Virus genome (UHGV): UHGV-1366603
Source: a virus
Length of the DNA stretch: 64,000 bases
Reading direction: 5' to 3' (one strand)
Shown: positions 1 to 64,000 of the stretch, piece after piece
Layout of the letters: each line of letters starts with the position of its first letter
How positions within the stretch are numbered: position 1 is the stretch's first letter
Notes under the pieces: model-generated
The model's input: only the letters and a program-made list of their open reading frames with translations
What the model was told of the DNA's origin: nothing
Database searches by the model: none
Position numbers and translations under genes: made by a program

Positions 1-1643
1 GTGGTGCTACTGCGGTAGGTGAAGGTGAACTGTTAATCGGATGGTCGGGCACGAGTGGTGCGCACGCTCCAGTTTATATTCGTAGTCGACGTGATTCAGC
101 GGATGCGCCGTGGTCAGATTGGGCACAAGTTTATACTGCCCGTGACAGTATTCCTGGCGTAAATACCACCGGTAATCAGGATACTACTGGCAATGCCGCT
201 ACCGCGACGAAACTGAAAACCGCTCGCAGAATCGGCGGCGTTACATTTGACGGTACTGGGGATATCAATTTACCGGGGGTTAACCAAGCCGGTAACCAGA
301 ATACGTCAGGTAATGCTGCGACAGCGACTAAACTTCAGACTGCGCGAAATATAGGCGGTGTGGCTTTTGATGGTACTAAAGACATCAGTTTACCTGGTGT
401 AAACCAGACGGGTAATCAGTCGACTACCGGAAACGCAGCCACGGCAACAAAGTTGCAGACAGCGCGTACCATTAACGGTATCGCATTTGACGGTACTAGA
501 AATATATCGTTAGGGCCTGCCGATATAGGTTGTCCGGCTTCGCCCACTGGTTGGTTGGAGACTGGTAAAGACGGCGGCGCAATAACTACAGCACAGCTAG
601 TGACGTTATTGCAAAATAACGGCGCGTTTACCACAAAATCATGGGTTGCTCGCTGTGCATGGGCTTATGCTGCTAGTGCGTCCATACCGAACAGCGAGAC
701 GGGTTGTGGTGTTATTCCGTTAGCTGGGGCTGTTATAGAAGTGATTAGTAACAGCGCAAACAACTACACGATTCGTATAACGACCCCCACAACGGCGAGC
801 GTCGACGGCGCACTCACTAATGCGGAGTTTATCTACGTAAATAACGGTGATGCTTACTCACCAGGTTGGCGTCGCGCTTACAATACGAGAAACAAGCCTA
901 CTGCTGCGGATGTTGGGGCGTTGCCATTATCTGGCGGAACAATGACTGGTGTGCTGACGCTGCAAAATGTGAGTCAGCCTCTCAAGACGCCGGGTGGCGG
1001 CATTCTGGCAAATGATGGAAATTTATACATCAATAAGTCAGGATTTGCAGGCTGGATTGATGCGCTGTTTTTGAAGAACAGCGGCGGTACTCTGACTGGC
1101 GGCTTGACTGTTAATGGTAAACTGGTTACGAAGCATCCTGATTTTCGAATCGCTTATGGTAGCTGCGGTTTCATTTTACGTAATGATGGTGCCAATACCT
1201 ATTTCTTAGTAACCGACTCCGGACAAGCCGCAACGGGTTCCTGGAACGGACTACGTCCGTTGTATTTTAATAACTCTAACGGTCAAGTAACCTTTGGTCA
1301 TAACGTTTCTAGCAACGGTAACGGTTCGTTTAACGATGTACAGATTCGTTCTGACCGTCGAAACAAACGTAATCTGGTGAAACTGGATAACGCGTTAGAC
1401 CGTTTAGAAGCGCTTACCGGGTATCTGTACGAGGTTCAACATCCAGACGACGGTTGGAATACCTCAGTGGGTTTAATTGCCCAGGATGCACTCGTTGCGT
1501 TACCTGAATTGGTTACTGAAGACGATGATGCTATTTCTGGTGAAAAACGTTTGCGTTTGAACTATAATGGCGTTATTGCGTTGTTAGTAGAGGGGATGAA
1601 AGCGTTGCGTCAAGAGGTTAACGAAATTAAAGGAAGATCCTAA
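1..1643 (+). CDS. Long tail fibre distal subunit (gp37-like), 5'-partial, with C-terminal intramolecular chaperone (peptidase S74-like) domain
   Basis: Open frame runs from window start (frame 3) to stop at 1641-1643. Three 40-aa fibre repeats (GNQxTxGNAATATKLxTARxIxGxxFDGT). C-terminal SDRRNKRNL...LIAQDALVALPEL...LRLNYNGVIALLVEGMKALRQE matches the auto-cleaving chaperone domain of fibres/tailspikes. Confidence 0.8.
   Translation, partial: GATAVGEGELLIGWSGTSGAHAPVYIRSRRDSADAPWSDWAQVYTARDSIPGVNTTGNQDTTGNAATATKLKTARRIGGVTFDGTGDINLPGVNQAGNQNTSGNAATATKLQTARNIGGVAFDGTKDISLPGVNQTGNQSTTGNAATATKLQTARTINGIAFDGTRNISLGPADIGCPASPTGWLETGKDGGAITTAQLVTLLQNNGAFTTKSWVARCAWAYAASASIPNSETGCGVIPLAGAVIEVISNSANNYTIRITTPTTASVDGALTNAEFIYVNNGDAYSPGWRRAYNTRNKPTAADVGALPLSGGTMTGVLTLQNVSQPLKTPGGGILANDGNLYINKSGFAGWIDALFLKNSGGTLTGGLTVNGKLVTKHPDFRIAYGSCGFILRNDGANTYFLVTDSGQAATGSWNGLRPLYFNNSNGQVTFGHNVSSNGNGSFNDVQIRSDRRNKRNLVKLDNALDRLEALTGYLYEVQHPDDGWNTSVGLIAQDALVALPELVTEDDDAISGEKRLRLNYNGVIALLVEGMKALRQEVNEIKGRS
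171..530 (+). repeat. Three tandem 120-bp coding repeats (40-aa tail fibre repeat units)
   Basis: Units begin at 171, 291 and 411, each starting ggtaa(t/c)cag and encoding GNQ..GNAATATKL.TAR.I.G..FDGT..I.L. Confidence 0.7.
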
Positions 1644-2425
1644 TGGCAGTTGTCGGCGTAGGTGGTTGGATTGGTTCTTCAGCAAAAGCTGAAACTGGTA
1701 ACGATTGGATGTCTGGCGCGATGCGCACACTTGGTGTGCCGGTTCCAGGCTGGATGTCGCAATTGGCGGGAAAATCAAAAGAGGCTCAGTATTCGATCGG
1801 GGCTAATCACAATTACAATAAAGATACGCTTATTAACTATTTACGTTCCATAGGCTCTACTGCTGTCGTTGTGACCATTACAGGGGATTTAGTGTCTTAT
1901 AGTAGCGGGGTTCCTTGTTTAGAGTTCCCTAGCAATCTTCCAAATTCGTATATTACCCTCATCATCAATCCTGGGGTTACAGTATACGGCAGAGGAGGCA
2001 ACGGCGGTTCTAACTCACCAGGCGGTGCAGGTGGAACCGCAATACAGAACGGAATAGGAAACAGACTGCGTATAACCAACCGTGGCGCTATTGCCGGAGG
2101 CGGTGGCGGCGGTGGCGGCGGTAACAGGGGTAGACTAATATTTGGTGGTGGCGGTGGTCGCCCATTCGGTGCTGGTGGGTCTTCCTCTCATATGAGTTCC
2201 GGTGCGGCTGCTGGTACTATTTCCGCTCCTGGTAGAGGATCTGTTGGTGAGGGGTCTCTTAGTGCATATACAGGCGGTTCGGGTGGTAATGTCGGTGCTG
2301 GTGGAGGAAGATGTAATACTCATGGTAACGGTACAGAATATAACGGCGGAGCAGCTGGTAAAGCTGTTACTGGTAATGCGCCAAGATGGGACGCAGTAGG
2401 TGCAATATACGGTTCACGTGTTTAA
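1643..2425 (+). CDS. T2-type gp38-like tail fibre adhesin with glycine-rich motifs
   Basis: ATG overlaps upstream stop (TAATG). N-terminus MAVVGVGGWIGSSAKAETGNDWM and ITGDLVSYS, RLRITNRGAIAGGGGGGGGG, GGGGGRPFG segments fit adhesins that cap gp37 in T2-like phages (from memory of the family). Confidence 0.7.
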   Translation: MAVVGVGGWIGSSAKAETGNDWMSGAMRTLGVPVPGWMSQLAGKSKEAQYSIGANHNYNKDTLINYLRSIGSTAVVVTITGDLVSYSSGVPCLEFPSNLPNSYITLIINPGVTVYGRGGNGGSNSPGGAGGTAIQNGIGNRLRITNRGAIAGGGGGGGGGNRGRLIFGGGGGRPFGAGGSSSHMSSGAAAGTISAPGRGSVGEGSLSAYTGGSGGNVGAGGGRCNTHGNGTEYNGGAAGKAVTGNAPRWDAVGAIYGSRV

Positions 2426-2441
2426 TTAAAAAGGAGGGTAG

Positions 2442-2954
2442 ATGGGGGTAGCGTCAGGATGGGTCGGATCTTCAGCTAGGAATGAAACTGGCCAACAATG
2501 GATGAGCGCTGCGGGTAGTAAATTAGGATTGGGTAGACCTTTTATGATGAGCCAAATGGTAGGCCGATCTACGGGTTGTAAAATTGCGACCGCTTACTAC
2601 AAAGGGAATCCTCCTGATAAAGTTGAAAACTGGGGGGCCGTAGGTTCAGATTGGCCATTGGCTGAAAAGAACAAAGGCACAATTACTGGTGCTACGAGCT
2701 GTGGTTTAGGTCGTTTAGTGGGGATCGTACTTACGCAAGCTCACTACATTTCTGGTGTTCCACCCACTGCGGCTTTATATATCGCAGGAGGAAGGGCGAG
2801 TAACATTACGGTGACGGTTGGTGGTGTTTCGCAAGCATTTACTTACCATGATGTTATTAACGGTTTTCACTATTATTGGCAAGGAACACCGAGTTCGGCC
2901 TTTATAGCAGCAATGAAGAAAACGGGCGTTACACAAGATTTGAAAGTTCGCTAA
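2442..2954 (+). CDS. Second gp38-like protein: shared N-terminal fibre-attachment region, unrelated C-terminal domain without Gly-rich motifs
   Basis: RBS aaggaggg before ATG. N-terminus GWVGSSARNETGQQWMSAAG parallels the upstream adhesin (GWIGSSAKAETGNDWMSGA); remainder diverges. Confidence 0.5.
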   Translation: MGVASGWVGSSARNETGQQWMSAAGSKLGLGRPFMMSQMVGRSTGCKIATAYYKGNPPDKVENWGAVGSDWPLAEKNKGTITGATSCGLGRLVGIVLTQAHYISGVPPTAALYIAGGRASNITVTVGGVSQAFTYHDVINGFHYYWQGTPSSAFIAAMKKTGVTQDLKVR

Positions 2955-3116
2955 CTAATTAGGGGTAAAACGACAACTAAAACTAGTAAAATAAGAGTTC
3001 GTGAATTCGTAATTCAATATTTTTTATAGAAATGCTGATTTATTAGAATCGGGGGAGGGGGTGAAATGTTTTTAGCCAACATTTTACGTCTCCTCAATCA
3101 TAGGAGGTAACCATAC

Positions 3117-3629
3117 GTGGAACAATTCACGCCTGATTTGTCGTTAACTTCACTTAACATGGTTATTTCACTGGTTAACCATGACCTCCAGCTCGACTTG
3201 CAAGAGAACGAGGTTGAAGTCAGCGACGTAAAGACCAGTAACGAAATGGATCGTGACACCACTGCTGTTGTAAAGATAAAACGTCCCGGTAACAGAACGT
3301 TACAAATCTATTACAACCGTTTAACCGCAGAACGTTGGTTAAACCAGCAACCTATTCTGGTGCAAGTAACTGGAGAGGGGTTTAGCACACACGATTTAAT
3401 CGATGCGATTAACGCAGCCTGTGGCAGTAACCTGCAACCCGAAGATCTTCAGGACGATTCATTTACAGTAGGAAAAGACGCTGTAACGTTACAGGTATCA
3501 CCTAACTCCCTAAGTTATAAAGGCCAATTCTCTGTTTTGGTTTTTGGTAACGGCGAAGAAGCCGCAGTAACAAAAGATGACAACCTAATCGTTACCGCAG
3601 ATAATCGCGTCTTAACCTTTGGAGGTTAA
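3117..3629 (+). CDS. Hypothetical protein; possible weak member of the dispersed NTKVTLTA/Y-R-L family
   Basis: GTG start after RBS aggaggt; 170-aa ORF; motif TTAVVKIKRPGNRTLQIYYNRLT. Confidence 0.45.
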   Translation: MEQFTPDLSLTSLNMVISLVNHDLQLDLQENEVEVSDVKTSNEMDRDTTAVVKIKRPGNRTLQIYYNRLTAERWLNQQPILVQVTGEGFSTHDLIDAINAACGSNLQPEDLQDDSFTVGKDAVTLQVSPNSLSYKGQFSVLVFGNGEEAAVTKDDNLIVTADNRVLTFGG

Positions 3630-3631
3630 CA

Positions 3632-4252
3632 GTGGCTGAACTGGTAGGAAAGGTACGCATTCACGAGCTACCGTCACTTTCAGAAGACATCACTGGTGTG
3701 GTGGTGTTAGCGTCTAAGGAACAAACCGAATATCAACTCCCGATTGAGAATTTAGGGGGCGGCGAGGTTACAGTGAGTCCGTCAGCGAATAACATCCTTA
3801 AGTCTAACAGCGACGGACTGTTTGTTGACGGCGCACATCCTATTGTACCGAAAATGGATGCAAAAACCTTATCGGGAAATATGGTGGTAGAAAAAACGTT
3901 GACAGGCGGTGCAGTAATCTGCAAAACAACAGTTGACGTTAATAATAGACTGGGGGTTTCGCAATTATCTGGAGTGTCAATTTATAGCCAGTGTCTGCTG
4001 GAAAATAAATTGGTTTACCTGGCAGAAGACGGCAGTATTATTGATGCGTACTTCTACATTAGTAATACAAAGACCACAGCCAGTACAATAACCCACACCA
4101 TTCGGGTTGTCTTAGCGAAAGTACCTTCTAAAGTTGTCGATATCACCGATTTATCTGAAACTGAGGTGCAGTACGAGAATGGTAATTTGCCTGTTAAGAT
4201 CGTTATTAAGCATCTTACAGGGACAACACTTTCCCAGAACGGAATGAAATAA
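3632..4252 (+). CDS. Hypothetical protein
   Basis: 206-aa ORF, GTG start 2 nt after upstream stop; followed by terminator. Confidence 0.5.
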   Translation: MAELVGKVRIHELPSLSEDITGVVVLASKEQTEYQLPIENLGGGEVTVSPSANNILKSNSDGLFVDGAHPIVPKMDAKTLSGNMVVEKTLTGGAVICKTTVDVNNRLGVSQLSGVSIYSQCLLENKLVYLAEDGSIIDAYFYISNTKTTASTITHTIRVVLAKVPSKVVDITDLSETEVQYENGNLPVKIVIKHLTGTTLSQNGMK

Positions 4253-4262
4253 ATTTTAGGTA

Positions 4263-4306
4263 GTAGGGGCTAAGCCCCTACTACCTTTCTTTTTTTTTAT
4301 TTTTTC
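4263..4306 (+). terminator. Intrinsic terminator
   Basis: Hairpin gtaggggc-taa-gcccctac followed by a long T-run. Confidence 0.7.
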
Positions 4307-4332
4307 TCAGATATATATTACCTAGAGGAGAG
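4307..4332 (+). promoter_or_regulatory. Copy 1 of recurring promoter-like motif TCAGATATATATTACCTAG(A/G)GGAGAG
   Basis: Near-identical motif also at 8362, 40079 and 44424, always upstream of a + strand gene and followed by a short hairpin. Confidence 0.5.
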
Positions 4333-4378
4333 CGAAATTTACATTCGCACTATTAGTTATAGCCGAAAGGAGGATTAG

Positions 4379-5230
4379 ATGTATCACCCGTATTATCTCC
4401 CGCACATTCTAGCAAATAGGGACCCTGGTTATTACTACGAACAAACAAAGGGGTCTTTTAATCGACTTTACATTCGCGAATTTAATACCGTCGAAATGAC
4501 GGATGACCAGTATCTGGAGTATCTAAAAGACCTTTACGGTTTTTCAAAATCGAATAAAGGTGACTTTGGACGTTCCGCAGTCATTAGGGTTGGTGAATAT
4601 CGTCATTTGGCTAAGCCTGTTACGTACCCTATTGTTACGCGTGCTTATACATCGGATAGGCAATATATTGCTGAACTAAAATTTCCTTTACGGATAGACG
4701 GGCCTCAAATTAGCGCTATAGAAGTAGAAATTCAACCAATTGCTGAAGACTATATTGAAGACTACTTCAAGAAAGCTAAAGAGGTACTCGAGGAGGGTTT
4801 AAGCTACTCTGAAGAAGGAACGATTTGTCTTCTCTCGTTACTCTCGAAGACTTATGTCACAGCAAATTTCCGTATCTCCGATTCTAGTAACTACAATACA
4901 CTTACTCCCTCTAAGACAAAACCGGTTTATTGGGACGATCGGTTAGTCGACAGACACCGTTGGCTTACTATCTTAGATAAAGTAAAATTCGAACCCCCTA
5001 AACACACCGAAGACAACTTTATTTTATTACACAACTTCGAACCGATCTATATCCCGACGCATTTTGAACAAGCCTTACGTCATCGATTGAAGTATGTGTT
5101 GGAATTACGGTACGGGAAGATAAACGGACTAACCTGTTCTGGTGAATTGAGTGAAGAAGAACGCGAGAAGATAAAAATCGTGTTTGATAAGTTGGTTGAA
5201 GATTACATTAAGAAGGAAGGACAATTATGA
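4379..5230 (+). CDS. Hypothetical protein
   Basis: 283-aa ORF with RBS aaggagga. Confidence 0.55.
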   Translation: MYHPYYLPHILANRDPGYYYEQTKGSFNRLYIREFNTVEMTDDQYLEYLKDLYGFSKSNKGDFGRSAVIRVGEYRHLAKPVTYPIVTRAYTSDRQYIAELKFPLRIDGPQISAIEVEIQPIAEDYIEDYFKKAKEVLEEGLSYSEEGTICLLSLLSKTYVTANFRISDSSNYNTLTPSKTKPVYWDDRLVDRHRWLTILDKVKFEPPKHTEDNFILLHNFEPIYIPTHFEQALRHRLKYVLELRYGKINGLTCSGELSEEEREKIKIVFDKLVEDYIKKEGQL

Positions 5231-5670
5231 AACCAAATTCTACTAACGGCATTATGTTACTTTGTGATTCTGAAACGTTAGCAAATCGTATTCGTGGTTT
5301 GATGGAAGTACGTTGGAAGCAAAAGGTTCGCGTGGATTACGCTGCTCCGTTTGTTCACGTTACTTGGTTACCAGAAGCTAGTGATTTCAAAGAAAGTATA
5401 ACCACGAGAAGAATTAAAGAATGGTTATCGGCAATCATTAATAAACAGATTACCGTTATCAATTTCCAACTTTTCGGGACTACTGAAGAACATGAAATCT
5501 TGAAACAGTGTTTAAGAGCGTTGGCTGTTTCCTTTTCTGTTCGTGGTAGCTGCTACACGGCTTACTTTATCGGTTCACTTGAACTGTTTAAGAATACGCT
5601 AATGCTTCAGCTAAAAGAAGACTACAAACTTTTAAATAAAATCGATTTTGAATTTCCAGGTATGATTTAA
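5227..5670 (+). CDS. Hypothetical protein
   Basis: 147-aa ORF; ATGA start-stop overlap with upstream gene. Confidence 0.5.
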   Translation: MKPNSTNGIMLLCDSETLANRIRGLMEVRWKQKVRVDYAAPFVHVTWLPEASDFKESITTRRIKEWLSAIINKQITVINFQLFGTTEEHEILKQCLRALAVSFSVRGSCYTAYFIGSLELFKNTLMLQLKEDYKLLNKIDFEFPGMI

Positions 5671-5680
5671 GGAGTATAAA

Positions 5681-6208
5681 ATGCATCAGAAATTAATGAC
5701 TAGTAACAAAGTTCTCCGTTTTAACCAACGTGAGTTAGAAGTTAGCGGAGAACGAATTGGTCGAGTTCGTAATCTTTTAACTGTGTTAGGTTTGGTCGGC
5801 GTTACATTTACATACACAGGTAAAATTCTTTACGCGACCTGGGCTTCATGCGAAAGTGACGCTACCTACGATAAAATTCTCGATGGTATTAAAGACGACT
5901 CAGTTTATTGTAATGTTTTCCGTGGCGTTTCGTACATCGTTGGTGATAAGTTAATGGATAAACTGAACGCCAAATACGGAGACGGTATTATCACCACCGT
6001 CTTCTTTGGTGGCGATATGCTAATCGTAACGAAAAAGGAAATTAGTCTGGAACTTCAAAGTGATATAAACTACGAACTTCAGATTGGCCCACAATTTAGC
6101 TGTAGAATTAATGTTGTTGTCGGTAAAGATGATTTCTACGATGAAGACGAGTCAGTAGAAATTCGAAAAATTGCGAGTCGCTACATGGATTCTATTTTCC
6201 GTAGTTAA
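5681..6208 (+). CDS. Hypothetical protein
   Basis: 175-aa ORF with RBS aaggag. Confidence 0.5.
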   Translation: MHQKLMTSNKVLRFNQRELEVSGERIGRVRNLLTVLGLVGVTFTYTGKILYATWASCESDATYDKILDGIKDDSVYCNVFRGVSYIVGDKLMDKLNAKYGDGIITTVFFGGDMLIVTKKEISLELQSDINYELQIGPQFSCRINVVVGKDDFYDEDESVEIRKIASRYMDSIFRS

Positions 6209-6264
6209 TAATCAAAAAGGGCTGTAAGTCCCCCACATAGTGTAAACCCCTAAAGGAGCATTAA

Positions 6265-6780
6265 ATGTCTGTAACAATCAACATGAATCTTTATACCAAA
6301 CGTGAACGTCAAATCTTGGCTAATCAGCCAGGCGTTACTACTATCGACGGTAAACCTATCGACCCATTAAAAGTCGTTGTCGCACACAACTGTTTCGAGA
6401 AAGACTGGGACATCATGTATTTCCGTTGCCGTTCTGTCGCCAACGCACTTACCCAGCTCTCTAACTATCATCCCGGTCCAGTATTAAAAGACTGGGTTTG
6501 GTTAGTCCCTAAAACACCTTCAGCGATTGAGTATCCGTCGGGTATGGTCTATATTCGTCCTGTCGCTTATCCAGAACGTTTAAAAGAATATCTGGAGGTT
6601 ATCTGGGACCGACCTCGTAAAGAGCTGGTGACGATTATCCGTTTACTTCAAATGTGCGATATCCCCAATGTTTCGAATCTGAAACTTACGTCTCGCGATG
6701 TTAACCAGGCTTACTGGGAACTGGAGTGGACTGAACCGAAATTCGAAAACACTAACCGCATCTTCTTGCACCGGGGGTAA
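6265..6780 (+). CDS. Hypothetical protein
   Basis: 171-aa ORF with RBS aaggag. Confidence 0.5.
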   Translation: MSVTINMNLYTKRERQILANQPGVTTIDGKPIDPLKVVVAHNCFEKDWDIMYFRCRSVANALTQLSNYHPGPVLKDWVWLVPKTPSAIEYPSGMVYIRPVAYPERLKEYLEVIWDRPRKELVTIIRLLQMCDIPNVSNLKLTSRDVNQAYWELEWTEPKFENTNRIFLHRG

Positions 6781-6782
6781 AA

Positions 6783-7064
6783 ATGTTAGATTGGTTGTTG
6801 GGCTTAATTAACTCACGTCAACAGGAGCTTTATAAAGAAAACACGCGATTGCGGCAGGAACTTAGTAACAATCGTCAGACCAAACGACAATTAATTCGGA
6901 TGGTAAAACAACAGGCGCGTTGTATACGAGATATTGATTATCAGTATCACCGTCTGAATACCTTAGACCCAACAACAAAAGCTTTAGGCAGTACGATTGG
7001 ACACGCACGGAAAGTCAGTCACGATGCGTTAGTTCGAATCGACACAATAGAAGAGAAACTGTGA
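6783..7064 (+). CDS. Hypothetical coiled-coil protein
   Basis: 93-aa ORF immediately after upstream stop; Q/R/L-rich heptad-like sequence. Confidence 0.45.
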   Translation: MLDWLLGLINSRQQELYKENTRLRQELSNNRQTKRQLIRMVKQQARCIRDIDYQYHRLNTLDPTTKALGSTIGHARKVSHDALVRIDTIEEKL

Positions 7065-7071
7065 TATAACC

Positions 7072-7095
7072 CCTCTCAGGAATTCCTGAGAGGGT
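7072..7095. promoter_or_regulatory. Perfect 10-4-10 palindrome (ccctctcagg-aatt-cctgagaggg)
   Basis: Stem-loop centred on GAATTC between genes, no downstream T-tract; possible operator or RNA structure. Confidence 0.35.
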
Positions 7096-7106
7096 GGAGT
7101 AACAAT

Positions 7107-7481
7107 ATGTCATTACTGTTATACAAATTCAGATGTTGGCTAGACACCTCGTTTAAAACCTGGGCTTGTGGTGAGAACGTCAGAACGATCGTTAAAGCAA
7201 CAGACTGGTATACCGAAATTGTGGTACTCCCTGACGGTAAACTAATTAATGTTCAGGTACGCAATATCACCGTCAGGATAGGTCGTAAAGGCGGTGCTAT
7301 TTTTCTTCCCGAACTCTATCTGGTTTCTGCATTGGAACTGAAGGCAGGACCGATGTTATTTGGTCGAACAGCGCAACACTATTTCGATACGCTTATTAAA
7401 CTTAGTAATAGTGTAAAGAAATTAGGTGAGTCGGTCCATAGATTTATTAAAGAAACTGAACGAACTACGGTGGAGATTTAA
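7107..7481 (+). CDS. Hypothetical protein
   Basis: 124-aa ORF. Confidence 0.5.
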   Translation: MSLLLYKFRCWLDTSFKTWACGENVRTIVKATDWYTEIVVLPDGKLINVQVRNITVRIGRKGGAIFLPELYLVSALELKAGPMLFGRTAQHYFDTLIKLSNSVKKLGESVHRFIKETERTTVEI

Positions 7482-7484
7482 AGG

Positions 7485-7793
7485 ATGGAAAGTAAAATCA
7501 CAAACACATCAGCACCTGAGAACATTGTCAACTATATTCTCAGTGGCGGATTGTTAGAAGACAACAAAGAAACGTGTGATAAACTCGTTTCTCAACTATT
7601 GCCGATTCGTTCAGAATACTGCGAAGTCGTTATCCTGGGTTCTGAGTATTGCGTACGTTCGTACTGTCGTCGTTTCGAAGCCTTACGCGTTCCGCGTACG
7701 TTAGGTGGCGTGATACTCTTAGTCTCTAACTTTCACAATGCACACGTTCGTGTTGCAACCTGGATTGCAAACGGTGGCGATAATGGTTTTTAA
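7485..7793 (+). CDS. Hypothetical protein
   Basis: 102-aa ORF with RBS aaggatgg. Confidence 0.5.
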   Translation: MESKITNTSAPENIVNYILSGGLLEDNKETCDKLVSQLLPIRSEYCEVVILGSEYCVRSYCRRFEALRVPRTLGGVILLVSNFHNAHVRVATWIANGGDNGF

Positions 7794-8079
7794 ACTAATT
7801 CGACTATTTAAACGTAAGAGATGTCCTGTATGTGAAATTAATGAAAAGATTATTGCTGAGCAAGACGAGCTAATCAAGCAACAAGATAAGTTGCTCACTG
7901 AAATGGGCGAACTCTATTTTAAACTTTGTGCTATTACCGAACTGATTAGTGAAGGTCTGTTAACGAAAGACGGTGGGTTAGAGTTGGTCAAGAAGGCAAC
8001 GATTCACTGTCGCCCTGAAGTAGAAAAATATAAACTTGAAGTGAAACGTGAAATGTGGGAGATTATTAATGAAGCGTGA
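7783..8079 (+). CDS. Hypothetical protein with CPVC motif
   Basis: Start trimmed from the track's 7738 to an internal ATG at 7783 (11-nt overlap with upstream stop). Confidence 0.4.
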   Translation: MVFKLIRLFKRKRCPVCEINEKIIAEQDELIKQQDKLLTEMGELYFKLCAITELISEGLLTKDGGLELVKKATIHCRPEVEKYKLEVKREMWEIINEA

Positions 8080-8350
8080 AACAGTTGTATTTTGTAGTAA
8101 TGGTGATGTGGTTTTGTTTCGTGGTAAGAAACGTATTCGTACGTTAGAATACCGAGAAGCAAAACGTTTTGTTGAAGAGTGCGCATGGTTAATGCATTAC
8201 GAAGGGAACTATCGTGCTATCTTAGAAGCGCCGCGTTTAGAACGTGCGGTTGCACAGATGGCAATAGGTAATCCTAAGAACTGTTACCTGGCACGTAAGC
8301 CAAAATACATACAACGCCTTTCGTTAGGCAGCTTTATTGCTGGATTTTAA
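8069..8350 (+). CDS. Hypothetical protein
   Basis: Start trimmed from 8048 to ATG at 8069 (MKRETVV...). Confidence 0.4.
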   Translation: MKRETVVFCSNGDVVLFRGKKRIRTLEYREAKRFVEECAWLMHYEGNYRAILEAPRLERAVAQMAIGNPKNCYLARKPKYIQRLSLGSFIAGF

Positions 8351-8361
8351 TAAAAATAATT

Positions 8362-8387
8362 TCAGATATATATTACCTAGGTGAGAG
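8362..8387 (+). promoter_or_regulatory. Copy 2 of recurring promoter-like motif
   Basis: TCAGATATATATTACCTAGGTGAGAG followed by inverted repeat gtgagag...ctctcac (8381-8402). Confidence 0.5.
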
Positions 8388-8431
8388 TTCAGTTACTCTC
8401 ACTTAACAAAACCATTTTAGGAGAATATACC

Positions 8432-8926
8432 ATGAACTTCACTAGACTTGATTACACTAACGAATTAGTTGACAAAGAAAAGTACAAATTCACTGTTGAC
8501 TTGGGTTACGGATTACTGGACGTAGAAAAAGATGTTCTGCACAAAGAATTCCGTGAGCAGTTCGGTGCTTTGTTCTACGCAGGTTTCCGCAGAAATACTA
8601 TCGATATCGGTTATAGCGCAACACCACATACCGACGAAGAAATGTTTAAGCTGGTAACACAGATTATCGGAACGCGTGGAGCCAAACGACTCAATTATTC
8701 CAACGAGCTTGTTTCGAAAGAACATTACAAGTTCACCGTTAGACTACCAGTTCACCTCACAGAAGAAGATAAGAACATCCTCTATAAAGCCCTTCAAACC
8801 GAATTCGGTAAAACGCTCAAAGTAGGGTTCCGTAATCGTAGTATCGATATCGGAATTAGTGTGGATGTGTGTAGTGACGATGACCTTTACGAATTAGTTT
8901 CGGAAGTTATCGGAAAACATCTCTAA
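8432..8926 (+). CDS. Hypothetical protein with internal tandem domain duplication
   Basis: Start at ATG 8432 (RBS aggaga). Two ~80-aa halves align: YTNELVDKEKYKFTVDLG...GFRRNTIDIGYS versus YSNELVSKEHYKFTVRLP...GFRNRSIDIGIS. Confidence 0.55.
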   Translation: MNFTRLDYTNELVDKEKYKFTVDLGYGLLDVEKDVLHKEFREQFGALFYAGFRRNTIDIGYSATPHTDEEMFKLVTQIIGTRGAKRLNYSNELVSKEHYKFTVRLPVHLTEEDKNILYKALQTEFGKTLKVGFRNRSIDIGISVDVCSDDDLYELVSEVIGKHL

Positions 8927-8974
8927 ACCTAAATTAACTCATTAACACTTCGACTTGTAAATAAGGAATAGAAT

Positions 8975-9448
8975 ATGTTTAGCTTAGAATTCAACAACAA
9001 CGTTCATGCCGCTTTCCATTCAGTAGAAAAAACCTATAAAATTAAAGATCTGTTTACTGGCAAAAGCGATGCTTTTTCGCTGATTAAAAATGGATGGAGA
9101 AAAAGCAAAGAGCTGAAACGTGATTCAAACCTTTACATTATTGAACGTTTAACTGTAACCGACAATCATGTCACTGCACGTTATGACTTTGTTGTAATGG
9201 ACGCTTTCATCCCGTTAGACAAACTGGTTATCTTGGCTGACAATGGGGAACGCTACGAGGCGGGCGAGAACGGTGAACGTTCATTTACTAATGACGGTAA
9301 ACTAAAAGTTCGCCATTCTGTAATGGCAGTTTGCTACGACGGTGAATGGCTAGGATCTCTGAATAAAGGATTGGATTTGATTGACGCCGATGATTTAGAA
9401 AATTTCGCCGATGTTTTCTCCAGTTATTTGTTTGAATATAAGTGGTGA
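8975..9448 (+). CDS. Hypothetical protein
   Basis: 157-aa ORF with RBS aaggaa. Confidence 0.5.
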   Translation: MFSLEFNNNVHAAFHSVEKTYKIKDLFTGKSDAFSLIKNGWRKSKELKRDSNLYIIERLTVTDNHVTARYDFVVMDAFIPLDKLVILADNGERYEAGENGERSFTNDGKLKVRHSVMAVCYDGEWLGSLNKGLDLIDADDLENFADVFSSYLFEYKW

Positions 9449-9453
9449 GTTCG

Positions 9454-9885
9454 ATGAGAAAAGAACTAAAATCAGAGTTACGCGATTACATTCGTAAATA
9501 CCCAGCCAGTATTCCGGTACTGGCTTCACTCTCTCTGTCGGGTATGGACCTTAATACCTTAACGGTAGAAAAATTCCACGAAGTGGTAAAATCGTCGTAT
9601 CAAATTGTTACCGATATGTCGGTGCGGAAACGTGCTGATTACCCAGACGGTGATTTCGGTACAGAGATGTTCACAGACTACGCAGTTGCGTATCTGATGG
9701 GACGTCACTTTATCGATAAACTCAATACGGTTGTAGAAGGAGAAACAGTCACGGAAATTGTCAATGCTTGGCAACAACGTATTGTGAGTGACGCTTACTG
9801 TCGTCAAGCCTTAAAGAAAATGTCGGCGGTAGCATTAACCAATGACCAACGTGCTTTAGAGTTCCTTAAGCACAATTACGAATAA
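9454..9885 (+). CDS. Hypothetical protein, paralog of 10746..11177
   Basis: ATG at 9454 chosen over the track's GTG at 9442. N-terminus RKELKSELRDYIRKYP..VLA parallels LKDDIRNYIRNNP..VLA in the paralog. Confidence 0.5.
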   Translation: MRKELKSELRDYIRKYPASIPVLASLSLSGMDLNTLTVEKFHEVVKSSYQIVTDMSVRKRADYPDGDFGTEMFTDYAVAYLMGRHFIDKLNTVVEGETVTEIVNAWQQRIVSDAYCRQALKKMSAVALTNDQRALEFLKHNYE

Positions 9886-9906
9886 TTTACCAAAAGGAAA
9901 AGTACC

Positions 9907-10668
9907 ATGTTTAATATTGAGATTACCCCACTCGTTAAAACTGAAATCCGTCCGGTTCCTGAAGCACAGTTACTCGATCAACTTTATCATGTATTCCTGG
10001 ATAAAGGTGTACATTTCCGTGTAGAGCAGCTCAATGACGAAAGCATCGTATTCTACTGGACTCACAGCAACGATTATCTTTGCGATACTATCGCGAAAGA
10101 AATCGGCGAGTTACTCAACCCAGCAGAAGGTACCACGAACGCCTGGGCGGAACCTACCGAGACCGAACAACCGAAAGTCGAAGAACAGCAGAAAGACGAA
10201 CCACACGTCCTCTGGTACGAAGGTAAGAAGATTAAGGAAATTAAAGAAGCGTTAGAGACCCTCTATCCTGACGATTTAGGCATTTATTCGGATAACAGCA
10301 AGCTCGTCGTTCGATTGAAGAAAGACGATCGTAATCTCATGGAAGAAATTAGTTCTATCGTTAAGCTGATCGATAATGATGCCGTTCGACTTATTTCGAT
10401 TCATGGTATCGGAAAAGATACCGCTGATGAACTCATGCGTGTGGCTGTTCACGAACACAAGGAGAAAATTCATCAATCCGTTTACAAAGGCGAAACGCTC
10501 ACCGTTTTGATCGACAACGATGTTGAGGTTTTCAAATCATTAACGAACTTTTTGCGAATTGTTTCAACGGATTCTTATATCGAAAAAACACGTGCCCTGC
10601 TTCTCGAAAAGCTTTTTAATATTTACAACAAAGATTGCGATTGTCCTAATTGTCAAAAACGTCGTTAA
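9907..10668 (+). CDS. Hypothetical protein with C-terminal CDCPNC motif
   Basis: 253-aa ORF; acidic central region. Confidence 0.5.
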   Translation: MFNIEITPLVKTEIRPVPEAQLLDQLYHVFLDKGVHFRVEQLNDESIVFYWTHSNDYLCDTIAKEIGELLNPAEGTTNAWAEPTETEQPKVEEQQKDEPHVLWYEGKKIKEIKEALETLYPDDLGIYSDNSKLVVRLKKDDRNLMEEISSIVKLIDNDAVRLISIHGIGKDTADELMRVAVHEHKEKIHQSVYKGETLTVLIDNDVEVFKSLTNFLRIVSTDSYIEKTRALLLEKLFNIYNKDCDCPNCQKRR

Positions 10669-10692
10669 TTAACGACGTTCTAAATTCATCTA

Positions 10693-10725
10693 AAGGGGTG
10701 GTAAACCACCCCTCTATTATTGTAT
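10693..10725 (+). terminator. Intrinsic terminator
   Basis: Hairpin aggggtgg-taaa-ccacccct followed by T-rich tract. Confidence 0.55.
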
Positions 10726-10745
10726 TTACCTAAAGGAGTATTAAA

Positions 10746-11177
10746 ATGTTTTTCGTATTAAAAGATGATATCCGTAACTACATTCGTAACAATCCGATTG
10801 CTCTAGGCGTTTTAGCAGGTTTCTGTCGTCCAAATACTGACTTCGATTTAGTTAAGTTAGAAGAATATCAGGAAATTGTGAACACTACCTACATGCAGAT
10901 CTGTAGCTGGGGTAAACGTCCTCGTGAGGAGTACCCTGTTGGTGAGTTAGGTGACACCATGCACCGTGACCAGAACCTGATGCACGAATTCGTTGAATAC
11001 ACACTGGAAAATCTTAACTATCCACTCCTGGTCGACACTGTACCAGAAATGGTTGACGAATGGTTAAAACGTGTTTATAGCGATCCTACCGCCAACAAGT
11101 TACTGAGCCAGATGTCACAAACTTCTCGTGACATCGACACTCGTACGCTGATGTACTTAGCGCACAACGTACGTTAA
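10746..11177 (+). CDS. Hypothetical protein, paralog of 9454..9885
   Basis: 143-aa ORF with RBS aaggag; conserved N- and C-terminal blocks with the paralog. Confidence 0.5.
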   Translation: MFFVLKDDIRNYIRNNPIALGVLAGFCRPNTDFDLVKLEEYQEIVNTTYMQICSWGKRPREEYPVGELGDTMHRDQNLMHEFVEYTLENLNYPLLVDTVPEMVDEWLKRVYSDPTANKLLSQMSQTSRDIDTRTLMYLAHNVR

Positions 11178-11186
11178 TCTCTCTCC

Positions 11187-11240
11187 GCTATAGACTTCGG
11201 TCTATAGCGGAATTAATTTTCTTTCCCTTTTCTTTTTTGT
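11187..11240 (+). terminator. Intrinsic terminator
   Basis: Hairpin ccgctatagac-ttcg-gtctatagcgg followed by long T-rich tract. Confidence 0.7.
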
Positions 11241-11344
11241 TATTTTGACACCACTTTACTTACACCCCACCCGACTATTCCTATGCTGGCTGAGGGATGT
11301 AAAACGACCTCTTAAACCTTTTTTACTTACTGTGAGTTAACGCG

Positions 11345-12193
11345 ATGTCTCTTACGTCAAAACAGAAACTGCTAAAACTCATCAACACTGAAAACAATAT
11401 TAGTCCACCGTTGACTTTCAGTGATGTTGATATCGGAGAACCTACCGGTACTGGGGTTGATACCCAGGTGGTTCTGACCTCTAAACTCAAAGGCGATGAG
11501 TCTACTACTTTAACAGTGACTTACCACCGTCGTAATTTACCTGACTACCTAACCGGCGAGTTGGTATTCGGTAACGACAGTGTGGTAACCGCATCGGATT
11601 TGCTTAATGCGATTAACGCAAAATACAACCTAAATATTTTACCCTCGGATATCGTTGACGCAAAAGTTGAAGGCGAAACCCATCAGCTTACCGCTAACGA
11701 GAAATCTTACGAGTGGTGCGGTGTAGTAACACTTACGCTGCGTGATCCTATTGACCTGACTGAACTGTTACCGGTTACACAATTAGAGAATCTGGTAGAG
11801 TATCCGTCCACGAAGAAAGGTAACGCGGCGGTTTATTCTCACCCGATTGATTTCACCGCAGAAAAAGATTACCTTGACCCGATTACTATCAACGACACCG
11901 TCGACCTGGCTGAGTTAGCCACTAAACTGGCTAACGTCGTTGATGAGAAATGGGTAAGCGTGCCTAAGAACGCGGCTAACAACCTGTTCGGTGCGAGGGT
12001 TATTTACGATGGTCCAACCGCAGGTTACGAAGGCGCAAATACGAAGTTCACACGTGTGTTGGTGCTGACGCTCAGCCCGCTGTGTTCTAACCTGACCGGT
12101 AATCTGTTAATCCACTTTAACGGCACCGATCGTCCGAAGTCGAAGATTGAATTAGCGCAGACTAATCCGGTCTTACCGGGATTCTTAGATTAA
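11345..12193 (+). CDS. Hypothetical protein, member of dispersed NTKVTLTA/Y-R-L family
   Basis: 282-aa ORF; N-terminal SDVDIGEPTG...TTLTVTYHRRNL. Confidence 0.5.
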   Translation: MSLTSKQKLLKLINTENNISPPLTFSDVDIGEPTGTGVDTQVVLTSKLKGDESTTLTVTYHRRNLPDYLTGELVFGNDSVVTASDLLNAINAKYNLNILPSDIVDAKVEGETHQLTANEKSYEWCGVVTLTLRDPIDLTELLPVTQLENLVEYPSTKKGNAAVYSHPIDFTAEKDYLDPITINDTVDLAELATKLANVVDEKWVSVPKNAANNLFGARVIYDGPTAGYEGANTKFTRVLVLTLSPLCSNLTGNLLIHFNGTDRPKSKIELAQTNPVLPGFLD

Positions 12194-12206
12194 GAGGATT
12201 ACAGTA

Positions 12207-12704
12207 ATGGCCAATCAAGAAACTATCTTCGACCTTATTAAAAAGGCTAACCCAGACGCCGAGTTCGACACCACTAAAGTCACGCTGGGTGATCCGGTCG
12301 TAACCACTGGTACTTACAATACCGAAATTACGGTTGCGTCGATTAAGAATCTCGGTTACACTAACAAACAAACGTTCCAGTATAACCGCATTGACGCAGG
12401 TTTGTATTTCCTGAACGTATTACCGAAGCTGTTAGTGGAGTCTGCAACGACTACCGCTGACTTACTGCCCGTCATTAACGAGCAGTACAGCCTAACCCTT
12501 ACAGAAGACGACGTGTGGGTAGAACAGGTTGGTGAGTTACCGTTAGACGGTAGCGCAATCGAACACGGTATTTTCTTCCGTCCTGAATGTTTAACCTGGG
12601 TAGGCGGTTTTACGGTGCGCGTTGCACGTAAACCTGCTGAAGATGTTGAACCTGCGCCGAAAGCAGCTAAAGCACGTACAACTCGTGCACGAAAATCCAA
12701 GTAA
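12207..12704 (+). CDS. Hypothetical protein, same family, with Lys/Arg-rich C-terminal tail
   Basis: 165-aa ORF; TKVTLGDPVV...TFQYNRID; C-terminus PKAAKARTTRARKSK. Confidence 0.5.
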   Translation: MANQETIFDLIKKANPDAEFDTTKVTLGDPVVTTGTYNTEITVASIKNLGYTNKQTFQYNRIDAGLYFLNVLPKLLVESATTTADLLPVINEQYSLTLTEDDVWVEQVGELPLDGSAIEHGIFFRPECLTWVGGFTVRVARKPAEDVEPAPKAAKARTTRARKSK

Positions 12705-12708
12705 GATT

Positions 12709-12746
12709 TGGGTGGGGTAAAACCCACCCAACGTTTTTCTTTTTTG
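12709..12746 (+). terminator. Intrinsic terminator
   Basis: Hairpin tgggtgggg-taaaa-ccccaccca followed by T-run. Confidence 0.7.
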
Positions 12747-12768
12747 TGTAAAATGGGAGTTAAACAAA

Positions 12769-13359
12769 ATGGCTGAACGTTGGACTAAAGAAGGTATTAT
12801 TGAATCCAAAACGGATTTAGAAGGCGGGTACGTCAACGACCCTGACGATTTAGGTGCAGAAACGAACCACGGTATCACGGTAACGACTGCACGTGAGTAC
12901 GGTTATAAAGGGAAAATGAAAGACCTTACCCGTACTCAAGCATTCGATATCTACGATCGTGGTTGGTGGAAGAAACTCAAACTCGATGAGATTTTCGCTA
13001 TCTCGCCTTTACTGGCTGACAGAATGTTTGATTTCGGGATTAACGCAGGGCGTGCTAACTGTGTGAAATCGCTACAGCGTATTCTCAACGTGTTGAACAA
13101 CGAAGGTAAACTCTACGCGGACATCGATGTTGACGGTGGAATGGGGCCTAAAACGCTGGGTGCGTTGAACGCGTACCTGAAATACCGTAAAGATGAAGGG
13201 CTAAGCATTTTAATCTTTGCGTTAATCTCGCACCAAGTAACTTACTACACGGAAATCTCCGAGAAACGTAAGCGAAACGAGAAATACACCTACGGCTGGT
13301 ACGGCCGCGTGTTCAGAGAAATGGCAGATTATGCGGTAAAAGCGGGGTTAGTAAAATGA
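12769..13359 (+). CDS. Endolysin: GH108-like lysozyme with C-terminal peptidoglycan-binding domain
   Basis: N-terminal EGGYVNDPDDLGAETNHGIT is characteristic of glycoside hydrolase family 108; C-terminal region resembles a PG_binding_3-type domain. Confidence 0.75.
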   Translation: MAERWTKEGIIESKTDLEGGYVNDPDDLGAETNHGITVTTAREYGYKGKMKDLTRTQAFDIYDRGWWKKLKLDEIFAISPLLADRMFDFGINAGRANCVKSLQRILNVLNNEGKLYADIDVDGGMGPKTLGALNAYLKYRKDEGLSILIFALISHQVTYYTEISEKRKRNEKYTYGWYGRVFREMADYAVKAGLVK

Positions 13360-13460
13360 ACTGGTTTGCTAAACTCTTAGCGTTATTGTGGAAAGCGTTA
13401 ACGTCTGGTCGAAAACGTAAAGACGAAAAACGTGGGCAAGAATTCTTCTGGTTTTTGTAA
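13356..13460 (+). CDS. Small ORF (34 aa) with hydrophobic N-terminus and basic C-terminus
   Basis: ATGA overlap with the endolysin stop; MNWFAKLLALLWKALTSGRKRKDEKRGQEFFWFL. Below the ORF-track length cut-off. Confidence 0.3.
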   Translation: MNWFAKLLALLWKALTSGRKRKDEKRGQEFFWFL

Positions 13461-13466
13461 GGAAAG

Positions 13467-14141
13467 GTGTGGGTAATGGAGAAGCTTCAATATAAACGTT
13501 TAGATAATAAGTGGTTTGTATTAACGGAGGATTACCATTATCCGTTTACGTTACGTGAGATTTATCACGACCACGTACACTTAGACCGTGCGGTTTATTT
13601 AACGGGCGTATTACCTGACACGCAACTGTGGTTAACAGCACCGAAAGGGTTCGTAACGGACTTAGCGTCGATACCCGAACACTTACAGGGAATTTTCCAT
13701 CCCGACGGGCCTTGGGCACCGGCTGCGTGTATTCACGACTTGTTATACCAGAAATGCAGTACGGAACGTAGCTACCCTATGACACCCGGTGGTAACGTTT
13801 CTCGAATTATCGATAAAGAGTTCGCTGACTTAACGTTTCTGCGTATTATGCAGTCGTTAGAAATCTCACCGTATATCTGCCAAACGTTTTATAAAGCTGT
13901 TGTAGGTTTCGGTTGGGATGCTTACGTAGACCCTAACGCGAAACCGTCTTATTCCACTAACGACTACCGTACGTTAGATTACAATCGAAACTATTTGTTC
14001 GTTCGCGAGTTTAAGGAACCTGCTATTCCTGACCACGAACGTGTTGATATCACCACAGGTTGTCCCGTTAATGTCAAATACCTGAACATTAAACGGGCTT
14101 TTCTGTCTGGGAGGGAAGATGTTTCATCCAAATCCGAGTAA
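13467..14141 (+). CDS. Hypothetical protein, possibly DUF1353-like
   Basis: Motif GFVTDLASIP...IHDLLYQ resembles DUF1353-type proteins (from memory). Confidence 0.45.
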   Translation: MWVMEKLQYKRLDNKWFVLTEDYHYPFTLREIYHDHVHLDRAVYLTGVLPDTQLWLTAPKGFVTDLASIPEHLQGIFHPDGPWAPAACIHDLLYQKCSTERSYPMTPGGNVSRIIDKEFADLTFLRIMQSLEISPYICQTFYKAVVGFGWDAYVDPNAKPSYSTNDYRTLDYNRNYLFVREFKEPAIPDHERVDITTGCPVNVKYLNIKRAFLSGREDVSSKSE

Positions 14142-14634
14142 TTTTAAAATCAAAGAGTTAGTACCACAATCGTACATCGCCAAATACGGCGATTCTGCAA
14201 TTCGGTTTATGAACCCGTTGTTAATGATTTCGCTACAACAGATTCGTAACCGTTTCGGCAGAATGGTGATTAACTCGTCTGCTGCGCAACAGCGTGGCCT
14301 AAGAACCTTAGACTTTTTCATCAACCAAGAAAAGCCTAAGGGCGGTAACTATAAACAACGTGCGTTACAACTCTACTCTGATTCAGGGAGTCAGCACAAG
14401 TTCGGCAACGCATTTGATGCGACTCTGTTAGATTCAACGGTAAAACAAGTCCACGATTACATCGCCGCCAATCCTGATGAGTTTCCGTTTATTCACTTTA
14501 TTGAATGCGACATCAGTTGGTTACATATCGATGTTCGTAACCAACCGAATATCACGTTCTGGTCACCGAATCGGGGTACTGTGAAAGTCGTGAAACAAAG
14601 CCCTATCGATTGGAGCGCCTTAGTTAAAATCTAA
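14119..14634 (+). CDS. Peptidase M15-like cell wall hydrolase
   Basis: SQHKFGNAFDA and WLHIDV fit the zinc-binding H..D / H motifs of M15 peptidoglycan peptidases. Confidence 0.6.
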   Translation: MFHPNPSNFKIKELVPQSYIAKYGDSAIRFMNPLLMISLQQIRNRFGRMVINSSAAQQRGLRTLDFFINQEKPKGGNYKQRALQLYSDSGSQHKFGNAFDATLLDSTVKQVHDYIAANPDEFPFIHFIECDISWLHIDVRNQPNITFWSPNRGTVKVVKQSPIDWSALVKI

Positions 14635-14725
14635 GCGCGTAATCCGAAACTTAGGGTGATTGTACCTTATTTTGTATAAACCGTCTTAGAACGCGTTCTA
14701 GCGCGTTTTACGGACAAAATAAACC

Positions 14726-14757
14726 TACCCTCCTGCTAAGCAGGAGGGTATTTATTA
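14726..14757. terminator. Bidirectional intrinsic terminator between convergent genes
   Basis: Hairpin taccctcctg-ctaa-gcaggagggta flanked by T-rich sequence on both strands. Confidence 0.65.
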
Positions 14758-15234
14758 TTCTACCGGGTGCAACATAGTGCCGGTATCTGGAATGCTGCCT
14801 TCGTGACATCTGAAGAACGTTACACCTTTACCTTCACCCGTTTTGTAGTTGACGGTAGAATACGCAAACGTTGGGGTTTTCGACAGTAACCCGTTTACAC
14901 GGTAATAGCGCTCACCGGTAACGACGTTTAAGTTACCGTCCACCTTACCTAACAGGTCTTTATAAAGTTGCGGAGATTCAATTTTACCTTCGTCCCATGT
15001 AGCGACCCAATTCGCCCCTGTATCCATGACTAACACCGAAAGGGGCATCAGTTTTAGACTAGACGGTACGGGTTTAAAATCGTCGAATTCTTGAGAAGCA
15101 CCTGTACAGGTGTAAATGACCATATCGTGTTGGTCAACAGGTACGGTGGAGAACTGACCTTCTGCGTTCGGCTGAATAGCACAACTTGCCAATGTCATTA
15201 CAAAAGCAACGACCACGAGAATGCGTTTTAGCAT
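14755..15234 (-). CDS. Putative lipoprotein
   Basis: Signal peptide MLKRILVVVAFVMTLASC with lipobox L-A-S-C; 159 aa; opposite orientation to neighbours. Confidence 0.6.
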   Translation of the reverse strand: MLKRILVVVAFVMTLASCAIQPNAEGQFSTVPVDQHDMVIYTCTGASQEFDDFKPVPSSLKLMPLSVLVMDTGANWVATWDEGKIESPQLYKDLLGKVDGNLNVVTGERYYRVNGLLSKTPTFAYSTVNYKTGEGKGVTFFRCHEGSIPDTGTMLHPVE

Positions 15235-15372
15235 AATCTCACCCTTATTAAAATTAAGAAAAATTATTTTTTCAGGTTAGCGCCTACTGCCAACCGTCAT
15301 ATCTATATTTTAGTAAATGTCTAAAATAACTTTCTTATGCAATCCACCCCTACCACTTACGAGGTAAAAACG

Positions 15373-15909
15373 ATGGCTAAAGCCTTCAATCAGCAGCTTA
15401 TCGAAGCTGTAAAAGCCAAAAACCCTGAAACTGCTTCTAATCTAACCGTAGAAGACGTTGACTTTGGTGCCGTAGAAGCACATAGCGGAAACGGTGGCCG
15501 TAACACCAAAGTTACGCTGACTGCAAAAGAAGAAAGTGCTAACTTTACTGGCAGTAAAGAATTCCACTACACTCGTCTGGCTTCTCAAGATCTGATCGGT
15601 GCCAAAGCTTACGAACAAGCCGGTAGCCTCGATCTGGAAAACTCTGTCATCGTAACCAAACTCAACGAAGAAATGGTTACTAAAGGTTATACCGATGACG
15701 CTTTCGCTGAAGGCGAACTGACCATTGAGAAAACTGAAGGGGATAGCGGCGCTAAAGTTTACACCGTTAAAGTAAACGATGCACACATTAAATTCCTGGC
15801 TGGTACTATTGCCGTCTTCACTTATTCCAACCCAGCTCCTGAGAAGGTAGCACTGAGCGGTCTGGAAGGTGAACTTGATGGCTTCACTGCACCGGGTGTC
15901 GGTGGCTAA
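15373..15909 (+). CDS. Hypothetical protein, NTKVTLTA family, paralog of 15980..16510
   Basis: Start at ATG 15373 (RBS gaggtaaaaacg). Shares NTKVTLTA...(F)HYxRL and C-terminal GELDGFTA with the next gene. Confidence 0.55.
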   Translation: MAKAFNQQLIEAVKAKNPETASNLTVEDVDFGAVEAHSGNGGRNTKVTLTAKEESANFTGSKEFHYTRLASQDLIGAKAYEQAGSLDLENSVIVTKLNEEMVTKGYTDDAFAEGELTIEKTEGDSGAKVYTVKVNDAHIKFLAGTIAVFTYSNPAPEKVALSGLEGELDGFTAPGVGG

Positions 15910-15917
15910 GTAAGCGA

Positions 15918-15950
15918 AATCGGGGGGGGGTGACCTCCCCCGATATTTCT
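15918..15950 (+). terminator. Intrinsic terminator
   Basis: G/C-rich hairpin atcggggg...cccccgat followed by T-rich tract. Confidence 0.65.
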
Positions 15951-15979
15951 CTATCTCGTTTTATTAAGGACCTAAGATA

Positions 15980-16510
15980 ATGGCCGCTACTAACCAGATG
16001 ATGTTGGTCGCGCTTTATAATGCTGCTAACACTGAGCTACCGCATCAGATTACTGATAAAGAAGTGTCCTTTGGTCTCCCTACTGCGCTGGAAGGCGAAA
16101 GTAAGAATACCAAAGTTACCATGACTGCACTACCGGGTTCTGAGAATTTCAAAGGCGAAATCGAACTGCATTACGATCGTCTGGAGCCGGGTGTTGTAGG
16201 ACGGATTGAACTAACTGACGATCTGTCTCGCTGGGTTCAAGAAAATGAACTCCGCGCTTGGTTACAATATTACATCAACAAAGTAAAACCTGACGACGCT
16301 ATCGCACCAGGCGACGTTGTGTACAACACCGAAGACCAGAAAGACGAACATGAAAACGTCACTCTGCGTACCGTGACGTGCACCGTTACCGAAAAGAACC
16401 TCCGTTATAAACCGGGTGTAATGGCAACTTTCGTAATTACACCGAAGGTTGTCGATAATCGTATTGACCTGGCCACCACCAACGGTGAGTTGGACGGTTT
16501 TACTGCTTAA
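15980..16510 (+). CDS. Hypothetical protein, NTKVTLTA family
   Basis: 176-aa ORF; NTKVTMTALPGSENFKGEIELHYDRL; ends GELDGFTA. Confidence 0.55.
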   Translation: MAATNQMMLVALYNAANTELPHQITDKEVSFGLPTALEGESKNTKVTMTALPGSENFKGEIELHYDRLEPGVVGRIELTDDLSRWVQENELRAWLQYYINKVKPDDAIAPGDVVYNTEDQKDEHENVTLRTVTCTVTEKNLRYKPGVMATFVITPKVVDNRIDLATTNGELDGFTA

Positions 16511-16540
16511 TCGCTAAGTCAACTACTATAACAAAAAATA

Positions 16541-16573
16541 ATAAGTTTACCTACCTCCGTAAAGGAGGTAGGT
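16541..16573. terminator. Bidirectional intrinsic terminator; 3' end of the long minus-strand operon
   Basis: Hairpin acctacctcc-gtaa-aggaggtaggt with T-runs on both sides. Confidence 0.7.
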
Positions 16574-16589
16574 ATTTTTTTGCCGCTAA

Positions 16590-17261
16590 TTACAGCCCTT
16601 GCTCTAATGCAAACGCTTTAATTGAATCGTAATCACGGGCTTCGGCCCAAGCTCTGACTTCTTTTTTCTGTTCCGTCATTGCCTGATGCAGTTGCTGGTC
16701 GCGTTGCACAATAGCACCCAACAGTGTTTTGCACTGCTCTACCGTAAACGGTTCGATACGGGTGTTGTTGGCCGTTAACCAGTACGCTGGCGCGGTTTCT
16801 GATTGAATATAACGACTCAGCGCTACCTGTGACTTCTCATCTGCCTGGAAAGTGAAATCACCCACCTGAATCTCGGCATAGCGCGCATCCTGATAACGGA
16901 ATTCCAATGCGCTCAGGATTTTCTGAACATCGGTAAAGATATAGCGTACGGTGGAACGTAACCCCGTACGAATCTCTTCCAAGTCAATTCCCAACGTGTC
17001 GTTAACAAAGTCTTTCGCTTTCTGTAGCGTAAAACGAGCTTCGATTTCAGACATGTCGTAGTTACGCATTTGTTCCAACGCTTCACGATCAGACATCCCA
17101 TCAATCAATTTATAGTGCAGTAACGCGCAAAAACCCGTACGACCATGATCTTCGCTACCGATTTTTTCCATATAGTTACCATGGCGGTCAATCGGTAAAT
17201 CGTGCTCAAAATAACGACGACGGATTTCTTCTTTCGTTAAGCCTTCACCAGTAGCAGACAT
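16590..17261 (-). CDS. Hypothetical protein, last gene of radical SAM cassette
   Basis: 223-aa ORF overlapping the upstream gene by 25 nt. Confidence 0.55.
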   Translation of the reverse strand: MSATGEGLTKEEIRRRYFEHDLPIDRHGNYMEKIGSEDHGRTGFCALLHYKLIDGMSDREALEQMRNYDMSEIEARFTLQKAKDFVNDTLGIDLEEIRTGLRSTVRYIFTDVQKILSALEFRYQDARYAEIQVGDFTFQADEKSQVALSRYIQSETAPAYWLTANNTRIEPFTVEQCKTLLGAIVQRDQQLHQAMTEQKKEVRAWAEARDYDSIKAFALEQGL

Positions 17262-17809
17262 TCATCGTCTCCTTTAATCAATCCTAATTCGATTAACAGT
17301 TCAAAATCGATATGGCGGAATCTTGTATCGAAATCCGATTCCCAATCGATGCGGATACCCTGGCACTCTTCTGCCGTTAGCTCGGGAAAAATTACGGTAT
17401 TAAATTTCTCACGCTCATCGTAAAACCCATCAATCGGTGAGTTCGGGTTACGCGTTGCGAAAATAGTAATACCGGGGAAAGATAATGCTAACACAGTGAT
17501 AGACTCTGCGCTGGGTTCGCTTAAAGAGCGGCGTAGAAACGCAATTTTGTGGCGTGGGAAGTCCAATACGCGTTCTTCAAACCCTGGATTACGTTTTTCG
17601 ATTTCCGCTACCGACAGGTCAGTAAGTTCGGTGCAATACATTGGGATGATTACAGTCACGCCGTGGCGAATCATTAAACGTTTTACGTCATCAGTAAAAT
17701 CTTCACCGTTAATCATCACGTAACAACCGAATAGCTTACTGTTCTCCAGAAACTTATCCAGAAGTCGAATTCTACGCTTCGTAATATTGTTGATCAGAAT
17801 TGGTTTCAT
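17237..17809 (-). CDS. Hypothetical protein in radical SAM cassette
   Basis: 190-aa ORF overlapping the radical SAM gene 3' end. Confidence 0.5.
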   Translation of the reverse strand: MKPILINNITKRRIRLLDKFLENSKLFGCYVMINGEDFTDDVKRLMIRHGVTVIIPMYCTELTDLSVAEIEKRNPGFEERVLDFPRHKIAFLRRSLSEPSAESITVLALSFPGITIFATRNPNSPIDGFYDEREKFNTVIFPELTAEECQGIRIDWESDFDTRFRHIDFELLIELGLIKGDDECLLLVKA

Positions 17810-19094
17810 CTTTGGCTTCTCTTAATAATTTTTCCTTTTGGGCGCGTTCACGAACACAGCGTGGGCAATAACACATACTCGTGTCGTGGAACGCTTTTGC
17901 TGACGTCGTACCCATCTTCTGTTTCCAGTATTCCGCCACCATCAGTTTCGCTGTCGTCCAGCCGCACTGACGTCGCTCAGCGTGATACGCTTTACGGTCT
18001 TCCAGTGTCCCTTCACCGTTTTCGTAAGAAGCCGCAGCGCAGCTACCACAAGCGTGCTTCATCGGACAACCTAAACAAGTCTCTGGATAGTTGGTATATT
18101 GTGTTTGAATCTCTTCTAACAATTTACCGTTGTCCAGACTGACGAATTCCCGACCTACCAACTCAAATACCGCAGAACGCGACGTTACGGTTGACATAAA
18201 GCGATTGCAACCGAAGATCTTACGATCAAATCCTAAACACGTCATGTGCGTTAATGTCCCACAGAACGGACGTAAACGTTCTGGGTTCAACCGTACTGTG
18301 TCATTATAAAGTAATTGGTCACGCCAGTTCGGTTCCCAAATCGTATCGAAATCCAACCCTTCTGGAATGATATGCGATAAGATATTACGTGGGTTGGTGT
18401 GTAATCCTTTCTCGACCCAATAATCAATCACATCCATCATCTGCAATGCAATTGAAGTAGCCATGCCGCGTGGCATAATGTCTTCGAAGGTTACGTTGCC
18501 GGAGATAGTTCCGCCACCAGTAATATCAATTAATGACTTCATTCCGGCAGCATAGTACGGTAACGTTTCTAACGTAAAGGTCGCCTTTACGCCAAGCTCT
18601 GCAATGCCAACCTCTTTTAAGTAGTTATAGCCTCGTACTGCGGCTTCGTAAGAACCCTGGCGCGTCGTTGTAAAGATACGATAACGGTCATGGGACTCAG
18701 GTAAGCCGTCAATTGAAACCCCAACCGAAAGTTTGTCTTTCCAACGCTCTACGATCTCACGGTTCAACGGGCGATCTAACAACGTCCCGTTTGTGGAAAT
18801 ACTAAACATAAACGGCCGATTATGTTCTTTACACAACTGCTCGGCGGTTTCAAATGCAGCCAGCAGCAACTTAGGCTGCATGAACGGTTCACCACCGATA
18901 ATGTCGATAATAACTTCAACATTCGGTTCGTTTTTATCACGTTCAAAACAGGCGTGCAAGAAATCAACAATATCTGCCGCTTTGTTGTTACGCGGGTACT
19001 TACGTTCGTAACAATATTCGCAGTCCAGGTTACACGAAAGATTCGTTACAATCTGATACGTTAGCTGCTTAGGGAATTCATTTACTTGACTCAT
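17772..19094 (-). CDS. Radical SAM enzyme with C-terminal SPASM-like Cys-rich domain
   Basis: CNLDCEYC (CxxxCxxC) near N-terminus; IGGEPF SAM-binding motif; C-terminal CLGCPMKHACGSC plus additional Cys (CGTLTHMTC, CYCPRC) fit an auxiliary Fe-S SPASM-type domain. Confidence 0.8.
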   Translation of the reverse strand: MSQVNEFPKQLTYQIVTNLSCNLDCEYCYERKYPRNNKAADIVDFLHACFERDKNEPNVEVIIDIIGGEPFMQPKLLLAAFETAEQLCKEHNRPFMFSISTNGTLLDRPLNREIVERWKDKLSVGVSIDGLPESHDRYRIFTTTRQGSYEAAVRGYNYLKEVGIAELGVKATFTLETLPYYAAGMKSLIDITGGGTISGNVTFEDIMPRGMATSIALQMMDVIDYWVEKGLHTNPRNILSHIIPEGLDFDTIWEPNWRDQLLYNDTVRLNPERLRPFCGTLTHMTCLGFDRKIFGCNRFMSTVTSRSAVFELVGREFVSLDNGKLLEEIQTQYTNYPETCLGCPMKHACGSCAAASYENGEGTLEDRKAYHAERRQCGWTTAKLMVAEYWKQKMGTTSAKAFHDTSMCYCPRCVRERAQKEKLLREAKDETNSDQQYYEA

Positions 19095-20001
19095 TTGCCG
19101 CCCCTCTATTACGCCCTGCCATCACTACGCGACGAATATATTCGTAAGCCTCTACACCGATAGAGAAGGCCAGTTGGTTACACCCGGATTCCAGTACGTT
19201 AGGTGCATTCTGGAGCTGGTGCTCACCACCGTCTGCATTAATCCAGAGACTTTCGCTGCAAACGTTACAGCCTTCTTCAAACACTTTACTTACCGTAAAA
19301 CCACATTCACGTCTGTTTACTACATTCAGTCGTTCAATGTTGTCCTGAACCTGATAGTAGCCGTAAATAAAGTTCATGACGTGGTCAGGTGATAACGGTT
19401 TTGGCATTTTCGCATCTAAGAGTAACGTCATTGCTCGGAAACCGTAATGGTAAATCGCGCTATGCAGCTGAATAATATCTTCATGCCAACGTTTATCCCC
19501 CAAACGGTCCCGTGTCAAGACACCCCAAGTCTGGACATTATCCAGCTCGTAGATCGTTTCCAGTGCTTCGTAACAGCCTTCGTCAATAAAGCGCATAAAT
19601 GGACGCTCAGACGACTTAAACCCATCGATGCTAACGTAGACATTGTCAAACTGTTTTAGCAACGGGAGATGCGATTTACGCATCTTTAAGCCATTGGTAT
19701 ACAACTGGTGTTTGAGTTCTGGACGAATCACTTTTAATTCGTCAACAAACGCCTCAATTTTACGGGTTGCCAGTAATGGCTCACCACCCGTCCACTGAAT
19801 TTCGGTAATGGTTGGATTAGCTTCCAACGCTTCCAAAATTCGCTCACGTTGAAACTCTCGCGGAGAATCTTCACGATTCATGTAATAGGCTCCACCGCAG
19901 AAGCTACAATCCAGGTTACACTTGGACGTAGCGACTACGGACAATACGGTGGGTTTATCGTATAAACGATTCGATAACCTTGGTTCTGCATTGGTTGTCA
20001 T
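19078..20001 (-). CDS. Radical SAM enzyme (second, shorter)
   Basis: CNLDCSFCGG (CxxxCxxC) and TGGEPLL motifs; C-terminal Cys cluster CGFTV...CNVCSES...SGCNQ. Confidence 0.8.
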   Translation of the reverse strand: MTTNAEPRLSNRLYDKPTVLSVVATSKCNLDCSFCGGAYYMNREDSPREFQRERILEALEANPTITEIQWTGGEPLLATRKIEAFVDELKVIRPELKHQLYTNGLKMRKSHLPLLKQFDNVYVSIDGFKSSERPFMRFIDEGCYEALETIYELDNVQTWGVLTRDRLGDKRWHEDIIQLHSAIYHYGFRAMTLLLDAKMPKPLSPDHVMNFIYGYYQVQDNIERLNVVNRRECGFTVSKVFEEGCNVCSESLWINADGGEHQLQNAPNVLESGCNQLAFSIGVEAYEYIRRVVMAGRNRGAANESSK

Positions 20002-20022
20002 TGCAGGTGACTCCGGTCGTTT

Positions 20023-20922
20023 TTAAATATAATCAATGGCGAACAAAGGATCGTCGTCTACGTTAGCACCAGGGGTTAACAAGAATGGAGAGTTATACGC
20101 TTCCAAAATACGGTTAAGGTCTTTATAACGGACATTTAAACGTTCTAAATCCGCTAACGTTACGTTACGGTCCAACACCGCCGACACTGCTGCTTTCTCT
20201 TCGTCAGTTAACGTGACTTTCGTCATTAAGAAACTAACGAGTTTTGCCAGATCCGCTTCTGTTGACGGATGCTCGCCAATACGTGTTTGAATCAAATGCT
20301 GCATCCAAGGCTTACGGATGCGTTTTGTGATTTCGTGCTCATCCGTCAGGGCAACCCACACAGAACGTTCACGATCCCACACGAACTTATAGCTATACGC
20401 CATTAAATCCGCTAAGCAATTAATCCCTAACGCTTCGTACCCTTCAATTTCGATATACGATTCCGTATCGAAATAGTTCTTCGTTTCTGGTGTTACCAGG
20501 GTAAAGAAATACGGGAACGAGCCTAAGTAATCCGGCGACCACCAACGACGGGCAACCGGTTTTGCACCCATTTCTTCAAACGGGGTAAAGAACAATTCCA
20601 TATCTACGGAGTTATTCAAAATCCCGTCACTAAAGAAATATTTACCTGCAACCAATTTACCACGCAACTCGGAGTCACCGGTAAAGACCACTACACTTTC
20701 TGCCGCCAGATCACGAATCTTAAACGTATTTTCTACACGATAGTTTTTACGATCGGTAAAGAAACGTCCGCGCACTTTAGGCCATTCGCCTGGCAATTGC
20801 GTCAGCAGACGAACTTCATCTGCTAAGTGTGCACGTACGGAATCAGGGGAAGAAATGTGAAGTGGATGATTGAAAATCGTTTTGTACGCTAAATGTAAAT
20901 CATTCTTCATTGATTGCTCCAA
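20023..20922 (-). CDS. Hypothetical protein in radical SAM cassette
   Basis: 299-aa ORF, directly abutting the 77-aa gene. Confidence 0.55.
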   Translation of the reverse strand: MEQSMKNDLHLAYKTIFNHPLHISSPDSVRAHLADEVRLLTQLPGEWPKVRGRFFTDRKNYRVENTFKIRDLAAESVVVFTGDSELRGKLVAGKYFFSDGILNNSVDMELFFTPFEEMGAKPVARRWWSPDYLGSFPYFFTLVTPETKNYFDTESYIEIEGYEALGINCLADLMAYSYKFVWDRERSVWVALTDEHEITKRIRKPWMQHLIQTRIGEHPSTEADLAKLVSFLMTKVTLTDEEKAAVSAVLDRNVTLADLERLNVRYKDLNRILEAYNSPFLLTPGANVDDDPLFAIDYI

Positions 20923-21156
20923 CTATTTTACGGTCAAACGGACGTTCAGGGTATAGAACCCACCCCGCCATTGTCTGCCGGTAACTTGAAACTCAGCAGT
21001 AAACCCATTCGATTTACTCGGTTGCTGGTTAATCGCCATACTACCGCCGGAATTACTTAAAACCTCTAAAGAGATAGAAGCAGAAGTCGCATTACCGATT
21101 GAGTCTATCTTAAAACTAGCCGCATCTGTAAAATTGACAGTAATACCATCACCCAT
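20923..21156 (-). CDS. Hypothetical small protein
   Basis: 77-aa ORF between Cys-rich genes and the modification-enzyme genes. Confidence 0.45.
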   Translation of the reverse strand: MGDGITVNFTDAASFKIDSIGNATSASISLEVLSNSGGSMAINQQPSKSNGFTAEFQVTGRQWRGGFYTLNVRLTVK

Positions 21157-21178
21157 CGCAACTTGGGGAAAGGCTTAC

Positions 21179-21385
21179 TTACCGCCCCCCTGCTCCCTTA
21201 CTACAGCTACCGCTGCACGACCAGCTACATCCACCGTTACAGTTGTAGTGGCTTAAAGGTAAACCGGCAAGGTTATTGGTTGAAGACACGGTACCCTGGT
21301 TTGCAATATAGTTGTTTGCGTTAGCGGTCGTAATATACCCTTCCGCTGTTACTAAACGATCACGAAGGTTCTTAAGGCTAATCAC
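21179..21385 (-). CDS. Cys-rich precursor-like protein C (short core)
   Basis: GTG start at 21383-21385 preceded by GGGAGG, which overlaps the stop of gene B. Translation (V)ISLKNLRDRL...HYNCNGGCSWSCSGSCSKGAGGR shares the leader motif and CGGSCSW core start with A and B. Confidence 0.55.
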   Translation of the reverse strand: MISLKNLRDRLVTAEGYITTANANNYIANQGTVSSTNNLAGLPLSHYNCNGGCSWSCSGSCSKGAGGR

Positions 21386-21387
21386 AA

Positions 21388-21786
21388 TTACCTCCCAGAA
21401 CACCCACCGGAACAAGAACCTGAACAGCCTGAAGAACAGTTCCCTGTACACGCGTTAGAACAGCTCCCCGTGCAACTTCCTGAACACCCACCGGAGCAGG
21501 TATTCGAACATCCGCTACAGCCCGCGCTACAACCTGATACGCAGTTTGCAGAACACGAGGAACCACAACCACCGGATGCGTTTCCTGTGCAGCCACCAGA
21601 ACAACTCGAACACGTCCAGCTACAACTACCTCCGCAGTCGTAGTGATTGCGGGCCTGTCCTCCGAATAAGTCTGCGTTGTTTGTCGCTTTCCCGCGAATA
21701 TAGTTTTGTACTGCACCCGTATTCTTCAATGCAGTGCTGTCAATGTTATTTAACCGCGCTTGTAGCGCAGGTAATCCAATTGCCAT
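21388..21786 (-). CDS. Cys-rich precursor-like protein B (~50-aa leader plus ~80-aa Cys/Gly/Ser core)
   Basis: RBS agaggtg. Core begins HYDCGGSCSWTCS and continues with about 20 Cys at mostly CxxxC spacing, ending GGCSGR. Confidence 0.65.
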   Translation of the reverse strand: MAIGLPALQARLNNIDSTALKNTGAVQNYIRGKATNNADLFGGQARNHYDCGGSCSWTCSSCSGGCTGNASGGCGSSCSANCVSGCSAGCSGCSNTCSGGCSGSCTGSCSNACTGNCSSGCSGSCSGGCSGR

Positions 21787-21796
21787 TTTTCACCTC

Positions 21797-22192
21797 TTAG
21801 GTTGGACCAGAACAGCCGCCAGAGCAGGCACCAGAACAACCCGTAGAACAACGGCCTGAGCAAGCACCCCCACAAGTTCCGCTACAACCTGAACACCCAC
21901 CTGAACACGTTGAGCTACATCCAGTACATTGGTTACCGCACGCAGAGGAGCAGCTGCCTACACACACAGACGTACAAGTACCCGAACAGCTCGTACAACC
22001 ATGCGTACAGCCGTTTGAGCACGTCCAGCTACAACTACCTCCGCAGTCTAACCGGTTTGGCGTCCAACCCGAAAATGTATCGGCTGCATTATGTGCTTTC
22101 GACGCAACTTGCGGATCAACACGTGGGCCAGTTGCCATTTGGTTCTCTACGTTGGTGATTCGGTCACGTACGTTTTTAACACTGATCGCCAT
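21797..22192 (-). CDS. Cys-rich precursor-like protein A
   Basis: ATG at 22190-22192 with RBS aagga (track ORF begins one codon earlier at GTG). Leader MAISVKNVRDRITNVENQ...; core NRLDCGGSCSWTCSNGC... ending SGGCSGPT. Confidence 0.65.
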   Translation of the reverse strand: MAISVKNVRDRITNVENQMATGPRVDPQVASKAHNAADTFSGWTPNRLDCGGSCSWTCSNGCTHGCTSCSGTCTSVCVGSCSSACGNQCTGCSSTCSGGCSGCSGTCGGACSGRCSTGCSGACSGGCSGPT

Positions 22193-22259
22193 CACGTATC
22201 CTTAAAATAAAAAAGAATGGAGGACTACGTCCATAAACATAGTTCCTCCTGTAATTAAA

Positions 22260-23465
22260 TTATTTTGTACCCGCTTCCGCCTGTACGTCATCACGAGACG
22301 TCAGGTTAGCGTTAACGTGTACTGGGGCCTGAACCACACCACCGTATCTCTTGTGGAGATAACCGCTGTGCGGGTTATCTGCCGCGATGTGGTTTTGTAG
22401 GTTCTGGTTCGCTTGACTGATTGCGTTCGTGTTATTGTTAACTTGCTGTTTAAGCGCATCCAGGTTCTGTTGTACCTGATCGATTTTCTGATCGGTTTCT
22501 TGACCCTGTTGCTCTAACGCGGCAACACGCTGAATAACCTGATTCAGTTTTGTGTTTAAATCGTTGATGCTCTTTTGCAGTTGTAACACTAACGAGTTCA
22601 GGTTCGCTAACGCTAATGCCATTTTCTGGTAGTTTTGAGCAACCACGTTAAGTTGGTCGTTCCACGCTTCCAGAGAGTTGACAACAGCGTCAATACGCTT
22701 ACCTAAAGCTTCGTCCGCTTTCTTCAGTGCATTGATTTCCGTAATCGTTGCGTCGATAGCAGACTGGACGTCACGGATAAGCGCACGGATTTCAGTTTCC
22801 GTTAACCCGTTAACCTGATGGATATCAAGATGGTGAACGTTACCGGTTGAGTTAATGTGTGCATTTAAAGCGTCTAAGAAGTCATTTTTCAGGCTTTCTA
22901 AAATCGCTTTAATGTTCTCTAACTGTACTGCGTCACCAGAACTAATAGCATCTTTAATACCCGCCAATACGGTAATGATATATTCAAAACCGTAGATGTC
23001 ACCCACGTCTTTATACGTCGGTGCAGACGGGAATGTATCCGGTACGTTACGCAAGTCTTTAAACGCAATCGTACGGTTATCGAGGTTTAATTCAGCAATC
23101 GCCTGTTCGATAGCCACGATGTTCGCAGACTGTGGGCCACCAACGACCTGCGCAGATACTGTAATATCTGTTGGAATCGCTGTGTTAGTGACCACCACCG
23201 CCATAACAATCTCGCGGTTTTTAGTCAGCTTTTCATAAGTCGGGTGTGCAAAAATCAACTCATAATCGGTACCACGTTCGTAGGTTGCATCCGGTCGGTT
23301 AGCAACGCGTAAACGGAACGTGTCCGCAAAGAACGGGCCGTCAGGAAAAGCAAAAGCACGGTTTACTTTACCTGTACCTAACGTAATCTGACGCTCCACA
23401 GCGTTAGACGTTAGCGAGCCCGTTAAATCTAAAGGATATTGATAAACAATGGAGGCCATGGCCAC
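22260..23465 (-). CDS. Tail fibre protein with N-terminal anchor module and long coiled-coil shaft
   Basis: N-terminal FPDGPFFADTFRLRV...GTDYELIF resembles the N-termini of the three large upstream proteins; residues ~230-360 are heptad-rich (LNTKLNQVIQRVAALEQQGQETDQKIDQVQQNLDALKQQ). Confidence 0.6.
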   Translation of the reverse strand: MAMASIVYQYPLDLTGSLTSNAVERQITLGTGKVNRAFAFPDGPFFADTFRLRVANRPDATYERGTDYELIFAHPTYEKLTKNREIVMAVVVTNTAIPTDITVSAQVVGGPQSANIVAIEQAIAELNLDNRTIAFKDLRNVPDTFPSAPTYKDVGDIYGFEYIITVLAGIKDAISSGDAVQLENIKAILESLKNDFLDALNAHINSTGNVHHLDIHQVNGLTETEIRALIRDVQSAIDATITEINALKKADEALGKRIDAVVNSLEAWNDQLNVVAQNYQKMALALANLNSLVLQLQKSINDLNTKLNQVIQRVAALEQQGQETDQKIDQVQQNLDALKQQVNNNTNAISQANQNLQNHIAADNPHSGYLHKRYGGVVQAPVHVNANLTSRDDVQAEAGTK

Positions 23466-23499
23466 TCTCCTTTATTCGAGACGTCCTTGTCCCGAGTCA

Positions 23500-26400
23500 T
23501 TAAGATGTAAACATAAGATTGAACTGGAGTTTGTCGATATCGCGAGTTTCTGCCGGATTCACGGCATCGTACGCGGTCGCTACGTAAACGGTTAGCGTGC
23601 CGTTAGCGTAAGACGATTTCACCGGTGGGTTAGTTCCGGTCTGACCATCTCGCACAATGAGTGTAGGTTCACTTGGGAGATTATCAAACTGACCCTTGAC
23701 CGCTTTATACACCAAACCAGATTGCGCAGACAGTTCACTGTCCGTAAAGACAAAGAACGGTGTGTCGATATCTGCCTGTTTAATCGTGGTACCGGTCTCG
23801 ACGTCAATCAACTGTACCGCCCCAAACTTCGTACGATAACTTTCATACTCGTTCTTCGGAATAACGAACGTGACGTGAACGCGAACCTCCTCGGCAGGTT
23901 TAAACCCAGCGTGCTCTTTTTCCAGGTACTGGTTGGCGGTTAACGTTACCGTTTGTTCAGTCATCGTACCACCGGCCTGGTTTATTGCATACCGAGCTTC
24001 AACAATACCGGTTGGTGCAGCAAGTCGCAGTTTCAAAGCACGATTCGCCGTTCCTGGATTACCTGGCACCTGAACGCGCAAACTCAATGCTAGGTAAGCA
24101 TACGTTCCGGTAGTCGGTTTCGTATACGCACCAATCCATTTCATGTTCGCAGACGCTGCCTGCGTGTTTTCAGAAGCAGTGGCTGTCGCAATGTTGGCGG
24201 CTACCGCTTTCTGCCAGAATTGGTCAGCGCAGTTCTCATACGCTACCCTGGCCACGCTCTTATAACCCGAGTAAGTTTCCTGAATTGGTAACTTAGGACG
24301 CGTCGTAATACCAGACAGTGAACCCCATTTTTGACCGTCAACATACCCTTCACCTTTCGTCGCAGACGCCGTAGGTGCTTTAACGGGTTTGTTAACCAGC
24401 GTTAATAGAGGACCGGTCTTTCTGTCAAACGCTGCTGCTACATCGTGTTGGTCGATAATTGCCGCGTGGTCTTCCAGCTCTTTCACACGACCCAAACGTT
24501 TTACTTTGTCGATACTGATATCGGTAATACGGCTGGAATCGGTGGTTACCGTCCCGACGAACAGTCTTGTTGAAGTATCAGCTAACTGCTCCAAACCGAT
24601 ACGGTATTGCGCAGTAGAACCTGACACCTCAGCGTGCACGTAGAACGTTTGGTTAGCGTGATTGGACGGGAACTCGCTGCTTAAATCCACAGACCACGTT
24701 GGAAGTGTGTAACTGCTGCTACCGAAGTCTAACTTGACTTCTTCTGTCAAATACAGAATCCAGCCTTCTGCTGTCTCCACACCGGCAATAATAACAGCCT
24801 GACCTCCGGTTGAGAACGTCGTGTCGTTAACGAACTCTGCGGCTGTATACGCGTTACCTGAACAGAAAACACGGTCAGCTTTAGAGTAAATCAACGCCAT
24901 CTTGTCCCAATTACCGGCACCCATATAGCACCCAGATTCTGGGTTATGTGCAGGGGCCATCTGTCGTAACTGTGACTTACCAGGAACGCGAGACCAACCT
25001 GAACCTGGGTCGTAGGTATACTTCGCGGCGTAACCTAGTGCATTTAAGTCCCCGATATTTCGGATAGTTAACGTATAAGGTAGCCAAATACCGAAGTTTA
25101 CACCGTCGGCAGAAGCAAAAATTGGCTGACCGACACGTCGTGTTTTATTACCCGCTTCTTCCCTCAGAGACTGATAACTTAAACCATAATCGAGGTCTAA
25201 GAACCAGTCCACCAACTTAAAGGTGGCTGAGTTGAAACGTAAGTAGCCGTTCTCTTTAGATGGACTCACCATGAAGTAATAGATGTCAAGAATTCGACGT
25301 CCGTTACTTGAGGTTTTCATGCACGAAACTTGCAACAAGTCAAATTCGCACACGGTGTTGATACCCAACATCCAAAGAGCAAACAATGCATTACCGGTTT
25401 GATGGGCAGCGCTAATACGTTCATTCGCGTAACCATTTGCTTGACCAGATGGCGCACCGTCAACGATCATCCGAATCATTTTCTGGCGATCGGCTTCTTC
25501 TAGCGTTAAGCGTTCGGAAGACAATGCGAAATTACCGTAGATGTTACGATACGGGAACGTTTCTGCTTTGGTCAAATACCAACCGTTTAACTGCCCGTGA
25601 CGCTCCTCAGGAGTCATGCACGCAGCCATACAGCTAAGCTGCTCGTAAAGCGTTGCATCGACTTCACGACGGTTGTTGTTCGGACCGTATCCGCTATAAC
25701 CCGGAACATCGTAAGGTTTGTTCGGATCAACTTCTACTTCGATGGTGTAACGGTTACGTGGGTTAGACAACCACACTTTGTTCGAACCACCAATTCCGAC
25801 AGGATGGGAAAGACCGATGGTATAAATAGAACCGCGACCTTTATCCCAGGTAAACGTTCCTTCGCCCGAGGTGTTGTTTGGGTTATCGTAACGCAGATAG
25901 TCGAAAAGCTCTTTGCCTTGTGTTCCTTTAATAGAAACGTTCGTCATCTGGTCCGCATCGTTAATCTGCCAACAGGAAAGCATCATTCCTGTACCGTTGG
26001 GTTTAGCATACGTCGCGAAACAACGGTTGTTTGCCTGGCCACCACCCCACTTACGACTGGTTTCTACAGTTGAGCCATCCGCGAACGAGAGTGTAGTAGC
26101 ATCAGCCTTGATGGGGAAGCGTTCGCGGCCTTCTAACGTAACCTTGCCCGTCAACGTATCGATTGTGAAACTTGTTGCCCATTGACGGAAATTAATCGTC
26201 GAACCGTCTGCCGCCGCAAACCACACAGTGGGCACATGGTTCACACGAATCACGCTATCGCGTACAGCACACGCGTGGTTACATTCTGGACCGTGAACAA
26301 AGTTACGTCCGATCGTCCATTTAGCACGACCCTCCGGTGTGAGATATGTAAAGAATTGACCAGTCTGCGACTCTTCGGTCTTCTGACCAATTCGTAAACA

Positions 26401-28683
26401 GAGGTTATCCCCGAATTGTCCCATCTCCCCGTTTAGGGTTACACGTTCAAATTCTAACGTAGTGTTAGTAGACAAATCGGCTTTACGTAATCGCCATGCT
26501 GCAACAGCGTAAGCAGAGTTATTTACCGTAGAGCGGAGAAGATAAACGTAGTCATCAACCAACACAACATCATCGGTTTCTGGCCACGGATTCCAGGTTT
26601 GTTCCGTAGTACCGCTGGGGTTGCCGTTACGGTACACAGGCATCGTAACGCGGCATACCACCGTGTGCTTAGTGTGGTCCATCGAGCCATTAAACAGTAC
26701 CAAATAACGGTTATTATCAGAACCCAGGCAAATAATCGCTTCCTGGCCGCCGATCAATATCGCTTTTAGGGTCACTCCAGGATATTTACTCATCCCGGCA
26801 GGGTGATATTTCACTGAGGTCTGCTGCGGATTTACAAACGCGTTTGACGTGTTAATGTCCGCGTAGCCGTAATAAATAGCTTCTGTACCCGGTACGCCAT
26901 TAGAACCGTTACGTAGCGAATAAACCTTACCCTGCTGATGCCCAACAACCCCTTTCTGGTAGGACTGGTTTTTGGTGTAGCCTGCGTAGTTACCTAACGC
27001 TGGGATAGGTAAGAAGTTCTTGTTACCGAATTTCGCACCGCCTACCGTCCACGCCGGTAAGATGGTATTCAGTTTATCAGAGACCTTCTTAATCTCTTTT
27101 GCGAACAACCACCCTTGACGTGACGTGACAGCTTTATCATTAGTGGTGTCAATCGCATCCCACAGCTGTAAGATACCGTCAACCGTTGCACTACCAATTG
27201 GGACGTTATCCAAGTCAGCAGTGGTGTGGGTGTGCGTTTTCAAACTCTTGTTTTTCAACACGTTCGTTAACGCTTTTGTCACCGGCTTAGCACTCGGTAT
27301 GGTGTTATCCATCTTATCGATACCGAAATCGGTTTTCGTTAAGGTTAACACCATCTTGTCGCCCGTCTTAACAAACCCTTTACCGTTAACGGTATAGTCA
27401 TCGTCAACGTACAAGTCCAAACGGTCTTTTAATTCTGTTACAGCTTTCTGGGAGATGGCAGTACCTAACGCCGCAGACGTAGAGATATTCGTAATCGAGA
27501 ACAGCCCGTAAACCGATTCGGACGCTGTGGGAATATTCGCGTTTAACGTGACCGGGTTAGTCTGTTTTGCGGTACCGTACGGTTTTACGGTGTCTGACGC
27601 TTTGAAATACGCGTTTGCTTCAAGCAACGTTACTGACGTCAGATACATGTTCACCATTTCCGGTGTGACCAGATACACGGAGTTATAAACTGGCGCTAAT
27701 ACATCCTGTTCTGACCCCGAGTGAACCCAAAGCGTATTCAGACCCGCACTGAATTCAACCGCTAAACCCGATTCATTGTTGTCCTGGTCTGCTTTAATCA
27801 CCAACGGTTGTGGCGAGGTAATTAACCACTTATCGCCACGAATACTGATGATGTGGCCACCTGACGTTTTAAACGTTAATTCATTACCGTTCGTGGTACC
27901 CCATCGACCGTAAACGGTGCCGAGGGCTTCACCCATTAACTGGTCAACATCAGATTGTTCGATACCCGCTGAACCCATCAGCGTGGCCAATTCGTCAATC
28001 GTTAACCCAAACGCTTTAGTAGCGTCAACCGCACGTCCTAATACGGGGAGCGCAGCAACGTCGTCAGTGGTATAGTGATGCGCGTTAGGGTTACGGTGAT
28101 GCTGGTATAATTCTTCGTCGAAAACCTTTTTCCCGTTCTCGTAAATCAGGTTAGTGACTTCACTGAACGCAGCATCTAATTCCGTAGAACGTTTGATGAT
28201 TTTCTTACGAATGTCTTCTAACGCCTTAACGACCTCATCCATCAGAATCGCTTCTTCTAAGTTAGCAGGCGGGTCGATAGGCTGGATAACCGGCGCATAC
28301 GCCATTAGTTCAGACCAGTCCACGTTACGTGGGTCTTTCAGGTCAGTGCGAACTAAGAACTTCCCGATTTCAGATTGCGGTACACGGTATTGACGTGCTA
28401 CCCCTAAAATCTCATATTCGATTTCTGTTGCGGTAAGCAACATAAACCCGCCGTAAATCTGATCTTGCTCAGCTTCTGCGAGTTCTTTAAAGTAATAGCC
28501 TAAATAGTAGTCCAACCCCTCAATCAGAGTACGACGTCCGTTAGGCGCGGTATCGTCGGCTACTGTGAGTTTTAATCCGATACGATAAAAAGGTCCTTCA
28601 GGCGGAATGACCACGTTAAATCGGTTAGGGTACGTTGCTGTGCTTAGCGTACCGTTAAACTGCGCCGCGTCTTCTCTCGGCAT
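23500..28683 (-). CDS. Large tail fibre / tailspike-like structural protein (1727 aa)
   Basis: Single uninterrupted ORF; N-terminal PPEGPFYRIGLKL...GLDYYLGYYF anchor-like module; RBS aggag upstream. Confidence 0.6.
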   Translation of the reverse strand: MPREDAAQFNGTLSTATYPNRFNVVIPPEGPFYRIGLKLTVADDTAPNGRRTLIEGLDYYLGYYFKELAEAEQDQIYGGFMLLTATEIEYEILGVARQYRVPQSEIGKFLVRTDLKDPRNVDWSELMAYAPVIQPIDPPANLEEAILMDEVVKALEDIRKKIIKRSTELDAAFSEVTNLIYENGKKVFDEELYQHHRNPNAHHYTTDDVAALPVLGRAVDATKAFGLTIDELATLMGSAGIEQSDVDQLMGEALGTVYGRWGTTNGNELTFKTSGGHIISIRGDKWLITSPQPLVIKADQDNNESGLAVEFSAGLNTLWVHSGSEQDVLAPVYNSVYLVTPEMVNMYLTSVTLLEANAYFKASDTVKPYGTAKQTNPVTLNANIPTASESVYGLFSITNISTSAALGTAISQKAVTELKDRLDLYVDDDYTVNGKGFVKTGDKMVLTLTKTDFGIDKMDNTIPSAKPVTKALTNVLKNKSLKTHTHTTADLDNVPIGSATVDGILQLWDAIDTTNDKAVTSRQGWLFAKEIKKVSDKLNTILPAWTVGGAKFGNKNFLPIPALGNYAGYTKNQSYQKGVVGHQQGKVYSLRNGSNGVPGTEAIYYGYADINTSNAFVNPQQTSVKYHPAGMSKYPGVTLKAILIGGQEAIICLGSDNNRYLVLFNGSMDHTKHTVVCRVTMPVYRNGNPSGTTEQTWNPWPETDDVVLVDDYVYLLRSTVNNSAYAVAAWRLRKADLSTNTTLEFERVTLNGEMGQFGDNLCLRIGQKTEESQTGQFFTYLTPEGRAKWTIGRNFVHGPECNHACAVRDSVIRVNHVPTVWFAAADGSTINFRQWATSFTIDTLTGKVTLEGRERFPIKADATTLSFADGSTVETSRKWGGGQANNRCFATYAKPNGTGMMLSCWQINDADQMTNVSIKGTQGKELFDYLRYDNPNNTSGEGTFTWDKGRGSIYTIGLSHPVGIGGSNKVWLSNPRNRYTIEVEVDPNKPYDVPGYSGYGPNNNRREVDATLYEQLSCMAACMTPEERHGQLNGWYLTKAETFPYRNIYGNFALSSERLTLEEADRQKMIRMIVDGAPSGQANGYANERISAAHQTGNALFALWMLGINTVCEFDLLQVSCMKTSSNGRRILDIYYFMVSPSKENGYLRFNSATFKLVDWFLDLDYGLSYQSLREEAGNKTRRVGQPIFASADGVNFGIWLPYTLTIRNIGDLNALGYAAKYTYDPGSGWSRVPGKSQLRQMAPAHNPESGCYMGAGNWDKMALIYSKADRVFCSGNAYTAAEFVNDTTFSTGGQAVIIAGVETAEGWILYLTEEVKLDFGSSSYTLPTWSVDLSSEFPSNHANQTFYVHAEVSGSTAQYRIGLEQLADTSTRLFVGTVTTDSSRITDISIDKVKRLGRVKELEDHAAIIDQHDVAAAFDRKTGPLLTLVNKPVKAPTASATKGEGYVDGQKWGSLSGITTRPKLPIQETYSGYKSVARVAYENCADQFWQKAVAANIATATASENTQAASANMKWIGAYTKPTTGTYAYLALSLRVQVPGNPGTANRALKLRLAAPTGIVEARYAINQAGGTMTEQTVTLTANQYLEKEHAGFKPAEEVRVHVTFVIPKNEYESYRTKFGAVQLIDVETGTTIKQADIDTPFFVFTDSELSAQSGLVYKAVKGQFDNLPSEPTLIVRDGQTGTNPPVKSSYANGTLTVYVATAYDAVNPAETRDIDKLQFNLMFTS

Positions 28684-28715
28684 CGTAAAGACTCCTACTT
28701 TTAAATAAAATGGAT

Positions 28716-28740
28716 ACCCCTCCCCATTACAGGGAGGGGT
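28716..28740 (-). terminator. Intra-operon hairpin with U-rich tail (possible partial terminator or attenuator)
   Basis: On the minus strand, acccctccc-tgtaatg-gggaggggt is followed by atccattttatttaaaag, just before the RBS of the 1727-aa gene. Confidence 0.45.
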
Positions 28741-28777
28741 TACCTACGGACACACAACTGCCCGCAGGCAGCCTGTC

Positions 28778-31700
28778 CTAAGTACGATCCCCTAACTGCT
28801 TCCCGTTAAGTTCTCGTTTCAGTACAGAAAGTATCCATTTCCACGCTTTACTCGTGATATGGTACGGATTGCGTTTCTCCATTAAGAACTGCTTTTCACC
28901 GCTACGCAGTTCGAAGCTCTGCGCATTAAGCTGATCCTGACGAGTGCTTTGCTCATCAGTCACTTCTAACGAACAGGTAAAGTTAAGCTCGTAACCTTCA
29001 GGATTATTACCCGGCGGGTCTAAGACAATATAGATGTCCTGACCTACACGTAAATCCGTTGGAGTGATGGTAATCGCTTTACCCACATCGGCGTTAGTCG
29101 ACAGAGCAAACTCTGCACTATCGGTAGACGCTAAGAATGGGTCTTTCCCTGCGTCACCGATAATCACCTTACCCGGCCAGTTACTTTTTATCGTTCCTGA
29201 CACTCTTGCAATTCGGTACTGTTGTTTATCAACACCTTGTGCAAAACGGAGAATGAGTTTGTGACGATAACGACTTGCAGCAGCCTTAGTCGTACTCCAC
29301 TCGTTGTTCCAGGAAGTATGCAGTTCGTTTTTCTTCGCCATCAGCGCACCGCGAGACAGCTTACGGTCAAAGAACTGCGCAGGTAACTGCCCATCGTGAG
29401 AAACCGCAACGCTTCCCTGACCAGTTGGTAAAGCAATGCTTTCCGTAACGCGGTATTTTTGACTAATCTCATAAGTCGCAGGGTCAATCACAGACTGACT
29501 ATAATCAGCGTCTTTGTTATCAGCCAAATACCCAACGGATGAATCCAGATACGACTCAAACAGCGAACGTAAGTAATGATACTTATCAATGTTGATGTTG
29601 TTCGTAACCGGATCAATCAGCGCATGGCTAATCGTTACTCGGCATTTCGCACTCAGTTCTTTAAACGACAACCCTATTCCGTCACCGGTAAAATAATCCA
29701 CTAAGTCGAACGGGAATTGAATTTCCAACTGACGTTGTTTAACTGTCGTCGTCCCAAACTGCGAGAACGACAACGCTAAACGTAACACACGCGTACTCAC
29801 GTTATAGCGATAACGAATCATGCCACGAGGCGCATGGTTTGCAGAGATTTTATCTCGGGCGGCACCCCAACCAATCAAATCGAGAATCGCGGGGTTGGTT
29901 TCTTCACCGTTGAACAACACGTCCTTAAACGTTGCGTCAATCGCTGTTTCCCCAGACTCTTCCATTACCAACGGAATGTCAGTAACGTCTGAAACCGAAC
30001 GGGAACCAATCCCCAACTTACACTCTTTGGCCGTCAGGTCAATACGTACGTAACGACGCTTAACACTCGCACCTTGCGTTGACGTACACAGCACCAAATC
30101 CGGTGCAGCAGTAAGCGCTTGCGCCCCACCGACGTCGTCAACATCGAATGCAAACGAGCCTTCGAAGGTCGGTGCGTTGTTTTCTTTCGGGTTAAACGGT
30201 GTAAACCAACAATACGGCGTAGCACCTTCAGGTATCACAACGTATTGAAGACTGGATTTCACGTTTTGGTTGTGTGCGTAAGTATAAAGACCGCGACTGA
30301 CAAGATGGAAAACATCACCTGTACCGGCTGTTAACGCTTTCCTAAAGATACACGCTCTTGGTTCGGCAACAGCACGGTTTAATAACGGCAACCGTGGGTT
30401 ATCCGTTAACGCCCAGTCCACAGAACTGAGTCCGTGTGCTTTACGCGTGGCGATGTGTCCACTAACCTCGGCACTTTTCCCGAAATCAAACGTGGTTTCG
30501 AACCCAACTGTTTTATTCGCGTAATTCTCACCAGCAACAATATCAACGTAACCGATATAGCCACGTTCAGGATCAACTGCGATGCTCTGAATCGGTTCAG
30601 CACGCGAATATAGAGAGCCTGTGAGCATGTTAACGTACAGATAGTGACGAATCCCTACGTGCGTGGTAACAAACTCCTGGAGAAGCTCTACGCGCGTTTC
30701 AGGGCCACTGAAGTAAACAGGGTAATTCCCATCGTAAACTTCAAACTGTACCGCTGCGGACTTAGCCGTATCGCTACACTCAGCTTTAACCGCTACTGTG
30801 TAGTTTTCAACGTCCGATGACGTTTCGTACACTGCAACGAGCGGAGACTCGCCTGACGCTGCCAGGACACCGTTAATGTAAACCGTAACCGGACCGCCGC
30901 CCGCAGCATAAACCCAGAGCTTCGGTTGGTACGCCCTTACACGCGTTTTTGCCAATACCGTAACCACTGACTGGTCACCCATCTGCGTGGCAGTTTTACC
31001 CACCGGGACAGACTGGAACCCCATCAACGGCGGTTCTTCAATACCTGTCCAGTTGATTCCCGTACCGTTACTCACCTTACCCGTAGGCCAGGTCAGTTCA
31101 AGCTGGTTGTTCGGTGAGAACCAGTTAAACATCGGGGTGGTTTGCAGGTCAATCGCACCAGTAACGGTGCTGTCGCCTTTCGTCCCGTCCAGCAAATAGA
31201 AATATTTCAAATCCTGAACGGAGATTGACGTACCCTGGCTATTAAAACGCCAGTCCGCACCTTTCACAGCAGCGAAGTCAGTTACCGTGCCTTCTTTCGC
31301 GTTTGCAATTGCCGCAGCGACCACATCTAAACGTGCTGAAAGCTCTTTTAGGATGTTCGGTACCACTGCACGGTTTTCAACTAAGCCGTTCTGGTTAGTT
31401 GCGTAACGACCAATACCGTAAATCGTCTGCGAGGCTTTATAAATGCCTAACTCTGACCAGTCGTGATGGTGCCCGACGTCTGCTAAACCACTAACCGAAG
31501 CATTCAGTGCGGTCGACAACGGTTTGTCGAGGTCTGCGGTGTTATCCGCTTGCCCTAATCCCAGGTCAGCTTTCGTGATTGTCCTGGAACCGTCGTTCAT
31601 CGGCTTACCGTTAATCATGGTCGTTTTAGTCACGTACCCTGATAAGTCGGTTGAATACGGCGTTAATGATGCAGGCGTTGCAGCAACCCCAACCGTTTCT

Positions 31701-32962
31701 GTGCCTTTACCGGTTTTAAGCTTAACAACACCTTTTTCAGCGGTGGACGCTTTCGTTGGGTCGATAGTCCCCACGATAGGATCGGCACGAGAGCCTTTAC
31801 CGGTAAAACTAATCCCGTTACGGCCTTCGATATACACTTTGGAGTCATCAGGATCGCTACCGCCACTCCCGCCAGCATCAGGGTCTTGCTGATACTCCAT
31901 CAGCGCTGTGGTGGTCAACAACGGGTTACCGTTCAGGGTGAGTTTGTTCATCCCTAAAGCGTCGCCGGTTGACTCGATACGTAAGGTGTTTTTACCCGCA
32001 CGCCAGTTAATGTAACGTCCCGCACCTGTGCCTTCCAGATGCCCTACCGCTAATACCACAGAACCGTTGGATTTTAACGTAAAGCCATCATTCGCAAAAA
32101 TGATTTCTGACTCGCCGTTTTTCGAACGGAACTGTGCGCGGTTTCCTGACACCGTACAGTTAAACACACCCCGTACTTCCGAAGAAATCCAGTGAGAGAT
32201 ATACGTGTCGATAACCGACTGCGGTAAACGAAACGCTTTGAGTTCTTCCGTTAACGCTTTCAACTTTAACCCATACGCCATAAAGGTGTCGGGTGTTTTC
32301 AGGTTAACGGGATGGGCATTAATTTGTGCGCTCGTGGTTTCGTGCGGGTTCGTCGCGGCGATATGTGCTGGGTAGTTGAACGCTTCAATTTCTTTACCCA
32401 GCGCAGTCACTAACGCTTTAACTTCGGCTAATTTATCTTTAATTAGCTGGTTAGCATCATCGGTTTTCAGCTCAATATCGTGAATCGCTGACGCTAAATA
32501 TTTTTTGTTCAGCAAATCCGCCCAAGACGTTGCCGCAGGCGTAGCTGGATATAACGACGGCCTTCCGTCTAACAACAGCCAGTCTGCACTGACCGGGTTA
32601 TTCAAATATTTCACCAGCTCGTCGAGCATGTCAACGAACGGGTCGTAGAACGTACCGCCGAGCATTTGTCCTTCAAAGGTTACGATGCCTTTGATGGATG
32701 GGTTGATAAGGTGTACCCCACAATACACGTTGGCTGCTACCGAGTCATCCAGTTCCGTCAGCTGATATTGCAGTTCGTAGTCCACCCCACGGCTCAGTGG
32801 GGTGGTTGAACCTGGTTGTCTGACGACTAAATCTTCAAAGAACGGGCGATGGTCTAAAATCACCACCCGATCGTTGTTGTTTTCTGACCCGATGATACGC
32901 TCCTCTAAGAAGTGATTCTCGGTTTTCGTCCCCCGAGGATCGTAAGGATACGCTTTCATCAA
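28778..32962 (-). CDS. Large tail fibre / tailspike-like structural protein (1394 aa)
   Basis: N-terminal HRPFFEDLVVRQ...GVDYELQY anchor-like module; Gly/Thr/Ser/Asn-rich beta-type composition. Confidence 0.6.
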   Translation of the reverse strand: MMKAYPYDPRGTKTENHFLEERIIGSENNNDRVVILDHRPFFEDLVVRQPGSTTPLSRGVDYELQYQLTELDDSVAANVYCGVHLINPSIKGIVTFEGQMLGGTFYDPFVDMLDELVKYLNNPVSADWLLLDGRPSLYPATPAATSWADLLNKKYLASAIHDIELKTDDANQLIKDKLAEVKALVTALGKEIEAFNYPAHIAATNPHETTSAQINAHPVNLKTPDTFMAYGLKLKALTEELKAFRLPQSVIDTYISHWISSEVRGVFNCTVSGNRAQFRSKNGESEIIFANDGFTLKSNGSVVLAVGHLEGTGAGRYINWRAGKNTLRIESTGDALGMNKLTLNGNPLLTTTALMEYQQDPDAGGSGGSDPDDSKVYIEGRNGISFTGKGSRADPIVGTIDPTKASTAEKGVVKLKTGKGTETVGVAATPASLTPYSTDLSGYVTKTTMINGKPMNDGSRTITKADLGLGQADNTADLDKPLSTALNASVSGLADVGHHHDWSELGIYKASQTIYGIGRYATNQNGLVENRAVVPNILKELSARLDVVAAAIANAKEGTVTDFAAVKGADWRFNSQGTSISVQDLKYFYLLDGTKGDSTVTGAIDLQTTPMFNWFSPNNQLELTWPTGKVSNGTGINWTGIEEPPLMGFQSVPVGKTATQMGDQSVVTVLAKTRVRAYQPKLWVYAAGGGPVTVYINGVLAASGESPLVAVYETSSDVENYTVAVKAECSDTAKSAAVQFEVYDGNYPVYFSGPETRVELLQEFVTTHVGIRHYLYVNMLTGSLYSRAEPIQSIAVDPERGYIGYVDIVAGENYANKTVGFETTFDFGKSAEVSGHIATRKAHGLSSVDWALTDNPRLPLLNRAVAEPRACIFRKALTAGTGDVFHLVSRGLYTYAHNQNVKSSLQYVVIPEGATPYCWFTPFNPKENNAPTFEGSFAFDVDDVGGAQALTAAPDLVLCTSTQGASVKRRYVRIDLTAKECKLGIGSRSVSDVTDIPLVMEESGETAIDATFKDVLFNGEETNPAILDLIGWGAARDKISANHAPRGMIRYRYNVSTRVLRLALSFSQFGTTTVKQRQLEIQFPFDLVDYFTGDGIGLSFKELSAKCRVTISHALIDPVTNNINIDKYHYLRSLFESYLDSSVGYLADNKDADYSQSVIDPATYEISQKYRVTESIALPTGQGSVAVSHDGQLPAQFFDRKLSRGALMAKKNELHTSWNNEWSTTKAAASRYRHKLILRFAQGVDKQQYRIARVSGTIKSNWPGKVIIGDAGKDPFLASTDSAEFALSTNADVGKAITITPTDLRVGQDIYIVLDPPGNNPEGYELNFTCSLEVTDEQSTRQDQLNAQSFELRSGEKQFLMEKRNPYHITSKAWKWILSVLKRELNGKQLGDRT

Positions 32963-32972
32963 AAAATTCTCC

Positions 32973-35900
32973 TTAATCGCGAATGATTACCGCCTGCACT
33001 TTATTGTTGGTGTCGATAAACGACATTACGCGCTCCTTGTTAAGATAAGGAGGTATCGGTAACGCAGCGTAATCCGCCAGGTTGTTATTAAACTCGGTTG
33101 CCACTAGCGCATTAAGCGTTTCGGGGTCTGAGCTTGTCCCGGCCAATTCCATGACACGTACACGATTTAACGAGGAGTAGTTGCTAATATAATCCAGCAG
33201 CGTACCGTAGAGTTTGTTCCCGGTTATGCTGTCTGCCGTAGAACGGATATTAGCACGCACTTCGTCCTCATAAAGTCCCCCTAAACCGTAGTAAATAGGG
33301 GTGTACGGATCGTTAACGATAGGTGCAATATTGAACCCGGTTAAACGGTCGCTTAGTGGGATTTTCTGCGTAGTGCCGCCTGCTGCTGTACAGCTTACGT
33401 ATTTATCTACCGCAGACAAGTACACCACGATAGTGTAAACGGTACCTGCTAAGGTCAGCGATGCGTTAAACGTTAAGTCGTTATTCGCACCACGCGTGTG
33501 TGTAAAAGTCACATCGGGTTGTAACGTACTCCACGGTGCAGGTGTAACACGTTTGGTGGGCGTGAAGCCTAACACCACAGATTTCCCGTTACCGAAGTTT
33601 AAACCAAACCCGGCGTAACAATACTCGCCGTTGCTATCAGTTAACCGATAACCACGGGTGACAAGTAACGACAACCGCATAAACTCGCCATCGGTGTTTT
33701 TCCAGCAACCCAGGACGGTTTCTAGCACCGTTCCGGTTTTTGCGTTGCTTTCGGTTTCCCAACTGACTCGCATCCCCGCATTGTTAAATACTGGGAACAA
33801 GTTGTGGATAAACCCGTGAACGTTATCACTTACCCCTTTCGCATCAAACACCCACTTCGACGCAAGCTGGTCGTATTTCACACCATCGAGTGCTTTATAT
33901 CCACCGCCAACCACATAACGCCAATCTGCCTCGCCACGCACAACCGCTTGAAGTCCAGAAGCCCAGCAGGGCGCACCTACTGTTAAATTGCTTAACCCCA
34001 GCACTGCACGCGGAGCAGAACGCTGAATATGTGCGTTGTCATTAGCGACGTGGTCTTTCAATTCACGGAAATCGCCTAACCGTGTCACGTTACGTAGTTC
34101 AGTAACGAACACTTCAGAAAGGTCGTTAATACCGATCAGCCCCACGCGCGTCATGGTATCCGTTTCAGCCTGACTGTAGCTGTCGTGAATAATATACTTC
34201 GCTTTGTTATCGACAATGTCAACAAAAATCCCTGCGTAAATTTCCTTATTCAGATTCGGGAAACGTTCAGTGACGTTAACCGACATCAACGGCACGTCGT
34301 ACGTTTCGCCGCCAATGAAATACGTGGAAGCAGGAAGTGTCACCAGGATTTTGTCTTTAACCGTAACGTCAATTAGGTCGTTACCGGACTTACCAAAGCG
34401 AATAATGTCAACGCGAGCACCCGAGTCAACCCCACCGACGGTATTCTCCAAATCTTCAATCTGGGAAGTCTGCGCCATCACCACACTACCATCGAGTGCT
34501 AAGGTGACATCATCCACATCCAGACCGAACTTAATCAGACCCCGTTTCGTGGTGTCTGCGTTTTCAACACCGAACACAGAAGACGGGTGTTGGTGAACCT
34601 TCGGTGAGTATTTGTCTAACTCAGTCTGTTGTGCAACAGAAATCGGTAAGTCAACGTCCGGGGTATTCGCAACGTTACCTAAACCAAAGGTAATTTTGTC
34701 GATAGTAACCGAACTGGTAAGCTGCATGTCGTTGATGTACGACTTGGCAGCAACCAACTTACCAGTAAACTCTGCGTCCAGTTTTTCAATTAGCGCAGGA
34801 GTCGCCGCGAGGTTTTCAGCCGTACCAAACTCGTCAGTCAACTGCCAACACGCTAACGTAGTAACGTCTTCGGCAACCGGAAGGATAAACGTTGCGACAA
34901 ACGGCGATGCTTTAATCCCGCTACCGGTAAGTTCCACCGTAGACGTCGACGCACCGTAGAACAGACCTGTACCGCCTGCGGTATTACCCGGCAAATACGG
35001 ACCGACCGTAGTGGGGTCTAAGAGCTTCTTACCACGCCACAACAATCCACGGTCATCGGGGTATAGCACAAGCTGGTTACCGCCTGCTTGTAACGTAACA
35101 GGGTTATTACCCACGTTAACATCGGTAGAACCTTGACCGATGAACTTAATGGATTTCGGATCAACGACGAACTGGGCACCTAAACGTTTTTCGTCAACTA
35201 CACCAGGTGCTTTCTTAATGGTAACCGTGTTACCTTTGTTTTGCGAACTAATAGAGACGCCGTCAGCAACATTATTGATCAGCGATTTAAAGTGATGCTG
35301 ATTCTCTAATGCTTCTAACGCAGCGTCCATGTTATCGAAGTTAATCCGGGAGCTATACGTTTTACCGTTTAAGCTAATAACGGCGTCAAACACGTTCCCT
35401 GTACGCTTCAGTTGAAAACGCAGCGTAAAATCCCCATCCGGTATTGCTGGATCAGGAGCTTGAGAAATGTACCGAACTGACGGTACCGGATTCCCGTAAC
35501 CGTGCAACGACAGTTCGATAGTAAGAGTACCACTCCGGACTTCACCGAAAATCTCTACGTACTTACCGGAGTTACTACCGGGATTTTCGTAGAAACGTAA
35601 ACCGGCCCTACCGACTGCCTCATTACCAGACGCTGTTTTACGTCCAGTAACAATAAAGTCAATATCTTGCAGGCTGGCGGGTACCGCGTTAAAAGAAGCA
35701 CTAAATCCATTCTTCGTTCCTGTGTAACGAAGTGCGCCGTGATACGTGCGACCTTGACTAACATAGCTTTCGCTAAAATAAGGATTCACGTATTTAGACA
35801 TCGAAACCGGATCAACTTCTGTCGTGAACGAAGTAAAACCGGATAGCGTTCCAATGGTTCCGTCGGCCGTTTTCGTAGTTGACGTGCGCAGTAGTTTCTT

Positions 35901-37295
35901 TTGCGCAGTCAATGTTGCTTGCGTTGGATACTTAGCATTAACATAATCTGTTAACTGCGGCTTCGTTTTTCCGTAAGCTAACGCTGCATCCGTCGCAATA
36001 CCATTCAACTCTAACGCACGAATCGGGCCCCAAGTGTCAGCGTGTGGGTTATCCTTACGAGTGACGTGTTCGTGTGCAGGGGCGTTGCGATAGAGTTGTT
36101 CTACTAACTGATGGTACTTAACGATTAGCTGATAAACGTCATTACTTACGTCGGCTTCTGGCGCACCAGGTAACGCAAGGAATTGAGCGTAATCGTTTTC
36201 AGCCGCCCACCAGTTTAAGTTAACGTTGGTTTTGTATTTCAGCCACTTCGCAACGTCGGTTTTGCTGTAACCTGCTGAGAATTCGTCTGGCGGTGTGTCA
36301 ACGTTAAACGTATAGTCCATGGACTGTTTGTTAGTCGTTACCTCGATAACGTATACACCATTACCCGGCTGACGAACGACACTAAACGTTAACTCGCCTT
36401 TTAATTCATCGTCGGTCAAACCGTTGATTAACGTATAATCGTAATCGGTCGAACCACTGCCTAACGCAACCGTTAGACGTAGGCCGATTTTACGTTGTTT
36501 TAATTGGAGACGAAGGATACTTGCGCCACCGTTCGCGTAACACAACATCCAATCGATTTGTTCGTTCGGATTAATACTCCCCATATTCGGAAAAATAGCC
36601 GGAATGCGGTATTTCATCGACAGGGAATATTCATTTAACGTGGTGGTTTTGTACGTAACAGAGAAACGACGTTTAGCGGTATTGTAAGTATACCCACCTT
36701 TGTTGTCGTACGTTGCGTACTGTTCAGACGTGATAACCGTGCCATTAGCGCGATGCTCGATATCTAACGTGTTACGTGCAATCGGGTCTACCCGATTCAC
36801 CACGTTACCTAACGAATCACCTAAGCCTGCAATGGCCTGCATTAATTCCAGTTCACCTTTCCAGTTTTCCCAGTCAAACTGAATATCAACCGGTGGAAAG
36901 TAAACGTCTCCGATAACGGTATCCCATTGACACGCAGACGGGTATTTATCTTTATTGAGTTCGCGTTCTGCGGTAATCTGTTCTTGGGTCGCTTCACCAC
37001 AACCTACGGCGTGGTAATCTACCGTGAAATTCGATTTGTATTTGTCGTTAACAATCCAAATCATCCCGTGCACGAGATAGGCTGTGCGCAACATACCGGT
37101 CTCGTACGGGTGTGTAATAACGTAATCGTCGCCTAAGGTCAGTATTTTGCCGCCGCTCTTGACCACCAGGGATGTGGTGAAAAAAGGGGCGTGGGCAGGT
37201 ACCAACATTCGGTACTTCGTACCAATGACGGCGACCGCTTCACCGGTTATTTTATTCCCCGGTTCTTTGAAGTGTGGGTCTAGGACGACAGCCAT
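32973..37295 (-). CDS. Large tail fibre / tailspike-like structural protein (1440 aa); first gene of the operon in this window
   Basis: N-terminal AHAPFFTTSLVVK...GDDYVITHPY module; RBS aggag upstream; divergent from the + gene at 37363. Confidence 0.6.
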   Translation of the reverse strand: MAVVLDPHFKEPGNKITGEAVAVIGTKYRMLVPAHAPFFTTSLVVKSGGKILTLGDDYVITHPYETGMLRTAYLVHGMIWIVNDKYKSNFTVDYHAVGCGEATQEQITAERELNKDKYPSACQWDTVIGDVYFPPVDIQFDWENWKGELELMQAIAGLGDSLGNVVNRVDPIARNTLDIEHRANGTVITSEQYATYDNKGGYTYNTAKRRFSVTYKTTTLNEYSLSMKYRIPAIFPNMGSINPNEQIDWMLCYANGGASILRLQLKQRKIGLRLTVALGSGSTDYDYTLINGLTDDELKGELTFSVVRQPGNGVYVIEVTTNKQSMDYTFNVDTPPDEFSAGYSKTDVAKWLKYKTNVNLNWWAAENDYAQFLALPGAPEADVSNDVYQLIVKYHQLVEQLYRNAPAHEHVTRKDNPHADTWGPIRALELNGIATDAALAYGKTKPQLTDYVNAKYPTQATLTAQKKLLRTSTTKTADGTIGTLSGFTSFTTEVDPVSMSKYVNPYFSESYVSQGRTYHGALRYTGTKNGFSASFNAVPASLQDIDFIVTGRKTASGNEAVGRAGLRFYENPGSNSGKYVEIFGEVRSGTLTIELSLHGYGNPVPSVRYISQAPDPAIPDGDFTLRFQLKRTGNVFDAVISLNGKTYSSRINFDNMDAALEALENQHHFKSLINNVADGVSISSQNKGNTVTIKKAPGVVDEKRLGAQFVVDPKSIKFIGQGSTDVNVGNNPVTLQAGGNQLVLYPDDRGLLWRGKKLLDPTTVGPYLPGNTAGGTGLFYGASTSTVELTGSGIKASPFVATFILPVAEDVTTLACWQLTDEFGTAENLAATPALIEKLDAEFTGKLVAAKSYINDMQLTSSVTIDKITFGLGNVANTPDVDLPISVAQQTELDKYSPKVHQHPSSVFGVENADTTKRGLIKFGLDVDDVTLALDGSVVMAQTSQIEDLENTVGGVDSGARVDIIRFGKSGNDLIDVTVKDKILVTLPASTYFIGGETYDVPLMSVNVTERFPNLNKEIYAGIFVDIVDNKAKYIIHDSYSQAETDTMTRVGLIGINDLSEVFVTELRNVTRLGDFRELKDHVANDNAHIQRSAPRAVLGLSNLTVGAPCWASGLQAVVRGEADWRYVVGGGYKALDGVKYDQLASKWVFDAKGVSDNVHGFIHNLFPVFNNAGMRVSWETESNAKTGTVLETVLGCWKNTDGEFMRLSLLVTRGYRLTDSNGEYCYAGFGLNFGNGKSVVLGFTPTKRVTPAPWSTLQPDVTFTHTRGANNDLTFNASLTLAGTVYTIVVYLSAVDKYVSCTAAGGTTQKIPLSDRLTGFNIAPIVNDPYTPIYYGLGGLYEDEVRANIRSTADSITGNKLYGTLLDYISNYSSLNRVRVMELAGTSSDPETLNALVATEFNNNLADYAALPIPPYLNKERVMSFIDTNNKVQAVIIRD

Positions 37296-37362
37296 TATCT
37301 ACTCCTATAGTCCGTGGGCGTCGAGTTCATACTATGACTTGAATCTATTGAGGAAAAGAGCT

Positions 37363-38625
37363 GTGACTACTGCTTATCAAGTGCGGCCTGACAGCGCTTT
37401 TGGCTTCTCTCGTGAGACCCGTACCTGGGGAGCCATCGACGTCACGCAACCCTTAGAAACCTTGTGTTCTGATTACCATATTTTCGAAGTCGGTCTGAGT
37501 GCGCTTGGTAAAGACTATACGTTAATTAGCCAATATCACCTCGCTGACTTACAAAACCGTACCGATACATTACAAGACTGGCTGAATGAAAAAGCCGGTG
37601 TGGTTATCTCTGCGTTGAAAGACGGTTTACCGACGTTAGAGTTTGATTGGGCACACTATCAATCGATTAATGCTGATGTTCCAGTAGAAACCTATCTGTG
37701 TCCTCCTGGTTATCACTACAGTCAAGAATTCAGTATAGACGATGCTGACGACGTTGTGATTGTTTGCGAAGATAAATGGAAAGACAAATACCGTAACGGG
37801 GTGCTGTATAACATCAACGGTCAATGGGTACCACATCAGTCGGATACTGTTGGTGTACGTTTACCGGGTGCAGGTAAGATAGTACGTCGTGCAGGGACAC
37901 CGGATATCGGGTGCATGGTCTTTAGTAAATTGGGGAATGTTAAAACGTACCCCATTGCTAACTTGACCTTAAACAAACTCGACACCACCCGTGACTATTA
38001 TTCCACGTTAATGATTTCTTTACCGGAATCTATTACAGGTAAAACCGTGGGGTTTGTTATCGGGGGACTGATACACTGGTTACCGGTTACTGGGTACTTC
38101 TCCGACAAAGCCATTATGGTGTCGCTACCGAACTTTGACGTTGCGCGTACTGTGTTAGAAACACGTCGCTATTACGATTGGGACAGTATTGGTGTTGGCG
38201 ATTTATCATCGCCGACCAGCGTACAGCGTATCCGCAACCCAGAAACGTTAAAGGCGCTTTTAACCCACGAGTCGTCGTTTATCTTTACGGTGGATAATCC
38301 GTATCTGGAAGAAGAAGTTGTGGGGGTTTCTCACAACGCTATCTGGGGACGTTTATACCTTAAAGATCCTACTGACCCTGACGGGGAAAAGCAGCTGGGG
38401 TATCTGTTAAACCGCTTCGGTAAAACCGTTGCCTATTGGCCGACGTGGGAAGAAGGGGAATGGGTATTTAACACCACGGAGTTCGACAGTCAAAACTACG
38501 TGTTCCGTGAAGCCCGCTGGTATAACCAGAAGAAAATTAACGATGCACAGGCAATCGTAGGGCCTTTCGGTCCCTGGGAAAAAGTCTATTTGGAAATGCA
38601 TCGTTTCCGTGCAAGAAAAAAATAA
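37363..38625 (+). CDS. Hypothetical protein (420 aa)
   Basis: Track ORF starts at 37147 inside the 1440-aa gene; trimmed to an in-frame GTG at 37363 with RBS gaggaaaagag. Confidence 0.45.
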   Translation: MTTAYQVRPDSAFGFSRETRTWGAIDVTQPLETLCSDYHIFEVGLSALGKDYTLISQYHLADLQNRTDTLQDWLNEKAGVVISALKDGLPTLEFDWAHYQSINADVPVETYLCPPGYHYSQEFSIDDADDVVIVCEDKWKDKYRNGVLYNINGQWVPHQSDTVGVRLPGAGKIVRRAGTPDIGCMVFSKLGNVKTYPIANLTLNKLDTTRDYYSTLMISLPESITGKTVGFVIGGLIHWLPVTGYFSDKAIMVSLPNFDVARTVLETRRYYDWDSIGVGDLSSPTSVQRIRNPETLKALLTHESSFIFTVDNPYLEEEVVGVSHNAIWGRLYLKDPTDPDGEKQLGYLLNRFGKTVAYWPTWEEGEWVFNTTEFDSQNYVFREARWYNQKKINDAQAIVGPFGPWEKVYLEMHRFRARKK

Positions 38626-38629
38626 GTAA

Positions 38630-38671
38630 CCTCCTACCCTCTTAGAGGGTAGGAGTAGCACGTTTTTTTTT
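38630..38671. terminator. Bidirectional intrinsic terminator
   Basis: Hairpin ctcctaccctc-ttag-agggtaggag followed by a 10-T run. Confidence 0.7.
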
Positions 38672-38675
38672 TCAC

Positions 38676-38885
38676 TTAGTCTTTTTTGTAGACGATCGCG
38701 TTACCGTGCAGTTTGTTGTTACCGGAAATACCGATAACTTTAAACGCTTCACCGCCGATCTTTTCAGCTTCGACAGCCAGCTTAGCAGTAACGTCGTCTA
38801 CGGTGTCACCGAAAGCGCTTACGTTACCAATTTTCTTGAACTCTTCAGGAATGTGTTCAGCAGAAGAGAATTCTTTAATAGCCAT
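38676..38885 (-). CDS. DUF1471 (YhcN/BhsA/McbA-family)-like small protein lacking a signal peptide
   Basis: KKIGNVSAFGDTVDDVTAKLAVEAEKIGGEAFKVIGISGNNKLHGNAIVYKKD matches the conserved core pattern of enterobacterial DUF1471 proteins (from memory); RBS ggagag; no hydrophobic N-terminus. Confidence 0.55.
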   Translation of the reverse strand: MAIKEFSSAEHIPEEFKKIGNVSAFGDTVDDVTAKLAVEAEKIGGEAFKVIGISGNNKLHGNAIVYKKD

Positions 38886-39084
38886 AGCTACTCTCCAGTT
38901 AAAGAAAGGAAGGACTGTATCGTGTTACAACCAAAGCATAAGATAGCTCCTCCCCGAAGGGAGGAGTGAGTGCGCGAAAAAAGTGGCCTGCTTAACTAAA
39001 CGATGAGGTTTAAGAAAAGTGTTGATAAGAAGCTTACCAACGTCAGGTCACAATATATAATACCAACGTAAGAAAAAGGGGAAA

Positions 39085-40050
39085 TTAGCGTGGGCCTGAA
39101 GTTGGGCCATGTACACCGTCGTGGATGTGTACGCTGAAGGTAATACCGGAAATCACCGCATCCTTAACTGTAAAGACACCCACACCTTCACCCGTACCAC
39201 CGTATTTGAAGTTCTTAGCAACTTCCAAATTACCGGTGAACATCGCTTCATTACCCTCTTGCTTAAAGTTCGGCGTTTTATACGTTGTGGAACCGGAGGC
39301 TTCGGTTAGCCACGTTTCTGTTTTAAAGGTAACCGATTTCGACGCTTCGGTATTCCGAACTTCGCATTTCTCATTAATCGTTTTCGTTTCCAGGTTAATC
39401 GAACGTTTTGCGTAAATGAACGCATCTTCTTTGTTGATGTTCACTTTCGAGAGCATCGCGTTCTCAAAACCTAAATCGTCTTCCACCGAGTTAATGTAAT
39501 ACTTATTCCCTTTATGGTCAACGCACTGCCACGACCCGTTAGCGTTATCGAATTGGAATAACCACGCCGCTTTCTCCCCGTTCACCATACTTGTTCTTAG
39601 GGTAACGTGTTTGTCAATCGTTGAGACGTTTAACACATACGCGTTCGACAAGTCATCCGCCATCTGGTTTTCAGGGTCAGCAGACCACGCGTAAACCGCA
39701 TCCTCTAATCGCTTAACGTTAGCGAAATTCAAATCAATCCAAAAATAAATATCGGTTTGCCCTAGACGTAGCAAGATAACATAATCTTCACGCTTAACGT
39801 CTGGGGAATTAATTCGATTGGAATTAAACTTCCACCACTTTGCGGTAATCGTGTTACCGGTTTTAATCGTTAGGTTGTCGGTAGCACCCCCGGCTTCGTG
39901 TACCTTTTCAGCGGTTGAGGAAACTGACTGTACAACGGTAGGGTTCGCAAAGTTGGTTTCAATGGGAATAACACTCACCCGATCCGTACCACGAGGTTTA
40001 TCTTCCGCGACGATACCAATCGAGAAAAAGTCAACGCTGGATTTCTCCAT
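39085..40050 (-). CDS. Hypothetical protein (321 aa), possibly structural
   Basis: Long ORF with beta-rich composition; no recognisable motif. Confidence 0.5.
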   Translation of the reverse strand: MEKSSVDFFSIGIVAEDKPRGTDRVSVIPIETNFANPTVVQSVSSTAEKVHEAGGATDNLTIKTGNTITAKWWKFNSNRINSPDVKREDYVILLRLGQTDIYFWIDLNFANVKRLEDAVYAWSADPENQMADDLSNAYVLNVSTIDKHVTLRTSMVNGEKAAWLFQFDNANGSWQCVDHKGNKYYINSVEDDLGFENAMLSKVNINKEDAFIYAKRSINLETKTINEKCEVRNTEASKSVTFKTETWLTEASGSTTYKTPNFKQEGNEAMFTGNLEVAKNFKYGGTGEGVGVFTVKDAVISGITFSVHIHDGVHGPTSGPR

Positions 40051-40078
40051 TAGGTCGTTCCTTAGATCGGAAATGTAA

Positions 40079-40130
40079 TCAGATATATTTTACTTAGGTG
40101 AGTAGGGGCTGAAGTGCGAATTCAGCCCCT
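40079..40130 (+). promoter_or_regulatory. Copy 3 of recurring promoter-like motif plus downstream hairpin
   Basis: TCAGATATATTTTACTTAGGTGAG followed by inverted repeat aggggctgaa-gtgcgaa-ttcagcccct. Confidence 0.45.
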
Positions 40131-40438
40131 ATGGGCACGTTTCTTTCGAAACGGAGTTACCATGTGATTAGGAGACAGACCAATGTCTACTGAGAAGAAA
40201 AGCGGATTGGACGAAGTCATCGAATTGTTCAAACGCTACAACCCGGCTATTCCTCGGTAATCATAGTATTACTTAAAATTTACAGATTGTCCCTTTATTC
40301 TGCTACTCGGGATACCGGTAGGGGGTAGGGGGCAATATGTATACGGATATAAATAGCGGAGGTATACGTAGTATACCGACATACTCTTCCCAGAGGAACG
40401 TAGTGACTTCCTTATTCCTTTTTAGGAGAATAAACCTC

Positions 40439-41173
40439 ATGAGAGAATTATTAGACGATATCTTTACCAACACCAGTTTAGAACTTTCTTCTACAGTGGT
40501 TAACGAACTAATAAAACAATCGCAACCTGCTAAGTTAGTCACTGTCAGGGTAGTTAACCCTAAAGATTATCTAGGCTGCGATATCATAAACGGTACGATC
40601 GATGAGTACGCAATTGGTATTTACGCCGACTGGGTCTTCTTTGTTCTTAATACCGAAACCGGTGTCATGTTAACCTACACGATGAGTAGTGATGTCGAAC
40701 ACGAAGTTGTAGCGAAACATATTCGCCACATTGCCAGCACGCCTACCTTTTCCGACGTTACGTTTATTGGGGGAAGCACTATGCTGACGTTATTCTCTTA
40801 CTTCCCACTGTTTAGACATGGGGTAGGGTTAATCAAGCATGTAGAAAACCTTCCCGCTGATGTAGAATTAACGTTGCTCGGTCGGGACATTAGTCTTTAT
40901 CCCTTAAAAGATAACGGTAAGTTATACGGTTTACGTATCTATGTTTCTTGGTTAGAGGGATACCGCGTTATTGAACTGATTGCATCGGATTTAACAAAAC
41001 AAATCCCAGAGGTGGAAACGATTTCTAAAGCCACCCACCTGGTTGAGATTAACCCAGACGATCCGTTTTTACAGTATCACAATGAAATTGCCCTTCGTGG
41101 TATCGCTGCCGTAAAAGGGTGGGGGTGTGCTGAGATTACGAAGGGGTATCTGCTGTTAATTAAAACCGCGTAA
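40439..41173 (+). CDS. Hypothetical protein, member 1 of a tandem four-gene paralog family
   Basis: Start at ATG 40439 (RBS aggag). Shares C-terminal G-W...G..LLF-type motif with the next three genes (weakest in this member). Confidence 0.5.
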   Translation: MRELLDDIFTNTSLELSSTVVNELIKQSQPAKLVTVRVVNPKDYLGCDIINGTIDEYAIGIYADWVFFVLNTETGVMLTYTMSSDVEHEVVAKHIRHIASTPTFSDVTFIGGSTMLTLFSYFPLFRHGVGLIKHVENLPADVELTLLGRDISLYPLKDNGKLYGLRIYVSWLEGYRVIELIASDLTKQIPEVETISKATHLVEINPDDPFLQYHNEIALRGIAAVKGWGCAEITKGYLLLIKTA

Positions 41174-41198
41174 GTAAAAACCTAAAGGAGAAAATATC

Positions 41199-41753
41199 AT
41201 GTTTCAAACTGAACTGAAAATTGAAATTATCCAAACCCTTGAAAAAGGCGTAGGCGAACATTTCTTTAGCTGTCCTTATACCGTACTGACCAATACCATT
41301 ATTCAGCCAGGCGCGATGATAGTAGGGGTGAGGGTACAAGCTGTGGAGGAAACCCCGCTGCGTCGCAACATCACTCGTAAAAACCATATCCCATTTAGAA
41401 CGGGTTTTACAGATTACTTTCAGAGCTTACTGAAAGATAGCGTTTGGAAAACGGGCAGCTTCTTCCACGAAGGGAAGACGTCCACGCTGGTTTATAAAGA
41501 AAATACCAAGTATCTGGTTGATTTTCTCTTAGCGCGGCAATACGATTTCTTTCCATCCCCTTCTGGCACCACCCCTGATAATCCAGGTAAGTTATTAAAC
41601 CAAGACGAAGCCGAAGCACTCTTTACAAAACTTCGGAATGAGCAGTGCGATGTTGACGACTGGGAAACATTGATCGCGGTCGCTAAAGCCCACGGTTGGT
41701 ATACTGTACGTAAACTCGGCCAGCAGTTGTTGTTCTTAGCTTATAATGTTTAA
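41199..41753 (+). CDS. Hypothetical protein, tandem paralog family member 2
   Basis: RBS aaaggag; C-terminus AHGWYTVRKLGQQLLFLAYNV. Confidence 0.5.
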   Translation: MFQTELKIEIIQTLEKGVGEHFFSCPYTVLTNTIIQPGAMIVGVRVQAVEETPLRRNITRKNHIPFRTGFTDYFQSLLKDSVWKTGSFFHEGKTSTLVYKENTKYLVDFLLARQYDFFPSPSGTTPDNPGKLLNQDEAEALFTKLRNEQCDVDDWETLIAVAKAHGWYTVRKLGQQLLFLAYNV

Positions 41754-41781
41754 GTAACGAAAACCCTAAAGGAGAGTAAAA

Positions 41782-42933
41782 ATGCGAAATATTATTTCTA
41801 AACCAGGACATGTCAAAATCCTAAAAGAACTGATGGACAGATGCTATAATCAGACTTGGCCTCTGCCAAGCTTAACCATCGAGTCTTCATTACAACGTGA
41901 GTTGTTTGGTTATAACTTGGGCTGCTGTGTACTTACTGAATACAATGAGATTATCGCGCCTGTCGATATCTGTACTTACGATGAAGAAATTGAAGGTTAC
42001 AAGTTCGCGGTTTACACAAATTCTGGACTAAATTACCGTAAACTCGTTGTTAGAGAAAAGAGTAGCAACCGGAAGATTATGTTTAAAGTCTTCCCAAGTG
42101 GTAAAGTCAGTAATTTATGTTTTCAGCTTGAGCAAGTGCCCTTTCACGGTGCGGACATTTTAACTAAACCAGAACTCGCGTTATTAAGCGGGTTAATCGG
42201 CTTTGAAGCAAAAACCATCAAAGTTGAGCAGGAACTTACACAAAACGATTTCGGCTCAAGTTGGTACGAAAGTTTCTTCCGCTACGAAATGTTAAGTGAT
42301 AAAGCTATCAAACTCACTTACCGTTCTACCGACGATCTCGTTTACCACATTTTAATTAGCGGCGAACCCCACCTGATTATTGAAGACAAAGGAGAAAATC
42401 AAATGTCTGCCTTAAAAGACGAATTAGCCCAATTCATTCGTGACGTTGAAGAGAAAAGCAAGAGCGATCATATTTTCTCACAACGCTATCCTGAACTTAT
42501 TGACGAAACCACCGATAGTGTTGTCGATGGTATACGCATTTTCCCAAGTGGTCTTGCAATTTACCGACTGCCTAGCGTTAACCAGCTTAAAGTCATGGAA
42601 ATGCTAAAAGACGTTTTAGCAGAAGCGGGTTGGGAATATCGCTTCGATTGCAATTTCGAAGGGATGGCGTTATTCGTTACAAAGAAAAACTATACCTTGT
42701 CAATCGATCTGCCTAAAAGTCAATACTACAGTTTCTTCCCAAAAGCGTATGACCGCACTGAAAAAGAACCTGCGATGTTACTTGATGCGGCAGAATCCAA
42801 TACGTTAATGATGCATTTGCGGTCAATTGACAAAAAGTTAAATACTAGTCATTTAACGACGATCGGTAAAGATTACGGTTGGAAATCTGTCGAACCGTAC
42901 GGCAGTCAGCTGCTGTTTGTTGCTGACCTTTAA
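41782..42933 (+). CDS. Hypothetical protein, tandem paralog family member 3
   Basis: RBS aaaggag; C-terminus DYGWKSVEPYGSQLLFVADL. Confidence 0.5.
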   Translation: MRNIISKPGHVKILKELMDRCYNQTWPLPSLTIESSLQRELFGYNLGCCVLTEYNEIIAPVDICTYDEEIEGYKFAVYTNSGLNYRKLVVREKSSNRKIMFKVFPSGKVSNLCFQLEQVPFHGADILTKPELALLSGLIGFEAKTIKVEQELTQNDFGSSWYESFFRYEMLSDKAIKLTYRSTDDLVYHILISGEPHLIIEDKGENQMSALKDELAQFIRDVEEKSKSDHIFSQRYPELIDETTDSVVDGIRIFPSGLAIYRLPSVNQLKVMEMLKDVLAEAGWEYRFDCNFEGMALFVTKKNYTLSIDLPKSQYYSFFPKAYDRTEKEPAMLLDAAESNTLMMHLRSIDKKLNTSHLTTIGKDYGWKSVEPYGSQLLFVADL

Positions 42934-43000
42934 TAAGTGAAAATACACTTTCTCTAACTGCCGCGCTTTAGTCGCGGCTTTTGTTAAGAAGGAAATAGAA

Positions 43001-43774
43001 ATGAAAGTCCATTTAGACGATATCTTTAAAACCGAACCGTATATGATCGAAGGTCCGCTAACGTCCCTACTATTCGCCGATAGACTAGATCGTACGTTGC
43101 AATTACAATCGGTCGAATCTGCACCGATTAACGATGTAGAGCGCTACGAGCGTATCAACCATACGCGGGGTGAGTATCGTCGCTATAAGCCAAACTCACT
43201 AACCATCAAACTTTGGAAAGTAAGCACAGGTAAAGTATTAACTTATCGCGCCGTTGGTAGTTATTACATTCAACAGGCCAAAGAGTGGTTAGAAAAAGTT
43301 AAAGAACTGAACTTCGATCTACTGAGCAAAAAACTGCGCGATCATAACGCCAGTTTGCCGATACGTAATTATTTCGCCACGATTGAAAATAGTCGTTGCT
43401 TCGTTTCCAGCAAGTCTATGATCTTACCCGGGGCTGATGTTCAAACAACACTGAAAGATGTGGTTGTGAAGAAAATCTTTCATGAATCTGAACACGTTGG
43501 ATTTCGTATCTATTTAACGCACAAGAGGCCATTTACCGTGATTCATGTTGTTACCGCACCCGAAGGCTCAGCAGTCGTACGTGAACTTCCTGACGCACGT
43601 GACCGCAGCCCTAATGAGCCGCTTTACTTAATGTCAGGAACAAAATCAGAATCTTTGATGTCCCGTTACAGCATGGTTGATGTTGTTGATACTGCTATGA
43701 AGTTAGGTTGGAAAGAAGTACAGCAGCACGGCAAACAATTGCTGTTTATCGCAGATGTAAATCTCAATAACTAA
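43001..43774 (+). CDS. Hypothetical protein, tandem paralog family member 4
   Basis: C-terminus KLGWKEVQQHGKQLLFIADV. Confidence 0.5.
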   Translation: MKVHLDDIFKTEPYMIEGPLTSLLFADRLDRTLQLQSVESAPINDVERYERINHTRGEYRRYKPNSLTIKLWKVSTGKVLTYRAVGSYYIQQAKEWLEKVKELNFDLLSKKLRDHNASLPIRNYFATIENSRCFVSSKSMILPGADVQTTLKDVVVKKIFHESEHVGFRIYLTHKRPFTVIHVVTAPEGSAVVRELPDARDRSPNEPLYLMSGTKSESLMSRYSMVDVVDTAMKLGWKEVQQHGKQLLFIADVNLNN

Positions 43775-43786
43775 AGAGGTGGTACC

Positions 43787-44365
43787 GTGTACCGATTAAT
43801 AGAAATGAGAAAAGACGTTTGGTTGGAAAACCTCGTCGATGGGGAGCTTGAGGGAATAGAGCTTTCCTTACCAGAGAGAGCGGACACGGTATTGGCCTTT
43901 CTGGTAAAACAGGCAGACCGTGAACCGGTAGGAATCTTCACTGTGGACTATAAAGATCCACGAGGAATTCATTTACGGAACATTTGCAGTGGTTTGGAAA
44001 ACTTACCGGCTAATCCGTTCTTAAACTACGCAAAACGTAAACTCCAAACGGGACAACACCTCTGGGTAACGTTATCGCCTGACGTTAGGATCATACGTGA
44101 CGATTACTCGGCGTTTGTACAGGCAACGAAAGTCAGTCTGTATAACCCGAACGCAGAGCGTACCGATATGCCGTTTATAATTACCTTAGAAGACGATGGA
44201 ACGCAAGAAGGTATTGAGGCAATTACGGAATTAGTAAATTCTTATCCGGTTGCCACTATTGAGTTAGAAAACCCAAACCGATTACCGTTGGGTGACCTGC
44301 TCGAATGGATCGAACTGAATACAGAATTCTTAATCAATTCTCGTCAGTATCGATTCGACGTTTAA
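43787..44365 (+). CDS. Hypothetical protein
   Basis: GTG start with RBS aagaggtgg; 192 aa; followed by terminator. Confidence 0.45.
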   Translation: MYRLIEMRKDVWLENLVDGELEGIELSLPERADTVLAFLVKQADREPVGIFTVDYKDPRGIHLRNICSGLENLPANPFLNYAKRKLQTGQHLWVTLSPDVRIIRDDYSAFVQATKVSLYNPNAERTDMPFIITLEDDGTQEGIEAITELVNSYPVATIELENPNRLPLGDLLEWIELNTEFLINSRQYRFDV

Positions 44366-44369
44366 CAAC

Positions 44370-44400
44370 GGTGGGGTGTAAGCCCCACCTTTTATTTTTT
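44370..44400 (+). terminator. Intrinsic terminator
   Basis: Hairpin ggtgggg-tgtaa-gccccacc followed by a T-run. Confidence 0.7.
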
Positions 44401-44423
44401 GTTCGCTAACATTAAAAATAATC

Positions 44424-44449
44424 TCAGATATATATTACTCAGGTGAGAG
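44424..44449 (+). promoter_or_regulatory. Copy 4 of recurring promoter-like motif
   Basis: TCAGATATATATTACTCAGGTGAGAG followed by an imperfect inverted repeat; precedes the secreted-protein array. Confidence 0.5.
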
Positions 44450-44494
44450 TTAAGATTAACTCTTTTACTTGTTAACCCCACGAGGAGCAAAACA

Positions 44495-44956
44495 ATGAAA
44501 ATCTTCACTTCCTTTTTAATCGCCCTTTTCGCAATCGGATTCAATACTGCACACGCCGCAATCAATAGCTGGGAACAACTACCGAACCCAGGTCAGACTG
44601 TTTACGAAATTGAAGACACCGCCGGAAACGGACTGTCTATCAACTGTGACACTGAAACTGCGAATCGCAAATTTTACGGTCGTATGGTTTGGTATTACGG
44701 GGAACCTGTAGGTGCAACTAACGCTGAAGACAACACGATGGATATCGTCGTAAATGGCAAAACCTACAACATCCCTACGGTGGATGGCAGTGACAAAGCA
44801 GAGCTCGCTTGGGTGGCTTTCGTTAACGCTATCGGTAACGCCAAAACTTTCAGTGTGAACATCAATGGTAACGAAGCTGCTAACTTTACCGTAGAAGGCG
44901 AACGTCTGTCTGAAACTTTCTTCCAGAACTGTGGACACACCCGTCCTAACAAATAA
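44495..44956 (+). CDS. Small secreted protein 1 (signal peptide)
   Basis: MKIFTSFLIALFAIGFNTAHAA; two Cys in mature part. Confidence 0.55.
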   Translation: MKIFTSFLIALFAIGFNTAHAAINSWEQLPNPGQTVYEIEDTAGNGLSINCDTETANRKFYGRMVWYYGEPVGATNAEDNTMDIVVNGKTYNIPTVDGSDKAELAWVAFVNAIGNAKTFSVNINGNEAANFTVEGERLSETFFQNCGHTRPNK

Positions 44957-44978
44957 GTAATAATCTTTTTTAGAGTGC

Positions 44979-45371
44979 GTGAAAATGAATATCAGAACTA
45001 TACTTTATTCAATCATTATTTTCTGTGCAATCGGTATTACTGGCACTTATGCTTTCGGCGATTCGGACGTCCGCCATTACGAACCGGCTCCTGACTCGCC
45101 CATTATCAACCCGGATGAGTCCCCTACGTTAATGCGCAGTTTCGGTAAACTGCAAGTTTATCGCTTAGTACGTGGTGAAACGTGTACCGGATTACTCATT
45201 GCTGACACCCGTGCACAGGTCTACCAACGTCTGACGGATATCGCCTGCGAACAACCAAAAGTCATGTCGGTCAGTATTCATCCGTTAGAGGTCGGTAACT
45301 ATACTGCTGTGGACTTCTTCCATAATGCAGAACTGATTGGTCGTATCACTTTAAATCGTAGCGCTGAATAA
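44979..45371 (+). CDS. Small secreted protein 2 (signal peptide)
   Basis: GTG at 44979 or ATG at 44985; hydrophobic ILYSIIIFCAIGITGTYA N-terminus. Confidence 0.5.
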   Translation: MKMNIRTILYSIIIFCAIGITGTYAFGDSDVRHYEPAPDSPIINPDESPTLMRSFGKLQVYRLVRGETCTGLLIADTRAQVYQRLTDIACEQPKVMSVSIHPLEVGNYTAVDFFHNAELIGRITLNRSAE

Positions 45372-45389
45372 TTTAATGGAGAATTTACA

Positions 45390-45872
45390 ATGAAACGTTT
45401 ACACACCCTGATGCTTTTCGTGGCTATTCTGTTCACAGGCTTTACCTTTAACACAGAAGCGGCTACCGTAAAACAAGCACTTAGCTGTAACCCGGAAGCC
45501 TGGGCTGAACAACCTGGTGCGTGTCCTGACATCAATACGCTCTATACCGACGACGCGACTTATAAAGCCGCAATCGATAAAGCGTTGAAACCTGTCGGAC
45601 TAGACGGGTTATTCGGTAAAGATGGTGTAATGAATGGTCCTGGCGGCGATGTTATTCCCGTGCAAATCAACGGTAAAGTCTGGCTTGAGTCTACCGCTTG
45701 CAAAAGCAATGCTTGTGGTTGGGAATACATCACGACGCTTTATAACCCGCAGACCCATGTCGTGGTAGGTTACTATTACAACGTCGACCCAGGTTACCTG
45801 GTCTGGTTCGGCGATATCGGCGTTAACGAATTCGCCTATCTGGTTAAGAAATACGTAGCTACGGTTAATTAA
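45390..45872 (+). CDS. Small secreted protein 3 (signal peptide)
   Basis: MKRLHTLMLFVAILFTGFTFNTEAA; four Cys in mature part. Confidence 0.55.
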   Translation: MKRLHTLMLFVAILFTGFTFNTEAATVKQALSCNPEAWAEQPGACPDINTLYTDDATYKAAIDKALKPVGLDGLFGKDGVMNGPGGDVIPVQINGKVWLESTACKSNACGWEYITTLYNPQTHVVVGYYYNVDPGYLVWFGDIGVNEFAYLVKKYVATVN

Positions 45873-45887
45873 TTTAAGGAGTCTGTC

Positions 45888-46298
45888 ATGAAAACGTTTA
45901 TCAAAACTTTACTCGTTGCTGTAACTGTTCTGTTCTCTCTTAACGTAGCAGCAAAAACAATAAAGCTACCGGCGGGTATCAAATACGTCAACAGTACCGA
46001 TGAATTCTACTGCACTGAAATTGACGGCCTGTATTGCCAGACAAAGAATTTGTTTGAATACAAAGGTAACAGATATGTTTTCGTTGTTGAGCAAGGTGGT
46101 GCCTGGTGCTACGACAGCCCTATGTCGGTACTCAACCTGGAAACTTGGAAAGCACAGAAAATTGAATACAAAGACAACCAACTGTGTTCAGGCGAAAACA
46201 AACCGTTCTTCAAAATCAAAAATGGTGTGCCGACTGTAGGTATTATCGACACCTCTGGAGCACCCATCGTTGTAGCTCAGGACAAACTTAAAATCTAA
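45888..46298 (+). CDS. Small secreted protein 4 (signal peptide)
   Basis: MKTFIKTLLVAVTVLFSLNVAAK; four Cys. Confidence 0.55.
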   Translation: MKTFIKTLLVAVTVLFSLNVAAKTIKLPAGIKYVNSTDEFYCTEIDGLYCQTKNLFEYKGNRYVFVVEQGGAWCYDSPMSVLNLETWKAQKIEYKDNQLCSGENKPFFKIKNGVPTVGIIDTSGAPIVVAQDKLKI

Positions 46299-46308
46299 GG
46301 AGTAAACC

Positions 46309-46698
46309 ATGCGTCTTATCTGCGCTTTGTTGGCGTTTTTCTCAATCGGAGTTATGGCTTCTACACACATCGACGATTTATTACTTACCCCGGCAACGAA
46401 CACAGACTATCACTACAACCCACCGGGTTTTGAAGTCTGCGAAGGCGATGCAGGCGAATGCCAAGAAGTTGGCGCAGATGGACGCTATATACTCGTAAAA
46501 GCAGACGGCGGGACAACCTGCCCTGCGGGTTATTATTTCGTACTTGACGCTGTAGCAAAAGAGGTACTTCCTGTAACGACCAAAACGTGTGACCCCACAG
46601 TTGTACTAACGCTTGCGAAAAGCAAATCACGTGACCGCCATCTTATCGTCATCGAAGAACGCGGTGAGATGCTAGGCGCTATCGAATTAGATTACTGA
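46309..46698 (+). CDS. Small secreted protein 5 (signal peptide)
   Basis: MRLICALLAFFSIGVMAS; Cys pairs CEGDAGEC and CPAG...C. Confidence 0.55.
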   Translation: MRLICALLAFFSIGVMASTHIDDLLLTPATNTDYHYNPPGFEVCEGDAGECQEVGADGRYILVKADGGTTCPAGYYFVLDAVAKEVLPVTTKTCDPTVVLTLAKSKSRDRHLIVIEERGEMLGAIELDY

Positions 46699-46710
46699 TG
46701 TGTAGTCTTG

Positions 46711-46747
46711 ACCCCGGTTCGTGCCGATTCGTCCGGGGTCCTTTTTA
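46711..46747 (+). terminator. Intrinsic terminator
   Basis: Hairpin gaccccgg-(15 nt loop)-ccggggtc followed by ttttt. Confidence 0.65.
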
Positions 46748-46777
46748 CGACCTGTTTTACCTAAAGGAGAATTAAAA

Positions 46778-47254
46778 ATGCGTTTATCTAATGTTTATCA
46801 AGCGGCCCAATTCCATCACGAACTGACGGCTAAGCCTGAATATATTCGCCACAACTTAACGGTGGCTTGGAAACTGCTATTGATTGCTGACGCAGCACGG
46901 CACAACGACCAGGAAACTATTATCAAAACCGTGCGTACTTTACGCCCTATTGACCTGGAAACAATTTGGTCGTTTGACTTAATTCGAATTTATCATCGTC
47001 GTTTTAATGCGGCGGTGGATGCGATACGTCCTTATTTCCACTATTTGCAAGCAACATCAGACTGTGGTCCATCCTTAGAGTGGGTCTTGGTACAAAGCGT
47101 ATGGAGCGATTACATTTATCTCCTATCTTTAGAGACGGGTGAATGCATTATCGCTAACGAGGTATTCTCAACCAACGCTGAAATGTATCGTTCCCACGCT
47201 ACTATCCAGGGTGTCTCACAGCCTATCTTATCACTCACGCACTTAGGGCTGTGA
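46778..47254 (+). CDS. Hypothetical protein
   Basis: Start trimmed to ATG 46778 (RBS aaaggaga) because the track's 46721 start lies inside the terminator hairpin. Confidence 0.5.
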   Translation: MRLSNVYQAAQFHHELTAKPEYIRHNLTVAWKLLLIADAARHNDQETIIKTVRTLRPIDLETIWSFDLIRIYHRRFNAAVDAIRPYFHYLQATSDCGPSLEWVLVQSVWSDYIYLLSLETGECIIANEVFSTNAEMYRSHATIQGVSQPILSLTHLGL

Positions 47255-47261
47255 TTAGCCC

Positions 47262-47289
47262 GGCCCCGCTGTGTACGGGGCTTCTTTTT
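47262..47289 (+). terminator. Intrinsic terminator
   Basis: Hairpin gccccg-ctgtgta-cggggc followed by T-run. Confidence 0.7.
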
Positions 47290-47308
47290 TGCCCAAGGAA
47301 ACTGAAAC

Positions 47309-47917
47309 ATGAACGAAATTACTTTGGTTCGTTTTATTGAAGCGATGCATCTAAACGAAGCTAATCCGCACTCTCCGTTATTCATCGATTTAATGGAGGA
47401 AGAAGTCGAAGGGTTCTTAGCGTACCCGCGTTTGAAAGACTACTTCGAACGTAAAACACCAACCGCTTACGAAAAGCTGATGTACGCGTTAGATAACCGT
47501 ACTACGCTAAACAATACGCCGTTTAAAGCGCTGGAAGCAATAGACCCTACCGGGGGTGCAGGTATCCCACAACGTGTTGTGTTCTACTACATCGACAACG
47601 GACGTATTAAAGCCGACGTTGTAAACTGGATCTCCGAAGGGGAAATCCCAGAAACGCGTACTTTTAACCTCTGTCCGGTAGAAGAAGGTTGGGTTGCAGG
47701 AACGCATTATTCCTATCCGTATCAAAGCATCAAATCACCTTATCTGTATCCGGTGTATTTAGATGACGTTACGCCAGGGAAATGTATTCCCGTTACCAAT
47801 CTGATTTGTTTACTGACGATGGAAGTTGTTGCGTCGGACGCAGGCCAGGCTTGGGTTGAGCAATCGAAGAATATCCAAAACTGGCAGGAGATGGGTTACA
47901 AACTCTATCAGCCGTAA
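47309..47917 (+). CDS. Hypothetical protein
   Basis: 202-aa ORF with RBS aaggaaa; no phosphoesterase (Mre11/SbcD) motifs seen. Confidence 0.5.
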   Translation: MNEITLVRFIEAMHLNEANPHSPLFIDLMEEEVEGFLAYPRLKDYFERKTPTAYEKLMYALDNRTTLNNTPFKALEAIDPTGGAGIPQRVVFYYIDNGRIKADVVNWISEGEIPETRTFNLCPVEEGWVAGTHYSYPYQSIKSPYLYPVYLDDVTPGKCIPVTNLICLLTMEVVASDAGQAWVEQSKNIQNWQEMGYKLYQP

Positions 47918-47924
47918 TACCACG

Positions 47925-47974
47925 AGAGAACCTTCGGGTTCTCTCCCTTCTCTTTTATTTTTTTTTCTTTTTAC
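47925..47974 (+). terminator. Intrinsic terminator
   Basis: Hairpin gagagaacc-ttcg-ggttctctc followed by a T-run longer than 15 nt. Confidence 0.75.
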
Positions 47975-48002
47975 ACCACGCTCCGTGAATATGGAGGTGG
48001 AC

Positions 48003-50507
48003 ATGTTAAAAGTTGAACGTATTGTACTTAAAGGATTTACCGGAATGGGATTACACGAAATCGAAACCTTCGATTTTACTATCCATTCCCCGACCACCAT
48101 TATCCTCGGTGGTAACGGGTGCGGTAAGACCAGCTTACTGTCCGTGTTTCTACCTATCGCACCTTCGAAATCCGAATTCCGTGACGGGGGTTCTTACACC
48201 AACATCTGTTTGGTTAACGACCATCGTTACAAATTTAAGGTTGCACGTAAAGGCAACTCACTGGTTTGCGATATCGAGAACCTGACGACGGGTACCAAAA
48301 TCGTCGAACAAGGTAATGCGAAAGTGTATAACTCTCGTGTAGAAGAAATCACGGGCATTACAAAAGAGATTAAAGAGTTACTGAACGGAGAAGTGCTTTT
48401 AACGGATGCAGGAACGGAGCTGCGTCGTAAGTGGTTCTACCGTTTAAGTACGTCAGACTTAACTTACGCGTTAGGTTTTTATCAACGTTTACGAAAAAAC
48501 CTGACGATGCTAAACGGTGGTATTGAAATCACCAGCCGTAAAATTGCAGAGTTGCGTACCCGCGTAATTGATAACGAGGAAGAACGTCAGCAGTTAGCAA
48601 CACGGTTAAAAGCATTAGAAGTAGATTTACGTGAACTCAACAAACAGATTGAACAACTGCCTGGTCTGAATCGTGACGTTACGGTGGCAACTATTCAATC
48701 GCTATTGCTTAAAATCGAAGCACCGATTAATGCTATCTTGGAACACCGTGGCGGATTACCTACGGAAGAACAGGTAGAGGAAGCACGACGGATTGAAGCC
48801 ACTGCCCGTGAAGCGGTGGTCTCTGCTGAAACAGAACTATCCATGCTAAACAAAGATTTGTCTTTGTTGATGGACGAGTCCACTCGCCAAGATTACCTGA
48901 TGCGGAATCACGAGGGGTTAAAAAACACGGTTGCGAAACTGCGCGAGTTATTAAAGCAGTGGGACACTGAGCATCTTTTCCCTGAACTGTTTGCGGAGAC
49001 CGTTAACATCGACCAGCTTAAAGCAGCGACGGATGCGCGTGTCTGGGGACAACGTTTAGGAACAACGCTGGATGCTATTAAATCAACGGAACGGTTGAAC
49101 GTACTGGAAGAGAAACTGTTGACCTTAGACCAAAACTCATCTGGGTTGCGTGACCGGTTACAACGCGTTGAAAACGTATTGCAGAACCTCAACCACGAAC
49201 GGAATCACTATTTGGAAACTGCCGAGGTTGATTGTCCGCAGTGTCAATTTAAATTCCGTCCGGGTGTCCGTCGATCGCTGCCTGAATTGGAAGAAGCCAT
49301 TCGTGGTCAGATGGAGCAACGTAATACGTTACAGACTCAACTTGATTCCGTATTGCGAGACCGTACGGAATTAGAGTCAGACGTTAATTACATGCGTCAA
49401 GTACGGGAAATTGTTTTAACATACTCGAAAGACCCGGTATTGAGCTTGTTCTTTAAACGACTCCAGGAGCGGAATGTCTTTACGGATAACCGTAGTCAGT
49501 TTGGTAGTTTGTGCGCAGAGTTTGATCGTGAACTTTATTCTGCAATTGAGTACCACGAAACGAAACACCGTTTCGCTAAAGCGGAAAAAGAGTGGGAAAA
49601 TGCAGTTGCAGCGGTAGGTAACGTTGACGGTGCACTACAGCAGAAAATTGCCTTCCAGCAGGAACGTTTGGGTAAGGCAACAGAAACGCTCTCAGAGCGC
49701 CGTAGAGAGCACGCAGTTGCTAATGATACCTTTTGTTATCTAAACGAACTTAAAGCCACTGTAGACAATTTTAATGCGGTTTTTGAGCGTTTAGAGAACG
49801 ATGTTAAGGTAACATTAACCAACACGGTGGTCGAAACGTTATTAAACGCCCGAGAAAACAAGTTGGATGCGTTCACCACAGCACGGGAACGGTACCGTCA
49901 GATGGAAAACGAACTCAACCAACTTACTGCGTTAGAAAAGGAGTTATCAGATTTACAAGCGCAGCAATTCAATAACAAGCTGATGATTCAAGCGTTCTCA
50001 CCTGAGAAAGGGGTATTACGCAAATACTTCTACAACGCTATCGTGAGAATCACGGAATTGATGACGCGGTATATCGAACAAGTCTGGACCTACCCTATGC
50101 GGGTCATGCCGTGCGACTTAACCGACGGTGACTTAGACTACACGTTCCCAGTGCAGTTGAAAACCCATCCTGAGCCGGTACCTGACGTGCGGAAAGGGTC
50201 GAAAGCGCAGCGAGCCATCTTTAATTTGATGTTTCGTTTAACCGCTTACAAAGCCCTGAAACTTCATCAGTATCCGCTACTGTTGGATGAACCGTCAGAA
50301 GGGATGGATGAGGAACACCGAAATAACCTCGTCGGGTTTATTAAAACCCTGGCGAATTCCGGTGAGTTCTCTCAGTTACTGGTGGTATCTCACGAAGCAG
50401 AAATTCATTCAAAACTTAACGAAGCCGCATACTGTGTTATTGAACCTGAAGGCGTAACACTGCCTGCGGTATACAACGAGGGAGTAAAAATTGTCTACGC
50501 AAACTGA
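48003..50507 (+). CDS. SbcC/Rad50-like SMC-family ATPase
   Basis: Start trimmed to ATG 48003 (RBS ggaggtgg). Walker A GGNGCGKTS; long central coiled coil with CPQC zinc-hook-like motif; C-terminal LLLDEPSEGMDEEH (Walker B) and VVSHE. Confidence 0.7.
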   Translation: MLKVERIVLKGFTGMGLHEIETFDFTIHSPTTIILGGNGCGKTSLLSVFLPIAPSKSEFRDGGSYTNICLVNDHRYKFKVARKGNSLVCDIENLTTGTKIVEQGNAKVYNSRVEEITGITKEIKELLNGEVLLTDAGTELRRKWFYRLSTSDLTYALGFYQRLRKNLTMLNGGIEITSRKIAELRTRVIDNEEERQQLATRLKALEVDLRELNKQIEQLPGLNRDVTVATIQSLLLKIEAPINAILEHRGGLPTEEQVEEARRIEATAREAVVSAETELSMLNKDLSLLMDESTRQDYLMRNHEGLKNTVAKLRELLKQWDTEHLFPELFAETVNIDQLKAATDARVWGQRLGTTLDAIKSTERLNVLEEKLLTLDQNSSGLRDRLQRVENVLQNLNHERNHYLETAEVDCPQCQFKFRPGVRRSLPELEEAIRGQMEQRNTLQTQLDSVLRDRTELESDVNYMRQVREIVLTYSKDPVLSLFFKRLQERNVFTDNRSQFGSLCAEFDRELYSAIEYHETKHRFAKAEKEWENAVAAVGNVDGALQQKIAFQQERLGKATETLSERRREHAVANDTFCYLNELKATVDNFNAVFERLENDVKVTLTNTVVETLLNARENKLDAFTTARERYRQMENELNQLTALEKELSDLQAQQFNNKLMIQAFSPEKGVLRKYFYNAIVRITELMTRYIEQVWTYPMRVMPCDLTDGDLDYTFPVQLKTHPEPVPDVRKGSKAQRAIFNLMFRLTAYKALKLHQYPLLLDEPSEGMDEEHRNNLVGFIKTLANSGEFSQLLVVSHEAEIHSKLNEAAYCVIEPEGVTLPAVYNEGVKIVYAN

Positions 50508-50691
50508 TTGGTGGCGTCAGTTACTAAGCGTTTTAGGGTTTAGCGTCATGGTGCTGGTTGCCATTCTGTACGTGCTATTTTGTATAACGGCGATTTTATG
50601 GGTGGTCTTAGCGTACGCGATTAGACTCGCCTGGGGTTCAATTTGGCACCAACGCGAATGTGAGTGGCGGTGTGTTGGAGGGAAGTCATGA
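50491..50691 (+). CDS. Small membrane protein
   Basis: TTG start with RBS ggag; hydrophobic stretch LLSVLGFSVMVLVAILYVLFCITAILWVVLAYAI. Confidence 0.4.
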   Translation: MSTQTDWWRQLLSVLGFSVMVLVAILYVLFCITAILWVVLAYAIRLAWGSIWHQRECEWRCVGGKS

Positions 50692-50798
50692 TTGAGGGTA
50701 TTCTGTTAACACTTGGGTCGTTGTGGATTATTGGGAAATCCCTCAACTGGCTGATTAATAAGTACGGATGGGCTTTCAAAGGCTCTACGCACAGTTAA
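50688..50798 (+). CDS. Small hydrophobic peptide (36 aa)
   Basis: ATGA overlap with the previous ORF; MIEGILLTLGSLWIIGKSLNWLINKYGWAFKGSTHS. Confidence 0.25.
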   Translation: MIEGILLTLGSLWIIGKSLNWLINKYGWAFKGSTHS

Positions 50799-50848
50799 GT
50801 TAGAACCCCCTCCTGGGTAACTGGGAGGGCGTTTTACGAGGGAAAACC

Positions 50849-50977
50849 ATGACTGTTGTCAATACTACCAATGCTGCAATTGGCGCTTTATACAACGCGG
50901 AACTAACATGGGGTGCGGGTTTTATCACCGTACTGCTTCTCGCCGCAGCCGCTTTTATCATTGGACGTTGGTTTTAA
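50849..50977 (+). CDS. Small hydrophobic peptide (42 aa)
   Basis: RBS gagggaaaacc; MTVVNTTNAAIGALYNAELTWGAGFITVLLLAAAAFIIGRWF. Confidence 0.3.
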   Translation: MTVVNTTNAAIGALYNAELTWGAGFITVLLLAAAAFIIGRWF

Positions 50978-51010
50978 TTTCATCTTTTTTGCGTCTGTAA
51001 GGTCTGATAA

Positions 51011-51454
51011 ATGGAAATTTATTTGTTGAACGCACTTTCTAAAATCGGTGAAGAACAAGCGAAAGATTTACTCGCACTTCATTACCGTTACTTAGATCAT
51101 CAAGCAACGATGCTGAAAATCAAAACCGCTGTACCGAAATTAAACGTGCGTCAACTGATCGAAGGCAACTGTGTTGTTCTGATTTATATCGACGATGTTG
51201 CGGTGGGTTATTGCAGTTACCGCAATCGCAACGGGGTACTCAAAATTCGTTCGTTATACGTGCTGCCTGATTACCGTCAACGCGGGGTAATGAAAGAAAT
51301 CTTCAAAGCGATAGCCGCTGATGAAGCATTCGGTGAAATTGCCATTGGGATGTACACGAAGTGCAAAGAAGCGAAAGAGTATTTCATTCGTCGTGGCTAC
51401 AAAGCAACCTATTCTCACGATAAAGAATGGGTGGATTTCAGCAAAACTTTCTAA
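51011..51454 (+). CDS. Possible GNAT-family acetyltransferase
   Basis: 147 aa; LYVLPDYRQRGVMKEIF loosely fits GNAT motif A; weak. Confidence 0.4.
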   Translation: MEIYLLNALSKIGEEQAKDLLALHYRYLDHQATMLKIKTAVPKLNVRQLIEGNCVVLIYIDDVAVGYCSYRNRNGVLKIRSLYVLPDYRQRGVMKEIFKAIAADEAFGEIAIGMYTKCKEAKEYFIRRGYKATYSHDKEWVDFSKTF

Positions 51455-51520
51455 AACAATAAAGGCTCTCTTGACGTTCCTCACTATGAGTGTGAGATTT
51501 TTACGTCAGGAGAGCTACTT

Positions 51521-51757
51521 ATGTTAAACAGTTTCGGTGTAGGTGGAATGGATACAAGCATTTGCTGGAAAGAATACGAACGCGCAAAAGCATTTCTCCA
51601 GCATCCCAACGTGGGTAAGATCGGTCAGGTGTGTTTTGGTAAACCTGAACTGACGGCCTGTATTCAAGGTGCGTTAGGAACGCTGCCACCTGAATCACCT
51701 TTCGAGCCTAAGGAGAATCCAGATGTTACCAGGAACCCAAACCCCGTATCTATTTAG
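51521..51757 (+). CDS. Hypothetical protein
   Basis: 78-aa ORF. Confidence 0.4.
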   Translation: MLNSFGVGGMDTSICWKEYERAKAFLQHPNVGKIGQVCFGKPELTACIQGALGTLPPESPFEPKENPDVTRNPNPVSI

Positions 51758-52097
51758 TGAACCACTGGATAACAGCGACATCTTACAAATCTGTTATCAG
51801 TGTCACGAAATCGGTGGTAGCGAACTTACGCGGATTAATAAACTACTGTGGCTGATTCCAGAAATCGAATTACCGTTCGTTAAACCGAGTTTGTGGCGTC
51901 GTGGTGCGTGTCGTGAAGCGTATATGCTGTCAAAATTTAACATTAATCTGGAGAAAGTCTGGGAGAAAATGAATGATGCTCAAACCCGAGAACAGATTAC
52001 GCACACGCTGGAATTGCATCTTGCCATGAAACGCCTCGGTCTTGAGCATGAAGGGCTAGAGTCCGTTATCAGTCAATGGGTGAAAAGGAATCGTTAA
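51723..52097 (+). CDS. Hypothetical protein
   Basis: 124-aa ORF overlapping the previous by 35 nt. Confidence 0.4.
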   Translation: MLPGTQTPYLFSEPLDNSDILQICYQCHEIGGSELTRINKLLWLIPEIELPFVKPSLWRRGACREAYMLSKFNINLEKVWEKMNDAQTREQITHTLELHLAMKRLGLEHEGLESVISQWVKRNR

Positions 52098-52170
52098 TGT
52101 CTAAAACGTATATAGCGATTTTGGTTGAGTTAGCGATTGGCGGAACGCGGTTTATCCCTGTGCATCAATT

Positions 52171-52695
52171 ATGCTTACCTCACTCGGTAAGACCGTTATG
52201 CTAACGATACTTCCAGAATCGGTTATTGACAACGACCTGTTTAACGCCCCTGAGCGCTTCAAGGTCGTTACGATAAATTGCGTAGGGGCAATGGGTCGGG
52301 GTATCGCTTTAGCGTGCAGAGAACGCTATCCTGGGCTTTATCAGGACTACCGGGAACGTTGCTTCGCTAACGAAATACGAATAGGGAATGTGTACGTTTA
52401 TCCCGAGGAAAACTGCATTCTCTTACCAACCAAAACACATTGGAAACTAAAATCCCAGGTTTCTTATGTTATCGCGGGTATCACCGCGTTGGCAGATGCC
52501 GCAGAAAACTTAGAGGGTGGGGTGGCTTTACCGCCGTTAGGGATGGCTAACGGTTGGTTGACAAAAGCTGAACGTCAACAAATCTTTTTGTTTATCGAAA
52601 AGAAACTCGTACCGAGGAGACAACATTACCGTTTCTATTTACCCGATACGCTTTATCAAGAAGCAAAACCTTTAATTCCAAACCTTTTTAAATAG
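52171..52695 (+). CDS. Hypothetical protein, possible macro-domain-like (ADP-ribose binding/processing) fold
   Basis: VVTINCVGAMGRGIALACRERYPGLY resembles the N-x-V/G-x-M-G-x-G-I-A stretch of some macro-domain families; recognition from memory only. Confidence 0.35.
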   Translation: MLTSLGKTVMLTILPESVIDNDLFNAPERFKVVTINCVGAMGRGIALACRERYPGLYQDYRERCFANEIRIGNVYVYPEENCILLPTKTHWKLKSQVSYVIAGITALADAAENLEGGVALPPLGMANGWLTKAERQQIFLFIEKKLVPRRQHYRFYLPDTLYQEAKPLIPNLFK

Positions 52696-52795
52696 ATATT
52701 ATCATTAGGGCACACAACAAAGGAGTTCCAGCTGTCCGCGCCGTGATTTCGTTCTACGGAACACGGAAATGTATAAATCCAACTGGAGAACTAGT

Positions 52796-53482
52796 ATGTT
52801 TCGTATTTTCTTTCTTTTACTGGTAACACTTTTCGCGTTTAACGCATACGCATCCAAATCCGCACCCAGTGCCAAACACCATCGTGAATTCGAAATGATT
52901 CAAGACCGTTTCGAACGTGTAAAACCGTTGATTGTGGAAATCTCCCGAAAGCAGGGCGTCGATCCTAAGTTGATGACCACGCTAATCTATCGGGAATCGC
53001 GGTTTAATCCGAAGGCGTATAATCGAACGTCTAAAGCGCACAGTCTGGTTCAGATGCTACCGAGCACAAAGCGTAATTTGCTAAAACTCTACGGTGCCGA
53101 AATCGGACTTAGTCGTAACGCGGATTTGTATAATCCTCGTAATGCGGTGCTATTGGCTTCCGTCTACGTTAAACATTTAGAAAAGGGGTTGACTAAACGA
53201 CTCAAACGCAAGCCCACTATTGCAGAAATTGCATTGGCTTATCACTGGGGTGAAAGTGGTGCACACGCCAGGATTAAAAGCAAGTCTCGGGCAGCACAAC
53301 GAGAAATGGCGAGCTTTATGAAAGATGCAACGTTCTACAGTGCGAAAATCGACAAGCCTGTAGCATCTCGTCAGCTTGCGTTTGCGAAGAAACCAGAACG
53401 CCAGATTCAGTTAGCGGAAGTTAACCGAATTTGGGATACGATAAACACCAGTTTTCCATTTAAACAAGGAGTCACCCTTTGA
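52796..53482 (+). CDS. Lytic transglycosylase (SLT domain) with signal peptide
   Basis: Start at ATG 52796 (RBS ggaga). Signal peptide MFRIFFLLLVTLFAFNAYA; catalytic-region pattern LIYRESRFNPKAYN...AHSLVQMLPST...AYHWGE typical of SLT-type transglycosylases. Confidence 0.7.
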   Translation: MFRIFFLLLVTLFAFNAYASKSAPSAKHHREFEMIQDRFERVKPLIVEISRKQGVDPKLMTTLIYRESRFNPKAYNRTSKAHSLVQMLPSTKRNLLKLYGAEIGLSRNADLYNPRNAVLLASVYVKHLEKGLTKRLKRKPTIAEIALAYHWGESGAHARIKSKSRAAQREMASFMKDATFYSAKIDKPVASRQLAFAKKPERQIQLAEVNRIWDTINTSFPFKQGVTL

Positions 53483-53988
53483 GCATCGTTGTAACCGATT
53501 GGTATAAAGGTATCACTAAGGCTACCCAAATTACTGCCCAGGACGTGTACAGTATCGTTCGTAGCAGTAACGAAGACCAGATAAAGTCCGACGAAGACTT
53601 TGCAACGCGTCATGAGTTTTACGATGCCCTTAAAACGGCTTTCGGTGATGACGAAGAAGAAGGTTTAGAGTTTGACTGGAACGTCAACCTTGCCTTGTTG
53701 TGGATTTGCGGATTACGTCCGAGTGTGAAAGACACGGAGCAAGGGAAAGTTCTGTTGTGGCGCTACACCGGTAAATACAATCCGAACCAGGTCTTTAAAG
53801 AAGCGTATATGGAAGCCACTGTAGAGTTACAGAATCTGCTGTTGGGTGAGAACACCTACTGTCAACGCAGCTTCCTGACGATTCTGGAGAAACTGGCGAC
53901 TACACACAAAATCTGGCGTCAAGCAGATGCCCCTGAACACATCTTCGTTCTGGAATATGCTGTGATTCCAAACCAACCGTTCTTTTAA
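53479..53988 (+). CDS. Hypothetical protein
   Basis: 169-aa ORF with TTG start overlapping the upstream stop. Confidence 0.4.
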   Translation: MSIVVTDWYKGITKATQITAQDVYSIVRSSNEDQIKSDEDFATRHEFYDALKTAFGDDEEEGLEFDWNVNLALLWICGLRPSVKDTEQGKVLLWRYTGKYNPNQVFKEAYMEATVELQNLLLGENTYCQRSFLTILEKLATTHKIWRQADAPEHIFVLEYAVIPNQPFF

Positions 53989-54051
53989 TACTTGCCCCTA
54001 ATCCGATTGGATTAGGGGTACTTTTATTTATTCCCCTAAAGGAGCAAAGGT

Positions 54052-54531
54052 ATGTTGAAGTTTATCTGGCGTTACCCAACCCGCTTTTGGTTCGTGGTAT
54101 TAGAGGTAATCACCGTTTTACTGTTAGTGACGTTCGTAAACGCCTCTACGAAACAAATGGTGATTTTCTGTGTATTCGTGGCTATACCGCTGTGGGTGTT
54201 TGCAAAGATTATTAAGTTTTACATGATAAGCTGGGCGAACTACACCTGTCCATTTAAACCCAGAGAAATCATGAACTGGTTGATGTATATCGAAGACCGT
54301 TTACCCGCTCAGTCTAAAACGTTAGGTTGGCAATCGATGTTGGATATTGCGCTAGAAACAAACGCAAAATTCCCTGGGTCAAAGAATCCTTATTTGCTGC
54401 TGGCTGTTATTGTTGCCCAGCAGAAACGTGCAGGCGAACGTTGGTTACCGAAAGAAGCGAAAGAGTATATTCGTAAACATCCGAAGGCTTTCTATTCCGT
54501 AGGTCAATGGCGTAACCTCCCACTCTTTTAA
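54052..54531 (+). CDS. Hypothetical membrane protein
   Basis: Two hydrophobic segments (FWFVVLEVITVLLLVTFV; MVIFCVFVAIPLWVFAKII); RBS aaaggag. Confidence 0.5.
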   Translation: MLKFIWRYPTRFWFVVLEVITVLLLVTFVNASTKQMVIFCVFVAIPLWVFAKIIKFYMISWANYTCPFKPREIMNWLMYIEDRLPAQSKTLGWQSMLDIALETNAKFPGSKNPYLLLAVIVAQQKRAGERWLPKEAKEYIRKHPKAFYSVGQWRNLPLF

Positions 54532-54583
54532 CTTTTTACAAAACCCTTAGTTGATTTGAACAAACCTAAAGAGGACTATTAAA

Positions 54584-55516
54584 ATGACTTTTCCATCTGA
54601 AGTAATTTACGAACTGGCTAACACACTGCGCCGTCGTTATAACTACCATATGCTGCAAACCAGCGTAGGTGCAACCGCTACCTTTCTGCGCAACCATTTC
54701 CTAGGCAGTAATCAATCTTCAATTACGCAGGAAATGGTTTTCTCTATCGATCGAACCACCAAAATTCTTCCGATTGACAGTGCAATTGCGGTTCAAAATG
54801 GTGATATGTTCAACTTCTCCATGGGAATGCGCCATACAACCGTTACTGTTGACCCAAACGTAGGGATCGAACATTCTTTCATGCGCAACCCGTATCCTCT
54901 CCCGGATAGCTGGTTCGTTGTTGTAGAACAAGGGGTGAATCAGTACGAAGTTGTTGCGGCACGCGACGAGTCTTTCTTTGACTTGGGGCAGATTTCGCGC
55001 CGCCTGGAAATTGCTCTCGAACTTCGCCAAGGCAATATCGGATTAAATGGGGGCGTCGTCTACTTCATCCTGAGCAACTGGGCGCATGTGAGCTACGTCC
55101 TGAGAAAAGCTGACGCAACGTTCCACGCAACAGAAGTAAATTACCTCTCCGCTGAGAATGAAGATCAAGACGAAGAAGAAACCGTCCCTGGTACAGAAGT
55201 CGCCGTTTGCGAAGACTACGATGATCTGAAATCTGTGCTTGTTAAGCGCGATGTTTTCGAATCGTTAAACCTGGATTTCCCTGGTGACGAAAATGAAATA
55301 TCCGTAGCTGACCTGGTAGAAGCATTGTGTCAGAAAGACCAAGCTAATGAAATCAGTGACGAAGAAGCGGAACTCTTCCAAGTTCAACAACTCGTCAGCA
55401 AGGTTATCGGCGGCCAGGAAATCGTTGACACCCTTATGGCTTTACCAGCGAAGAAACGCACTCAAAAGTACATTCGTGAACTGGTTCTTAAAAATCTGGG
55501 TCAAACCAAAAAGTAA
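54584..55516 (+). CDS. Hypothetical acidic protein, paralog of 55577..56125
   Basis: Shared N-terminus (MTFPSEVIYELA vs MFPSSEYLTHLA) and motif GGVVYFILSNWAHV vs GNTVYFIFRTWNDV. Confidence 0.5.
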   Translation: MTFPSEVIYELANTLRRRYNYHMLQTSVGATATFLRNHFLGSNQSSITQEMVFSIDRTTKILPIDSAIAVQNGDMFNFSMGMRHTTVTVDPNVGIEHSFMRNPYPLPDSWFVVVEQGVNQYEVVAARDESFFDLGQISRRLEIALELRQGNIGLNGGVVYFILSNWAHVSYVLRKADATFHATEVNYLSAENEDQDEEETVPGTEVAVCEDYDDLKSVLVKRDVFESLNLDFPGDENEISVADLVEALCQKDQANEISDEEAELFQVQQLVSKVIGGQEIVDTLMALPAKKRTQKYIRELVLKNLGQTKK

Positions 55517-55523
55517 TATAAGT

Positions 55524-55558
55524 CCCCTACTCCTCCGGGAGTAGGGTTATTCTTTTTT
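55524..55558 (+). terminator. Intrinsic terminator
   Basis: Hairpin cccctactcc-tccg-ggagtaggg followed by T-run. Confidence 0.7.
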
Positions 55559-55576
55559 CCATCTTAGGAGTATTAA

Positions 55577-56125
55577 ATGTTTCCATCGTCTGAATATTTA
55601 ACCCACCTGGCTTACGGTATTCGTCGTGGTTCTGTTTTCCGTACACGTTTAAAGGATATAAATTTCCTGGCTAATTTCTTATTTGATCGTTTGGGAGATG
55701 GCAATAGCGTTTACAAAAAGATCACCACAACACAACTTTATTCCCTTATAGCAGCATCGGAAATTGTACCTACAGATATTTGGCGATTCAAACGGTATTG
55801 CGAGGGAATTACGATCAGTTTTCTTGATCATTCTCCGATTACCGTTGAAATCGTCGATCGCGTTGATATTAATAGTGAAGTATCAGGTTGGAAGATTCTG
55901 TTCGATTGTGGCAATCGTTATGCGGTACTTGGTTCCTCTGATGAGCGTGACTTCCCATTCGACAAACCCTACTACTACCTCAACGAGGATGAATTCCCGG
56001 ATAAAGAATCCAATATCTTTTTAAACGGGAATACCGTTTACTTCATTTTTCGTACCTGGAACGATGTTGCTGCTATGATTGCTCAAGGCGTCATCGATTA
56101 CCGTAAACTAGAAGTCGACATTTAA
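55577..56125 (+). CDS. Hypothetical protein, paralog of 54584..55516
   Basis: 182-aa ORF with RBS aggag. Confidence 0.5.
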   Translation: MFPSSEYLTHLAYGIRRGSVFRTRLKDINFLANFLFDRLGDGNSVYKKITTTQLYSLIAASEIVPTDIWRFKRYCEGITISFLDHSPITVEIVDRVDINSEVSGWKILFDCGNRYAVLGSSDERDFPFDKPYYYLNEDEFPDKESNIFLNGNTVYFIFRTWNDVAAMIAQGVIDYRKLEVDI

Positions 56126-56136
56126 AATAAAAGCTA

Positions 56137-56168
56137 CCCTACTCCCGAAAAGGAGTAGGGTAATTTCT
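56137..56168. terminator. Bidirectional intrinsic terminator
   Basis: Hairpin ccctactcc-cgaaa-aggagtaggg, T-rich on both sides, between convergent genes. Confidence 0.65.
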
Positions 56169-56169
56169 T

Positions 56170-56793
56170 TTAGTTAACTAACCCGTTAGCTTTAAGAATC
56201 TCTAACATCTGGTTGTTTAACTCTTTTAATTTTTTGTTTTCGTTTGTCAACGAAGTAACCTGTTCTGACAACGGAATAGCCTCCCGAATTTTCCTTTTCC
56301 GAGCTGCTTCCATTTGCAGGTGTTGCTCCTCCGTCACTTTCCCTTCATACTCCATGGTCGTGATTTCGACTTTCGGGTCGATACCCAACGTTCGGGTAAG
56401 AATATCCGAAACGTCTTTAGTCATCACCGACACATCTACGTAATCCGGTACAAACGATAAGTCCACTACCATCACATTACGCTGATACGCAATCCCCGAT
56501 AAACCAGGACACGATTCTACGTAAGTATCGGGGATATAAACGACTTGGCCATCGCGTGATTTAAACGTAAGTATTGACGCGTTAACGGTGGCATCAGCAA
56601 GATATTCTTCTCGCTCCAACCCGACAGGCTTGTAATACTCGTTGTAAACATCAATATTCTGACGTACTAAATCTGGGAAGGTACGTGATGCCTCCACCGT
56701 GAAGATAACCGTTTCGGCTAACGTAAACGGTGTTTTTACCTTAAATAAACCCGTTGTGTTAACGGGAACCAAAAGAGGTAAACGCGTAGCCAT
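56170..56793 (-). CDS. Hypothetical protein
   Basis: 207-aa ORF; C-terminal coiled-coil-like segment. Confidence 0.5.
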   Translation of the reverse strand: MATRLPLLVPVNTTGLFKVKTPFTLAETVIFTVEASRTFPDLVRQNIDVYNEYYKPVGLEREEYLADATVNASILTFKSRDGQVVYIPDTYVESCPGLSGIAYQRNVMVVDLSFVPDYVDVSVMTKDVSDILTRTLGIDPKVEITTMEYEGKVTEEQHLQMEAARKRKIREAIPLSEQVTSLTNENKKLKELNNQMLEILKANGLVN

Positions 56794-56796
56794 TCA

Positions 56797-58170
56797 TTAC
56801 TCCTCGTCGATTTCAGTGTACCATTTCGCTTTACGAGACAGTATGCGATATTCGACGTTATCGTATTCGAACACCCAGAAGTAGTTATCGGGATCAGCTT
56901 CATCAACGAGTTTCACGACATCCAGACTGGTCTGGTACGGATGGTATTCTTCCGCTGCGATTAACGCCTGGAAGAACAACGCTAACCACTCGGTGGTGGA
57001 TTTCGACATTCGTGCAATGTCTGGGTTTGTTGTTGCAATCAGTGCATAGTCTGGTAACGTTTCGTGTAAGGTATTCTTACGGGTGTCATTCTCAGGACCA
57101 CTGATAACCACCATGTTCAGTGATTTATACACAGTAGGTAAATCGGTAACATCCGTCGTCGGTTTGCTTACCGTTTTACTATTTCTTTCTGCAACAGACT
57201 GATCAGACCATTCCCCAAACTTTGTAATGGCTTTGACCCAGAAATCATATGGAAGGATGGGGGAATAGAGAGCCGCCACGTCTTCCTCATTCGGTATACC
57301 ACGGATTTTCCACCCCGGAACCATTGTGAATTTCGTGGTGGTAAAGATCTCAGGGAATACCTTCACTCCAATCGGAACCGTAAAGCTGGAGTTTGCAAGA
57401 ATATGTTCACGCAACGCTTGCTTTATTTTCGTTGGGTTTTTTCCTGCGCGTCCGTAAATGATAACCGACATTGGAACAACCAGTGTTGACTCGTAGTTTT
57501 CTTGGTCATGCCAGGTGTAGTAGTTAGTCTGGATGGCAGTATACGGGAACCCTGCCATTAACTCGTTGATTTTCTTATGGTGTTCGGTAAGGTTAAACCC
57601 TTCCATCGCTTTTTCAACGACTGACTTCGTGGCCAAAAACGTGTCGATTGGCTCAATCGGCATTTGCACTTCGATTTCATAACCCGTGTAGTCCTGGTCG
57701 AAGTCTTCATCCGAGAACCAAACTATGATTTGGTTATCTACATCAGTGTCATCTTGTACTTGATCTGCTGTTGCTTCATATTTCCAGCTCACCCAACGTG
57801 GGAACCAGTTACTGTTCGTCTGGATCATCGCACCGGATTGAACACCGGAAATGGTTGATTGGAATTGGCCTAATAATAGGCGCTGGAATTCAAGTTCGTC
57901 ATTTCTCAGATTCCCCAAGATGGCTTGCTGGTAAATCCATTGAGAAACGGTTAGAATATGATCAGAAAACTCGGCTGGAACAACAACCGTCTGTTTTTCT
58001 CGTTTAGACGTAAATGTCACCAACTGCACTTGCAGATTGGATTTAGTAAACGTCTGTTTACTCTTCGCGTACGAGAGGGTCAGATCAGACAGCTCACCTA
58101 CCGGAGCGGTGACGCCGTCCTGATTGTCAAACAGAGCCGGTATCTGAATAAAACCTTGTAAGTCTAACAT
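56797..58170 (-). CDS. Hypothetical protein (about 457 aa)
   Basis: Track ORF ends at 58230; trimmed to internal ATG at 58168-58170 (GGAG about 13 nt upstream) to avoid overlap with the divergent + gene. Confidence 0.45.
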   Translation of the reverse strand: MLDLQGFIQIPALFDNQDGVTAPVGELSDLTLSYAKSKQTFTKSNLQVQLVTFTSKREKQTVVVPAEFSDHILTVSQWIYQQAILGNLRNDELEFQRLLLGQFQSTISGVQSGAMIQTNSNWFPRWVSWKYEATADQVQDDTDVDNQIIVWFSDEDFDQDYTGYEIEVQMPIEPIDTFLATKSVVEKAMEGFNLTEHHKKINELMAGFPYTAIQTNYYTWHDQENYESTLVVPMSVIIYGRAGKNPTKIKQALREHILANSSFTVPIGVKVFPEIFTTTKFTMVPGWKIRGIPNEEDVAALYSPILPYDFWVKAITKFGEWSDQSVAERNSKTVSKPTTDVTDLPTVYKSLNMVVISGPENDTRKNTLHETLPDYALIATTNPDIARMSKSTTEWLALFFQALIAAEEYHPYQTSLDVVKLVDEADPDNYFWVFEYDNVEYRILSRKAKWYTEIDEE

Positions 58171-58195
58171 AATTAAAAATACTCCGAGGTGAGCA

Positions 58196-58699
58196 ATGGG
58201 TTCATTTCTTAAAGTGCTTCCGTTCTTCATTCAGATGTTGATGGAAGCATTTAAACCAGGAGAAGGAGAAAACGTATCAAGAGCAAACAAGATAATGACT
58301 TTAATCATCACGGTCTTGTTATCCTATTCGACTTTCGTCTCCTATGCGTACGTAGTGCAGTTTCACAAGCTCGTTACAGTACAATCTCATGATCAATACA
58401 TGTCGCAATCTTACCAAGAGATGAAGCAAGATCGTGACAAACTGAAAGATGATAATGGTAGATTATACGACAAGCTCTTTATTTGCCTCGGCCAGAAACC
58501 GCCATATGAAAGCGGGTACAGCACGGTAAAAGAAGACAACTCTACCAAAGATTTAACACCTAAGAAACCAGAAACTCCTGTTAGCCCAGCTTCAACACCA
58601 GAACAACGCAAAGAAGCTTCGGCGCGACCTGTTGGTAGTCAAAACGCTAACAGTTTCCGTCAGGAGATCATAAAGACGTTATCCTCACCTAAGGAGTAA
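58196..58699 (+). CDS. Membrane-anchored protein with coiled coil and Pro-rich tail
   Basis: RBS gaggtg; hydrophobic segment IMTLIITVLLSYSTFVSYAYVV, then charged heptad-like region. Confidence 0.5.
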   Translation: MGSFLKVLPFFIQMLMEAFKPGEGENVSRANKIMTLIITVLLSYSTFVSYAYVVQFHKLVTVQSHDQYMSQSYQEMKQDRDKLKDDNGRLYDKLFICLGQKPPYESGYSTVKEDNSTKDLTPKKPETPVSPASTPEQRKEASARPVGSQNANSFRQEIIKTLSSPKE

Positions 58700-58702
58700 C
58701 TG

Positions 58703-59158
58703 ATGAAATTGCTGTTATTCATCATGATTTTGTGCGTGGGTTTGGTGAGTAATAGCTATGGAGAACCCGGTAAACGGCCATCCTATACTGCGTTACAACC
58801 TCCGCCAGCGCCGCCTATCATGCTAAATTGGAAGATTGATAAAGACGCGATGCGGGAATATGTTGCGGATGTGAATACATACGCTTATTACGTTTATCTC
58901 TACACACGAAACTTAAATCAACAAGCAGTCAAGCGCGGGTGGAATCCACCGATGTTAGCGCCTATCTGCGAACGGTTTGAAATTCCTAAATTACATTCCG
59001 TTCCAGAGAAGATGTTATTAGACGACAAAGCGTTAACGCCACAAGAAATCAGTCGCGATTTATCACGTAAACTGAATTCGTTGTTGTGGAATTATCGCTC
59101 TGACCGGCAAGCTTTATTAGACGCCTACGATCAGTATCTGACAACGTGTTTGAACTGA
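58703..59158 (+). CDS. Secreted protein with Pro-rich N-terminal mature region
   Basis: Signal peptide MKLLLFIMILCVGLVSNSYG; mature start EPGKRPSYTALQPPPAPP. Confidence 0.5.
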   Translation: MKLLLFIMILCVGLVSNSYGEPGKRPSYTALQPPPAPPIMLNWKIDKDAMREYVADVNTYAYYVYLYTRNLNQQAVKRGWNPPMLAPICERFEIPKLHSVPEKMLLDDKALTPQEISRDLSRKLNSLLWNYRSDRQALLDAYDQYLTTCLN

Positions 59159-59163
59159 CAACG

Positions 59164-59203
59164 CCTCCTGTATCCTTCGGGGTACAGGAGGTATTTTCTT
59201 TTT
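59164..59203 (+). terminator. Intrinsic terminator
   Basis: Hairpin cctcctgtatcc-ttcg-gggtacaggagg followed by T-run. Confidence 0.7.
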
Positions 59204-59245
59204 AACGTTTAACCCCCTTCTAATGTATAGAGAAAGGAGCTTAAC

Positions 59246-59980
59246 ATGACATACCCGAAAACGATTCAACCTACCTTACCGACGCTGGTAATCGGTGCTG
59301 ACGCAGAAACCAAATCACTGCGTCCTGATGCGTATCTGTTAACCACAGGCTTAGTTGCCTTTGACGTACCGACTTTAAAAATGGTAGGGTCGTCGTATAT
59401 GCGTATTGATCCTAACGACCCTAAAGCAAAAGCTGTGTTCCACGAAGACCCGCAAACCGTGGGGTGGTGGGAAGGTAAAGGAGAACCTGAATACGCACCG
59501 TCTCGCGAAGCCTATACGGAAGCATGGGGCGGTACTACACCTATGCCGGAAGCGCTGTGGGCGATGCGTAAGTGGTTAGACGAAATCACCGGTAAACACA
59601 ATTTTGTTATCACCATGCGTGGCCCGGATTTCGATTCTCCGATTTTCATGAACGCGTTCGCACAATGTGACGTCCCTCCAGGTAAGTTCCGTAAATTCAG
59701 CGCGTTAGACAGCGACCGCACCGCAGAACGTTTAGCGTTGGCGTTTGGTTTTGAACCTGACTTGACCGTTGAGCAAGTTTACTGGACGCGTGGCAAACCT
59801 GCATTTGAACACCATGCTTTGTGGGACGCTGCGAAAGAAGCGTACACCACCGCACGTATTTATCACCTTGCACTGATTACCCGCGAGTATGGGTACGAAC
59901 GTGCTAAAGCCTGTCACGAAGAACTGAAAACCGGTGAATATATTCCACCACAGATTCGTGATCAGTTAACCAGGGATTAA
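59246..59980 (+). CDS. DEDDh-type (DnaQ-like) 3'-5' exonuclease
   Basis: Exo I-like GADAET (D-x-E) near N-terminus and Exo III-like HHALWDAAKEA (H-x4-D) near C-terminus. Confidence 0.55.
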   Translation: MTYPKTIQPTLPTLVIGADAETKSLRPDAYLLTTGLVAFDVPTLKMVGSSYMRIDPNDPKAKAVFHEDPQTVGWWEGKGEPEYAPSREAYTEAWGGTTPMPEALWAMRKWLDEITGKHNFVITMRGPDFDSPIFMNAFAQCDVPPGKFRKFSALDSDRTAERLALAFGFEPDLTVEQVYWTRGKPAFEHHALWDAAKEAYTTARIYHLALITREYGYERAKACHEELKTGEYIPPQIRDQLTRD

Positions 59981-59982
59981 GA

Positions 59983-61494
59983 ATGAAGAACGTTGATGTT
60001 GCTGTACTTTATACCGACGGTAGCCATTTAACCTCACCGATGGGAACAGGCGGTGGGATTCACGGTTACCTGTTTAATAAGGAAGAAATTGTTGACGGTG
60101 GCGTTTATCGCCACCCTACCATTCCCGAAGGGATTACAACCTCCGGCTATCGCCAGATTAACAAAGAGGAAAAACTTCCTGCGTTACCAGACTCTGTTGA
60201 GTTCGTGGACTGTGTTATTCCGGTACCGAAACACCACCACTCTGACGTTGCAGAGATTGTTGCTTTTTTAACCGTTTTCGAAAAAGCACCGTTCGTTGCA
60301 AAGAACTACATTATCTATATCGATGCGTCTTACGTTGTGAATACGTTTAACGATTGGATTGACGGTTGGGCTAAGCGGGACTGGCGACGGGCTGATGGAA
60401 CCCCTATCGCGAACCTTGAGCTGGTTCAACGGATGTGGGAAATTAAGAAACGTCTGAAGCGTGAAGGAAAAGGGATTCGTGTTCTTAAAATCAAAGGACA
60501 CTCTGGTCACTACGGTAACGAACGGGCTGACGGGCTGGCACGAAAAGGATCGTCCATCTCTGCACACGGAGAAGGCTTAGATTATCAGGCGTACTGGTCA
60601 GCAGACGAAATCCCGGAAGAACAGCAGGAAGAAATCGTCAGTGAAGGCGTTAACGTTGCCGCGTTTCCTGATATTTGCGTAACTAAGTTCTGTTACCCGA
60701 TGGTAAATGAGCAGCACCCTACAGTTAAAGTAAACGGTGAAAATCTCTATTACATGTTCGGGGGTAACCACGCAAAACAGAAGGACGATATTGTCTTCGT
60801 CGGAAAATACATTCCTGATGCGCAGTTTTGTGTGATGTTTACACGTGAGCCGTGGACAAACGTTTACGATTTGGTTAACACCCACGCTGCTAAAGCCTGG
60901 GAAGGTGTGCCGCGTTTGCGTCAGTTTGACCCTATCGCAGTTGTTTTTAACCTGTTCGTAAAACGTAAGAAGTTTGCGGAAGCAGCGGCTAACGGTATTC
61001 CGGTTGACAAAATGCACTTTAGCGAAGACAAAAACCTGTGGATGTACGAAGACTTGTCCATCAGTCGTATTCTGCGTCCTGCGTTATTGTCTTACCGTTG
61101 CATTTCCATTCGTGATGAACTGGCAGTGTGGCTGCGTGACTGTTTGGAAGGCAAATCAAACGTTGTCTTAAATGACATTACCGATTTGCTTTATGACGAA
61201 AAAGGTAAACCCACCAAAGACTTTTACCGAAACGTGGATAAAGGGTTTGACGTCTCCATTAAAATCCCTAACGGGAAGGTTGCCGTTAAAACTATTTTGA
61301 CGCGTGCTATCGACTTACCGACGCGTACGGAAATCAACCGTATCAAAGAACCGAATGGACGATTCTACGTCGCTGTACGTCGTCCAGAACGTCAGTACGT
61401 TGAATACGCGTTAGTGTATATCGGTGAGAAGTATCACGGTCTGTGGTGTGGTTATTATTCAAACAAACGAATATTGACCGATAAGGAACTTTGA
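59983..61494 (+). CDS. RNase H-like (RNase HI-type) domain protein with C-terminal extension
   Basis: LYTDGS, IYIDASY and KIKGHSGHYGNERADGLARKG fit the catalytic Asp/Glu/Asp/His pattern of RNase HI-type domains. Confidence 0.6.
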   Translation: MKNVDVAVLYTDGSHLTSPMGTGGGIHGYLFNKEEIVDGGVYRHPTIPEGITTSGYRQINKEEKLPALPDSVEFVDCVIPVPKHHHSDVAEIVAFLTVFEKAPFVAKNYIIYIDASYVVNTFNDWIDGWAKRDWRRADGTPIANLELVQRMWEIKKRLKREGKGIRVLKIKGHSGHYGNERADGLARKGSSISAHGEGLDYQAYWSADEIPEEQQEEIVSEGVNVAAFPDICVTKFCYPMVNEQHPTVKVNGENLYYMFGGNHAKQKDDIVFVGKYIPDAQFCVMFTREPWTNVYDLVNTHAAKAWEGVPRLRQFDPIAVVFNLFVKRKKFAEAAANGIPVDKMHFSEDKNLWMYEDLSISRILRPALLSYRCISIRDELAVWLRDCLEGKSNVVLNDITDLLYDEKGKPTKDFYRNVDKGFDVSIKIPNGKVAVKTILTRAIDLPTRTEINRIKEPNGRFYVAVRRPERQYVEYALVYIGEKYHGLWCGYYSNKRILTDKEL

Positions 61495-62162
61495 TGCTGA
61501 TTGTTTTTAGTCATGCGTTATCGATGGCACCGAGTTATATTCAGATACGCTTTTCAGCAATTGCGCGTCAGCAGTGGGGCTTTAAAGCCCCCTATTCTGA
61601 CGACCACTATACTCTTGGTGAAGTAGCACTTGAACTTGCCTTACGCTCATTGTGGGAAATCATCGCATTGTATAATGCAGGTTGTGATATACCGAAAGAT
61701 TGTTTCCCGCAACGGTTGATTGCGCAAGGTACTACGAACACTTACGGTAATCCGGCATTGGTAGAAGAGTGCTTAGGCTACGCTAACCAGTCTGGGGAAC
61801 TGCAACACAACTTTAATCTGGTGATTAACAAAGTCTGGAGTGAGCTGGAAAGCTATCCTGAAAAGATTATCTGGTTTGATCGTAACCAATTCGTTAAGGA
61901 GGTGGCCAGTAAACGACCTGTTCGTTTAGTTACCTTAAAACCCGCCGACCTTGATTTGAAACAAACGTATCCCTTCCCGGAAGAAATTCGGCTTTCTCCA
62001 GAAACTGTAGGTCACACTATTTTCAAACAAGGTGACGCCTGGATATTGCCTCACGATCTAGACCGTTTCCTGCTCAACTCCGATCAGATTCACTCCGGCT
62101 ATGATTCTCTCGTGAAAGCGTTTCACATCGATCCCTATTTCGCTAAAAACTTTCTTAGATAG
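61491..62162 (+). CDS. Hypothetical protein
   Basis: 223-aa ORF; ATGA overlap with upstream gene. Confidence 0.5.
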   Translation: MMLIVFSHALSMAPSYIQIRFSAIARQQWGFKAPYSDDHYTLGEVALELALRSLWEIIALYNAGCDIPKDCFPQRLIAQGTTNTYGNPALVEECLGYANQSGELQHNFNLVINKVWSELESYPEKIIWFDRNQFVKEVASKRPVRLVTLKPADLDLKQTYPFPEEIRLSPETVGHTIFKQGDAWILPHDLDRFLLNSDQIHSGYDSLVKAFHIDPYFAKNFLR

Positions 62163-62199
62163 ATATTATTCAGGTGTAGAACCCTCGGAGTTAATCACC

Positions 62200-62937
62200 A
62201 TGTTGAAAGTTTATGTCCCTCAATTACAACGTATTAATCCCTCGTTGTTCGAGGGACTCTTTTATAAAATTTGGCCACAATACTTCAATGAACGCCTGAA
62301 AGACCCAAAATGGTCAACTGTCCAAGGAGAATTCTTTTACACCGCACAAACAGCCTGTACAAATGTCTTTACTCACCTCATCTCTGAGGTTATTGACGCT
62401 ATCAACACCAACCGAAACTTTGACCTTCGTGACATCATAATAGATCTCTCAGCAATCTTCGATAACTACGATTGTGATGACGCCGTATTCGAACATTTCT
62501 CCTCTGAAGATGTCTGGGAGGCCGTTTATCAATGGCTAGAATACTACGTAAATTTTCTACTTTCCCCGAACATGTTAGAAAATTACAATAAAGCACTCTT
62601 TCCCATTTATAACGACTTAATGAACGTCAAACGAACAAAGAATCTCGTTGGTTTCTGGTATTCGACTTATGACGCTGAATGTAAGTTGTGGGAAAAAGAA
62701 ATGATTGCTTACGGTATCGAGCGCGATGATTTTGATGAATTACATCGTGGTTATTGGCCGTTCAATCATTACGAAAATGGGTGTCATGGCGATCCGTATT
62801 TGTGGTCTTTTTATTTCTGTAATCAGACTGGTGTTATCTATCTTGAAGACACCGGTGTGCGAATCCCTAACGGTGCGGATGTGACATACTGCCAGTTACG
62901 TAAAGACCGGGCTGACGTCATTTATCAGGATTATTAA
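62200..62937 (+). CDS. Hypothetical protein
   Basis: 245-aa ORF; degenerate copy of the promoter-like motif (agatattattcaggtg) at 62163-62181. Confidence 0.5.
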   Translation: MLKVYVPQLQRINPSLFEGLFYKIWPQYFNERLKDPKWSTVQGEFFYTAQTACTNVFTHLISEVIDAINTNRNFDLRDIIIDLSAIFDNYDCDDAVFEHFSSEDVWEAVYQWLEYYVNFLLSPNMLENYNKALFPIYNDLMNVKRTKNLVGFWYSTYDAECKLWEKEMIAYGIERDDFDELHRGYWPFNHYENGCHGDPYLWSFYFCNQTGVIYLEDTGVRIPNGADVTYCQLRKDRADVIYQDY

Positions 62938-62938
62938 C

Positions 62939-63487
62939 ATGAAATTACTTATTGATTTCTCTCTGAGCTCGTCACGAGACAGGCTAAATAAAATACTTAC
63001 TGAAATGCGAAATAAAGTGACGTTAGAACTGCACGACGCGATAGCGGTGTACGAGAGAAAGCTAACAAAAGAGAACAACGGGGAAACCGTGGTGATCTTA
63101 GACGCTAAGGCGATGGTGGATTTTCTGGTAGACGTATTAGAAAGGCGGATTCACGCAGTGATAGAACGACCTTATCTGGTTCGTGTAACTGACCCAGACA
63201 CTACGGTAGAATCAATACTGGAAAAGGCGTTCGTCGACGCAGCACACTATTTACAAAACCATTCCCCAGACGATTTCGAAACGATTTACGTTGGCGTTAT
63301 ACAGCAACAGAATGCTGAAACCAACATCGTGGATACCGTCTGCTGGAGCGATATCCTTACTAATGAAACCATGTCTCGTATTCGAGATATCTTTATTGAA
63401 AATCTGGCATTAGTGAAAAGGGTGTGTAGTTCCGAGATTATTTATTTATCATCAAAACTTCAACCCGCTAAGACAAGCACCGTTTAA
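62939..63487 (+). CDS. Hypothetical protein
   Basis: 182-aa ORF starting 2 nt after upstream stop. Confidence 0.5.
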   Translation: MKLLIDFSLSSSRDRLNKILTEMRNKVTLELHDAIAVYERKLTKENNGETVVILDAKAMVDFLVDVLERRIHAVIERPYLVRVTDPDTTVESILEKAFVDAAHYLQNHSPDDFETIYVGVIQQQNAETNIVDTVCWSDILTNETMSRIRDIFIENLALVKRVCSSEIIYLSSKLQPAKTSTV

Positions 63488-63504
63488 CTTAAGGAGATTA
63501 AAAC

Positions 63505-63993
63505 ATGAATTTAAATCAAATTATCGCTTTGAAAAACTCAGACATCATTCATGAATTCCTCAACCATACCGACCGTGTACATGCCACGATCAGAAATAAA
63601 CTCGCACCAATGGTCGTCGATACTCCCTGGATGGCTGGCGTTGCCAGCGACTACATCGAAAATAGTTACAGAGCCCGACTTATAACGAATCTGGATGATT
63701 TCTTTGTTGGTTTCTTTGGCGGAATCACAAAATCATTTATCGATAGACGGTTATACGGAATCCGTATTGAAACATTACAATCGCTAATTAACGAATACCA
63801 TAACGGTTTTATCCCAGCAATTGTACCGCCTTATGCAGAAGGTGAGTGGCGTCGTTTCTATAGTCAAATTTGGGGCAATGAAGCACACTCACACGGTATT
63901 GTGGAAATCATTAGCTACGATCAAGGTATGCTCGCACTACACCTGTGGGAATGGCTAAAAGCTAACTATCCAAATTACGTCAAGATCGACTAA
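63505..63993 (+). CDS. Hypothetical protein
   Basis: 162-aa ORF with RBS aaggag. Confidence 0.5.
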   Translation: MNLNQIIALKNSDIIHEFLNHTDRVHATIRNKLAPMVVDTPWMAGVASDYIENSYRARLITNLDDFFVGFFGGITKSFIDRRLYGIRIETLQSLINEYHNGFIPAIVPPYAEGEWRRFYSQIWGNEAHSHGIVEIISYDQGMLALHLWEWLKANYPNYVKID

Positions 63994-64000
63994 TATACAC

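What the first reader, a model, noticed from the sequence alone, without database searches (positions are those of the whole stretch)
2096..2125. (GGN)n simple-sequence tract in the adhesin gene
The run ggaggcggtggcggcggtggcggcggt encodes nine consecutive glycines. Such tracts are prone to slippage or recombination and, in gp38-type adhesins, delimit hypervariable receptor-contact segments, making this a likely host-range variation hotspot.
Basis: partly seen in the sequence, partly recalled or inferred. Interest (0 to 1): 0.35.

Follow-up and report, generated by a model that had tools for sequence, protein, structure and literature searches.

The report
Structural poly-glycine helix in gp38 adhesin
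The nine-glycine run is a conserved structural core element of a phage tail-fibre tip protein (gp38); it does not vary in length, but it marks the spot where whole receptor-binding cassettes are swapped between very different phages.

Summary
Window 2096-2122 is (GGN)9 and encodes Gly152-Gly160 of a 260-aa ORF (1643..2425, +). It is the only such tract in the window, with none expected by chance. The ORF is a T2/S16-type gp38 adhesin by Pfam GP38 + Gp38_N, PDB 6F45 (E 1e-51) and an AF2 model (TM 0.82-0.86 to 6F45).

The tract aligns to S16 gp38 residues 151-158. That is polyglycine-II helix 3, the central helix of the "polyglycine sandwich", corresponding to GRM2 of the older five-motif scheme.

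The slippage idea is not supported. All 40 close-relative proteins and all 13 flank-anchored DNA hits have exactly nine Gly. Gly152-157 are invariant in 47 diverse homologues. Only synonymous changes occur, and shortened tracts appear in 3 of 110 distant cluster representatives.

The recombination idea is supported. In 8 of 8 mosaic comparisons the 5' junction maps to 2082-2113. The cassette at about 2099-2375 is 89-97% identical in DNA to OmpA-dependent Straboviridae phages (FL18, PaulHMueller), to Krischvirus, and to ~110-kb E. coli plasmid-like elements. The rest of the gene is only 51-66% identical. A sister 222-kb element shows the reverse pattern.

The host genome is a Seoul-like (SPN3US-related) jumbo phage. 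The motif is known biology; this is a new member in an unusual host genome.

The parts
2096..2122 (+). (GGN)9 tract encoding Gly152-Gly160. It corresponds to polyglycine-II helix 3 (the central helix) of the gp38 polyglycine sandwich, and is the 5' junction of the exchangeable receptor-binding cassette.
   Evidence: Searches give sequence and uniqueness. Searches align it to S16 gp38 151-GGGGGGGG-158. One search shows G152-157 invariant. One search gives pLDDT 97 for residues 151-160. One search places the 5' breakpoints at 2082-2113 in 8 of 8 comparisons.
1643..2425 (+). gp38-type tail-fibre adhesin gene (260 aa). Its ATG overlaps the stop codon of the fibre gene (TAATG).
   Evidence: Pfam GP38 PF05268 at 2.6e-69 and Gp38_N PF21721 at 1.5e-15. 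PDB 6f45_D at 1.2e-51 and 9v85 (PP01 gp38) at 2.5e-37. AF2 pLDDT 91.4 and Foldseek TM 0.82/0.86 to 6f45_D.
1643..1768 (+). N-terminal attachment domain (Gp38_N, residues 1-42) with Trp9, Trp22 and Trp37.
   Evidence: W9 and W22 are at least 90% conserved. PMC6851490 describes three conserved Trp residues that dock into gp37.
1988..2038 (+). First Gly-rich motifs (GRGGNGGSNSPGGAGG), corresponding to PGII helices 1-2. They lie outside the exchanged cassette. The CGGTGCAGGTGG at 2024-2035 is the upstream arm of the 144-nt natural deletion.
   Evidence: The helix 1-2 assignment is by homology to S16.
2099..2375 (+). Exchangeable receptor-recognition cassette (about Gly153 to Asn245). It comprises PGII helices 3-10 plus the hypervariable loops and is of OmpA type 2 by similarity.
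   Evidence: Inside the cassette, DNA identity is 89-97% and third-codon-position identity 81-97%, against 51-66% and 29-43% outside, versus FL18, PaulHMueller, JSE, kvi and L004/5/7. The pattern is reversed versus L027. Protein identity is 93-94% to FL18 and PaulHMueller, both OmpA-dependent.
2123..2143 (+). Hypervariable segment immediately after the tract (NRGRLIF).
   Evidence: It varies in both length and sequence across 110 homologues.
2144..2179 (+). Next Gly-rich motif, GGGGGRPFGAGG. The CGGTGCTGGTGG at 2168-2179 is the downstream arm of the 144-nt natural deletion.
3..1643 (+). 3' part of the distal tail-fibre (gp37-like) gene. It runs off the left edge of the window and carries a C-terminal Peptidase_S74 intramolecular chaperone domain.
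   Evidence: Pfam Gp34_trimer and Peptidase_S74. Frame 3 is open from nt 3.
2442..2954 (+). Second, glycine-poor adhesin ORF (170 aa) with the same Gp38_N attachment domain. It is context for gp38, not part of the tract.
   Evidence: Pfam Gp38_N at 3.2e-20. phrog_1121 'tail fiber adhesin' at 2.8e-53 over full length. Conserved after gp38 in L001-L003, L008 and L027.

Best explanation
The tract encodes the central polyglycine type II (PGII) helix of the receptor-binding 'polyglycine sandwich' of a T2/S16-type gp38 adhesin. This monomeric protein caps the long tail fibre.

Every position of the helix core must be glycine. The helix is packed against neighbouring PGII helices with no room for side chains, and its backbone is fully hydrogen-bonded to them. 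Its length and position are therefore fixed by purifying selection, while the third codon positions drift.

The tract is also the first element of the long excursion (helices 3-10 plus loops) that carries the receptor-contacting hypervariable loops. Its DNA is unavoidably similar in all gp38 genes. Together these two properties make it the 5' crossover point, or at least the only tolerated 5' boundary, for homologous exchange of the whole receptor-recognition cassette. The 3' boundary lies in the conserved C-terminal GGAAGxAVxGNAP region.

In this genome, a Seoul-like jumbo phage, the cassette is the OmpA-type-2 cassette also found in Mosigvirus FL18, Tequatrovirus PaulHMueller, Krischvirus JSE/kvi and ~110-kb E. 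coli plasmid-like phage elements. Host-range change therefore comes from cassette replacement and loop substitutions, not from changes in tract length.

Shown here: identity of the protein, conservation of the tract, and the mosaic junctions. Inferred: PGII geometry (by homology to S16), OmpA as receptor (by 93-94% cassette identity to characterised phages), and whether the junction reflects a mechanistic preference or selection on viable chimeras.
For: Identity:
- Pfam GP38 and Gp38_N.
- 6F45 chain D at E 1.2e-51, with query G152-G159 aligned to S16 G151-G158.
- The crystallographers name 'helix 3; 151-GGGGGGGG-158' and show GRM 3 as the central helix with a saturating hydrogen-bond network (PMC6851490).
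- AF2 model pLDDT 91.4, with block 151-160 at 97 and no helix or strand assigned to 152-159.
- Foldseek TM 0.82/0.86 to 6f45_D.

Constraint:
- G152-G157 are invariant and G158 is at least 90% conserved in 47 homologues down to 52% identity.
- In 110 homologues the tract occupies the same nine columns. 'Shorter' runs of G7 or G8 arise from substitution at the C-terminal end, not from indels.
- Codons differ synonymously between lineages.
- Deletion of T6 GRM2/3/4 gave no viable recombinants among 220 phages screened (PMC3157838).

No length polymorphism:
- 40 of 40 proteins have nine Gly.
- All 13 gp38 DNA hits have nine Gly codons, although the patterns allowed about 4-14.

Junction:
- The nucleotide alignment switches from a mismatch every 3-5 nt to near identity at 2098-2104.
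- A two-breakpoint maximum-chi-square search gives 5' ends at 2087, 2099, 2082, 2099, 2096, 2096, 2096 and 2113, and 3' ends at 2364-2389.
- At least four mutually divergent N-terminal backbones (48-66% identity) share the cassette at 90-98%, which requires at least three independent transfers.
- The sister element L027 is 92% identical outside the cassette and 51-55% inside.

Receptor: FL18 and PaulHMueller are OmpA-dependent, and cassette protein identity to them is 93-94%.
Against: - No coordinates of the model could be inspected, so the PGII conformation of residues 152-160 rests on homology to S16 and not on measured dihedral angles.
- Clustering of the junctions could reflect selection for functional chimeras rather than preferential crossover. 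In 222 divergent gene pairs the longest shared identical stretch fell in the 2093-2122 bin in 35 pairs, and in the 1913-1942 bin in 34 pairs. The tract is therefore one microhomology island among several.
- The eight comparisons are not independent events; at least three are.
- Rare shortened tracts do exist in distant Krischvirus-like contigs: -3, -3 and -5 Gly. The length is therefore not absolutely fixed, or these are defective or mis-assembled.
- The OmpA assignment is by similarity to E. coli phages. The apparent hosts here are Salmonella and Enterobacter, whose OmpA loops differ.
Confidence: 0.85

Rival explanations
1. One reading: the tract is a slippage-prone simple-sequence (contingency-type) tract. 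Polymerase slippage adds or removes Gly codons, producing length variants that alter receptor contact and host range.
For: TRF finds a perfect 9-nt unit x 2.7 copies. Other annotators flagged the same tract as a tandem repeat in phages kvi and TB34. Three of 110 distant cluster representatives have shortened tracts: P0035 and P0076 at -3 Gly (one 9-nt unit) and P0023 at -5 Gly.
Against: There are no length variants among 40 close-relative proteins. There are none among 13 flank-anchored DNA hits from viral and metagenome collections that allowed 4-14 codons. As a triplet repeat the tract is only 75% pure, and no more than two identical codons are adjacent. Gly152-157 are invariant across the family. 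The shortened variants represent one or two sequences each, come from short-read assemblies, and are of unknown viability. GRM deletions in T6 are non-viable.
Confidence: 0.05
2. The tract is purely a structural element with no mechanistic role in recombination. Crossovers occur anywhere in gp38, and only chimeras whose junctions fall at the domain boundary (the start of the helix 3-10 excursion) fold and survive. On this view the junctions mark selection, not a hotspot.
For: The cassette boundaries coincide with structural boundaries, the beta8-beta11 excursion of S16. The tract is not the only island of nucleotide identity between divergent genes. In RB5 x RB32 crosses the preferred exchange sites were in conserved sequences flanking the specificity domain (PMC3157838).
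Against: Sequence data cannot separate this view from the favoured one. Several junctions map within a few nucleotides inside the first three codons of the tract. This fits crossover resolved in the shared GGN run. Microhomology-flanked deletions between Gly-motif repeats (CGGTGCWGGTGG; poly-Gly joined to GGGGGRPFG) show that these DNA motifs do act as recombination substrates.
Confidence: 0.3
3. The G-rich tract forms a G-quadruplex or other non-B structure in DNA or mRNA. This stalls replication or translation and thereby promotes recombination or regulates adhesin expression.
For: With G-quadruplexes allowed, ViennaRNA predicts two-tetrad quadruplexes across 2096-2122 (MFE -39.9 against -12.9 kcal/mol without them).
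Against: Only GG doublets are available, so quadruplexes would have two tetrads. These are weak, and the energy model is generous to them. Third positions drift freely while glycine is kept, so selection acts on the protein. No conserved partner elements were seen.
Confidence: 0.03
4. The tract is a flexible, disordered poly-glycine linker between two domains of the adhesin.
For: Homopolymeric Gly runs are often linkers. DSSP assigns no helix or strand to residues 152-159.
Against: pLDDT is 97 across 151-160. The tract aligns with a crystallographically ordered PGII helix in S16 gp38. Its length and position are strictly conserved, unlike typical linkers.
Confidence: 0.02

Closest known systems
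Salmonella phage S16 gp38 (PDB 6F45 chain D; Dunne et al. 2018, described in PMC6851490)
   Same: Same three-domain architecture: an N-terminal attachment domain with conserved Trp residues, a beta-helix, and a polyglycine sandwich. The tract aligns residue for residue with S16 helix 3 (151-GGGGGGGG-158). Sequence match E 1.2e-51 and model TM 0.82-0.86.
   Different: There are nine Gly here and eight in S16, where position 159 is Phe. Identity is about 45%, and the hypervariable loops differ. S16 belongs to the Straboviridae, whereas this gene sits in an SPN3US-related jumbo phage.
GRM2 of T2/T6-type gp38 adhesins (Tetart et al. 1998; Trojet et al. 2011, PMC3157838)
   Same: It is a conserved glycine-rich motif that separates hypervariable segments. 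The literature describes such motifs as sites of recombinational shuffling, and their deletion is not tolerated. The mosaic junction mapped here at the tract is the signature those papers describe.
   Different: The assignment to 'GRM2' is by position only (HVS1 122-158 and HVS2 166-179 in the reference numbering of PMC12032242), and I did not see the published alignment. Here the exchange partners span different virus families and plasmid-like elements, not only T-even phages.
OmpA-type-2 gp38 of Escherichia phages FL18 (Mosigvirus) and PaulHMueller/Bas45 (Tequatrovirus)
   Same: From Gly153 to about residue 245 the cassette is 93-94% identical in protein and 93-94% in DNA. Both phages need OmpA.
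   Different: Upstream of the tract the genes are only 51-65% identical in DNA. The receptor of the present phage is untested, and its apparent hosts are Salmonella and Enterobacter.
Bacterial and phage simple-sequence contingency loci (phase-variable repeats)
   Same: It is a short tandem repeat inside a surface-interaction gene.
   Different: There is no length polymorphism among relatives. The repeat is imperfect, the units preserve the reading frame, and the tract is under purifying selection for glycine.

Membership tests
gp38 receptor-recognising adhesin (Pfam PF05268 / PF21721; T2, T6, S16 type) | Significant match to the GP38 and Gp38_N profiles over the full length | tested here: met
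   PF05268 at 2.6e-69 (233.8 bits against a cutoff of 25), residues 47-260 covering profile positions 1-218 of 218. PF21721 at 1.5e-15, residues 1-42.
gp38 receptor-recognising adhesin (Pfam PF05268 / PF21721; T2, T6, S16 type) | Three-domain fold: attachment domain, beta-helix and polyglycine sandwich | tested here: met
   AF2 pLDDT 91.4. Foldseek to 6f45_D gives E 3.5e-21 and TM 0.82/0.86, and to 9v85 (PP01 gp38) TM 0.75/0.88. The PGII geometry itself was not measured.
gp38 receptor-recognising adhesin (Pfam PF05268 / PF21721; T2, T6, S16 type) | Conserved glycine-rich motifs in conserved order, separated by hypervariable segments | tested here: met
   Invariant residues are G116-G119, G127, G130-131, G152-157, G171-172, P174, G176, G197, G212, G214-215, G221, G236 and G239. 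The segments between them vary.
gp38 receptor-recognising adhesin (Pfam PF05268 / PF21721; T2, T6, S16 type) | Gene lies immediately downstream of the distal long-tail-fibre (gp37-like) gene | tested here: met
   The fibre ORF ends at 1643 and overlaps the gp38 ATG (TAATG). The fibre carries Gp34_trimer and Peptidase_S74 domains.
gp38 receptor-recognising adhesin (Pfam PF05268 / PF21721; T2, T6, S16 type) | Three conserved tryptophans of the attachment domain that dock into gp37 | tested here: met
   W9, W22 and W37 are present. W9 and W22 are at least 90% conserved in alignment A1. The feature is as described in PMC6851490.
gp38 receptor-recognising adhesin (Pfam PF05268 / PF21721; T2, T6, S16 type) | Binds an outer-membrane receptor and determines host range | not testable with these tools
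   This rests only on similarity: the cassette is 93-94% identical to OmpA-dependent FL18 and PaulHMueller.
Slippage-driven simple-sequence (contingency) tract | Repeat-number polymorphism among closely related genomes | tested here: not met
   Nine Gly in 40 of 40 proteins and in 13 of 13 DNA hits, with 4-14 codons allowed.
Slippage-driven simple-sequence (contingency) tract | Long, perfect tandem array of a short unit | tested here: not met
   At period 3 only 75% of positions match. The best perfect array is a 9-nt unit x 2.7 copies. Codon composition differs between lineages.
GRM-bounded modular recombination of gp38 (Tetart 1998 / Trojet 2011 model) | Abrupt change of nucleotide identity, including synonymous sites, at a glycine-rich motif between otherwise divergent or otherwise similar genes | tested here: met
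   The 5' junction falls at 2082-2113 in 8 of 8 comparisons. Third-position identity is 81-97% inside against 29-43% outside, and the pattern is reversed for L027. At least three independent events are needed.
GRM-bounded modular recombination of gp38 (Tetart 1998 / Trojet 2011 model) | Crossovers occur preferentially in the motif before selection | not testable with these tools
   This needs unselected recombinant pools. The microhomology analysis was inconclusive.

The most novel reading that the evidence does not exclude
One OmpA-type receptor-binding cassette, bounded 5' by the poly-glycine helix codons, circulates almost unchanged (90-98% DNA identity) among at least three unrelated kinds of mobile genome. 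These are Straboviridae (three genera), ~110-kb plasmid-like phage elements of E. coli and Shigella, and nucleus-forming Seoul-like jumbo phages that persist in Salmonella and Enterobacter isolates. The all-glycine core would then act as a universal 'socket' that lets any cassette fold on any backbone. In the jumbo phage the cassette-bearing gp38 sits in tandem with a second adhesin that has the same attachment domain and no poly-Gly core. That arrangement could give alternative fibre tips and could explain why natural gp38 deletion alleles lacking the tract persist.
Probability: 0.45. Interest if true: 0.5.

Novelty: new member of a known kind. Interest (0 to 1): 0.27.

Why it matters
For the question asked, the result is mostly corrective. 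A poly-Gly run in a gp38 adhesin should be read as a fixed structural core element and a module boundary, not as a slippage hotspot. Annotators who flag it as a 'repeat region' are seeing protein constraint.

In practice, the tract gives a precise, conserved splice point for engineering or predicting host range. The cassette that starts at it (about 2099-2375) predicts OmpA as receptor for an uncultured jumbo phage lineage common in Salmonella isolate assemblies.

The cross-family sharing of this cassette shows that receptor-binding modules move between Straboviridae, plasmid-like phages and Chimalliviridae-type jumbo phages. This is relevant to host-range prediction and to phage therapy design.

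Tried and rejected
1. Length polymorphism. I searched viral, metagenome and genome collections with flank-anchored variable-gap patterns. All 13 gp38 hits had nine Gly codons. The genome-contig scan returned only chance matches.

2. Shortened tracts in distant homologues. I fetched the DNA for P0023, P0035 and P0076. The shortenings are real in those assemblies, but each cluster holds only one or two sequences and viability is unknown. They do not rescue the slippage model for this lineage.

3. Microhomology test. I asked where the longest identical stretch falls between divergent gp38 genes. The tract bin tied with another bin, 35 against 34 of 222 pairs, so the test does not show that the tract is a unique hotspot.

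4. G-quadruplex idea. Only two-tetrad structures are possible and the energy model over-favours them, so I rejected it as a main explanation.

5. Disordered-linker idea. Rejected on pLDDT 97 and homology to an ordered helix.

6. Minus-strand ORFs across the tract (1897..2079 and 2135..2323). They have no family support and lie inside a well-supported gene, so I treated them as spurious.

7. Structure of the second adhesin. AF2 gave only pLDDT 66, and BFVD matches were to other Gp38_N proteins at TM about 0.4. No fold could be assigned.

8. Near-identical phage genomes. Megablast of window 1-5000 against the phage collection matched only the gp38 region, apart from one hit to the second adhesin ORF. 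The closest complete record is a 222-kb 'plasmid' of Enterobacter ludwigii.

Full report
**1. Observation**

The sequence GGA GGC GGT GGC GGC GGT GGC GGC GGT occupies window 2096-2122 on the + strand. It lies in frame in ORF 1643..2425 (260 aa) and encodes Gly152-Gly160. The quoted end, 2125, adds the Asn161 codon.

Tandem Repeats Finder sees a perfect 9-nt unit x 2.7 copies. As a triplet repeat the tract gives only 75% matches.

(GGN)9 occurs once in the 64-kb window on either strand, against 0.00 expected in 100 dinucleotide-preserving shuffles. (GGN)5 occurs only here and at 2144-2157 in the same gene.

**2. What the gene is**

- The ORF matches Pfam GP38 (PF05268, 2.6e-69, full profile) and Gp38_N (PF21721, 1.5e-15).
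- It matches the solved S16 gp38 (6F45 chain D, E 1.2e-51) and PP01 gp38 (9v85).
- An AlphaFold2 model built on 47 homologues has mean pLDDT 91.4, and 97 for residues 151-160.
- The model superposes on 6f45_D with TM 0.82/0.86.
- The gene starts on the stop codon of a distal tail-fibre gene that runs off the left edge of the window. That fibre gene carries Gp34_trimer and Peptidase_S74 domains.

This is a T2/S16-type adhesin that caps the long tail fibre.

**3. What the tract is in the protein**

In the HMMER alignment, query G152-G159 pair with S16 G151-G158. The authors of the S16 structure describe "helix 3; 151-GGGGGGGG-158". They show it as the central helix of a three-layer lattice of ten polyglycine type II helices, with a saturating main-chain hydrogen-bond network. 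Helices 1-2 come from a short excursion of the beta-helix. Helices 3-10 come from a long one, and the hypervariable loops between helices form the receptor-binding face (PMC6851490).

In the older sequence-based scheme of five GRMs and four HVSs, the tract corresponds by position to GRM2 (PMC12032242). That assignment is my inference from the published coordinates.

**4. Is it variable?**

It is not variable in length.

- In an alignment of 110 homologues the tract always occupies the same nine columns. The counts are G9 in 60, G8 plus another residue in 30, and G7 plus two residues in 14. The 'shorter' runs arise from substitution at the C-terminal end and not from indels.
- In 47 diverse homologues (95-52% identity), G152-G157 are invariant and G158 is at least 90% conserved.
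- In three 90%-identity clusters around the query (238, 106 and 298 members), all 40 listed sequences that reach the tract have nine Gly.
- Flank-anchored DNA patterns allowed about 4-14 codons. They found 9 gp38 loci in IMG/VR and 4 in metagenomes, including three contigs of 223-229 kb. All carry nine Gly codons, and one shows a synonymous difference.
- Codon choice within the tract differs between lineages (GGA/GGC/GGT/GGG) while glycine is kept. This is the signature of protein-level purifying selection.
- Real shortenings occur in 3 of 110 representatives: P0035 and P0076 at -3 Gly and P0023 at -5 Gly. Each cluster holds one or two sequences, in Krischvirus-like short-read assemblies.
- Published deletion of GRM2, GRM3 or GRM4 in T6 gave no viable phage among 220 screened (PMC3157838).

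**5. What does vary, and where**

The residues just after the tract (about 160-167) are hypervariable in sequence and length. More striking is the behaviour of nucleotide identity at the tract.

Against FL18, PaulHMueller, JSE, kvi and three ~110-kb E. coli elements, the alignment shows a mismatch every 3-5 nt up to 2097. It is then almost identical from 2099 to about 2375, and diverges again after that.

A two-breakpoint maximum-chi-square search gave these results:

| Measure | Result |
|---|---|
| 5' junction vs FL18 (Mosigvirus) | 2087 |
| 5' junction vs PaulHMueller (Tequatrovirus) | 2099 |
| 5' junction vs kvi (Krischvirus) | 2082 |
| 5' junction vs JSE (Krischvirus) | 2099 |
| 5' junction vs L004, L005, L007 (~110-kb E. 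coli elements) | 2096 each |
| 3' junction, all comparisons | 2364-2389 |
| DNA identity inside / outside the cassette | 89-97% / 51-66% |
| Third-codon-position identity inside / outside | 81-97% / 29-43% |

The sister element L027 is a 222,441-bp circular 'plasmid' of Enterobacter ludwigii. It shows the mirror image: 92% identity outside the cassette and 51-55% inside, with the junction at 2113.

The backbones that share the cassette fall into at least four mutually divergent N-terminal types (48-66% identity). At least three independent transfers are therefore needed, each bounded at the tract. This matches the model of Tetart et al. 1998 and Trojet et al. 2011, in which recombination at conserved glycine-rich motifs swaps adhesin specificity.

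The exchanged piece equals the helix 3-10 excursion of the S16 structure. My inference is that the all-glycine helices 1-2 left on the backbone can pack against any incoming cassette, which would make such swaps viable.

**6. Other recombination at the Gly motifs**

Natural alleles in this same phage lineage (L008, P0004 with 9 members, P0016) lack 144 nt, about window 2023-2166. That is 48 residues and includes the tract. The deletion is flanked by the direct repeat CGGTGC(A/T)GGTGG, which encodes the two G-A-G-G motifs.

Other database alleles join the poly-Gly tract directly to GGGGGRPFG (P0051, P0057, P0086, P0106, P0110). These show that the Gly-motif DNA is a substrate for microhomology-mediated events. 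They come from assemblies, however, and their function is unknown.

A test of whether the tract is the dominant microhomology island between divergent genes was inconclusive, at 35 against 34 of 222 pairs for the top two bins. I cannot separate 'hotspot' from 'only viable boundary'.

**7. Function of the cassette**

Residues 152-245 are 93-94% identical to FL18 and PaulHMueller. Both depend on OmpA, and FL18 belongs to the 'type 2' narrow-range group (PMC12032242; PMC8594841). OmpA is therefore the predicted receptor. This is an inference.

**8. Genomic context**

Large virion proteins at 23500..37295 (-) are 47-52% identical to those of Erwinia phage phiEaH2 and Salmonella phage SPN3US. Relatives of the gp38 sit on 220-228-kb contigs, many from Salmonella isolate assemblies. 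This fits the 'Seoul-like' persistent jumbo phages described in bioRxiv 10.1101/2024.12.31.630880.

A second adhesin ORF (2442..2954) lies directly after gp38. It has Gp38_N plus a glycine-poor domain and matches phrog_1121. It is conserved in that position in the relatives.

**9. Verdict**

The tract is real and non-random, and it is a known, structurally obligatory motif of gp38 adhesins.

Novelty is that of a new family member in an unusual genome. The cross-family spread of one cassette bounded at this tract is the most interesting by-product.

Noticed in passing
window 2442-2954 (+): A second adhesin gene lies directly after gp38. It is 170 aa, with the same Gp38_N attachment domain (3.2e-20) but a glycine-poor beta-rich C-terminal domain. 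It matches phrog_1121 'tail fiber adhesin' over its full length and has a strong Shine-Dalgarno sequence (AAGGAGG). It is conserved after gp38 in L001-L003, L008 and L027, and its central region varies between relatives. One fibre may therefore carry alternative tips. The AF2 model was poor (pLDDT 66).
   Followed up: partly
window 2023-2166; L008 3001-3639; proteins P0004, P0016: Natural in-frame 144-nt (48-aa) deletion alleles of gp38 occur in the same jumbo-phage lineage. They remove the poly-Gly tract and the next Gly motif. The deletion is flanked by the 12-nt direct repeat CGGTGC(A/T)GGTGG. Other database alleles join the tract directly to GGGGGRPFG (P0051, P0057, P0086, P0106, P0110). 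They might be tolerated because of the second adhesin; this was not tested.
   Followed up: partly
whole window, especially 23500-37295 (-): The window comes from an SPN3US/phiEaH2-related ('Seoul-like') jumbo phage of about 220-228 kb that has no close relative in the phage collection. Three giant virion proteins (1727, 1394 and 1440 aa) are 47-52% identical to phiEaH2 and SPN3US. Relatives occur on contigs of Salmonella isolates and as a circular 222,441-bp 'plasmid' of Enterobacter ludwigii (NZ_CP134650). This matches the persistent virulent jumbo phages of bioRxiv 10.1101/2024.12.31.630880.
   Followed up: partly
window 3-1643 (+); L002 and L003 30-2945: The distal fibre gene runs off the left edge of the window. 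It ends in a Peptidase_S74 intramolecular chaperone domain with the motif IRSDRRNKRN. Relatives L002 and L003 carry a completely different fibre C-terminus and a different first ~20 residues of gp38 (junction near 1705). This indicates a second mosaic boundary inside the attachment domain.
   Followed up: partly
L004-L007, L026, L031 (E. coli/Shigella elements of about 107-120 kb): The same gp38 cassette occurs on circular, non-mobilizable ~110-kb E. coli and Shigella 'plasmids' that encode ParA-like, DnaB-like, primase and toxin-antitoxin genes next to tail-fibre genes, so they look like phage-plasmids. One isolate of 'Escherichia phage CMS-2020a' carries the Gly-rich gp38 (CP053388). Another (CP054387) carries the 170-aa adhesin type.
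   Followed up: partly
window 17772-19094 (-), 47826-50507 (+), 59983-61494 (+): These ORFs match PHROG families for a radical SAM domain protein (phrog_1802), an SbcC-like nuclease subunit (phrog_77) and a ribonuclease (phrog_3265). They are ordinary jumbo-phage cargo and were not examined further.
   Followed up: no
L024 2516-2541 (phage kvi); record OX001802 (vB_Eco_TB34): Other depositors annotated the homologous poly-Gly codons as a 'repeat_region' (TRF, 3.1 copies of ACCGCCGCC). In kvi the tract is a purer 6-nt repeat, (GGT GGC) x 4.5. If slippage occurs anywhere in the family, such alleles are the place to look.
   Followed up: no

What the first reader, a model, noticed from the sequence alone, without database searches (positions are those of the whole stretch)
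3117..16510. Dispersed paralog family with NTKVTLTA / Y-x-R-L N-terminal domain
At least four, possibly five, genes (11345, 12207, 15373, 15980 and weakly 3117) share an N-terminal pattern: hydrophobic-x-x-D-V-x-F/I-G-x-P ... N-T-K/Q-V-T/V-L/M-T-A/S ... F/Y-x-G ... H/Y-Y-x-R-L. The 15373 and 15980 pair also shares the C-terminal GELDGFTA and is flanked by strong terminators, suggesting high, insulated expression. One member ends in a Lys/Arg-rich tail.
Basis: seen in the sequence. Interest (0 to 1): 0.45.

Follow-up and report, generated by a model that had tools for sequence, protein, structure and literature searches.

The report
Jumbo-phage DUF7941 virion fibre paralogs
The five genes are real paralogs of a known jumbo-phage virion protein family (Pfam DUF7941, the "paralog family B" of Salmonella phage SPN3US), recently proposed to chain head-to-tail into long host-sensing filaments, so they are new members of a known family, not a new kind of system.

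Summary
Observation confirmed. All five ORFs (3117, 11345, 12207, 15373, 15980; + strand) score above the Pfam gathering cut-off for PF25613/DUF7941. They are the only five of 110 window ORFs that do.

The window is an uncultured SPN3US-like chimallivirus of about 223 kb, syntenic with Salmonella phage SPN3US. The genes correspond to SPN3US gp122 (best match of 3117), gp138 (11345), the N-terminal half of gp141 (12207) and gp160 (15373 and 15980, a duplicated pair). These belong to the published "paralog family B" of virion proteins.

The shared GELDGFTA tail is nearly invariant among gp160 orthologs and aligns with the linker proposed to dock onto the next subunit. The hairpin terminators and codon bias fit high expression.

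New here: the 17-gene SPN3US array is reduced to two genes, gp160 is duplicated, and 11345 carries an extra gp160-like C-terminal peptide. Where the proteins sit in the virion (baseplate or head) remains unresolved in the literature.

The parts
3117..3629 (+). Member A, 170 aa: short DUF7941 protein (N-terminal domain plus short tail ending ...NRVLTFGG). Its best SPN3US match is gp122. It lies directly downstream of a T-even-like gp38 adhesin module.
   Evidence: Pfam PF25613 3.2e-16, 60.1 bits; phrog_2935 2.6e-24; tblastn 31-35% identity to the SPN3US_0122 locus and its Erwinia phage counterparts.
11345..12193 (+). Member B, 282 aa: full-length DUF7941 (N-terminal domain, linker, C-terminal domain). 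Ortholog of SPN3US gp138 and homolog of Goslar gp22 and phiKZ gp127.
   Evidence: Pfam 3.2e-52, covering profile positions 5-275 of 276; 46% identity to SPN3US_0138; Goslar gp22 28% identity, E=1e-10; PDB 9xqd PHIKZ127 E=1.6e-5. The AF2 model is unusable (pLDDT 42).
11774..11806 (+). Post-domain linker motif of B (VTQLENLVEYP). It lies in the same alignment columns as the GELDGFTA tails of D and E and as the T-x-L-x-G-L-x-YP motif of SPN3US gp138-144.
   Evidence: MAFFT alignments A3 and A7. Pairwise score alone is not significant, so the correspondence rests on the alignment.
12143..12190 (+). C-terminal extension of B (KIELAQTNPVLPGFLD), absent from SPN3US gp138 and resembling the C-terminal peptide of E. 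Candidate second docking peptide.
   Evidence: Smith-Waterman score 38 against a shuffle mean of 15.7 (sd 3.5), 0 of 5000 shuffles reaching it. The best match of the B tail anywhere in E is E's own C-terminus. The extension is conserved in P0141 (79% identity) and in L008. Phage homologs cover only residues 1-259.
12207..12704 (+). Member C, 165 aa: N-terminal domain only. Its best match is the N-terminal half of SPN3US gp141. Probably co-transcribed with B (13-nt gap).
   Evidence: Pfam 6.4e-28, 98.4 bits, profile positions 9-155; tblastn 37% identity to SPN3US 117942-118400, which is SPN3US_0141.
12630..12701 (+). Lys/Arg/Ala/Pro-rich tail of C (KPAEDVEPAPKAAKARTTRARKSK). It takes the place of the linker motif.
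   Evidence: Read from the translation and the alignments; conserved in L008.
15373..15909 (+). Member D, 178 aa: gp160/Goslar gp23-type subunit (N-terminal domain plus conserved C-terminal peptide). Likely the major, highly expressed subunit. It is a variable locus among otherwise near-identical phages.
15853..15891 (+). Conserved C-terminal peptide of D (LSGLEGELDGFTA). Candidate docking strand.
   Evidence: L161, G166, L168 and F171 are at least 90% conserved in 65 sequences. Model pLDDT is about 92 over residues 151-170.
15980..16510 (+). Member E, 176 aa: second gp160-type paralog, 30% identical to D, ending in ...RIDLATTNGELDGFTA.
   Evidence: Pfam 36.9 bits; phrog_4862 7.4e-34; BLASTP against D 3e-16. 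Its best phage hits are the same gp160 loci as for D.
16460..16507 (+). C-terminal peptide of E (RIDLATTNGELDGFTA).
4258..4286 (.). Hairpin (13 bp, bidirectional, followed by a T-run). It ends the unit containing A and ORF 3632-4252.
   Evidence: -24.5 kcal/mol, z -5.2.
11184..11211 (+). Hairpin upstream of B. It separates B and C from the preceding block of small genes.
   Evidence: -20.8 kcal/mol, z -6.8.
12708..12731 (.). Hairpin directly after C.
   Evidence: -19.1 kcal/mol.
14726..14750 (.). Bidirectional hairpin between 14119-14634 (+) and 14755-15234 (-), on the upstream side of the D locus.
   Evidence: -21.6 kcal/mol.
15919..15944 (+). G/C-rich hairpin 10 nt after the stop codon of D.
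   Evidence: -25 kcal/mol, 0 of 200 shuffles as stable.
16548..16574 (.). Bidirectional hairpin plus T7 run after E, shared with the convergent gene 16590-17261 (-).
   Evidence: -20.4 kcal/mol, z -5.1.

Best explanation
The five genes encode members of the DUF7941 family (SPN3US 'paralog family B'), a multigene family of virion proteins of chimalliviruses (phiKZ-like, nucleus-forming jumbo phages).

Each protein has a globular N-terminal domain of about 150 residues. Its first 75 or so residues carry the family-wide motifs N-T-K-V-T-L-T-A and Y-x-R-L. A short conserved peptide of the form x-x-L-x-G-[FL] follows the domain.

Most likely mechanism (inferred from homologs): the peptide or linker of one subunit docks onto the N-terminal domain of the next. 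Homo- and hetero-oligomeric chains then grow head-to-tail into flexible filaments, anchored at the outer peripheral baseplate, where phiKZ gp127 sits. The filaments enlarge the capture radius of the virion and can carry receptor-binding modules.

Proposed roles in this phage:
- D (15373), and perhaps E (15980), are the abundant gp160/Goslar-gp23-type chain subunits (domain plus peptide).
- B (11345) is the gp138/Goslar-gp22/phiKZ-gp127-type subunit with an added C-terminal domain. Here it also has an extra gp160-like C-terminal peptide.
- C (12207) has the domain but no docking peptite equivalent, and ends in a basic tail. It could accept a peptide but not donate one.
- A (3117) is a gp122-like copy placed next to the gp38-type adhesin genes.

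What is shown and what is inferred:
- Shown here: homology, fold, synteny, motif conservation, transcription-unit boundaries and codon bias.
- Taken from papers on homologs: virion incorporation, copy number and filament formation.
- Inferred: that these particular proteins polymerise, and where they sit in the virion.
For: Family membership:
- Pfam DUF7941 above cut-off for all five, and only these five in the window.
- SPN3US gp122, 138, 139, 141, 144, 145, 148 and 160 also match DUF7941.
- Gene-by-gene synteny with SPN3US_0137-0162.

Fold:
- The D model has pLDDT 94.2.
- Foldseek against BFVD gives 59 hits at E of 1e-3 or better. All of the named ones are jumbo-phage proteins, including a RAY virion structural protein, a Moabite 'tail fiber protein' and a Goslar 'tail protein'.

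Homology to the characterised proteins:
- D to Goslar gp23, E=6e-9; B to Goslar gp22, E=1e-10.
- B to PHIKZ127, E=1.6e-5.

Literature:
- Goslar gp22 and gp23 are estimated at about 580 and 2140 copies per virion. AlphaFold 3 predicts head-to-tail docking of the linker on the next N-terminal domain. Purified gp22 forms filaments in negative-stain EM. A gp126-gp127 heterodimer was fitted into phiKZ baseplate density (preprint 10.64898/2026.04.21.720040).
- phiKZ gp127 terminates the gp139 band of the star lobe (PMC13250141).
- SPN3US gp141 and gp160 are among the most abundant virion proteins (PMC5694885).

Motif:
- The C-terminal peptide is one of the two most conserved segments of gp160-like proteins.
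- It aligns with the post-domain linker of full-length members and with the Goslar gp23 C-terminus.

Natural fusions:
- Library proteins carry two or three tandem DUF7941 modules, or DUF7941 followed by GP38 adhesin, BNR/sialidase-like, arabinofuranosidase or beta-propeller domains. This fits a serial, fibre-building attachment module.

Expression:
- D, E and C rank 1, 4 and 6 of 68 ORFs for optimal codons.
- Stable hairpins bound each unit.
- None of the four early-promoter-like motifs precedes a family gene.
Against: - No multimer prediction, virion proteomics or imaging exists for this phage, so polymerisation of these proteins is untested.
- The Goslar filament 'cloud' is a model in an unreviewed preprint. 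No DUF7941 density was seen in the Goslar baseplate map, and only one gp127 per star lobe is modelled in phiKZ.
- SPN3US proteomics places family B in the head. All 17-21 members were detected in purified tailless particles of two different tail mutants (PMC5105663; PMC5694885; PMC10052503).
- In the monomer model the C-terminal peptide of D is already confidently placed (pLDDT about 92). It may pack in cis rather than in trans.
- The equivalence of the B linker with the D/E tails is not significant by pairwise score.
- The B model failed.
Confidence: 0.6

Rival explanations
1. Head-associated proteins. The family members are capsid components, as concluded for SPN3US paralog family B: external decoration, or internal proteins packaged with the DNA and possibly ejected. 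They would not be baseplate filaments.
For: - SPN3US family B proteins (gp138-154, gp160/161, gp83, gp237) were detected in CsCl-purified tailless particles of the gene 64 mutant and in head-only particles of the 255(am107) mutant. They were classed as head proteins, and gp141 and gp160 were annotated 'Head ejection?' (PMC5105663; PMC5694885; PMC10052503).
- High copy number suits a capsid-wide location.
Against: - Self-assembling filaments and bundles, as seen for purified Goslar gp22, could co-purify with tailless heads. This reconciliation is my own inference.
- Family B proteins are not among the SPN3US head proteins reported as processed by the prohead protease.
- Fusions to GP38 adhesin and glycosidase-like domains point to the outside of the particle and to host contact.
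- No fold similarity to known decoration proteins.
Confidence: 0.2
2. Static baseplate building blocks only. The proteins are low-order structural components or adaptors of the peripheral baseplate (like the single phiKZ gp127 per star lobe, perhaps with one partner). The paralogs would fill different fixed positions, and no long filaments would form in vivo.
For: - phiKZ cryo-EM models one gp127 per star lobe.
- At most a gp126-gp127 heterodimer has been fitted into density.
- The in vitro filaments of Goslar gp22 could be an artefact of overexpression.
Against: - Estimated copy numbers of hundreds to thousands per virion in Goslar, and high abundance of SPN3US gp141 and gp160, exceed any fixed set of baseplate positions.
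- The strong codon bias of D suggests very high expression.
- Tandem multi-module natural fusions exist.
Confidence: 0.15
3. No true family. The shared N-terminal pattern would be compositional chance, and the genes unrelated small ORFs.
For: Some pairs show no pairwise similarity (A against C: BLASTP E=8.9). No direct pairwise link joins {A, B, C} to {D, E}.
Against: - All five pass a curated Pfam threshold with E from 3e-9 to 3e-52.
- Independent PHROG profiles agree.
- The fold of D matches a solved homolog of B.
- Orthologs lie at syntenic positions in SPN3US, and all belong to one published paralog family.
Confidence: 0.01

Closest known systems
SPN3US 'paralog family B' (gp83, gp138-154, gp160/161, gp237, candidate gp122; Thomas and co-workers 2016-2023)
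   Same: Direct orthology and synteny:
- B = gp138 (46% identity).
- C = N-terminal half of gp141 (37%).
- D and E = gp160 (48% and about 38%).
- A's best match is gp122 (31%).
- The flanking genes are the same: gp137-like protein, GH108 endolysin, DUF1353, DUF4376 and a radical SAM pair.
   Different: - The 17-gene tandem array gp138-154 is reduced to two genes. The roughly 19 kb spanning gp139-155 is replaced by C alone.
- gp160 is duplicated into D and E.
- B has a 23-residue C-terminal extension with a gp160-like peptide.
- C is a truncated gp141-like protein with a basic tail.
- A related complete genome has only 8 (perhaps 9) members, against 20-21 in SPN3US.
Goslar gp22 / gp23 (DUF7941 'fibre cloud' proteins; bioRxiv 10.64898/2026.04.21.720040)
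   Same: - B has the gp22 architecture (N-terminal domain, linker, C-terminal domain; 28% identity).
- D has the gp23 architecture (N-terminal domain plus linker; 29% identity over the full length, including the ...DGF... C-terminus).
- In both phages the genes sit next to the peptidoglycan hydrolase gene and are bounded by hairpins.
   Different: - Goslar has 10 members, several fused to carbohydrate-binding, glycosidase or LRR domains. None of the five window members carries such a domain.
- Oligomerisation and copy number were measured or predicted for Goslar only.
phiKZ gp127 (PDB 9XQD chain 0, outer peripheral baseplate; PMC13250141)
   Same: - Sequence homolog of B (E=1.6e-5 over the linker and C-terminal domain).
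   Different: - phiKZ is reported to have only 2-3 family members.
- Only one gp127 per star lobe is modelled.
- phiKZ has no gp160-type short abundant subunit that I could tie to D.
Pfam PF25613 (DUF7941)
   Same: All five proteins pass the gathering threshold. B spans the whole 276-position model.
   Different: - D and E match only the first 75-80 or so profile positions, so they form a divergent short subfamily (phrog_4862).
- The family is not strictly phage-only. InterPro lists Spiroplasma proteins, according to PMC13375240.

Membership tests
Pfam PF25613 DUF7941 | Whole-protein score at or above the curated gathering cut-off (27 bits) | tested here: met
   60.1, 178.2, 98.4, 37.4 and 36.9 bits for 3117, 11345, 12207, 15373 and 15980. 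Exactly 5 of 110 window ORFs match.
Pfam PF25613 DUF7941 | Fold of the N-terminal globular domain as in the solved member phiKZ gp127 (PDB 9XQD) | tested here: met
Pfam PF25613 DUF7941 | Architecture of N-terminal domain, linker and (optional) C-terminal globular domain | tested here: met
   B covers profile positions 5-275 of 276 and aligns with the C-terminal domains of Goslar gp22 and SPN3US gp138. A, C, D and E cover the N-terminal part only, as Goslar gp23 does.
SPN3US paralog family B | Orthology and conserved position relative to SPN3US_0122, _0138-0154 and _0160 | tested here: met
   tblastn best hits fall on those loci and locus tags were confirmed. Flanking genes are collinear. Caveat: the positional counterpart of gp122 in the related genome NZ_CP173450.1 is a sixth member outside the window (54267-54827), so A may be an extra copy.
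SPN3US paralog family B / Goslar DUF7941 proteins | Incorporated into the virion (mass spectrometry) | not testable with these tools
   Known for the homologs only (PMC5694885; preprint). There are no proteomic data for this uncultured phage.
Goslar-type DUF7941 filament formers | Head-to-tail oligomerisation through docking of the linker or C-terminal peptide on the next N-terminal domain; filaments in vitro | not testable with these tools
   Only monomer prediction was available. Indirect support comes from near-invariance of the C-terminal peptide, its alignment with the family-wide linker, and natural tandem fusions.
Chimalliviridae context | Encoded by a phiKZ-like nucleus-forming jumbo phage | tested here: met
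   - Synteny and 31-49% protein identity to SPN3US, genus Seoulvirus, family Chimalliviridae.
- Source contig of 223,427 bp.
- phiKZ gp131-like giant paralogs at 23500-37295, inferred from size and position against PMC5694885.
- Chimallin itself was not searched for.
PF12699 inner-body / ejection proteins (SPN3US paralog family A) | Match to PF12699 | tested here: not met
   No PF12699 hit for any of the five at E of 1 or better.
Known capsid decoration proteins (Hoc/Soc/Ig-like and similar) | Fold or sequence similarity to a known decoration protein | tested here: not met

The most novel reading that the evidence does not exclude
This phage clade carries a pared-down DUF7941 set of 8 members, against 20-21 in SPN3US. 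That set may expose an assembly 'grammar' for the filaments:
- D and E are chain-extending subunits (domain plus docking peptide).
- B is a branching or adaptor subunit with two donor elements: the internal linker and an acquired gp160-like C-terminal peptide.
- C is a chain cap. It can accept a peptide but has no donor peptide, and its Lys/Arg tail might bind an anionic surface such as LPS, DNA or the capsid.
- D would be the exposed, rapidly diversifying allele (55-93% identity among phages whose neighbouring genes are 93-99% identical). This would reflect selection by host surfaces or by gut immunity.

If true, a minimal and genetically tractable model of a new kind of self-assembling phage fibre would be available in an E. 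coli/Salmonella phage.
Probability: 0.15. Interest if true: 0.55.

Novelty: new member of a known kind. Interest (0 to 1): 0.27.

Why it matters
DUF7941 / paralog family B is among the largest paralog families in any phage, and it accounts for some of the most abundant virion proteins of chimalliviruses. Even so, its location (head or baseplate) and its function are still disputed.

The window adds a natural reduced set from a gut-associated E. coli/Salmonella jumbo phage:
- two genes in place of a 17-gene array;
- a duplicated major subunit;
- a candidate docking peptide that is conserved, and has been copied onto a second paralog.

This does not change the picture of what the family is. It does give concrete, testable constructs (peptide deletions, D/E/B/C pairings) for the filament model. 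It also links the SPN3US proteomics literature to the Goslar and phiKZ structural work, which does not cite it.

Tried and rejected
1. Megablast of 11000-17000 against INPHARED phages: no match. The phage is not in that collection at the DNA level. Protein-level searches were needed.
2. Local HMMs built from the five proteins, and an iterated HMM: no sixth member in the window.
3. AF2 model of B: pLDDT 42, unusable. The allowed alignment held only 96-99% identical orthologs plus short paralogs. The third homolog search with a mixed alignment was swamped by gp160-like hits.
5. Internal duplication of the N-terminal domain, suggested by weak second-domain hits of my iterated HMM: not supported by hhalign of the two halves (probability 0.7%). 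Rejected.
6. B linker against the D/E tails by pairwise score: not significant. Only the B C-terminal extension against the E tail is significant.
8. A late-promoter motif shared upstream of the family genes: only the trivial TATG upstream of B and D was seen. Not pursued.
9. P0327 (1496 aa, 7 profile stretches) looked like a 7-module fusion, but Pfam calls it a Mycoplasma DUF285 protein with no DUF7941. Set aside as a false or very remote match.
10. A weak Spiralin-domain hit for D (E=0.004, below cut-off): not pursued.

Full report
**1. Observation**

I call them A (3117-3629, 170 aa), B (11345-12193, 282 aa), C (12207-12704, 165 aa), D (15373-15909, 178 aa) and E (15980-16510, 176 aa).

- A five-way alignment shows the described pattern. 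Y and R of 'Y-x-R-L' are invariant, and the NTKVTLTA-type strand falls in one column block.
- All five exceed the curated gathering score (27 bits) of Pfam PF25613, DUF7941: 60.1, 178.2, 98.4, 37.4 and 36.9 bits.
- PHROGs independently assigns them to phrog_1037/2935/3589 ('virion structural protein'), and D and E to phrog_4862.
- Scanning all 110 stop-to-stop ORFs of at least 95 aa in the window against Pfam gives exactly five DUF7941 matches. Local HMMs find no sixth.

Pairwise similarity is visible only within subgroups:

- D-E: 30% identity, E=3e-16.
- A-B: E about 1e-5; B-C: E=0.003.
- A-C: nothing.

The unity of the family therefore rests on profiles and on fold (section 3).

- D and E share ...GELDGFTA.
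- C ends in KPAEDVEPAPKAAKARTTRARKSK.
- Stable hairpins (-19 to -25 kcal/mol; at most 1 of 200 shuffles as stable) bound the transcription units at 4258-4286, 11184-11211, 12708-12731, 14726-14750, 15919-15944 and 16548-16574.
- 15373, not the upstream ATG at 15337, is the start of D. There is a GAGG 9 nt upstream, and nearly all homologs are 178 aa.

**2. What the window is**

- There is no DNA-level match in the INPHARED phage collection.
- tblastn gives 31-49% identity to SPN3US-like jumbo phages of Salmonella, Escherichia, Erwinia, Cronobacter and others.
- SPN3US belongs to genus Seoulvirus, family Chimalliviridae.
- The exact D protein is encoded on a 223,427-bp human-gut metagenome contig.
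- Near-identical genes occur on 220-227 kb contigs from many Salmonella, E. coli and Shigella isolate assemblies.
- They also occur on a 221,873-bp circular record filed as a plasmid of E. coli 98232, NZ_CP173450.1, at 93% identity.

Gene order is collinear with SPN3US_0137 to _0162:

| Window gene | SPN3US counterpart |
|---|---|
| 10746 | gp137 |
| B (11345) | gp138 |
| 12769 (GH108 endolysin) | gp156 |
| 13467 (DUF1353) | gp157 |
| 14119 | gp158 |
| 14755 (-) | gp159 |
| D and E | gp160 |
| 16590 (-, DUF4376) | gp161 |
| radical SAM pair (17772-19094 and 19078-20001, both -) | gp163/164 |

C matches best the N-terminal half of gp141. A matches best gp122.

**3. Identity of the family**

The literature already describes these genes.

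- Thomas and co-workers described an 'unexpected 17-member paralog family (gp138-gp154)' (PMC5105663).
- It was later named 'paralog family B', with 20-21 members. gp141 and gp160 are highly abundant in the virion, and gp122 is a candidate member that was not detected in the wild-type virion (PMC5694885; PMC10052503).
- I verified that SPN3US gp122, 138, 139, 141, 144, 145, 148 and 160 all match DUF7941. Family B and DUF7941 are therefore the same family. The Goslar preprint does not mention SPN3US (0 occurrences).

That preprint (10.64898/2026.04.21.720040) reports the following:

- Ten DUF7941 proteins in phage Goslar.
- AlphaFold 3 models in which the linker of one protomer docks on the N-terminal domain of the next.
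- Filaments of purified gp22 in negative stain.
- A gp126-gp127 heterodimer fitted into phiKZ outer-peripheral-baseplate density.

The phiKZ atlas places gp127 at the end of the gp139 band of each star lobe (PMC13250141).

My own links to those proteins:

- D is homologous to Goslar gp23 over its whole length (29% identity, E=6e-9).
- B is homologous to Goslar gp22 (28% identity, E=1e-10) and to PHIKZ127 in PDB 9XQD (E=1.6e-5).
- An AlphaFold2 model of D built on 65 sequences is confident (pLDDT 94.2, pTM 0.81).
- Foldseek against PDB finds nothing significant.
- Against BFVD there are 59 hits at E of 1e-3 or better. All of the named ones are jumbo-phage proteins, including a RAY virion structural protein, a Moabite 'tail fiber protein' and a Goslar 'tail protein'.
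- The model of B failed (pLDDT 42), because only near-identical orthologs were admissible in its alignment.

**4. Anatomy and likely mechanism**

Conservation within gp160-like proteins:

- The two most conserved segments are residues 43-70 (RNTKVTLTA...HYTRL) and the C-terminal peptide 153-174.
- L161, G166, L168 and F171 are at least 90% conserved down to about 40% identity.
- The loop 31-42 and residues 71-125 vary most.

In family-wide alignments the D/E tail (GELDGFTA), the Goslar gp23 C-terminus (..ADGFVKP) and SPN3US gp160 (GELDGFV) fall in the same columns as the post-domain linker of full-length members:

- B: VTQLENLVEYP
- SPN3US gp138: TELSGLLYP
- SPN3US gp141: TKLDGLVYP
- Goslar gp22: VTNLGNLTY

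This linker is the element that the Goslar authors predict to dock onto the next subunit.

Two further features stand out.

- B carries a 23-residue C-terminal extension that is absent from SPN3US gp138. Its peptide SKIELAQTNPVLPGF resembles the E tail NRIDLATTNGELDGF, with score 38 against 15.7 (sd 3.5) and 0 of 5000 shuffles reaching it.
- C has the domain but a basic tail where the motif would be.

Library proteins with two or three tandem DUF7941 modules exist. So do proteins with DUF7941 followed by GP38 adhesin, BNR/sialidase-like, arabinofuranosidase or beta-propeller domains. These fit a serial, fibre-building attachment module.

I therefore favour, at about 0.6, the head-to-tail filament model:

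- D (and E) are the abundant chain subunits.
- B is a C-terminal-domain-bearing subunit with two possible donor peptides.
- C is an acceptor-only unit.
- A is a copy associated with the adhesin genes.

Shown here are homology, fold, motif conservation and gene organisation. Polymerisation and virion location are inferred from homologs.

**5. Expression**

- D has the highest fraction of E. coli-optimal codons among 68 window ORFs (0.733, against a median of 0.512). E ranks 4th, C 6th, B 14th, and A sits at the median.
- Each of D and E has its own downstream hairpin.
- The motif CAGATATATATTAC occurs four times on the + strand (4308, 8363, 40080, 44425), against 0.39 expected. From my own recollection it resembles the phiKZ early-promoter consensus.
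- The motif precedes blocks of small genes, and never a DUF7941 gene. This fits late expression of the family.
- All of this is consistent with high, insulated, late expression, but none of it measures expression.

**6. The open conflict**

- SPN3US proteomics assigns family B to the head, because it was found in purified tailless particles of two tail mutants.
- The only structurally placed member, phiKZ gp127, is in the baseplate. The Goslar model also anchors the filaments there.
- Self-assembling filaments might co-purify with heads. That reconciliation is my inference and is untested.
- I keep 'head-associated' as the main rival (0.2), and 'fixed baseplate components without long filaments' as a second rival (0.15). 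Chance resemblance is excluded.

**7. What differs from known members**

- Relative to SPN3US, about 19 kb (gp139-gp155) is replaced by C alone. The 17-gene array is therefore reduced to B plus C, while gp160 is present twice.
- Both D and E hit the single gp160 locus of SPN3US-like phages.
- In the related complete genome NZ_CP173450.1, an iterated local HMM finds eight members plus one weak candidate. They are the orthologs of A-E, plus 54267-54827 (-), 73930-74508 (-) and 189710-190279 (+). SPN3US has 20-21.
- The member at 54267-54827 occupies the gp122 position, next to the 1001-aa tail protein. A may therefore be an additional copy.
- D is a variable locus. It is 59% identical in IMG/VR contig L008, whose B, C, endolysin and E are 93-98% identical, and 55-93% identical across many 220-227 kb contigs. 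B orthologs are 96-99% identical, with a few at 79-93%. Other mosaic hot spots exist nearby, so this is suggestive only.

**8. Verdict**

The family, however, is already curated in Pfam, described in the SPN3US proteomics papers and now interpreted structurally. These are new members of a known kind from an uncultured phage.

The lineage-specific features (array contraction, gp160 duplication, an extra docking-like peptide on B, a basic-tailed C) are useful for testing the filament model, but they are not surprising in themselves.

Interest is about 0.27. The family also has about 962 representative clusters at 50% identity in public data. According to PMC13375240 it also occurs in some Spiroplasma proteins, so the claim that it is exclusive to chimalliviruses is not strictly correct.

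Noticed in passing
window 3-2954 (+): A T-even-like tail-fibre tip module inside a chimallivirus.
- The ORF ending at 1643 has Gp34_trimer and Peptidase_S74 chaperone domains.
- 1643-2425 is a complete GP38 adhesin (PF05268, 2.6e-69, Gly-rich).
- 2442-2954 has only the Gp38_N domain.
- DUF7941 member A follows immediately. A library protein (P0210, 1537 aa) fuses three DUF7941 stretches to a GP38 domain.
   Followed up: partly
window 4308-4321, 8363-8376, 40080-40093, 44425-44438 (+): The motif CAGATATATATTAC occurs four times (three exact) against 0.39 expected. Each copy lies in an intergenic region upstream of a block of small genes (4379, 8381, 40337, 44495). It resembles the phiKZ early-promoter consensus (my recollection, not checked). 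None precedes a DUF7941 gene.
   Followed up: partly
NZ_CP173450.1 (loci L011-L015); A 221,873-bp circular record filed as 'plasmid p98232-contig_4' of a urinary E. coli isolate is a close relative (93% identity) of this jumbo phage. Contigs of 220-227 kb with near-identical genes appear in many Salmonella, E. coli and Shigella isolate assemblies. This suggests a carrier state or pseudolysogeny, or co-cultured phage. Proteins of this phage are therefore annotated in databases as bacterial.
   Followed up: partly
window 15373-15909 against L003-L008: D is an allelic hot spot. It is 59% identical in L008, where B, C, the endolysin and E are 93-98% identical. Other mosaic hot spots are 14755-15234, 16590-17261 (DUF4376), 17237-17809 and 9907-10668, at 51-75% identity in some relatives.
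   Followed up: partly
window 9442-9885 and 10746-11177 (+): A second, unrelated paralog pair of small proteins (147 and 143 aa; 31% identity over 137 residues, E=1e-26). The second is the counterpart of SPN3US gp137. No Pfam family was found among the window-wide hits.
   Followed up: partly
window 8381-8926 (+): This 181-aa ORF appears to be an internal tandem duplication (...YTNELVDKEKYKFTVDLGYGL... and ...YSNELVSKEHYKFTVRLPVHL...). Seen by eye in the translation.
   Followed up: no
window 23500-37295 (-): Three consecutive giant ORFs (1727, 1394 and 1440 aa). By size and position they correspond to SPN3US paralog family C (gp168-170, phiKZ gp131-like baseplate or fibre proteins).
   Followed up: no
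window 17772-20001 (-): Two adjacent radical SAM proteins (440 and 307 aa), conserved with SPN3US gp163/164. Their function in the phage is unknown.
   Followed up: no
literature /; P0327: DUF7941 is reported in Spaid-like proteins of a male-killing Spiroplasma and in a few other Spiroplasma species (PMC13375240). My N-terminal-domain profile also hit a Mycoplasma DUF285 protein in 7 stretches (P0327), which Pfam does not call DUF7941. A link between the phage fibre module and Mollicutes surface proteins is possible.
   Followed up: no
NZ_CP173450.1 54267-54827 (-), 73930-74508 (-), 189710-190279 (+); weak 69063-69755 (-): Three further DUF7941-like ORFs (and one marginal) lie in the related complete genome, outside the region covered by the window. 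The clade therefore has about 8 members.
   Followed up: partly

What the first reader, a model, noticed from the sequence alone, without database searches (positions are those of the whole stretch)
4307..44449. Recurring ~26-nt promoter-like motif followed by a hairpin
TCAGATATAT(A/T)TTAC(C/T)(T/C)AG(G/A)(G/T)GAG occurs at 4307-4332, 8362-8387, 40079-40105 and 44424-44449, with a degenerate fifth copy at 62163-62181. Each lies in an intergenic region upstream of a + strand gene, usually just after an intrinsic terminator, and each is followed within a few nt by a short inverted repeat. This degree of conservation is unlike generic sigma70 promoters and suggests a phage-specific promoter class or regulator binding site with a structured 5' leader.
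Basis: seen in the sequence. Interest (0 to 1): 0.6.

Follow-up and report, generated by a model that had tools for sequence, protein, structure and literature searches.

The report
Jumbo-phage early promoters with 5' hairpin
The repeated motif is most likely the early promoter read by the RNA polymerase that SPN3US/phiKZ-type giant phages carry inside their virions, an already known kind of signal; in this group of phages it is followed by a stem-loop at the predicted first bases of the transcript.

Summary
Four copies of TCAGATATATWTTACYYAGRKGAG lie on the + strand at 4307, 8362, 40079 and 44424, against none expected by chance. All are intergenic, and each has a hairpin just downstream.

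The window comes from an unsequenced relative of Salmonella phage SPN3US and Erwinia jumbo phages, which are related to phiKZ. The core ATATATATTAC, six bases, then an invariant G has the layout of the mapped early promoters of phiKZ (TATATTAC-N6-G) and AR9 (AAATATATATTAT-N6-G+1). Those promoters are read by the virion-packaged multisubunit RNA polymerase (vRNAP).

The same 23-mer is almost the only DNA shared with SPN3US, Huxley and phiEaH2, and it occurs almost only in jumbo-phage contigs. Close relatives of the window encode the vRNAP.

- **Hairpin:** it starts at predicted +1 to +4 in 45 of 46 distinct promoters. It shows compensatory changes and G·U pairs, so it most likely forms in the RNA. 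It is not systematic in phiKZ.
- **Fifth copy:** the "degenerate" copy is a second promoter variant, AGATAGATATTAT. It is conserved at the orthologous SPN3US site, has no hairpin, and has a further copy at 52688.

Verdict: a new member of a known kind.

The parts
4294..4333 (+). Class A early promoter 1, positions -34 to +6. Core TCAGATATATATTACCTAGAGGAG at 4307-4330; predicted start G at 4328.
   Evidence: spacing rule.
4329..4351 (+). Stem-loop at the 5' end of the predicted transcript (core GCGAA-ATTTACA-TTCGC). The leader runs to the ATG at 4379.
   Evidence: Orthologues show the compensatory change GCGAA/TTCGC to GTGAA/TTCAC.
8349..8388 (+). Class A early promoter 2. Core at 8362-8385; predicted start G at 8383.
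   Evidence: Of 8 kb searched, this stretch was the only part that matched other phage genomes.
8383..8400 (+). 5'-terminal stem-loop GAGAGT-TCAGTT-ACTCTC. Leader runs to the ATG at 8432.
   Evidence: -8.4 kcal/mol, z = -3.2.
40066..40105 (+). Class A early promoter 3. Core at 40079-40102 (TTTTAC variant); predicted start G at 40100.
40103..40131 (+). Long 11-bp G+C-rich stem-loop TAGGGGCTGAA-GTGCGAA-TTCAGCCCCTA, followed by a 25-aa ORF at 40183-40260 and then gene 40337-41173.
   Evidence: -19.1 kcal/mol. In relative L022 the stem is identical while the loop differs.
44411..44450 (+). Class A early promoter 4. Core at 44424-44447; predicted start G at 44445.
44445..44464 (+). 5'-terminal stem-loop GAGAGTTA-AGAT-TAACTCTT with a G1·U20 wobble pair. 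Leader runs to the ATG at 44495.
62155..62178 (+). Class B variant promoter TTAGATAGATATTATTCAGGTGTA. Predicted start G at 62176, no hairpin, 24-nt leader to the ATG at 62200.
   Evidence: An orthologous class B site lies in SPN3US at 184044.
52688..52711 (+). Second class B-like site, TTAAATAGATATTATCATTAGGGC.
   Evidence: The orthologous SPN3US site at 174954 also shares the downstream sequence.
4258..4296 (+). Intrinsic terminator (13-bp stem plus T-run) that closes the upstream operon just before promoter 1.
44370..44399 (+). Intrinsic terminator (8-bp stem plus T-run) just before promoter 4.

Best explanation
The motif is the early promoter of an SPN3US-type jumbo phage. It is most likely recognised by the virion-packaged multisubunit RNA polymerase (vRNAP) that enters the cell with the DNA.

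The promoter spans about -34 to +6: an A/T-rich block (ATTaaAAAT.aTtT), then CAGATATATATTAC, six bases (YTAGGT), then G+1 AGAGT. Transcription is inferred to start at that G, at window positions 4328, 8383, 40100 and 44445.

The first ~20 nt of the RNA fold into a stem-loop whose base is at or within three bases of the 5' end. An unstructured linker follows, then a strong Shine-Dalgarno sequence and the first of a run of small genes with no PHROG functional annotation. The typical leader is about 52 nt.

My preferred role for the stem-loop is to shield the 5' end of immediate-early mRNAs from host decay that depends on a free 5' end (RppH and RNase E). That step is inference only.

A second variant, class B (AGATAGATATTAT-N6-G), has the same register but no hairpin and a short leader. 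In SPN3US it precedes the non-virion RNA polymerase genes, among others.

What is shown: motif recurrence, conservation across genera, the identical core and spacing to mapped promoters, covariation in the hairpin, and the presence of vRNAP genes in close relatives.

What is inferred: the start site, the polymerase responsible, the early timing, and the function of the hairpin.
For: **Recurrence.** Four exact copies against none expected, all on the + strand and all intergenic.

**Source phage.**
- An RNase H-like protein is 63-66% identical to those of Erwinia Asesino/phiEaH2 and SPN3US.
- Gene order matches SPN3US.
- IMG/VR contigs 77-95% identical in DNA to the window encode a 76-77% identical homologue of SPN3US gp241. 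gp241 is a vRNAP subunit packaged in the head.

**Conservation.**
- Megablast of 8 kb against 50,697 phage records hit only the motif-plus-hairpin stretch, and only in jumbo phages of Salmonella, Erwinia, Escherichia and Proteus.
- The 23-mer pattern found 47 exact matches in IMG/VR, essentially all in 107-246 kb jumbo-phage contigs or fragments of them.

**Match to mapped promoters.**
- AR9 early promoters are AAATATATATTAT-(6N)-G+1, and phiKZ and phiR1-37 start 6 nt after the consensus.
- phiKZ sites read TATATTAC-N6-G in all 6 TATATTAC sites, and the 2 TATATTAT sites also carry the G.
- A published review states that every RNAP-encoding jumbo phage has such an AT-rich motif centred near -10.

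**SPN3US whole genome.** There are 7 class A and 13 class B sites, with one site counted in both. All are on the + strand and all but one are intergenic; chance gives 0-2.

**Host promoters.** Sigma-70-like sites are not enriched, or are depleted: 30 against 34 expected, and 21 against 32.

**Hairpin.**
- 74% of 46 distinct promoters have a stem starting at +1 to +3 with -5 kcal/mol or better, against 17-23% of random 32-mers, despite lower G+C.
- Mean z against shuffles is -2.26.
- In a 13-sequence subset, 92% of cells are paired, with 13 double changes against 5.8 expected and 0 of 500 shuffles as high.
- A G3-to-T change is matched by C-to-A in the partner in SPN3US 65412.
- The sense strand folds better than the antisense in 35 of 46 (p = 4e-4), and G1·U20 is present in 13 of 13.
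- Complementarity falls from 81% at +1 to 50% at -1.

**Downstream genes.** They are small, and 7 of the 10 scanned match no PHROG family.
Against: - No 5'-end mapping exists for this phage or, in the papers I could search, for any SPN3US-type phage. The start site, the polymerase and the early timing all rest on analogy with phiKZ and AR9.
- The window itself holds no RNA polymerase gene; the vRNAP is shown only in close relatives.
- The 46 promoters are partly orthologous, so the statistics overstate independence.
- The -6 to +3 segment (YTAGGTGAG) is far more conserved here than in phiKZ or AR9. This is unexplained and could reflect an extra factor.
- The protective role of the hairpin is untested. 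Class B promoters and most phiKZ early promoters do without it.
- The motif contains TATATT, a passable sigma-70 -10 element, so some host-polymerase use cannot be excluded.
Confidence: 0.8

Rival explanations
1. The inverted repeat acts at the DNA level as part of promoter recognition or melting by the phage polymerase. The precedent is the DNA-hairpin promoters of the phage N4 virion RNA polymerase. On this view it is not an RNA structure.
For: The repeat abuts the conserved promoter, and its 5' arm (GAGAG/GAGAT) is itself conserved. In the 8362 group the complementarity extends to -2 (GTGAGAG/CTCTCAC). N4 vRNAP is a known precedent for hairpin promoters (cited, reference B27).
Against: The hairpin lies downstream of the predicted start, not upstream as in N4. 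A G·U wobble closes the stem in 13 of 13 sequences of one geometry, and 29 of 328 pairs are G·U; on the other strand these would be A·C mismatches. The sense strand folds better in 35 of 46. Pairing drops to chance at -1. The related phiKZ promoters lack the repeat.
Confidence: 0.1
2. The hairpin is a recognition tag on class A early mRNAs rather than a passive shield. It might be bound by a phage or host protein for export from the early infection vesicle, for ribosome recruitment or for timed decay. Alternatively it could be a promoter-proximal pause or attenuation signal.
For: The hairpin is specific to class A and absent from class B. Leader length is uniform, with a median of 52 nt. T-rich sequence often follows the stem. 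Early transcription in phiKZ-type phages occurs inside a vesicle from which mRNA must leave.
Against: Loop sequences and lengths are not conserved: there are 42 distinct hairpins with loops of 3-11 nt. This argues against sequence-specific recognition. The U-run is short and is partly used in the stem, so it makes a poor terminator. There is no direct evidence for any binding factor.
Confidence: 0.15
3. The motif is a strong host sigma-70 promoter (TATATT as the -10 element, with an A/T-rich UP-like element), or the binding site of a phage regulator laid over one, rather than a vRNAP promoter.
For: TATATT lies at -13 to -8, and the consensus scan picked TTAATA-16-TATATT at 8347-8374. The upstream block is A/T-rich.
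Against: There is no -35 consensus. Invariance at CAG (-20 to -18) and YTAGGTGAG (-6 to +3) is not explained by sigma-70. Sigma-70-like sites are at or below chance across the window. The core and spacing equal those of promoters shown to be rifampicin-independent and vRNAP-dependent in phiKZ and AR9.
Confidence: 0.05

Closest known systems
phiKZ early (vRNAP) promoters: an AT-rich consensus containing TATATTAC, with 28-32 sites per genome
   Same: The core TATATTAC is identical, and a conserved G lies 6 nt downstream. There is a T/A-rich upstream segment. The sites lie before clusters of small early genes. The phage family encodes a virion-packaged multisubunit RNA polymerase.
   Different: Here the conserved block is longer and stricter: CAGATATATATTACYTAGGTGAG is nearly invariant. 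The -6 to +3 segment is conserved. A +1 stem-loop is nearly universal here, against 3 of the 8 phiKZ sites examined.
Bacillus phage AR9 early promoters, AAATATATATTAT-(6N)-G+1, mapped by dRNA-seq and primer extension
   Same: ATATATATTA is shared letter for letter, with the same 6-nt spacer to a G start. The final T of the AR9 core matches the class B variant here.
   Different: AR9 has uracil-containing DNA and is not a nucleus-forming phage. No 5' hairpin is reported in the parts of the AR9 paper I searched. The flanks differ.
5'-terminal stem-loops that stabilise bacterial and phage mRNAs, such as the ompA leader and the T7 phi10 leader (from my own knowledge of the field, not checked here)
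   Same: A stem begins within 0-3 nt of the 5' end, ahead of an unstructured linker and a strong ribosome-binding site.
   Different: Here the 5' arm is also the conserved initially transcribed part of the promoter, and the element is repeated at every class A promoter across several phage genera. The stabilising effect has not been tested.
Phage N4 virion RNA polymerase hairpin promoters
   Same: A virion-delivered polymerase is used for early genes, and an inverted repeat lies next to the promoter.
   Different: N4 uses a single-subunit enzyme and a DNA hairpin upstream of the start. Here the enzyme is multisubunit, the repeat lies downstream of the predicted start, and it carries G·U pairs.

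Membership tests
vRNAP early promoters of phiKZ-related (RNAP-encoding) jumbo phages | A highly conserved AT-rich element of about 10 nt centred near -10 | tested here: met
   ATATATATTAC lies at -17 to -7 and is invariant or nearly so in 51 instances. It is identical to the phiKZ TATATTAC and to the AR9 ATATATATTA.
vRNAP early promoters of phiKZ-related (RNAP-encoding) jumbo phages | A conserved start nucleotide 6 nt downstream of the element | tested here: inconclusive
   An invariant G sits exactly 6 nt after TTAC or TTAT in all class A sites and all 15 class B sites. The helix base coincides with it. Whether transcription starts there cannot be tested from sequence.
vRNAP early promoters of phiKZ-related (RNAP-encoding) jumbo phages | Recurs many times per genome, in intergenic DNA, co-oriented with the operons it precedes | tested here: met
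   The window has 4 class A and 2 class B sites, all intergenic and on the + strand. SPN3US has 7 class A and 13 class B sites with one site counted in both; all are on the + strand and all but one are intergenic.
vRNAP early promoters of phiKZ-related (RNAP-encoding) jumbo phages | The phage encodes a virion-packaged multisubunit RNA polymerase | tested here: met
   No such gene lies in the window. Contigs 77-95% identical to it encode a gp241 homologue at 76-77% identity. SPN3US gp42/218/240/241/244 are head-packaged vRNAP subunits.
vRNAP early promoters of phiKZ-related (RNAP-encoding) jumbo phages | Transcripts appear within minutes, independently of host RNA polymerase (rifampicin) and of new protein synthesis | not testable with these tools
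   This needs infection experiments. It is known for phiKZ and AR9.
mRNA-stabilising 5'-terminal stem-loops | The stem begins no more than a few unpaired nucleotides from the 5' end | tested here: met
   Given the predicted start, the stem begins at +1 in 34, +2 in 4, +3 in 5 and +4 in 2 of 45 folded leaders.
mRNA-stabilising 5'-terminal stem-loops | Removing the stem shortens mRNA half-life in a 5'-end-dependent way | not testable with these tools
   This needs mutagenesis and decay assays.
Rfam RNA families | A match at gathering score to any curated family | tested here: not met
   No matches anywhere in the 64 kb window.

The most novel reading that the evidence does not exclude
In SPN3US-type phages the +1 stem-loop is a dedicated tag that marks one subclass of vRNAP transcripts (class A, immediate-early host-takeover genes). 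On this reading the tag governs export from the early infection vesicle, selective translation or timed turnover, and so separates these transcripts from class B transcripts, which include the non-virion polymerase genes. This would be a two-tier early programme, encoded in promoter variant plus leader structure, that has not been described.
Probability: 0.15. Interest if true: 0.7.

Novelty: new member of a known kind. Interest (0 to 1): 0.35.

Why it matters
The result marks the likely early operons and transcript starts of an unsequenced jumbo phage, and of the whole SPN3US/Erwinia group, without any experiment.

It also gives a strict 40-nt consensus with natural variants (class A against class B, T/G at -14 and C/T at -7). 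Such a consensus is useful because the vRNAP has no known sigma-like factor and its promoter recognition is not understood.

The covarying +1 stem-loop is a concrete, testable handle on how immediate-early phage mRNAs survive or are handled before the phage nucleus forms.

Practically, the element is a compact promoter-plus-leader cassette for expressing genes from engineered jumbo phages.

Tried and rejected
- **Short AT-rich patterns in IMG/VR.** Class B was assessed on the complete SPN3US genome instead.
- **Consensus folding of mixed hairpins.** RNAalifold on an ungapped alignment of 32 promoters gave no structure, because stem and loop lengths differ. I replaced it with a subset of one geometry and with per-sequence folds.
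- **Known RNA families and tRNAs.** Rfam and tRNA scans of the window found nothing. tRNA scans of L007 and L038 were empty; in L007 the start after a long leader is probably an ATG about 105 nt downstream.
- **Literature.** The Ceyssens 2014 phiKZ paper and the supplements of the two phiKZ start-site papers are not held. I therefore read the phiKZ spacing directly from its genome. No held paper prints the motif string, but published logos are images, so this does not show that the motif is undescribed.
- **Other weak matches.** Sites inside coding regions at 20648 (-), 4673 (-), 39050 and 41514 are at chance level and were rejected.
- **Sigma-70 reading.** Considered and set aside, as explained under the rival explanations.


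Full report
**1. The observation**

A search for TCAGATATATWTTACYYAGRKGAG with up to three mismatches returns exactly these four sites, all on the + strand. None appeared in 100 dinucleotide-preserving shuffles.

Each of the four lies in a short gap before a + strand gene, and a hairpin follows each. Strong intrinsic terminators precede two of them, at 4258-4286 and 44370-44389.

**2. Where the window comes from**

Three very large paralogous virion proteins, radical-SAM proteins, an SbcC-like protein and an RNase H-like protein match PHROG families of giant phages.

- The RNase H-like protein is 63-66% identical to those of Erwinia phages Asesino and phiEaH2 and of Salmonella phage SPN3US.
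- The local gene order is the same as in SPN3US.
- No phage record shares DNA similarity over 8 kb, except for one short stretch described in section 3.
- IMG/VR metagenome contigs of 107-225 kb are 77-95% identical to the window.

The window is therefore from an unsequenced member of the SPN3US/Erwinia branch of phiKZ-related jumbo phages.

SPN3US carries two sets of RNA polymerase beta-type genes. Its gp42, 218, 240, 241 and 244 form a polymerase packaged in the head. Four of the contigs that are close relatives of the window encode a gp241 homologue at 76-77% identity.

**3. The motif outside the window**

The only part of window 4000-12000 that megablast found in 50,697 phage genomes is the motif plus hairpin at about 8348-8407. 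It occurred at several places per genome in jumbo phages of Salmonella, Erwinia, Escherichia and Proteus.

An exact scan of IMG/VR with CAGATATATWTTACNNAGRKGAG gave 47 matches in 42 loci.

- All were from contigs of 107-246 kb, among them contigs whose lengths match SPN3US, Huxley and phiEaH2, or from short fragments of such phages.
- The one exception is a match that looks like chance, in a 43-kb contig.

Aligned on the motif, 51 distinct instances show conservation from about -34 to +6: ATTaaAAAT.aTtT-CAGATATATATTAC-YTAGGT-GAGAGT. The upstream A/T block was not used to select the instances, so its conservation is independent evidence.

**4. What it is**

A review of jumbo-phage polymerases states that every such phage has a conserved motif before its presumed early operons. 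The motif is about 10 AT-rich bases centred near -10, and wherever transcripts were profiled it proved to be the early promoter read by the virion polymerase.

- For AR9 the mapped consensus is AAATATATATTAT-(6N)-G+1.
- For phiKZ and phiR1-37 the start is 6 nt after the consensus.
- I read the first 50 kb of phiKZ directly. All 6 TATATTAC sites, and the 2 TATATTAT sites, have a G exactly six bases downstream.

The motif here, ATATATATTAC-YTAGGT-G, has the same core and the same spacing. The predicted starts are 4328, 8383, 40100 and 44445.

Sigma-70-like sites are at or below chance in the window (30 against 34.4; 21 against 32.3), while terminators are enriched. This fits a phage that does not rely on host promoters.

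The genes behind the four sites are small. Seven of the ten scanned have no PHROG family, and the other three match families of unknown function. That is typical of early accessory genes. The minus-strand block of virion genes (about 16.6-40 kb) has no copy.

**5. Genome-wide check in a relative**

I assembled the complete SPN3US genome from five fetches.

- Fifteen sites lie within six mismatches of the consensus, against one or two in shuffles.
- All are on the + strand, and all lie in intergenic gaps before + strand genes (checked against the annotation tables).
- Seven are near-perfect (class A).

**6. A second variant: the 'fifth copy'**

The other SPN3US sites share a variant core, AGATAGATATTAT. 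It has G instead of T at -14 and T instead of C at -7. With one mismatch allowed, this core occurs 13 times in SPN3US, all on the + strand, against about 0.35 by chance.

The window has two such sites, at 62157 and 52690.

- The orthologous SPN3US gaps carry the same core, at 184044 and 174954, although the flanking proteins are only about 64% identical.
- All 15 class B sites keep the G at the predicted start. Only 4 have a 5' hairpin, which is the background rate, and several have short leaders, 24-30 nt where I measured them.
- In SPN3US, class B sites precede genes annotated as RNA polymerase beta subunits that are not among the five virion subunits (15768-19299 and 29014-33356). By elimination these are the non-virion polymerase.
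- Only the virion enzyme is available to transcribe those genes if host polymerase is not used, so class B is probably also read by it. This last step is inference.

**7. The hairpin**

Per-sequence folds:
- Folding +1 to +32 of 54 distinct promoter instances gave a mean of -6.4 kcal/mol and a mean z of -2.26 against dinucleotide shuffles.
- Among the 46 class A instances, 45 fold.
- Of those 45, the stem begins at +1 in 34, at +2 in 4, at +3 in 5 and at +4 in 2.
- There are 42 different hairpin sequences.
- 74% meet 'start no later than +3 and -5 kcal/mol or better', against 17% of random 32-mers and 23% of random 32-mers that begin with GAG. The leaders are poorer in G+C, 36% against 46%.

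Covariation:
- Positions +4 to +8 pair through several pair types, including A-U, U-A, G-C and C-G.
- In a 13-sequence subset with one geometry (8 bp, 4-nt loop), 92% of cells are paired.
- Double changes number 13, against 5.8 in shuffles, with 0 of 500 shuffles as high.
- Sliding the partner by one to three columns drops pairing to 39-54%.
- GCGAA/TTCGC in the window corresponds to GTGAA/TTCAC in orthologues.
- The rare G3-to-T change in SPN3US 65412 is matched by C-to-A in its partner.
- At 40079 the 22 stem bases are identical to those of a relative, while the loop differs.

RNA or DNA:
- The closing pair is G1·U20 in 13 of 13 sequences.
- G·U pairs make up 29 of 328 pairs.
- The sense strand folds better than the antisense in 35 of 46, Wilcoxon p = 4e-4.

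Where the helix ends:
- Complementarity is 81-100% at +1 to +6 and falls to 50% at -1.
- The helix therefore ends where the transcript is predicted to begin.

Breadth and caveat:
- In phiKZ only 3 of the 8 sites examined have such a stem, so the hairpin seems specific to the SPN3US branch.
- The instances are partly orthologous, so they are not statistically independent.

**8. The rest of the leader**

Class A leaders are uniform in length, with a median of 52 nt and a range of 44-71. They end in a strong Shine-Dalgarno sequence, often AAGGAG, and many carry a (T)CGACYAT box between the hairpin and the ribosome site.

Loops vary in sequence and length. That argues for a generic structural role rather than a specific binding site.

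**9. How it most likely works**

On infection, the injected virion polymerase binds the -34 to +6 element and starts at the G. The nascent RNA folds at once into a stem-loop that leaves little or no single-stranded 5' end.

From established work on bacterial mRNA decay (my own knowledge, not tested here), RppH and the 5' sensor of RNase E need a few unpaired 5' nucleotides, and 5'-terminal stems such as the ompA and T7 phi10 leaders prolong mRNA life. I therefore favour a protective role for the first wave of phage mRNAs.

My estimates are about 0.8 for the promoter identity and about 0.45 for this role of the hairpin. The rivals are a DNA-level promoter element, a recognition or export tag or pause signal, and a host sigma-70 promoter.

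**10. Comparison and novelty**

The element passes every membership feature of the vRNAP early-promoter family that sequence can test. The start site and the early, rifampicin-independent expression cannot be tested here.

It is a new member of a known kind. Three details may be new, and I did not find them in the papers I could search:
- the near-universal +1 stem-loop in this branch, supported by covariation;
- the split into a hairpin-bearing class A and a hairpin-less class B;
- the strong conservation of -6 to +3.

Published logos are figures that I could not read, so the motif itself may well have been shown before.

Interest is moderate. A specialist would expect the promoter. The hairpin and the two classes are useful leads, not surprises.

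Noticed in passing
Its orthologue in SPN3US (174954) also conserves about 25 nt of downstream sequence, including an AAAGGAG.
   Followed up: partly
window 23500-37295 (- strand): Three adjacent giant paralogous virion proteins of 1727, 1394 and 1440 aa (PHROGs 7449, 8078, 7557), plus a 401-aa relative at 22260-23465. They share domains and are syntenic with SPN3US 144286-158671.
   Followed up: partly
window 17772-20001 (- strand): Two adjacent radical-SAM proteins (440 and 307 aa), conserved in SPN3US at 140024-142139. Their function in the phage is unknown.
   Followed up: no
window 1-20000 and 38000-57999: Sigma-70-like promoter matches are at or below the shuffle expectation (30 against 34.4; 21 against 32.3, about 2 sd low). 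Terminator-like hairpins are nearly twice the expectation, and several are symmetric and score on both strands (for example 4258-4286, 14726-14750, 16548-16574, 55525-55546, 56135-56162).
   Followed up: partly
window 40100-40260: The leader of the third promoter is atypical. It has an 11-bp G+C-rich stem (-19 kcal/mol) and then a 25-aa ORF (40183-40260) before the first sizeable gene at 40337. In relative L022 the stem is identical but the loop differs.
   Followed up: partly
class A leaders in L001, L010, L011, L023, L024, L027, L037, L045, L048 and others: A recurring box (T)CGACYAT, or GACTTGTTAAC in the window's own clade, lies between the 5' hairpin and the Shine-Dalgarno sequence. Leader length is tightly held near 52 nt. 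Its role is unknown.
   Followed up: partly
window 4001-6000, 8001-10000, 40001-44000: G+C dips to 0.39-0.42, against 0.45-0.51 in the virion-gene block, exactly over the gene clusters that follow the class A promoters.
   Followed up: no
window 360-1643: A tail-fibre protein whose C-terminal ~110 aa match the distal tips of T4-type long tail fibres in many PHROG families. This suggests an exchanged receptor-binding module.
   Followed up: no
L049 (phiKZ) 45568: The phiKZ early promoter before the nuclear-shell gene (PHIKZ054) is one of the few phiKZ sites with a stable stem starting at the predicted +1 (-8.8 kcal/mol).
   Followed up: no
L046 (SPN3US) around record position 109893, against window 4307: Promoters at what look like orthologous positions can differ in class. 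The window site at 4307 is class A, while the apparent SPN3US counterpart is class B, yet the two hairpin loops share GAAATTTAC(A/G)TT.
   Followed up: no
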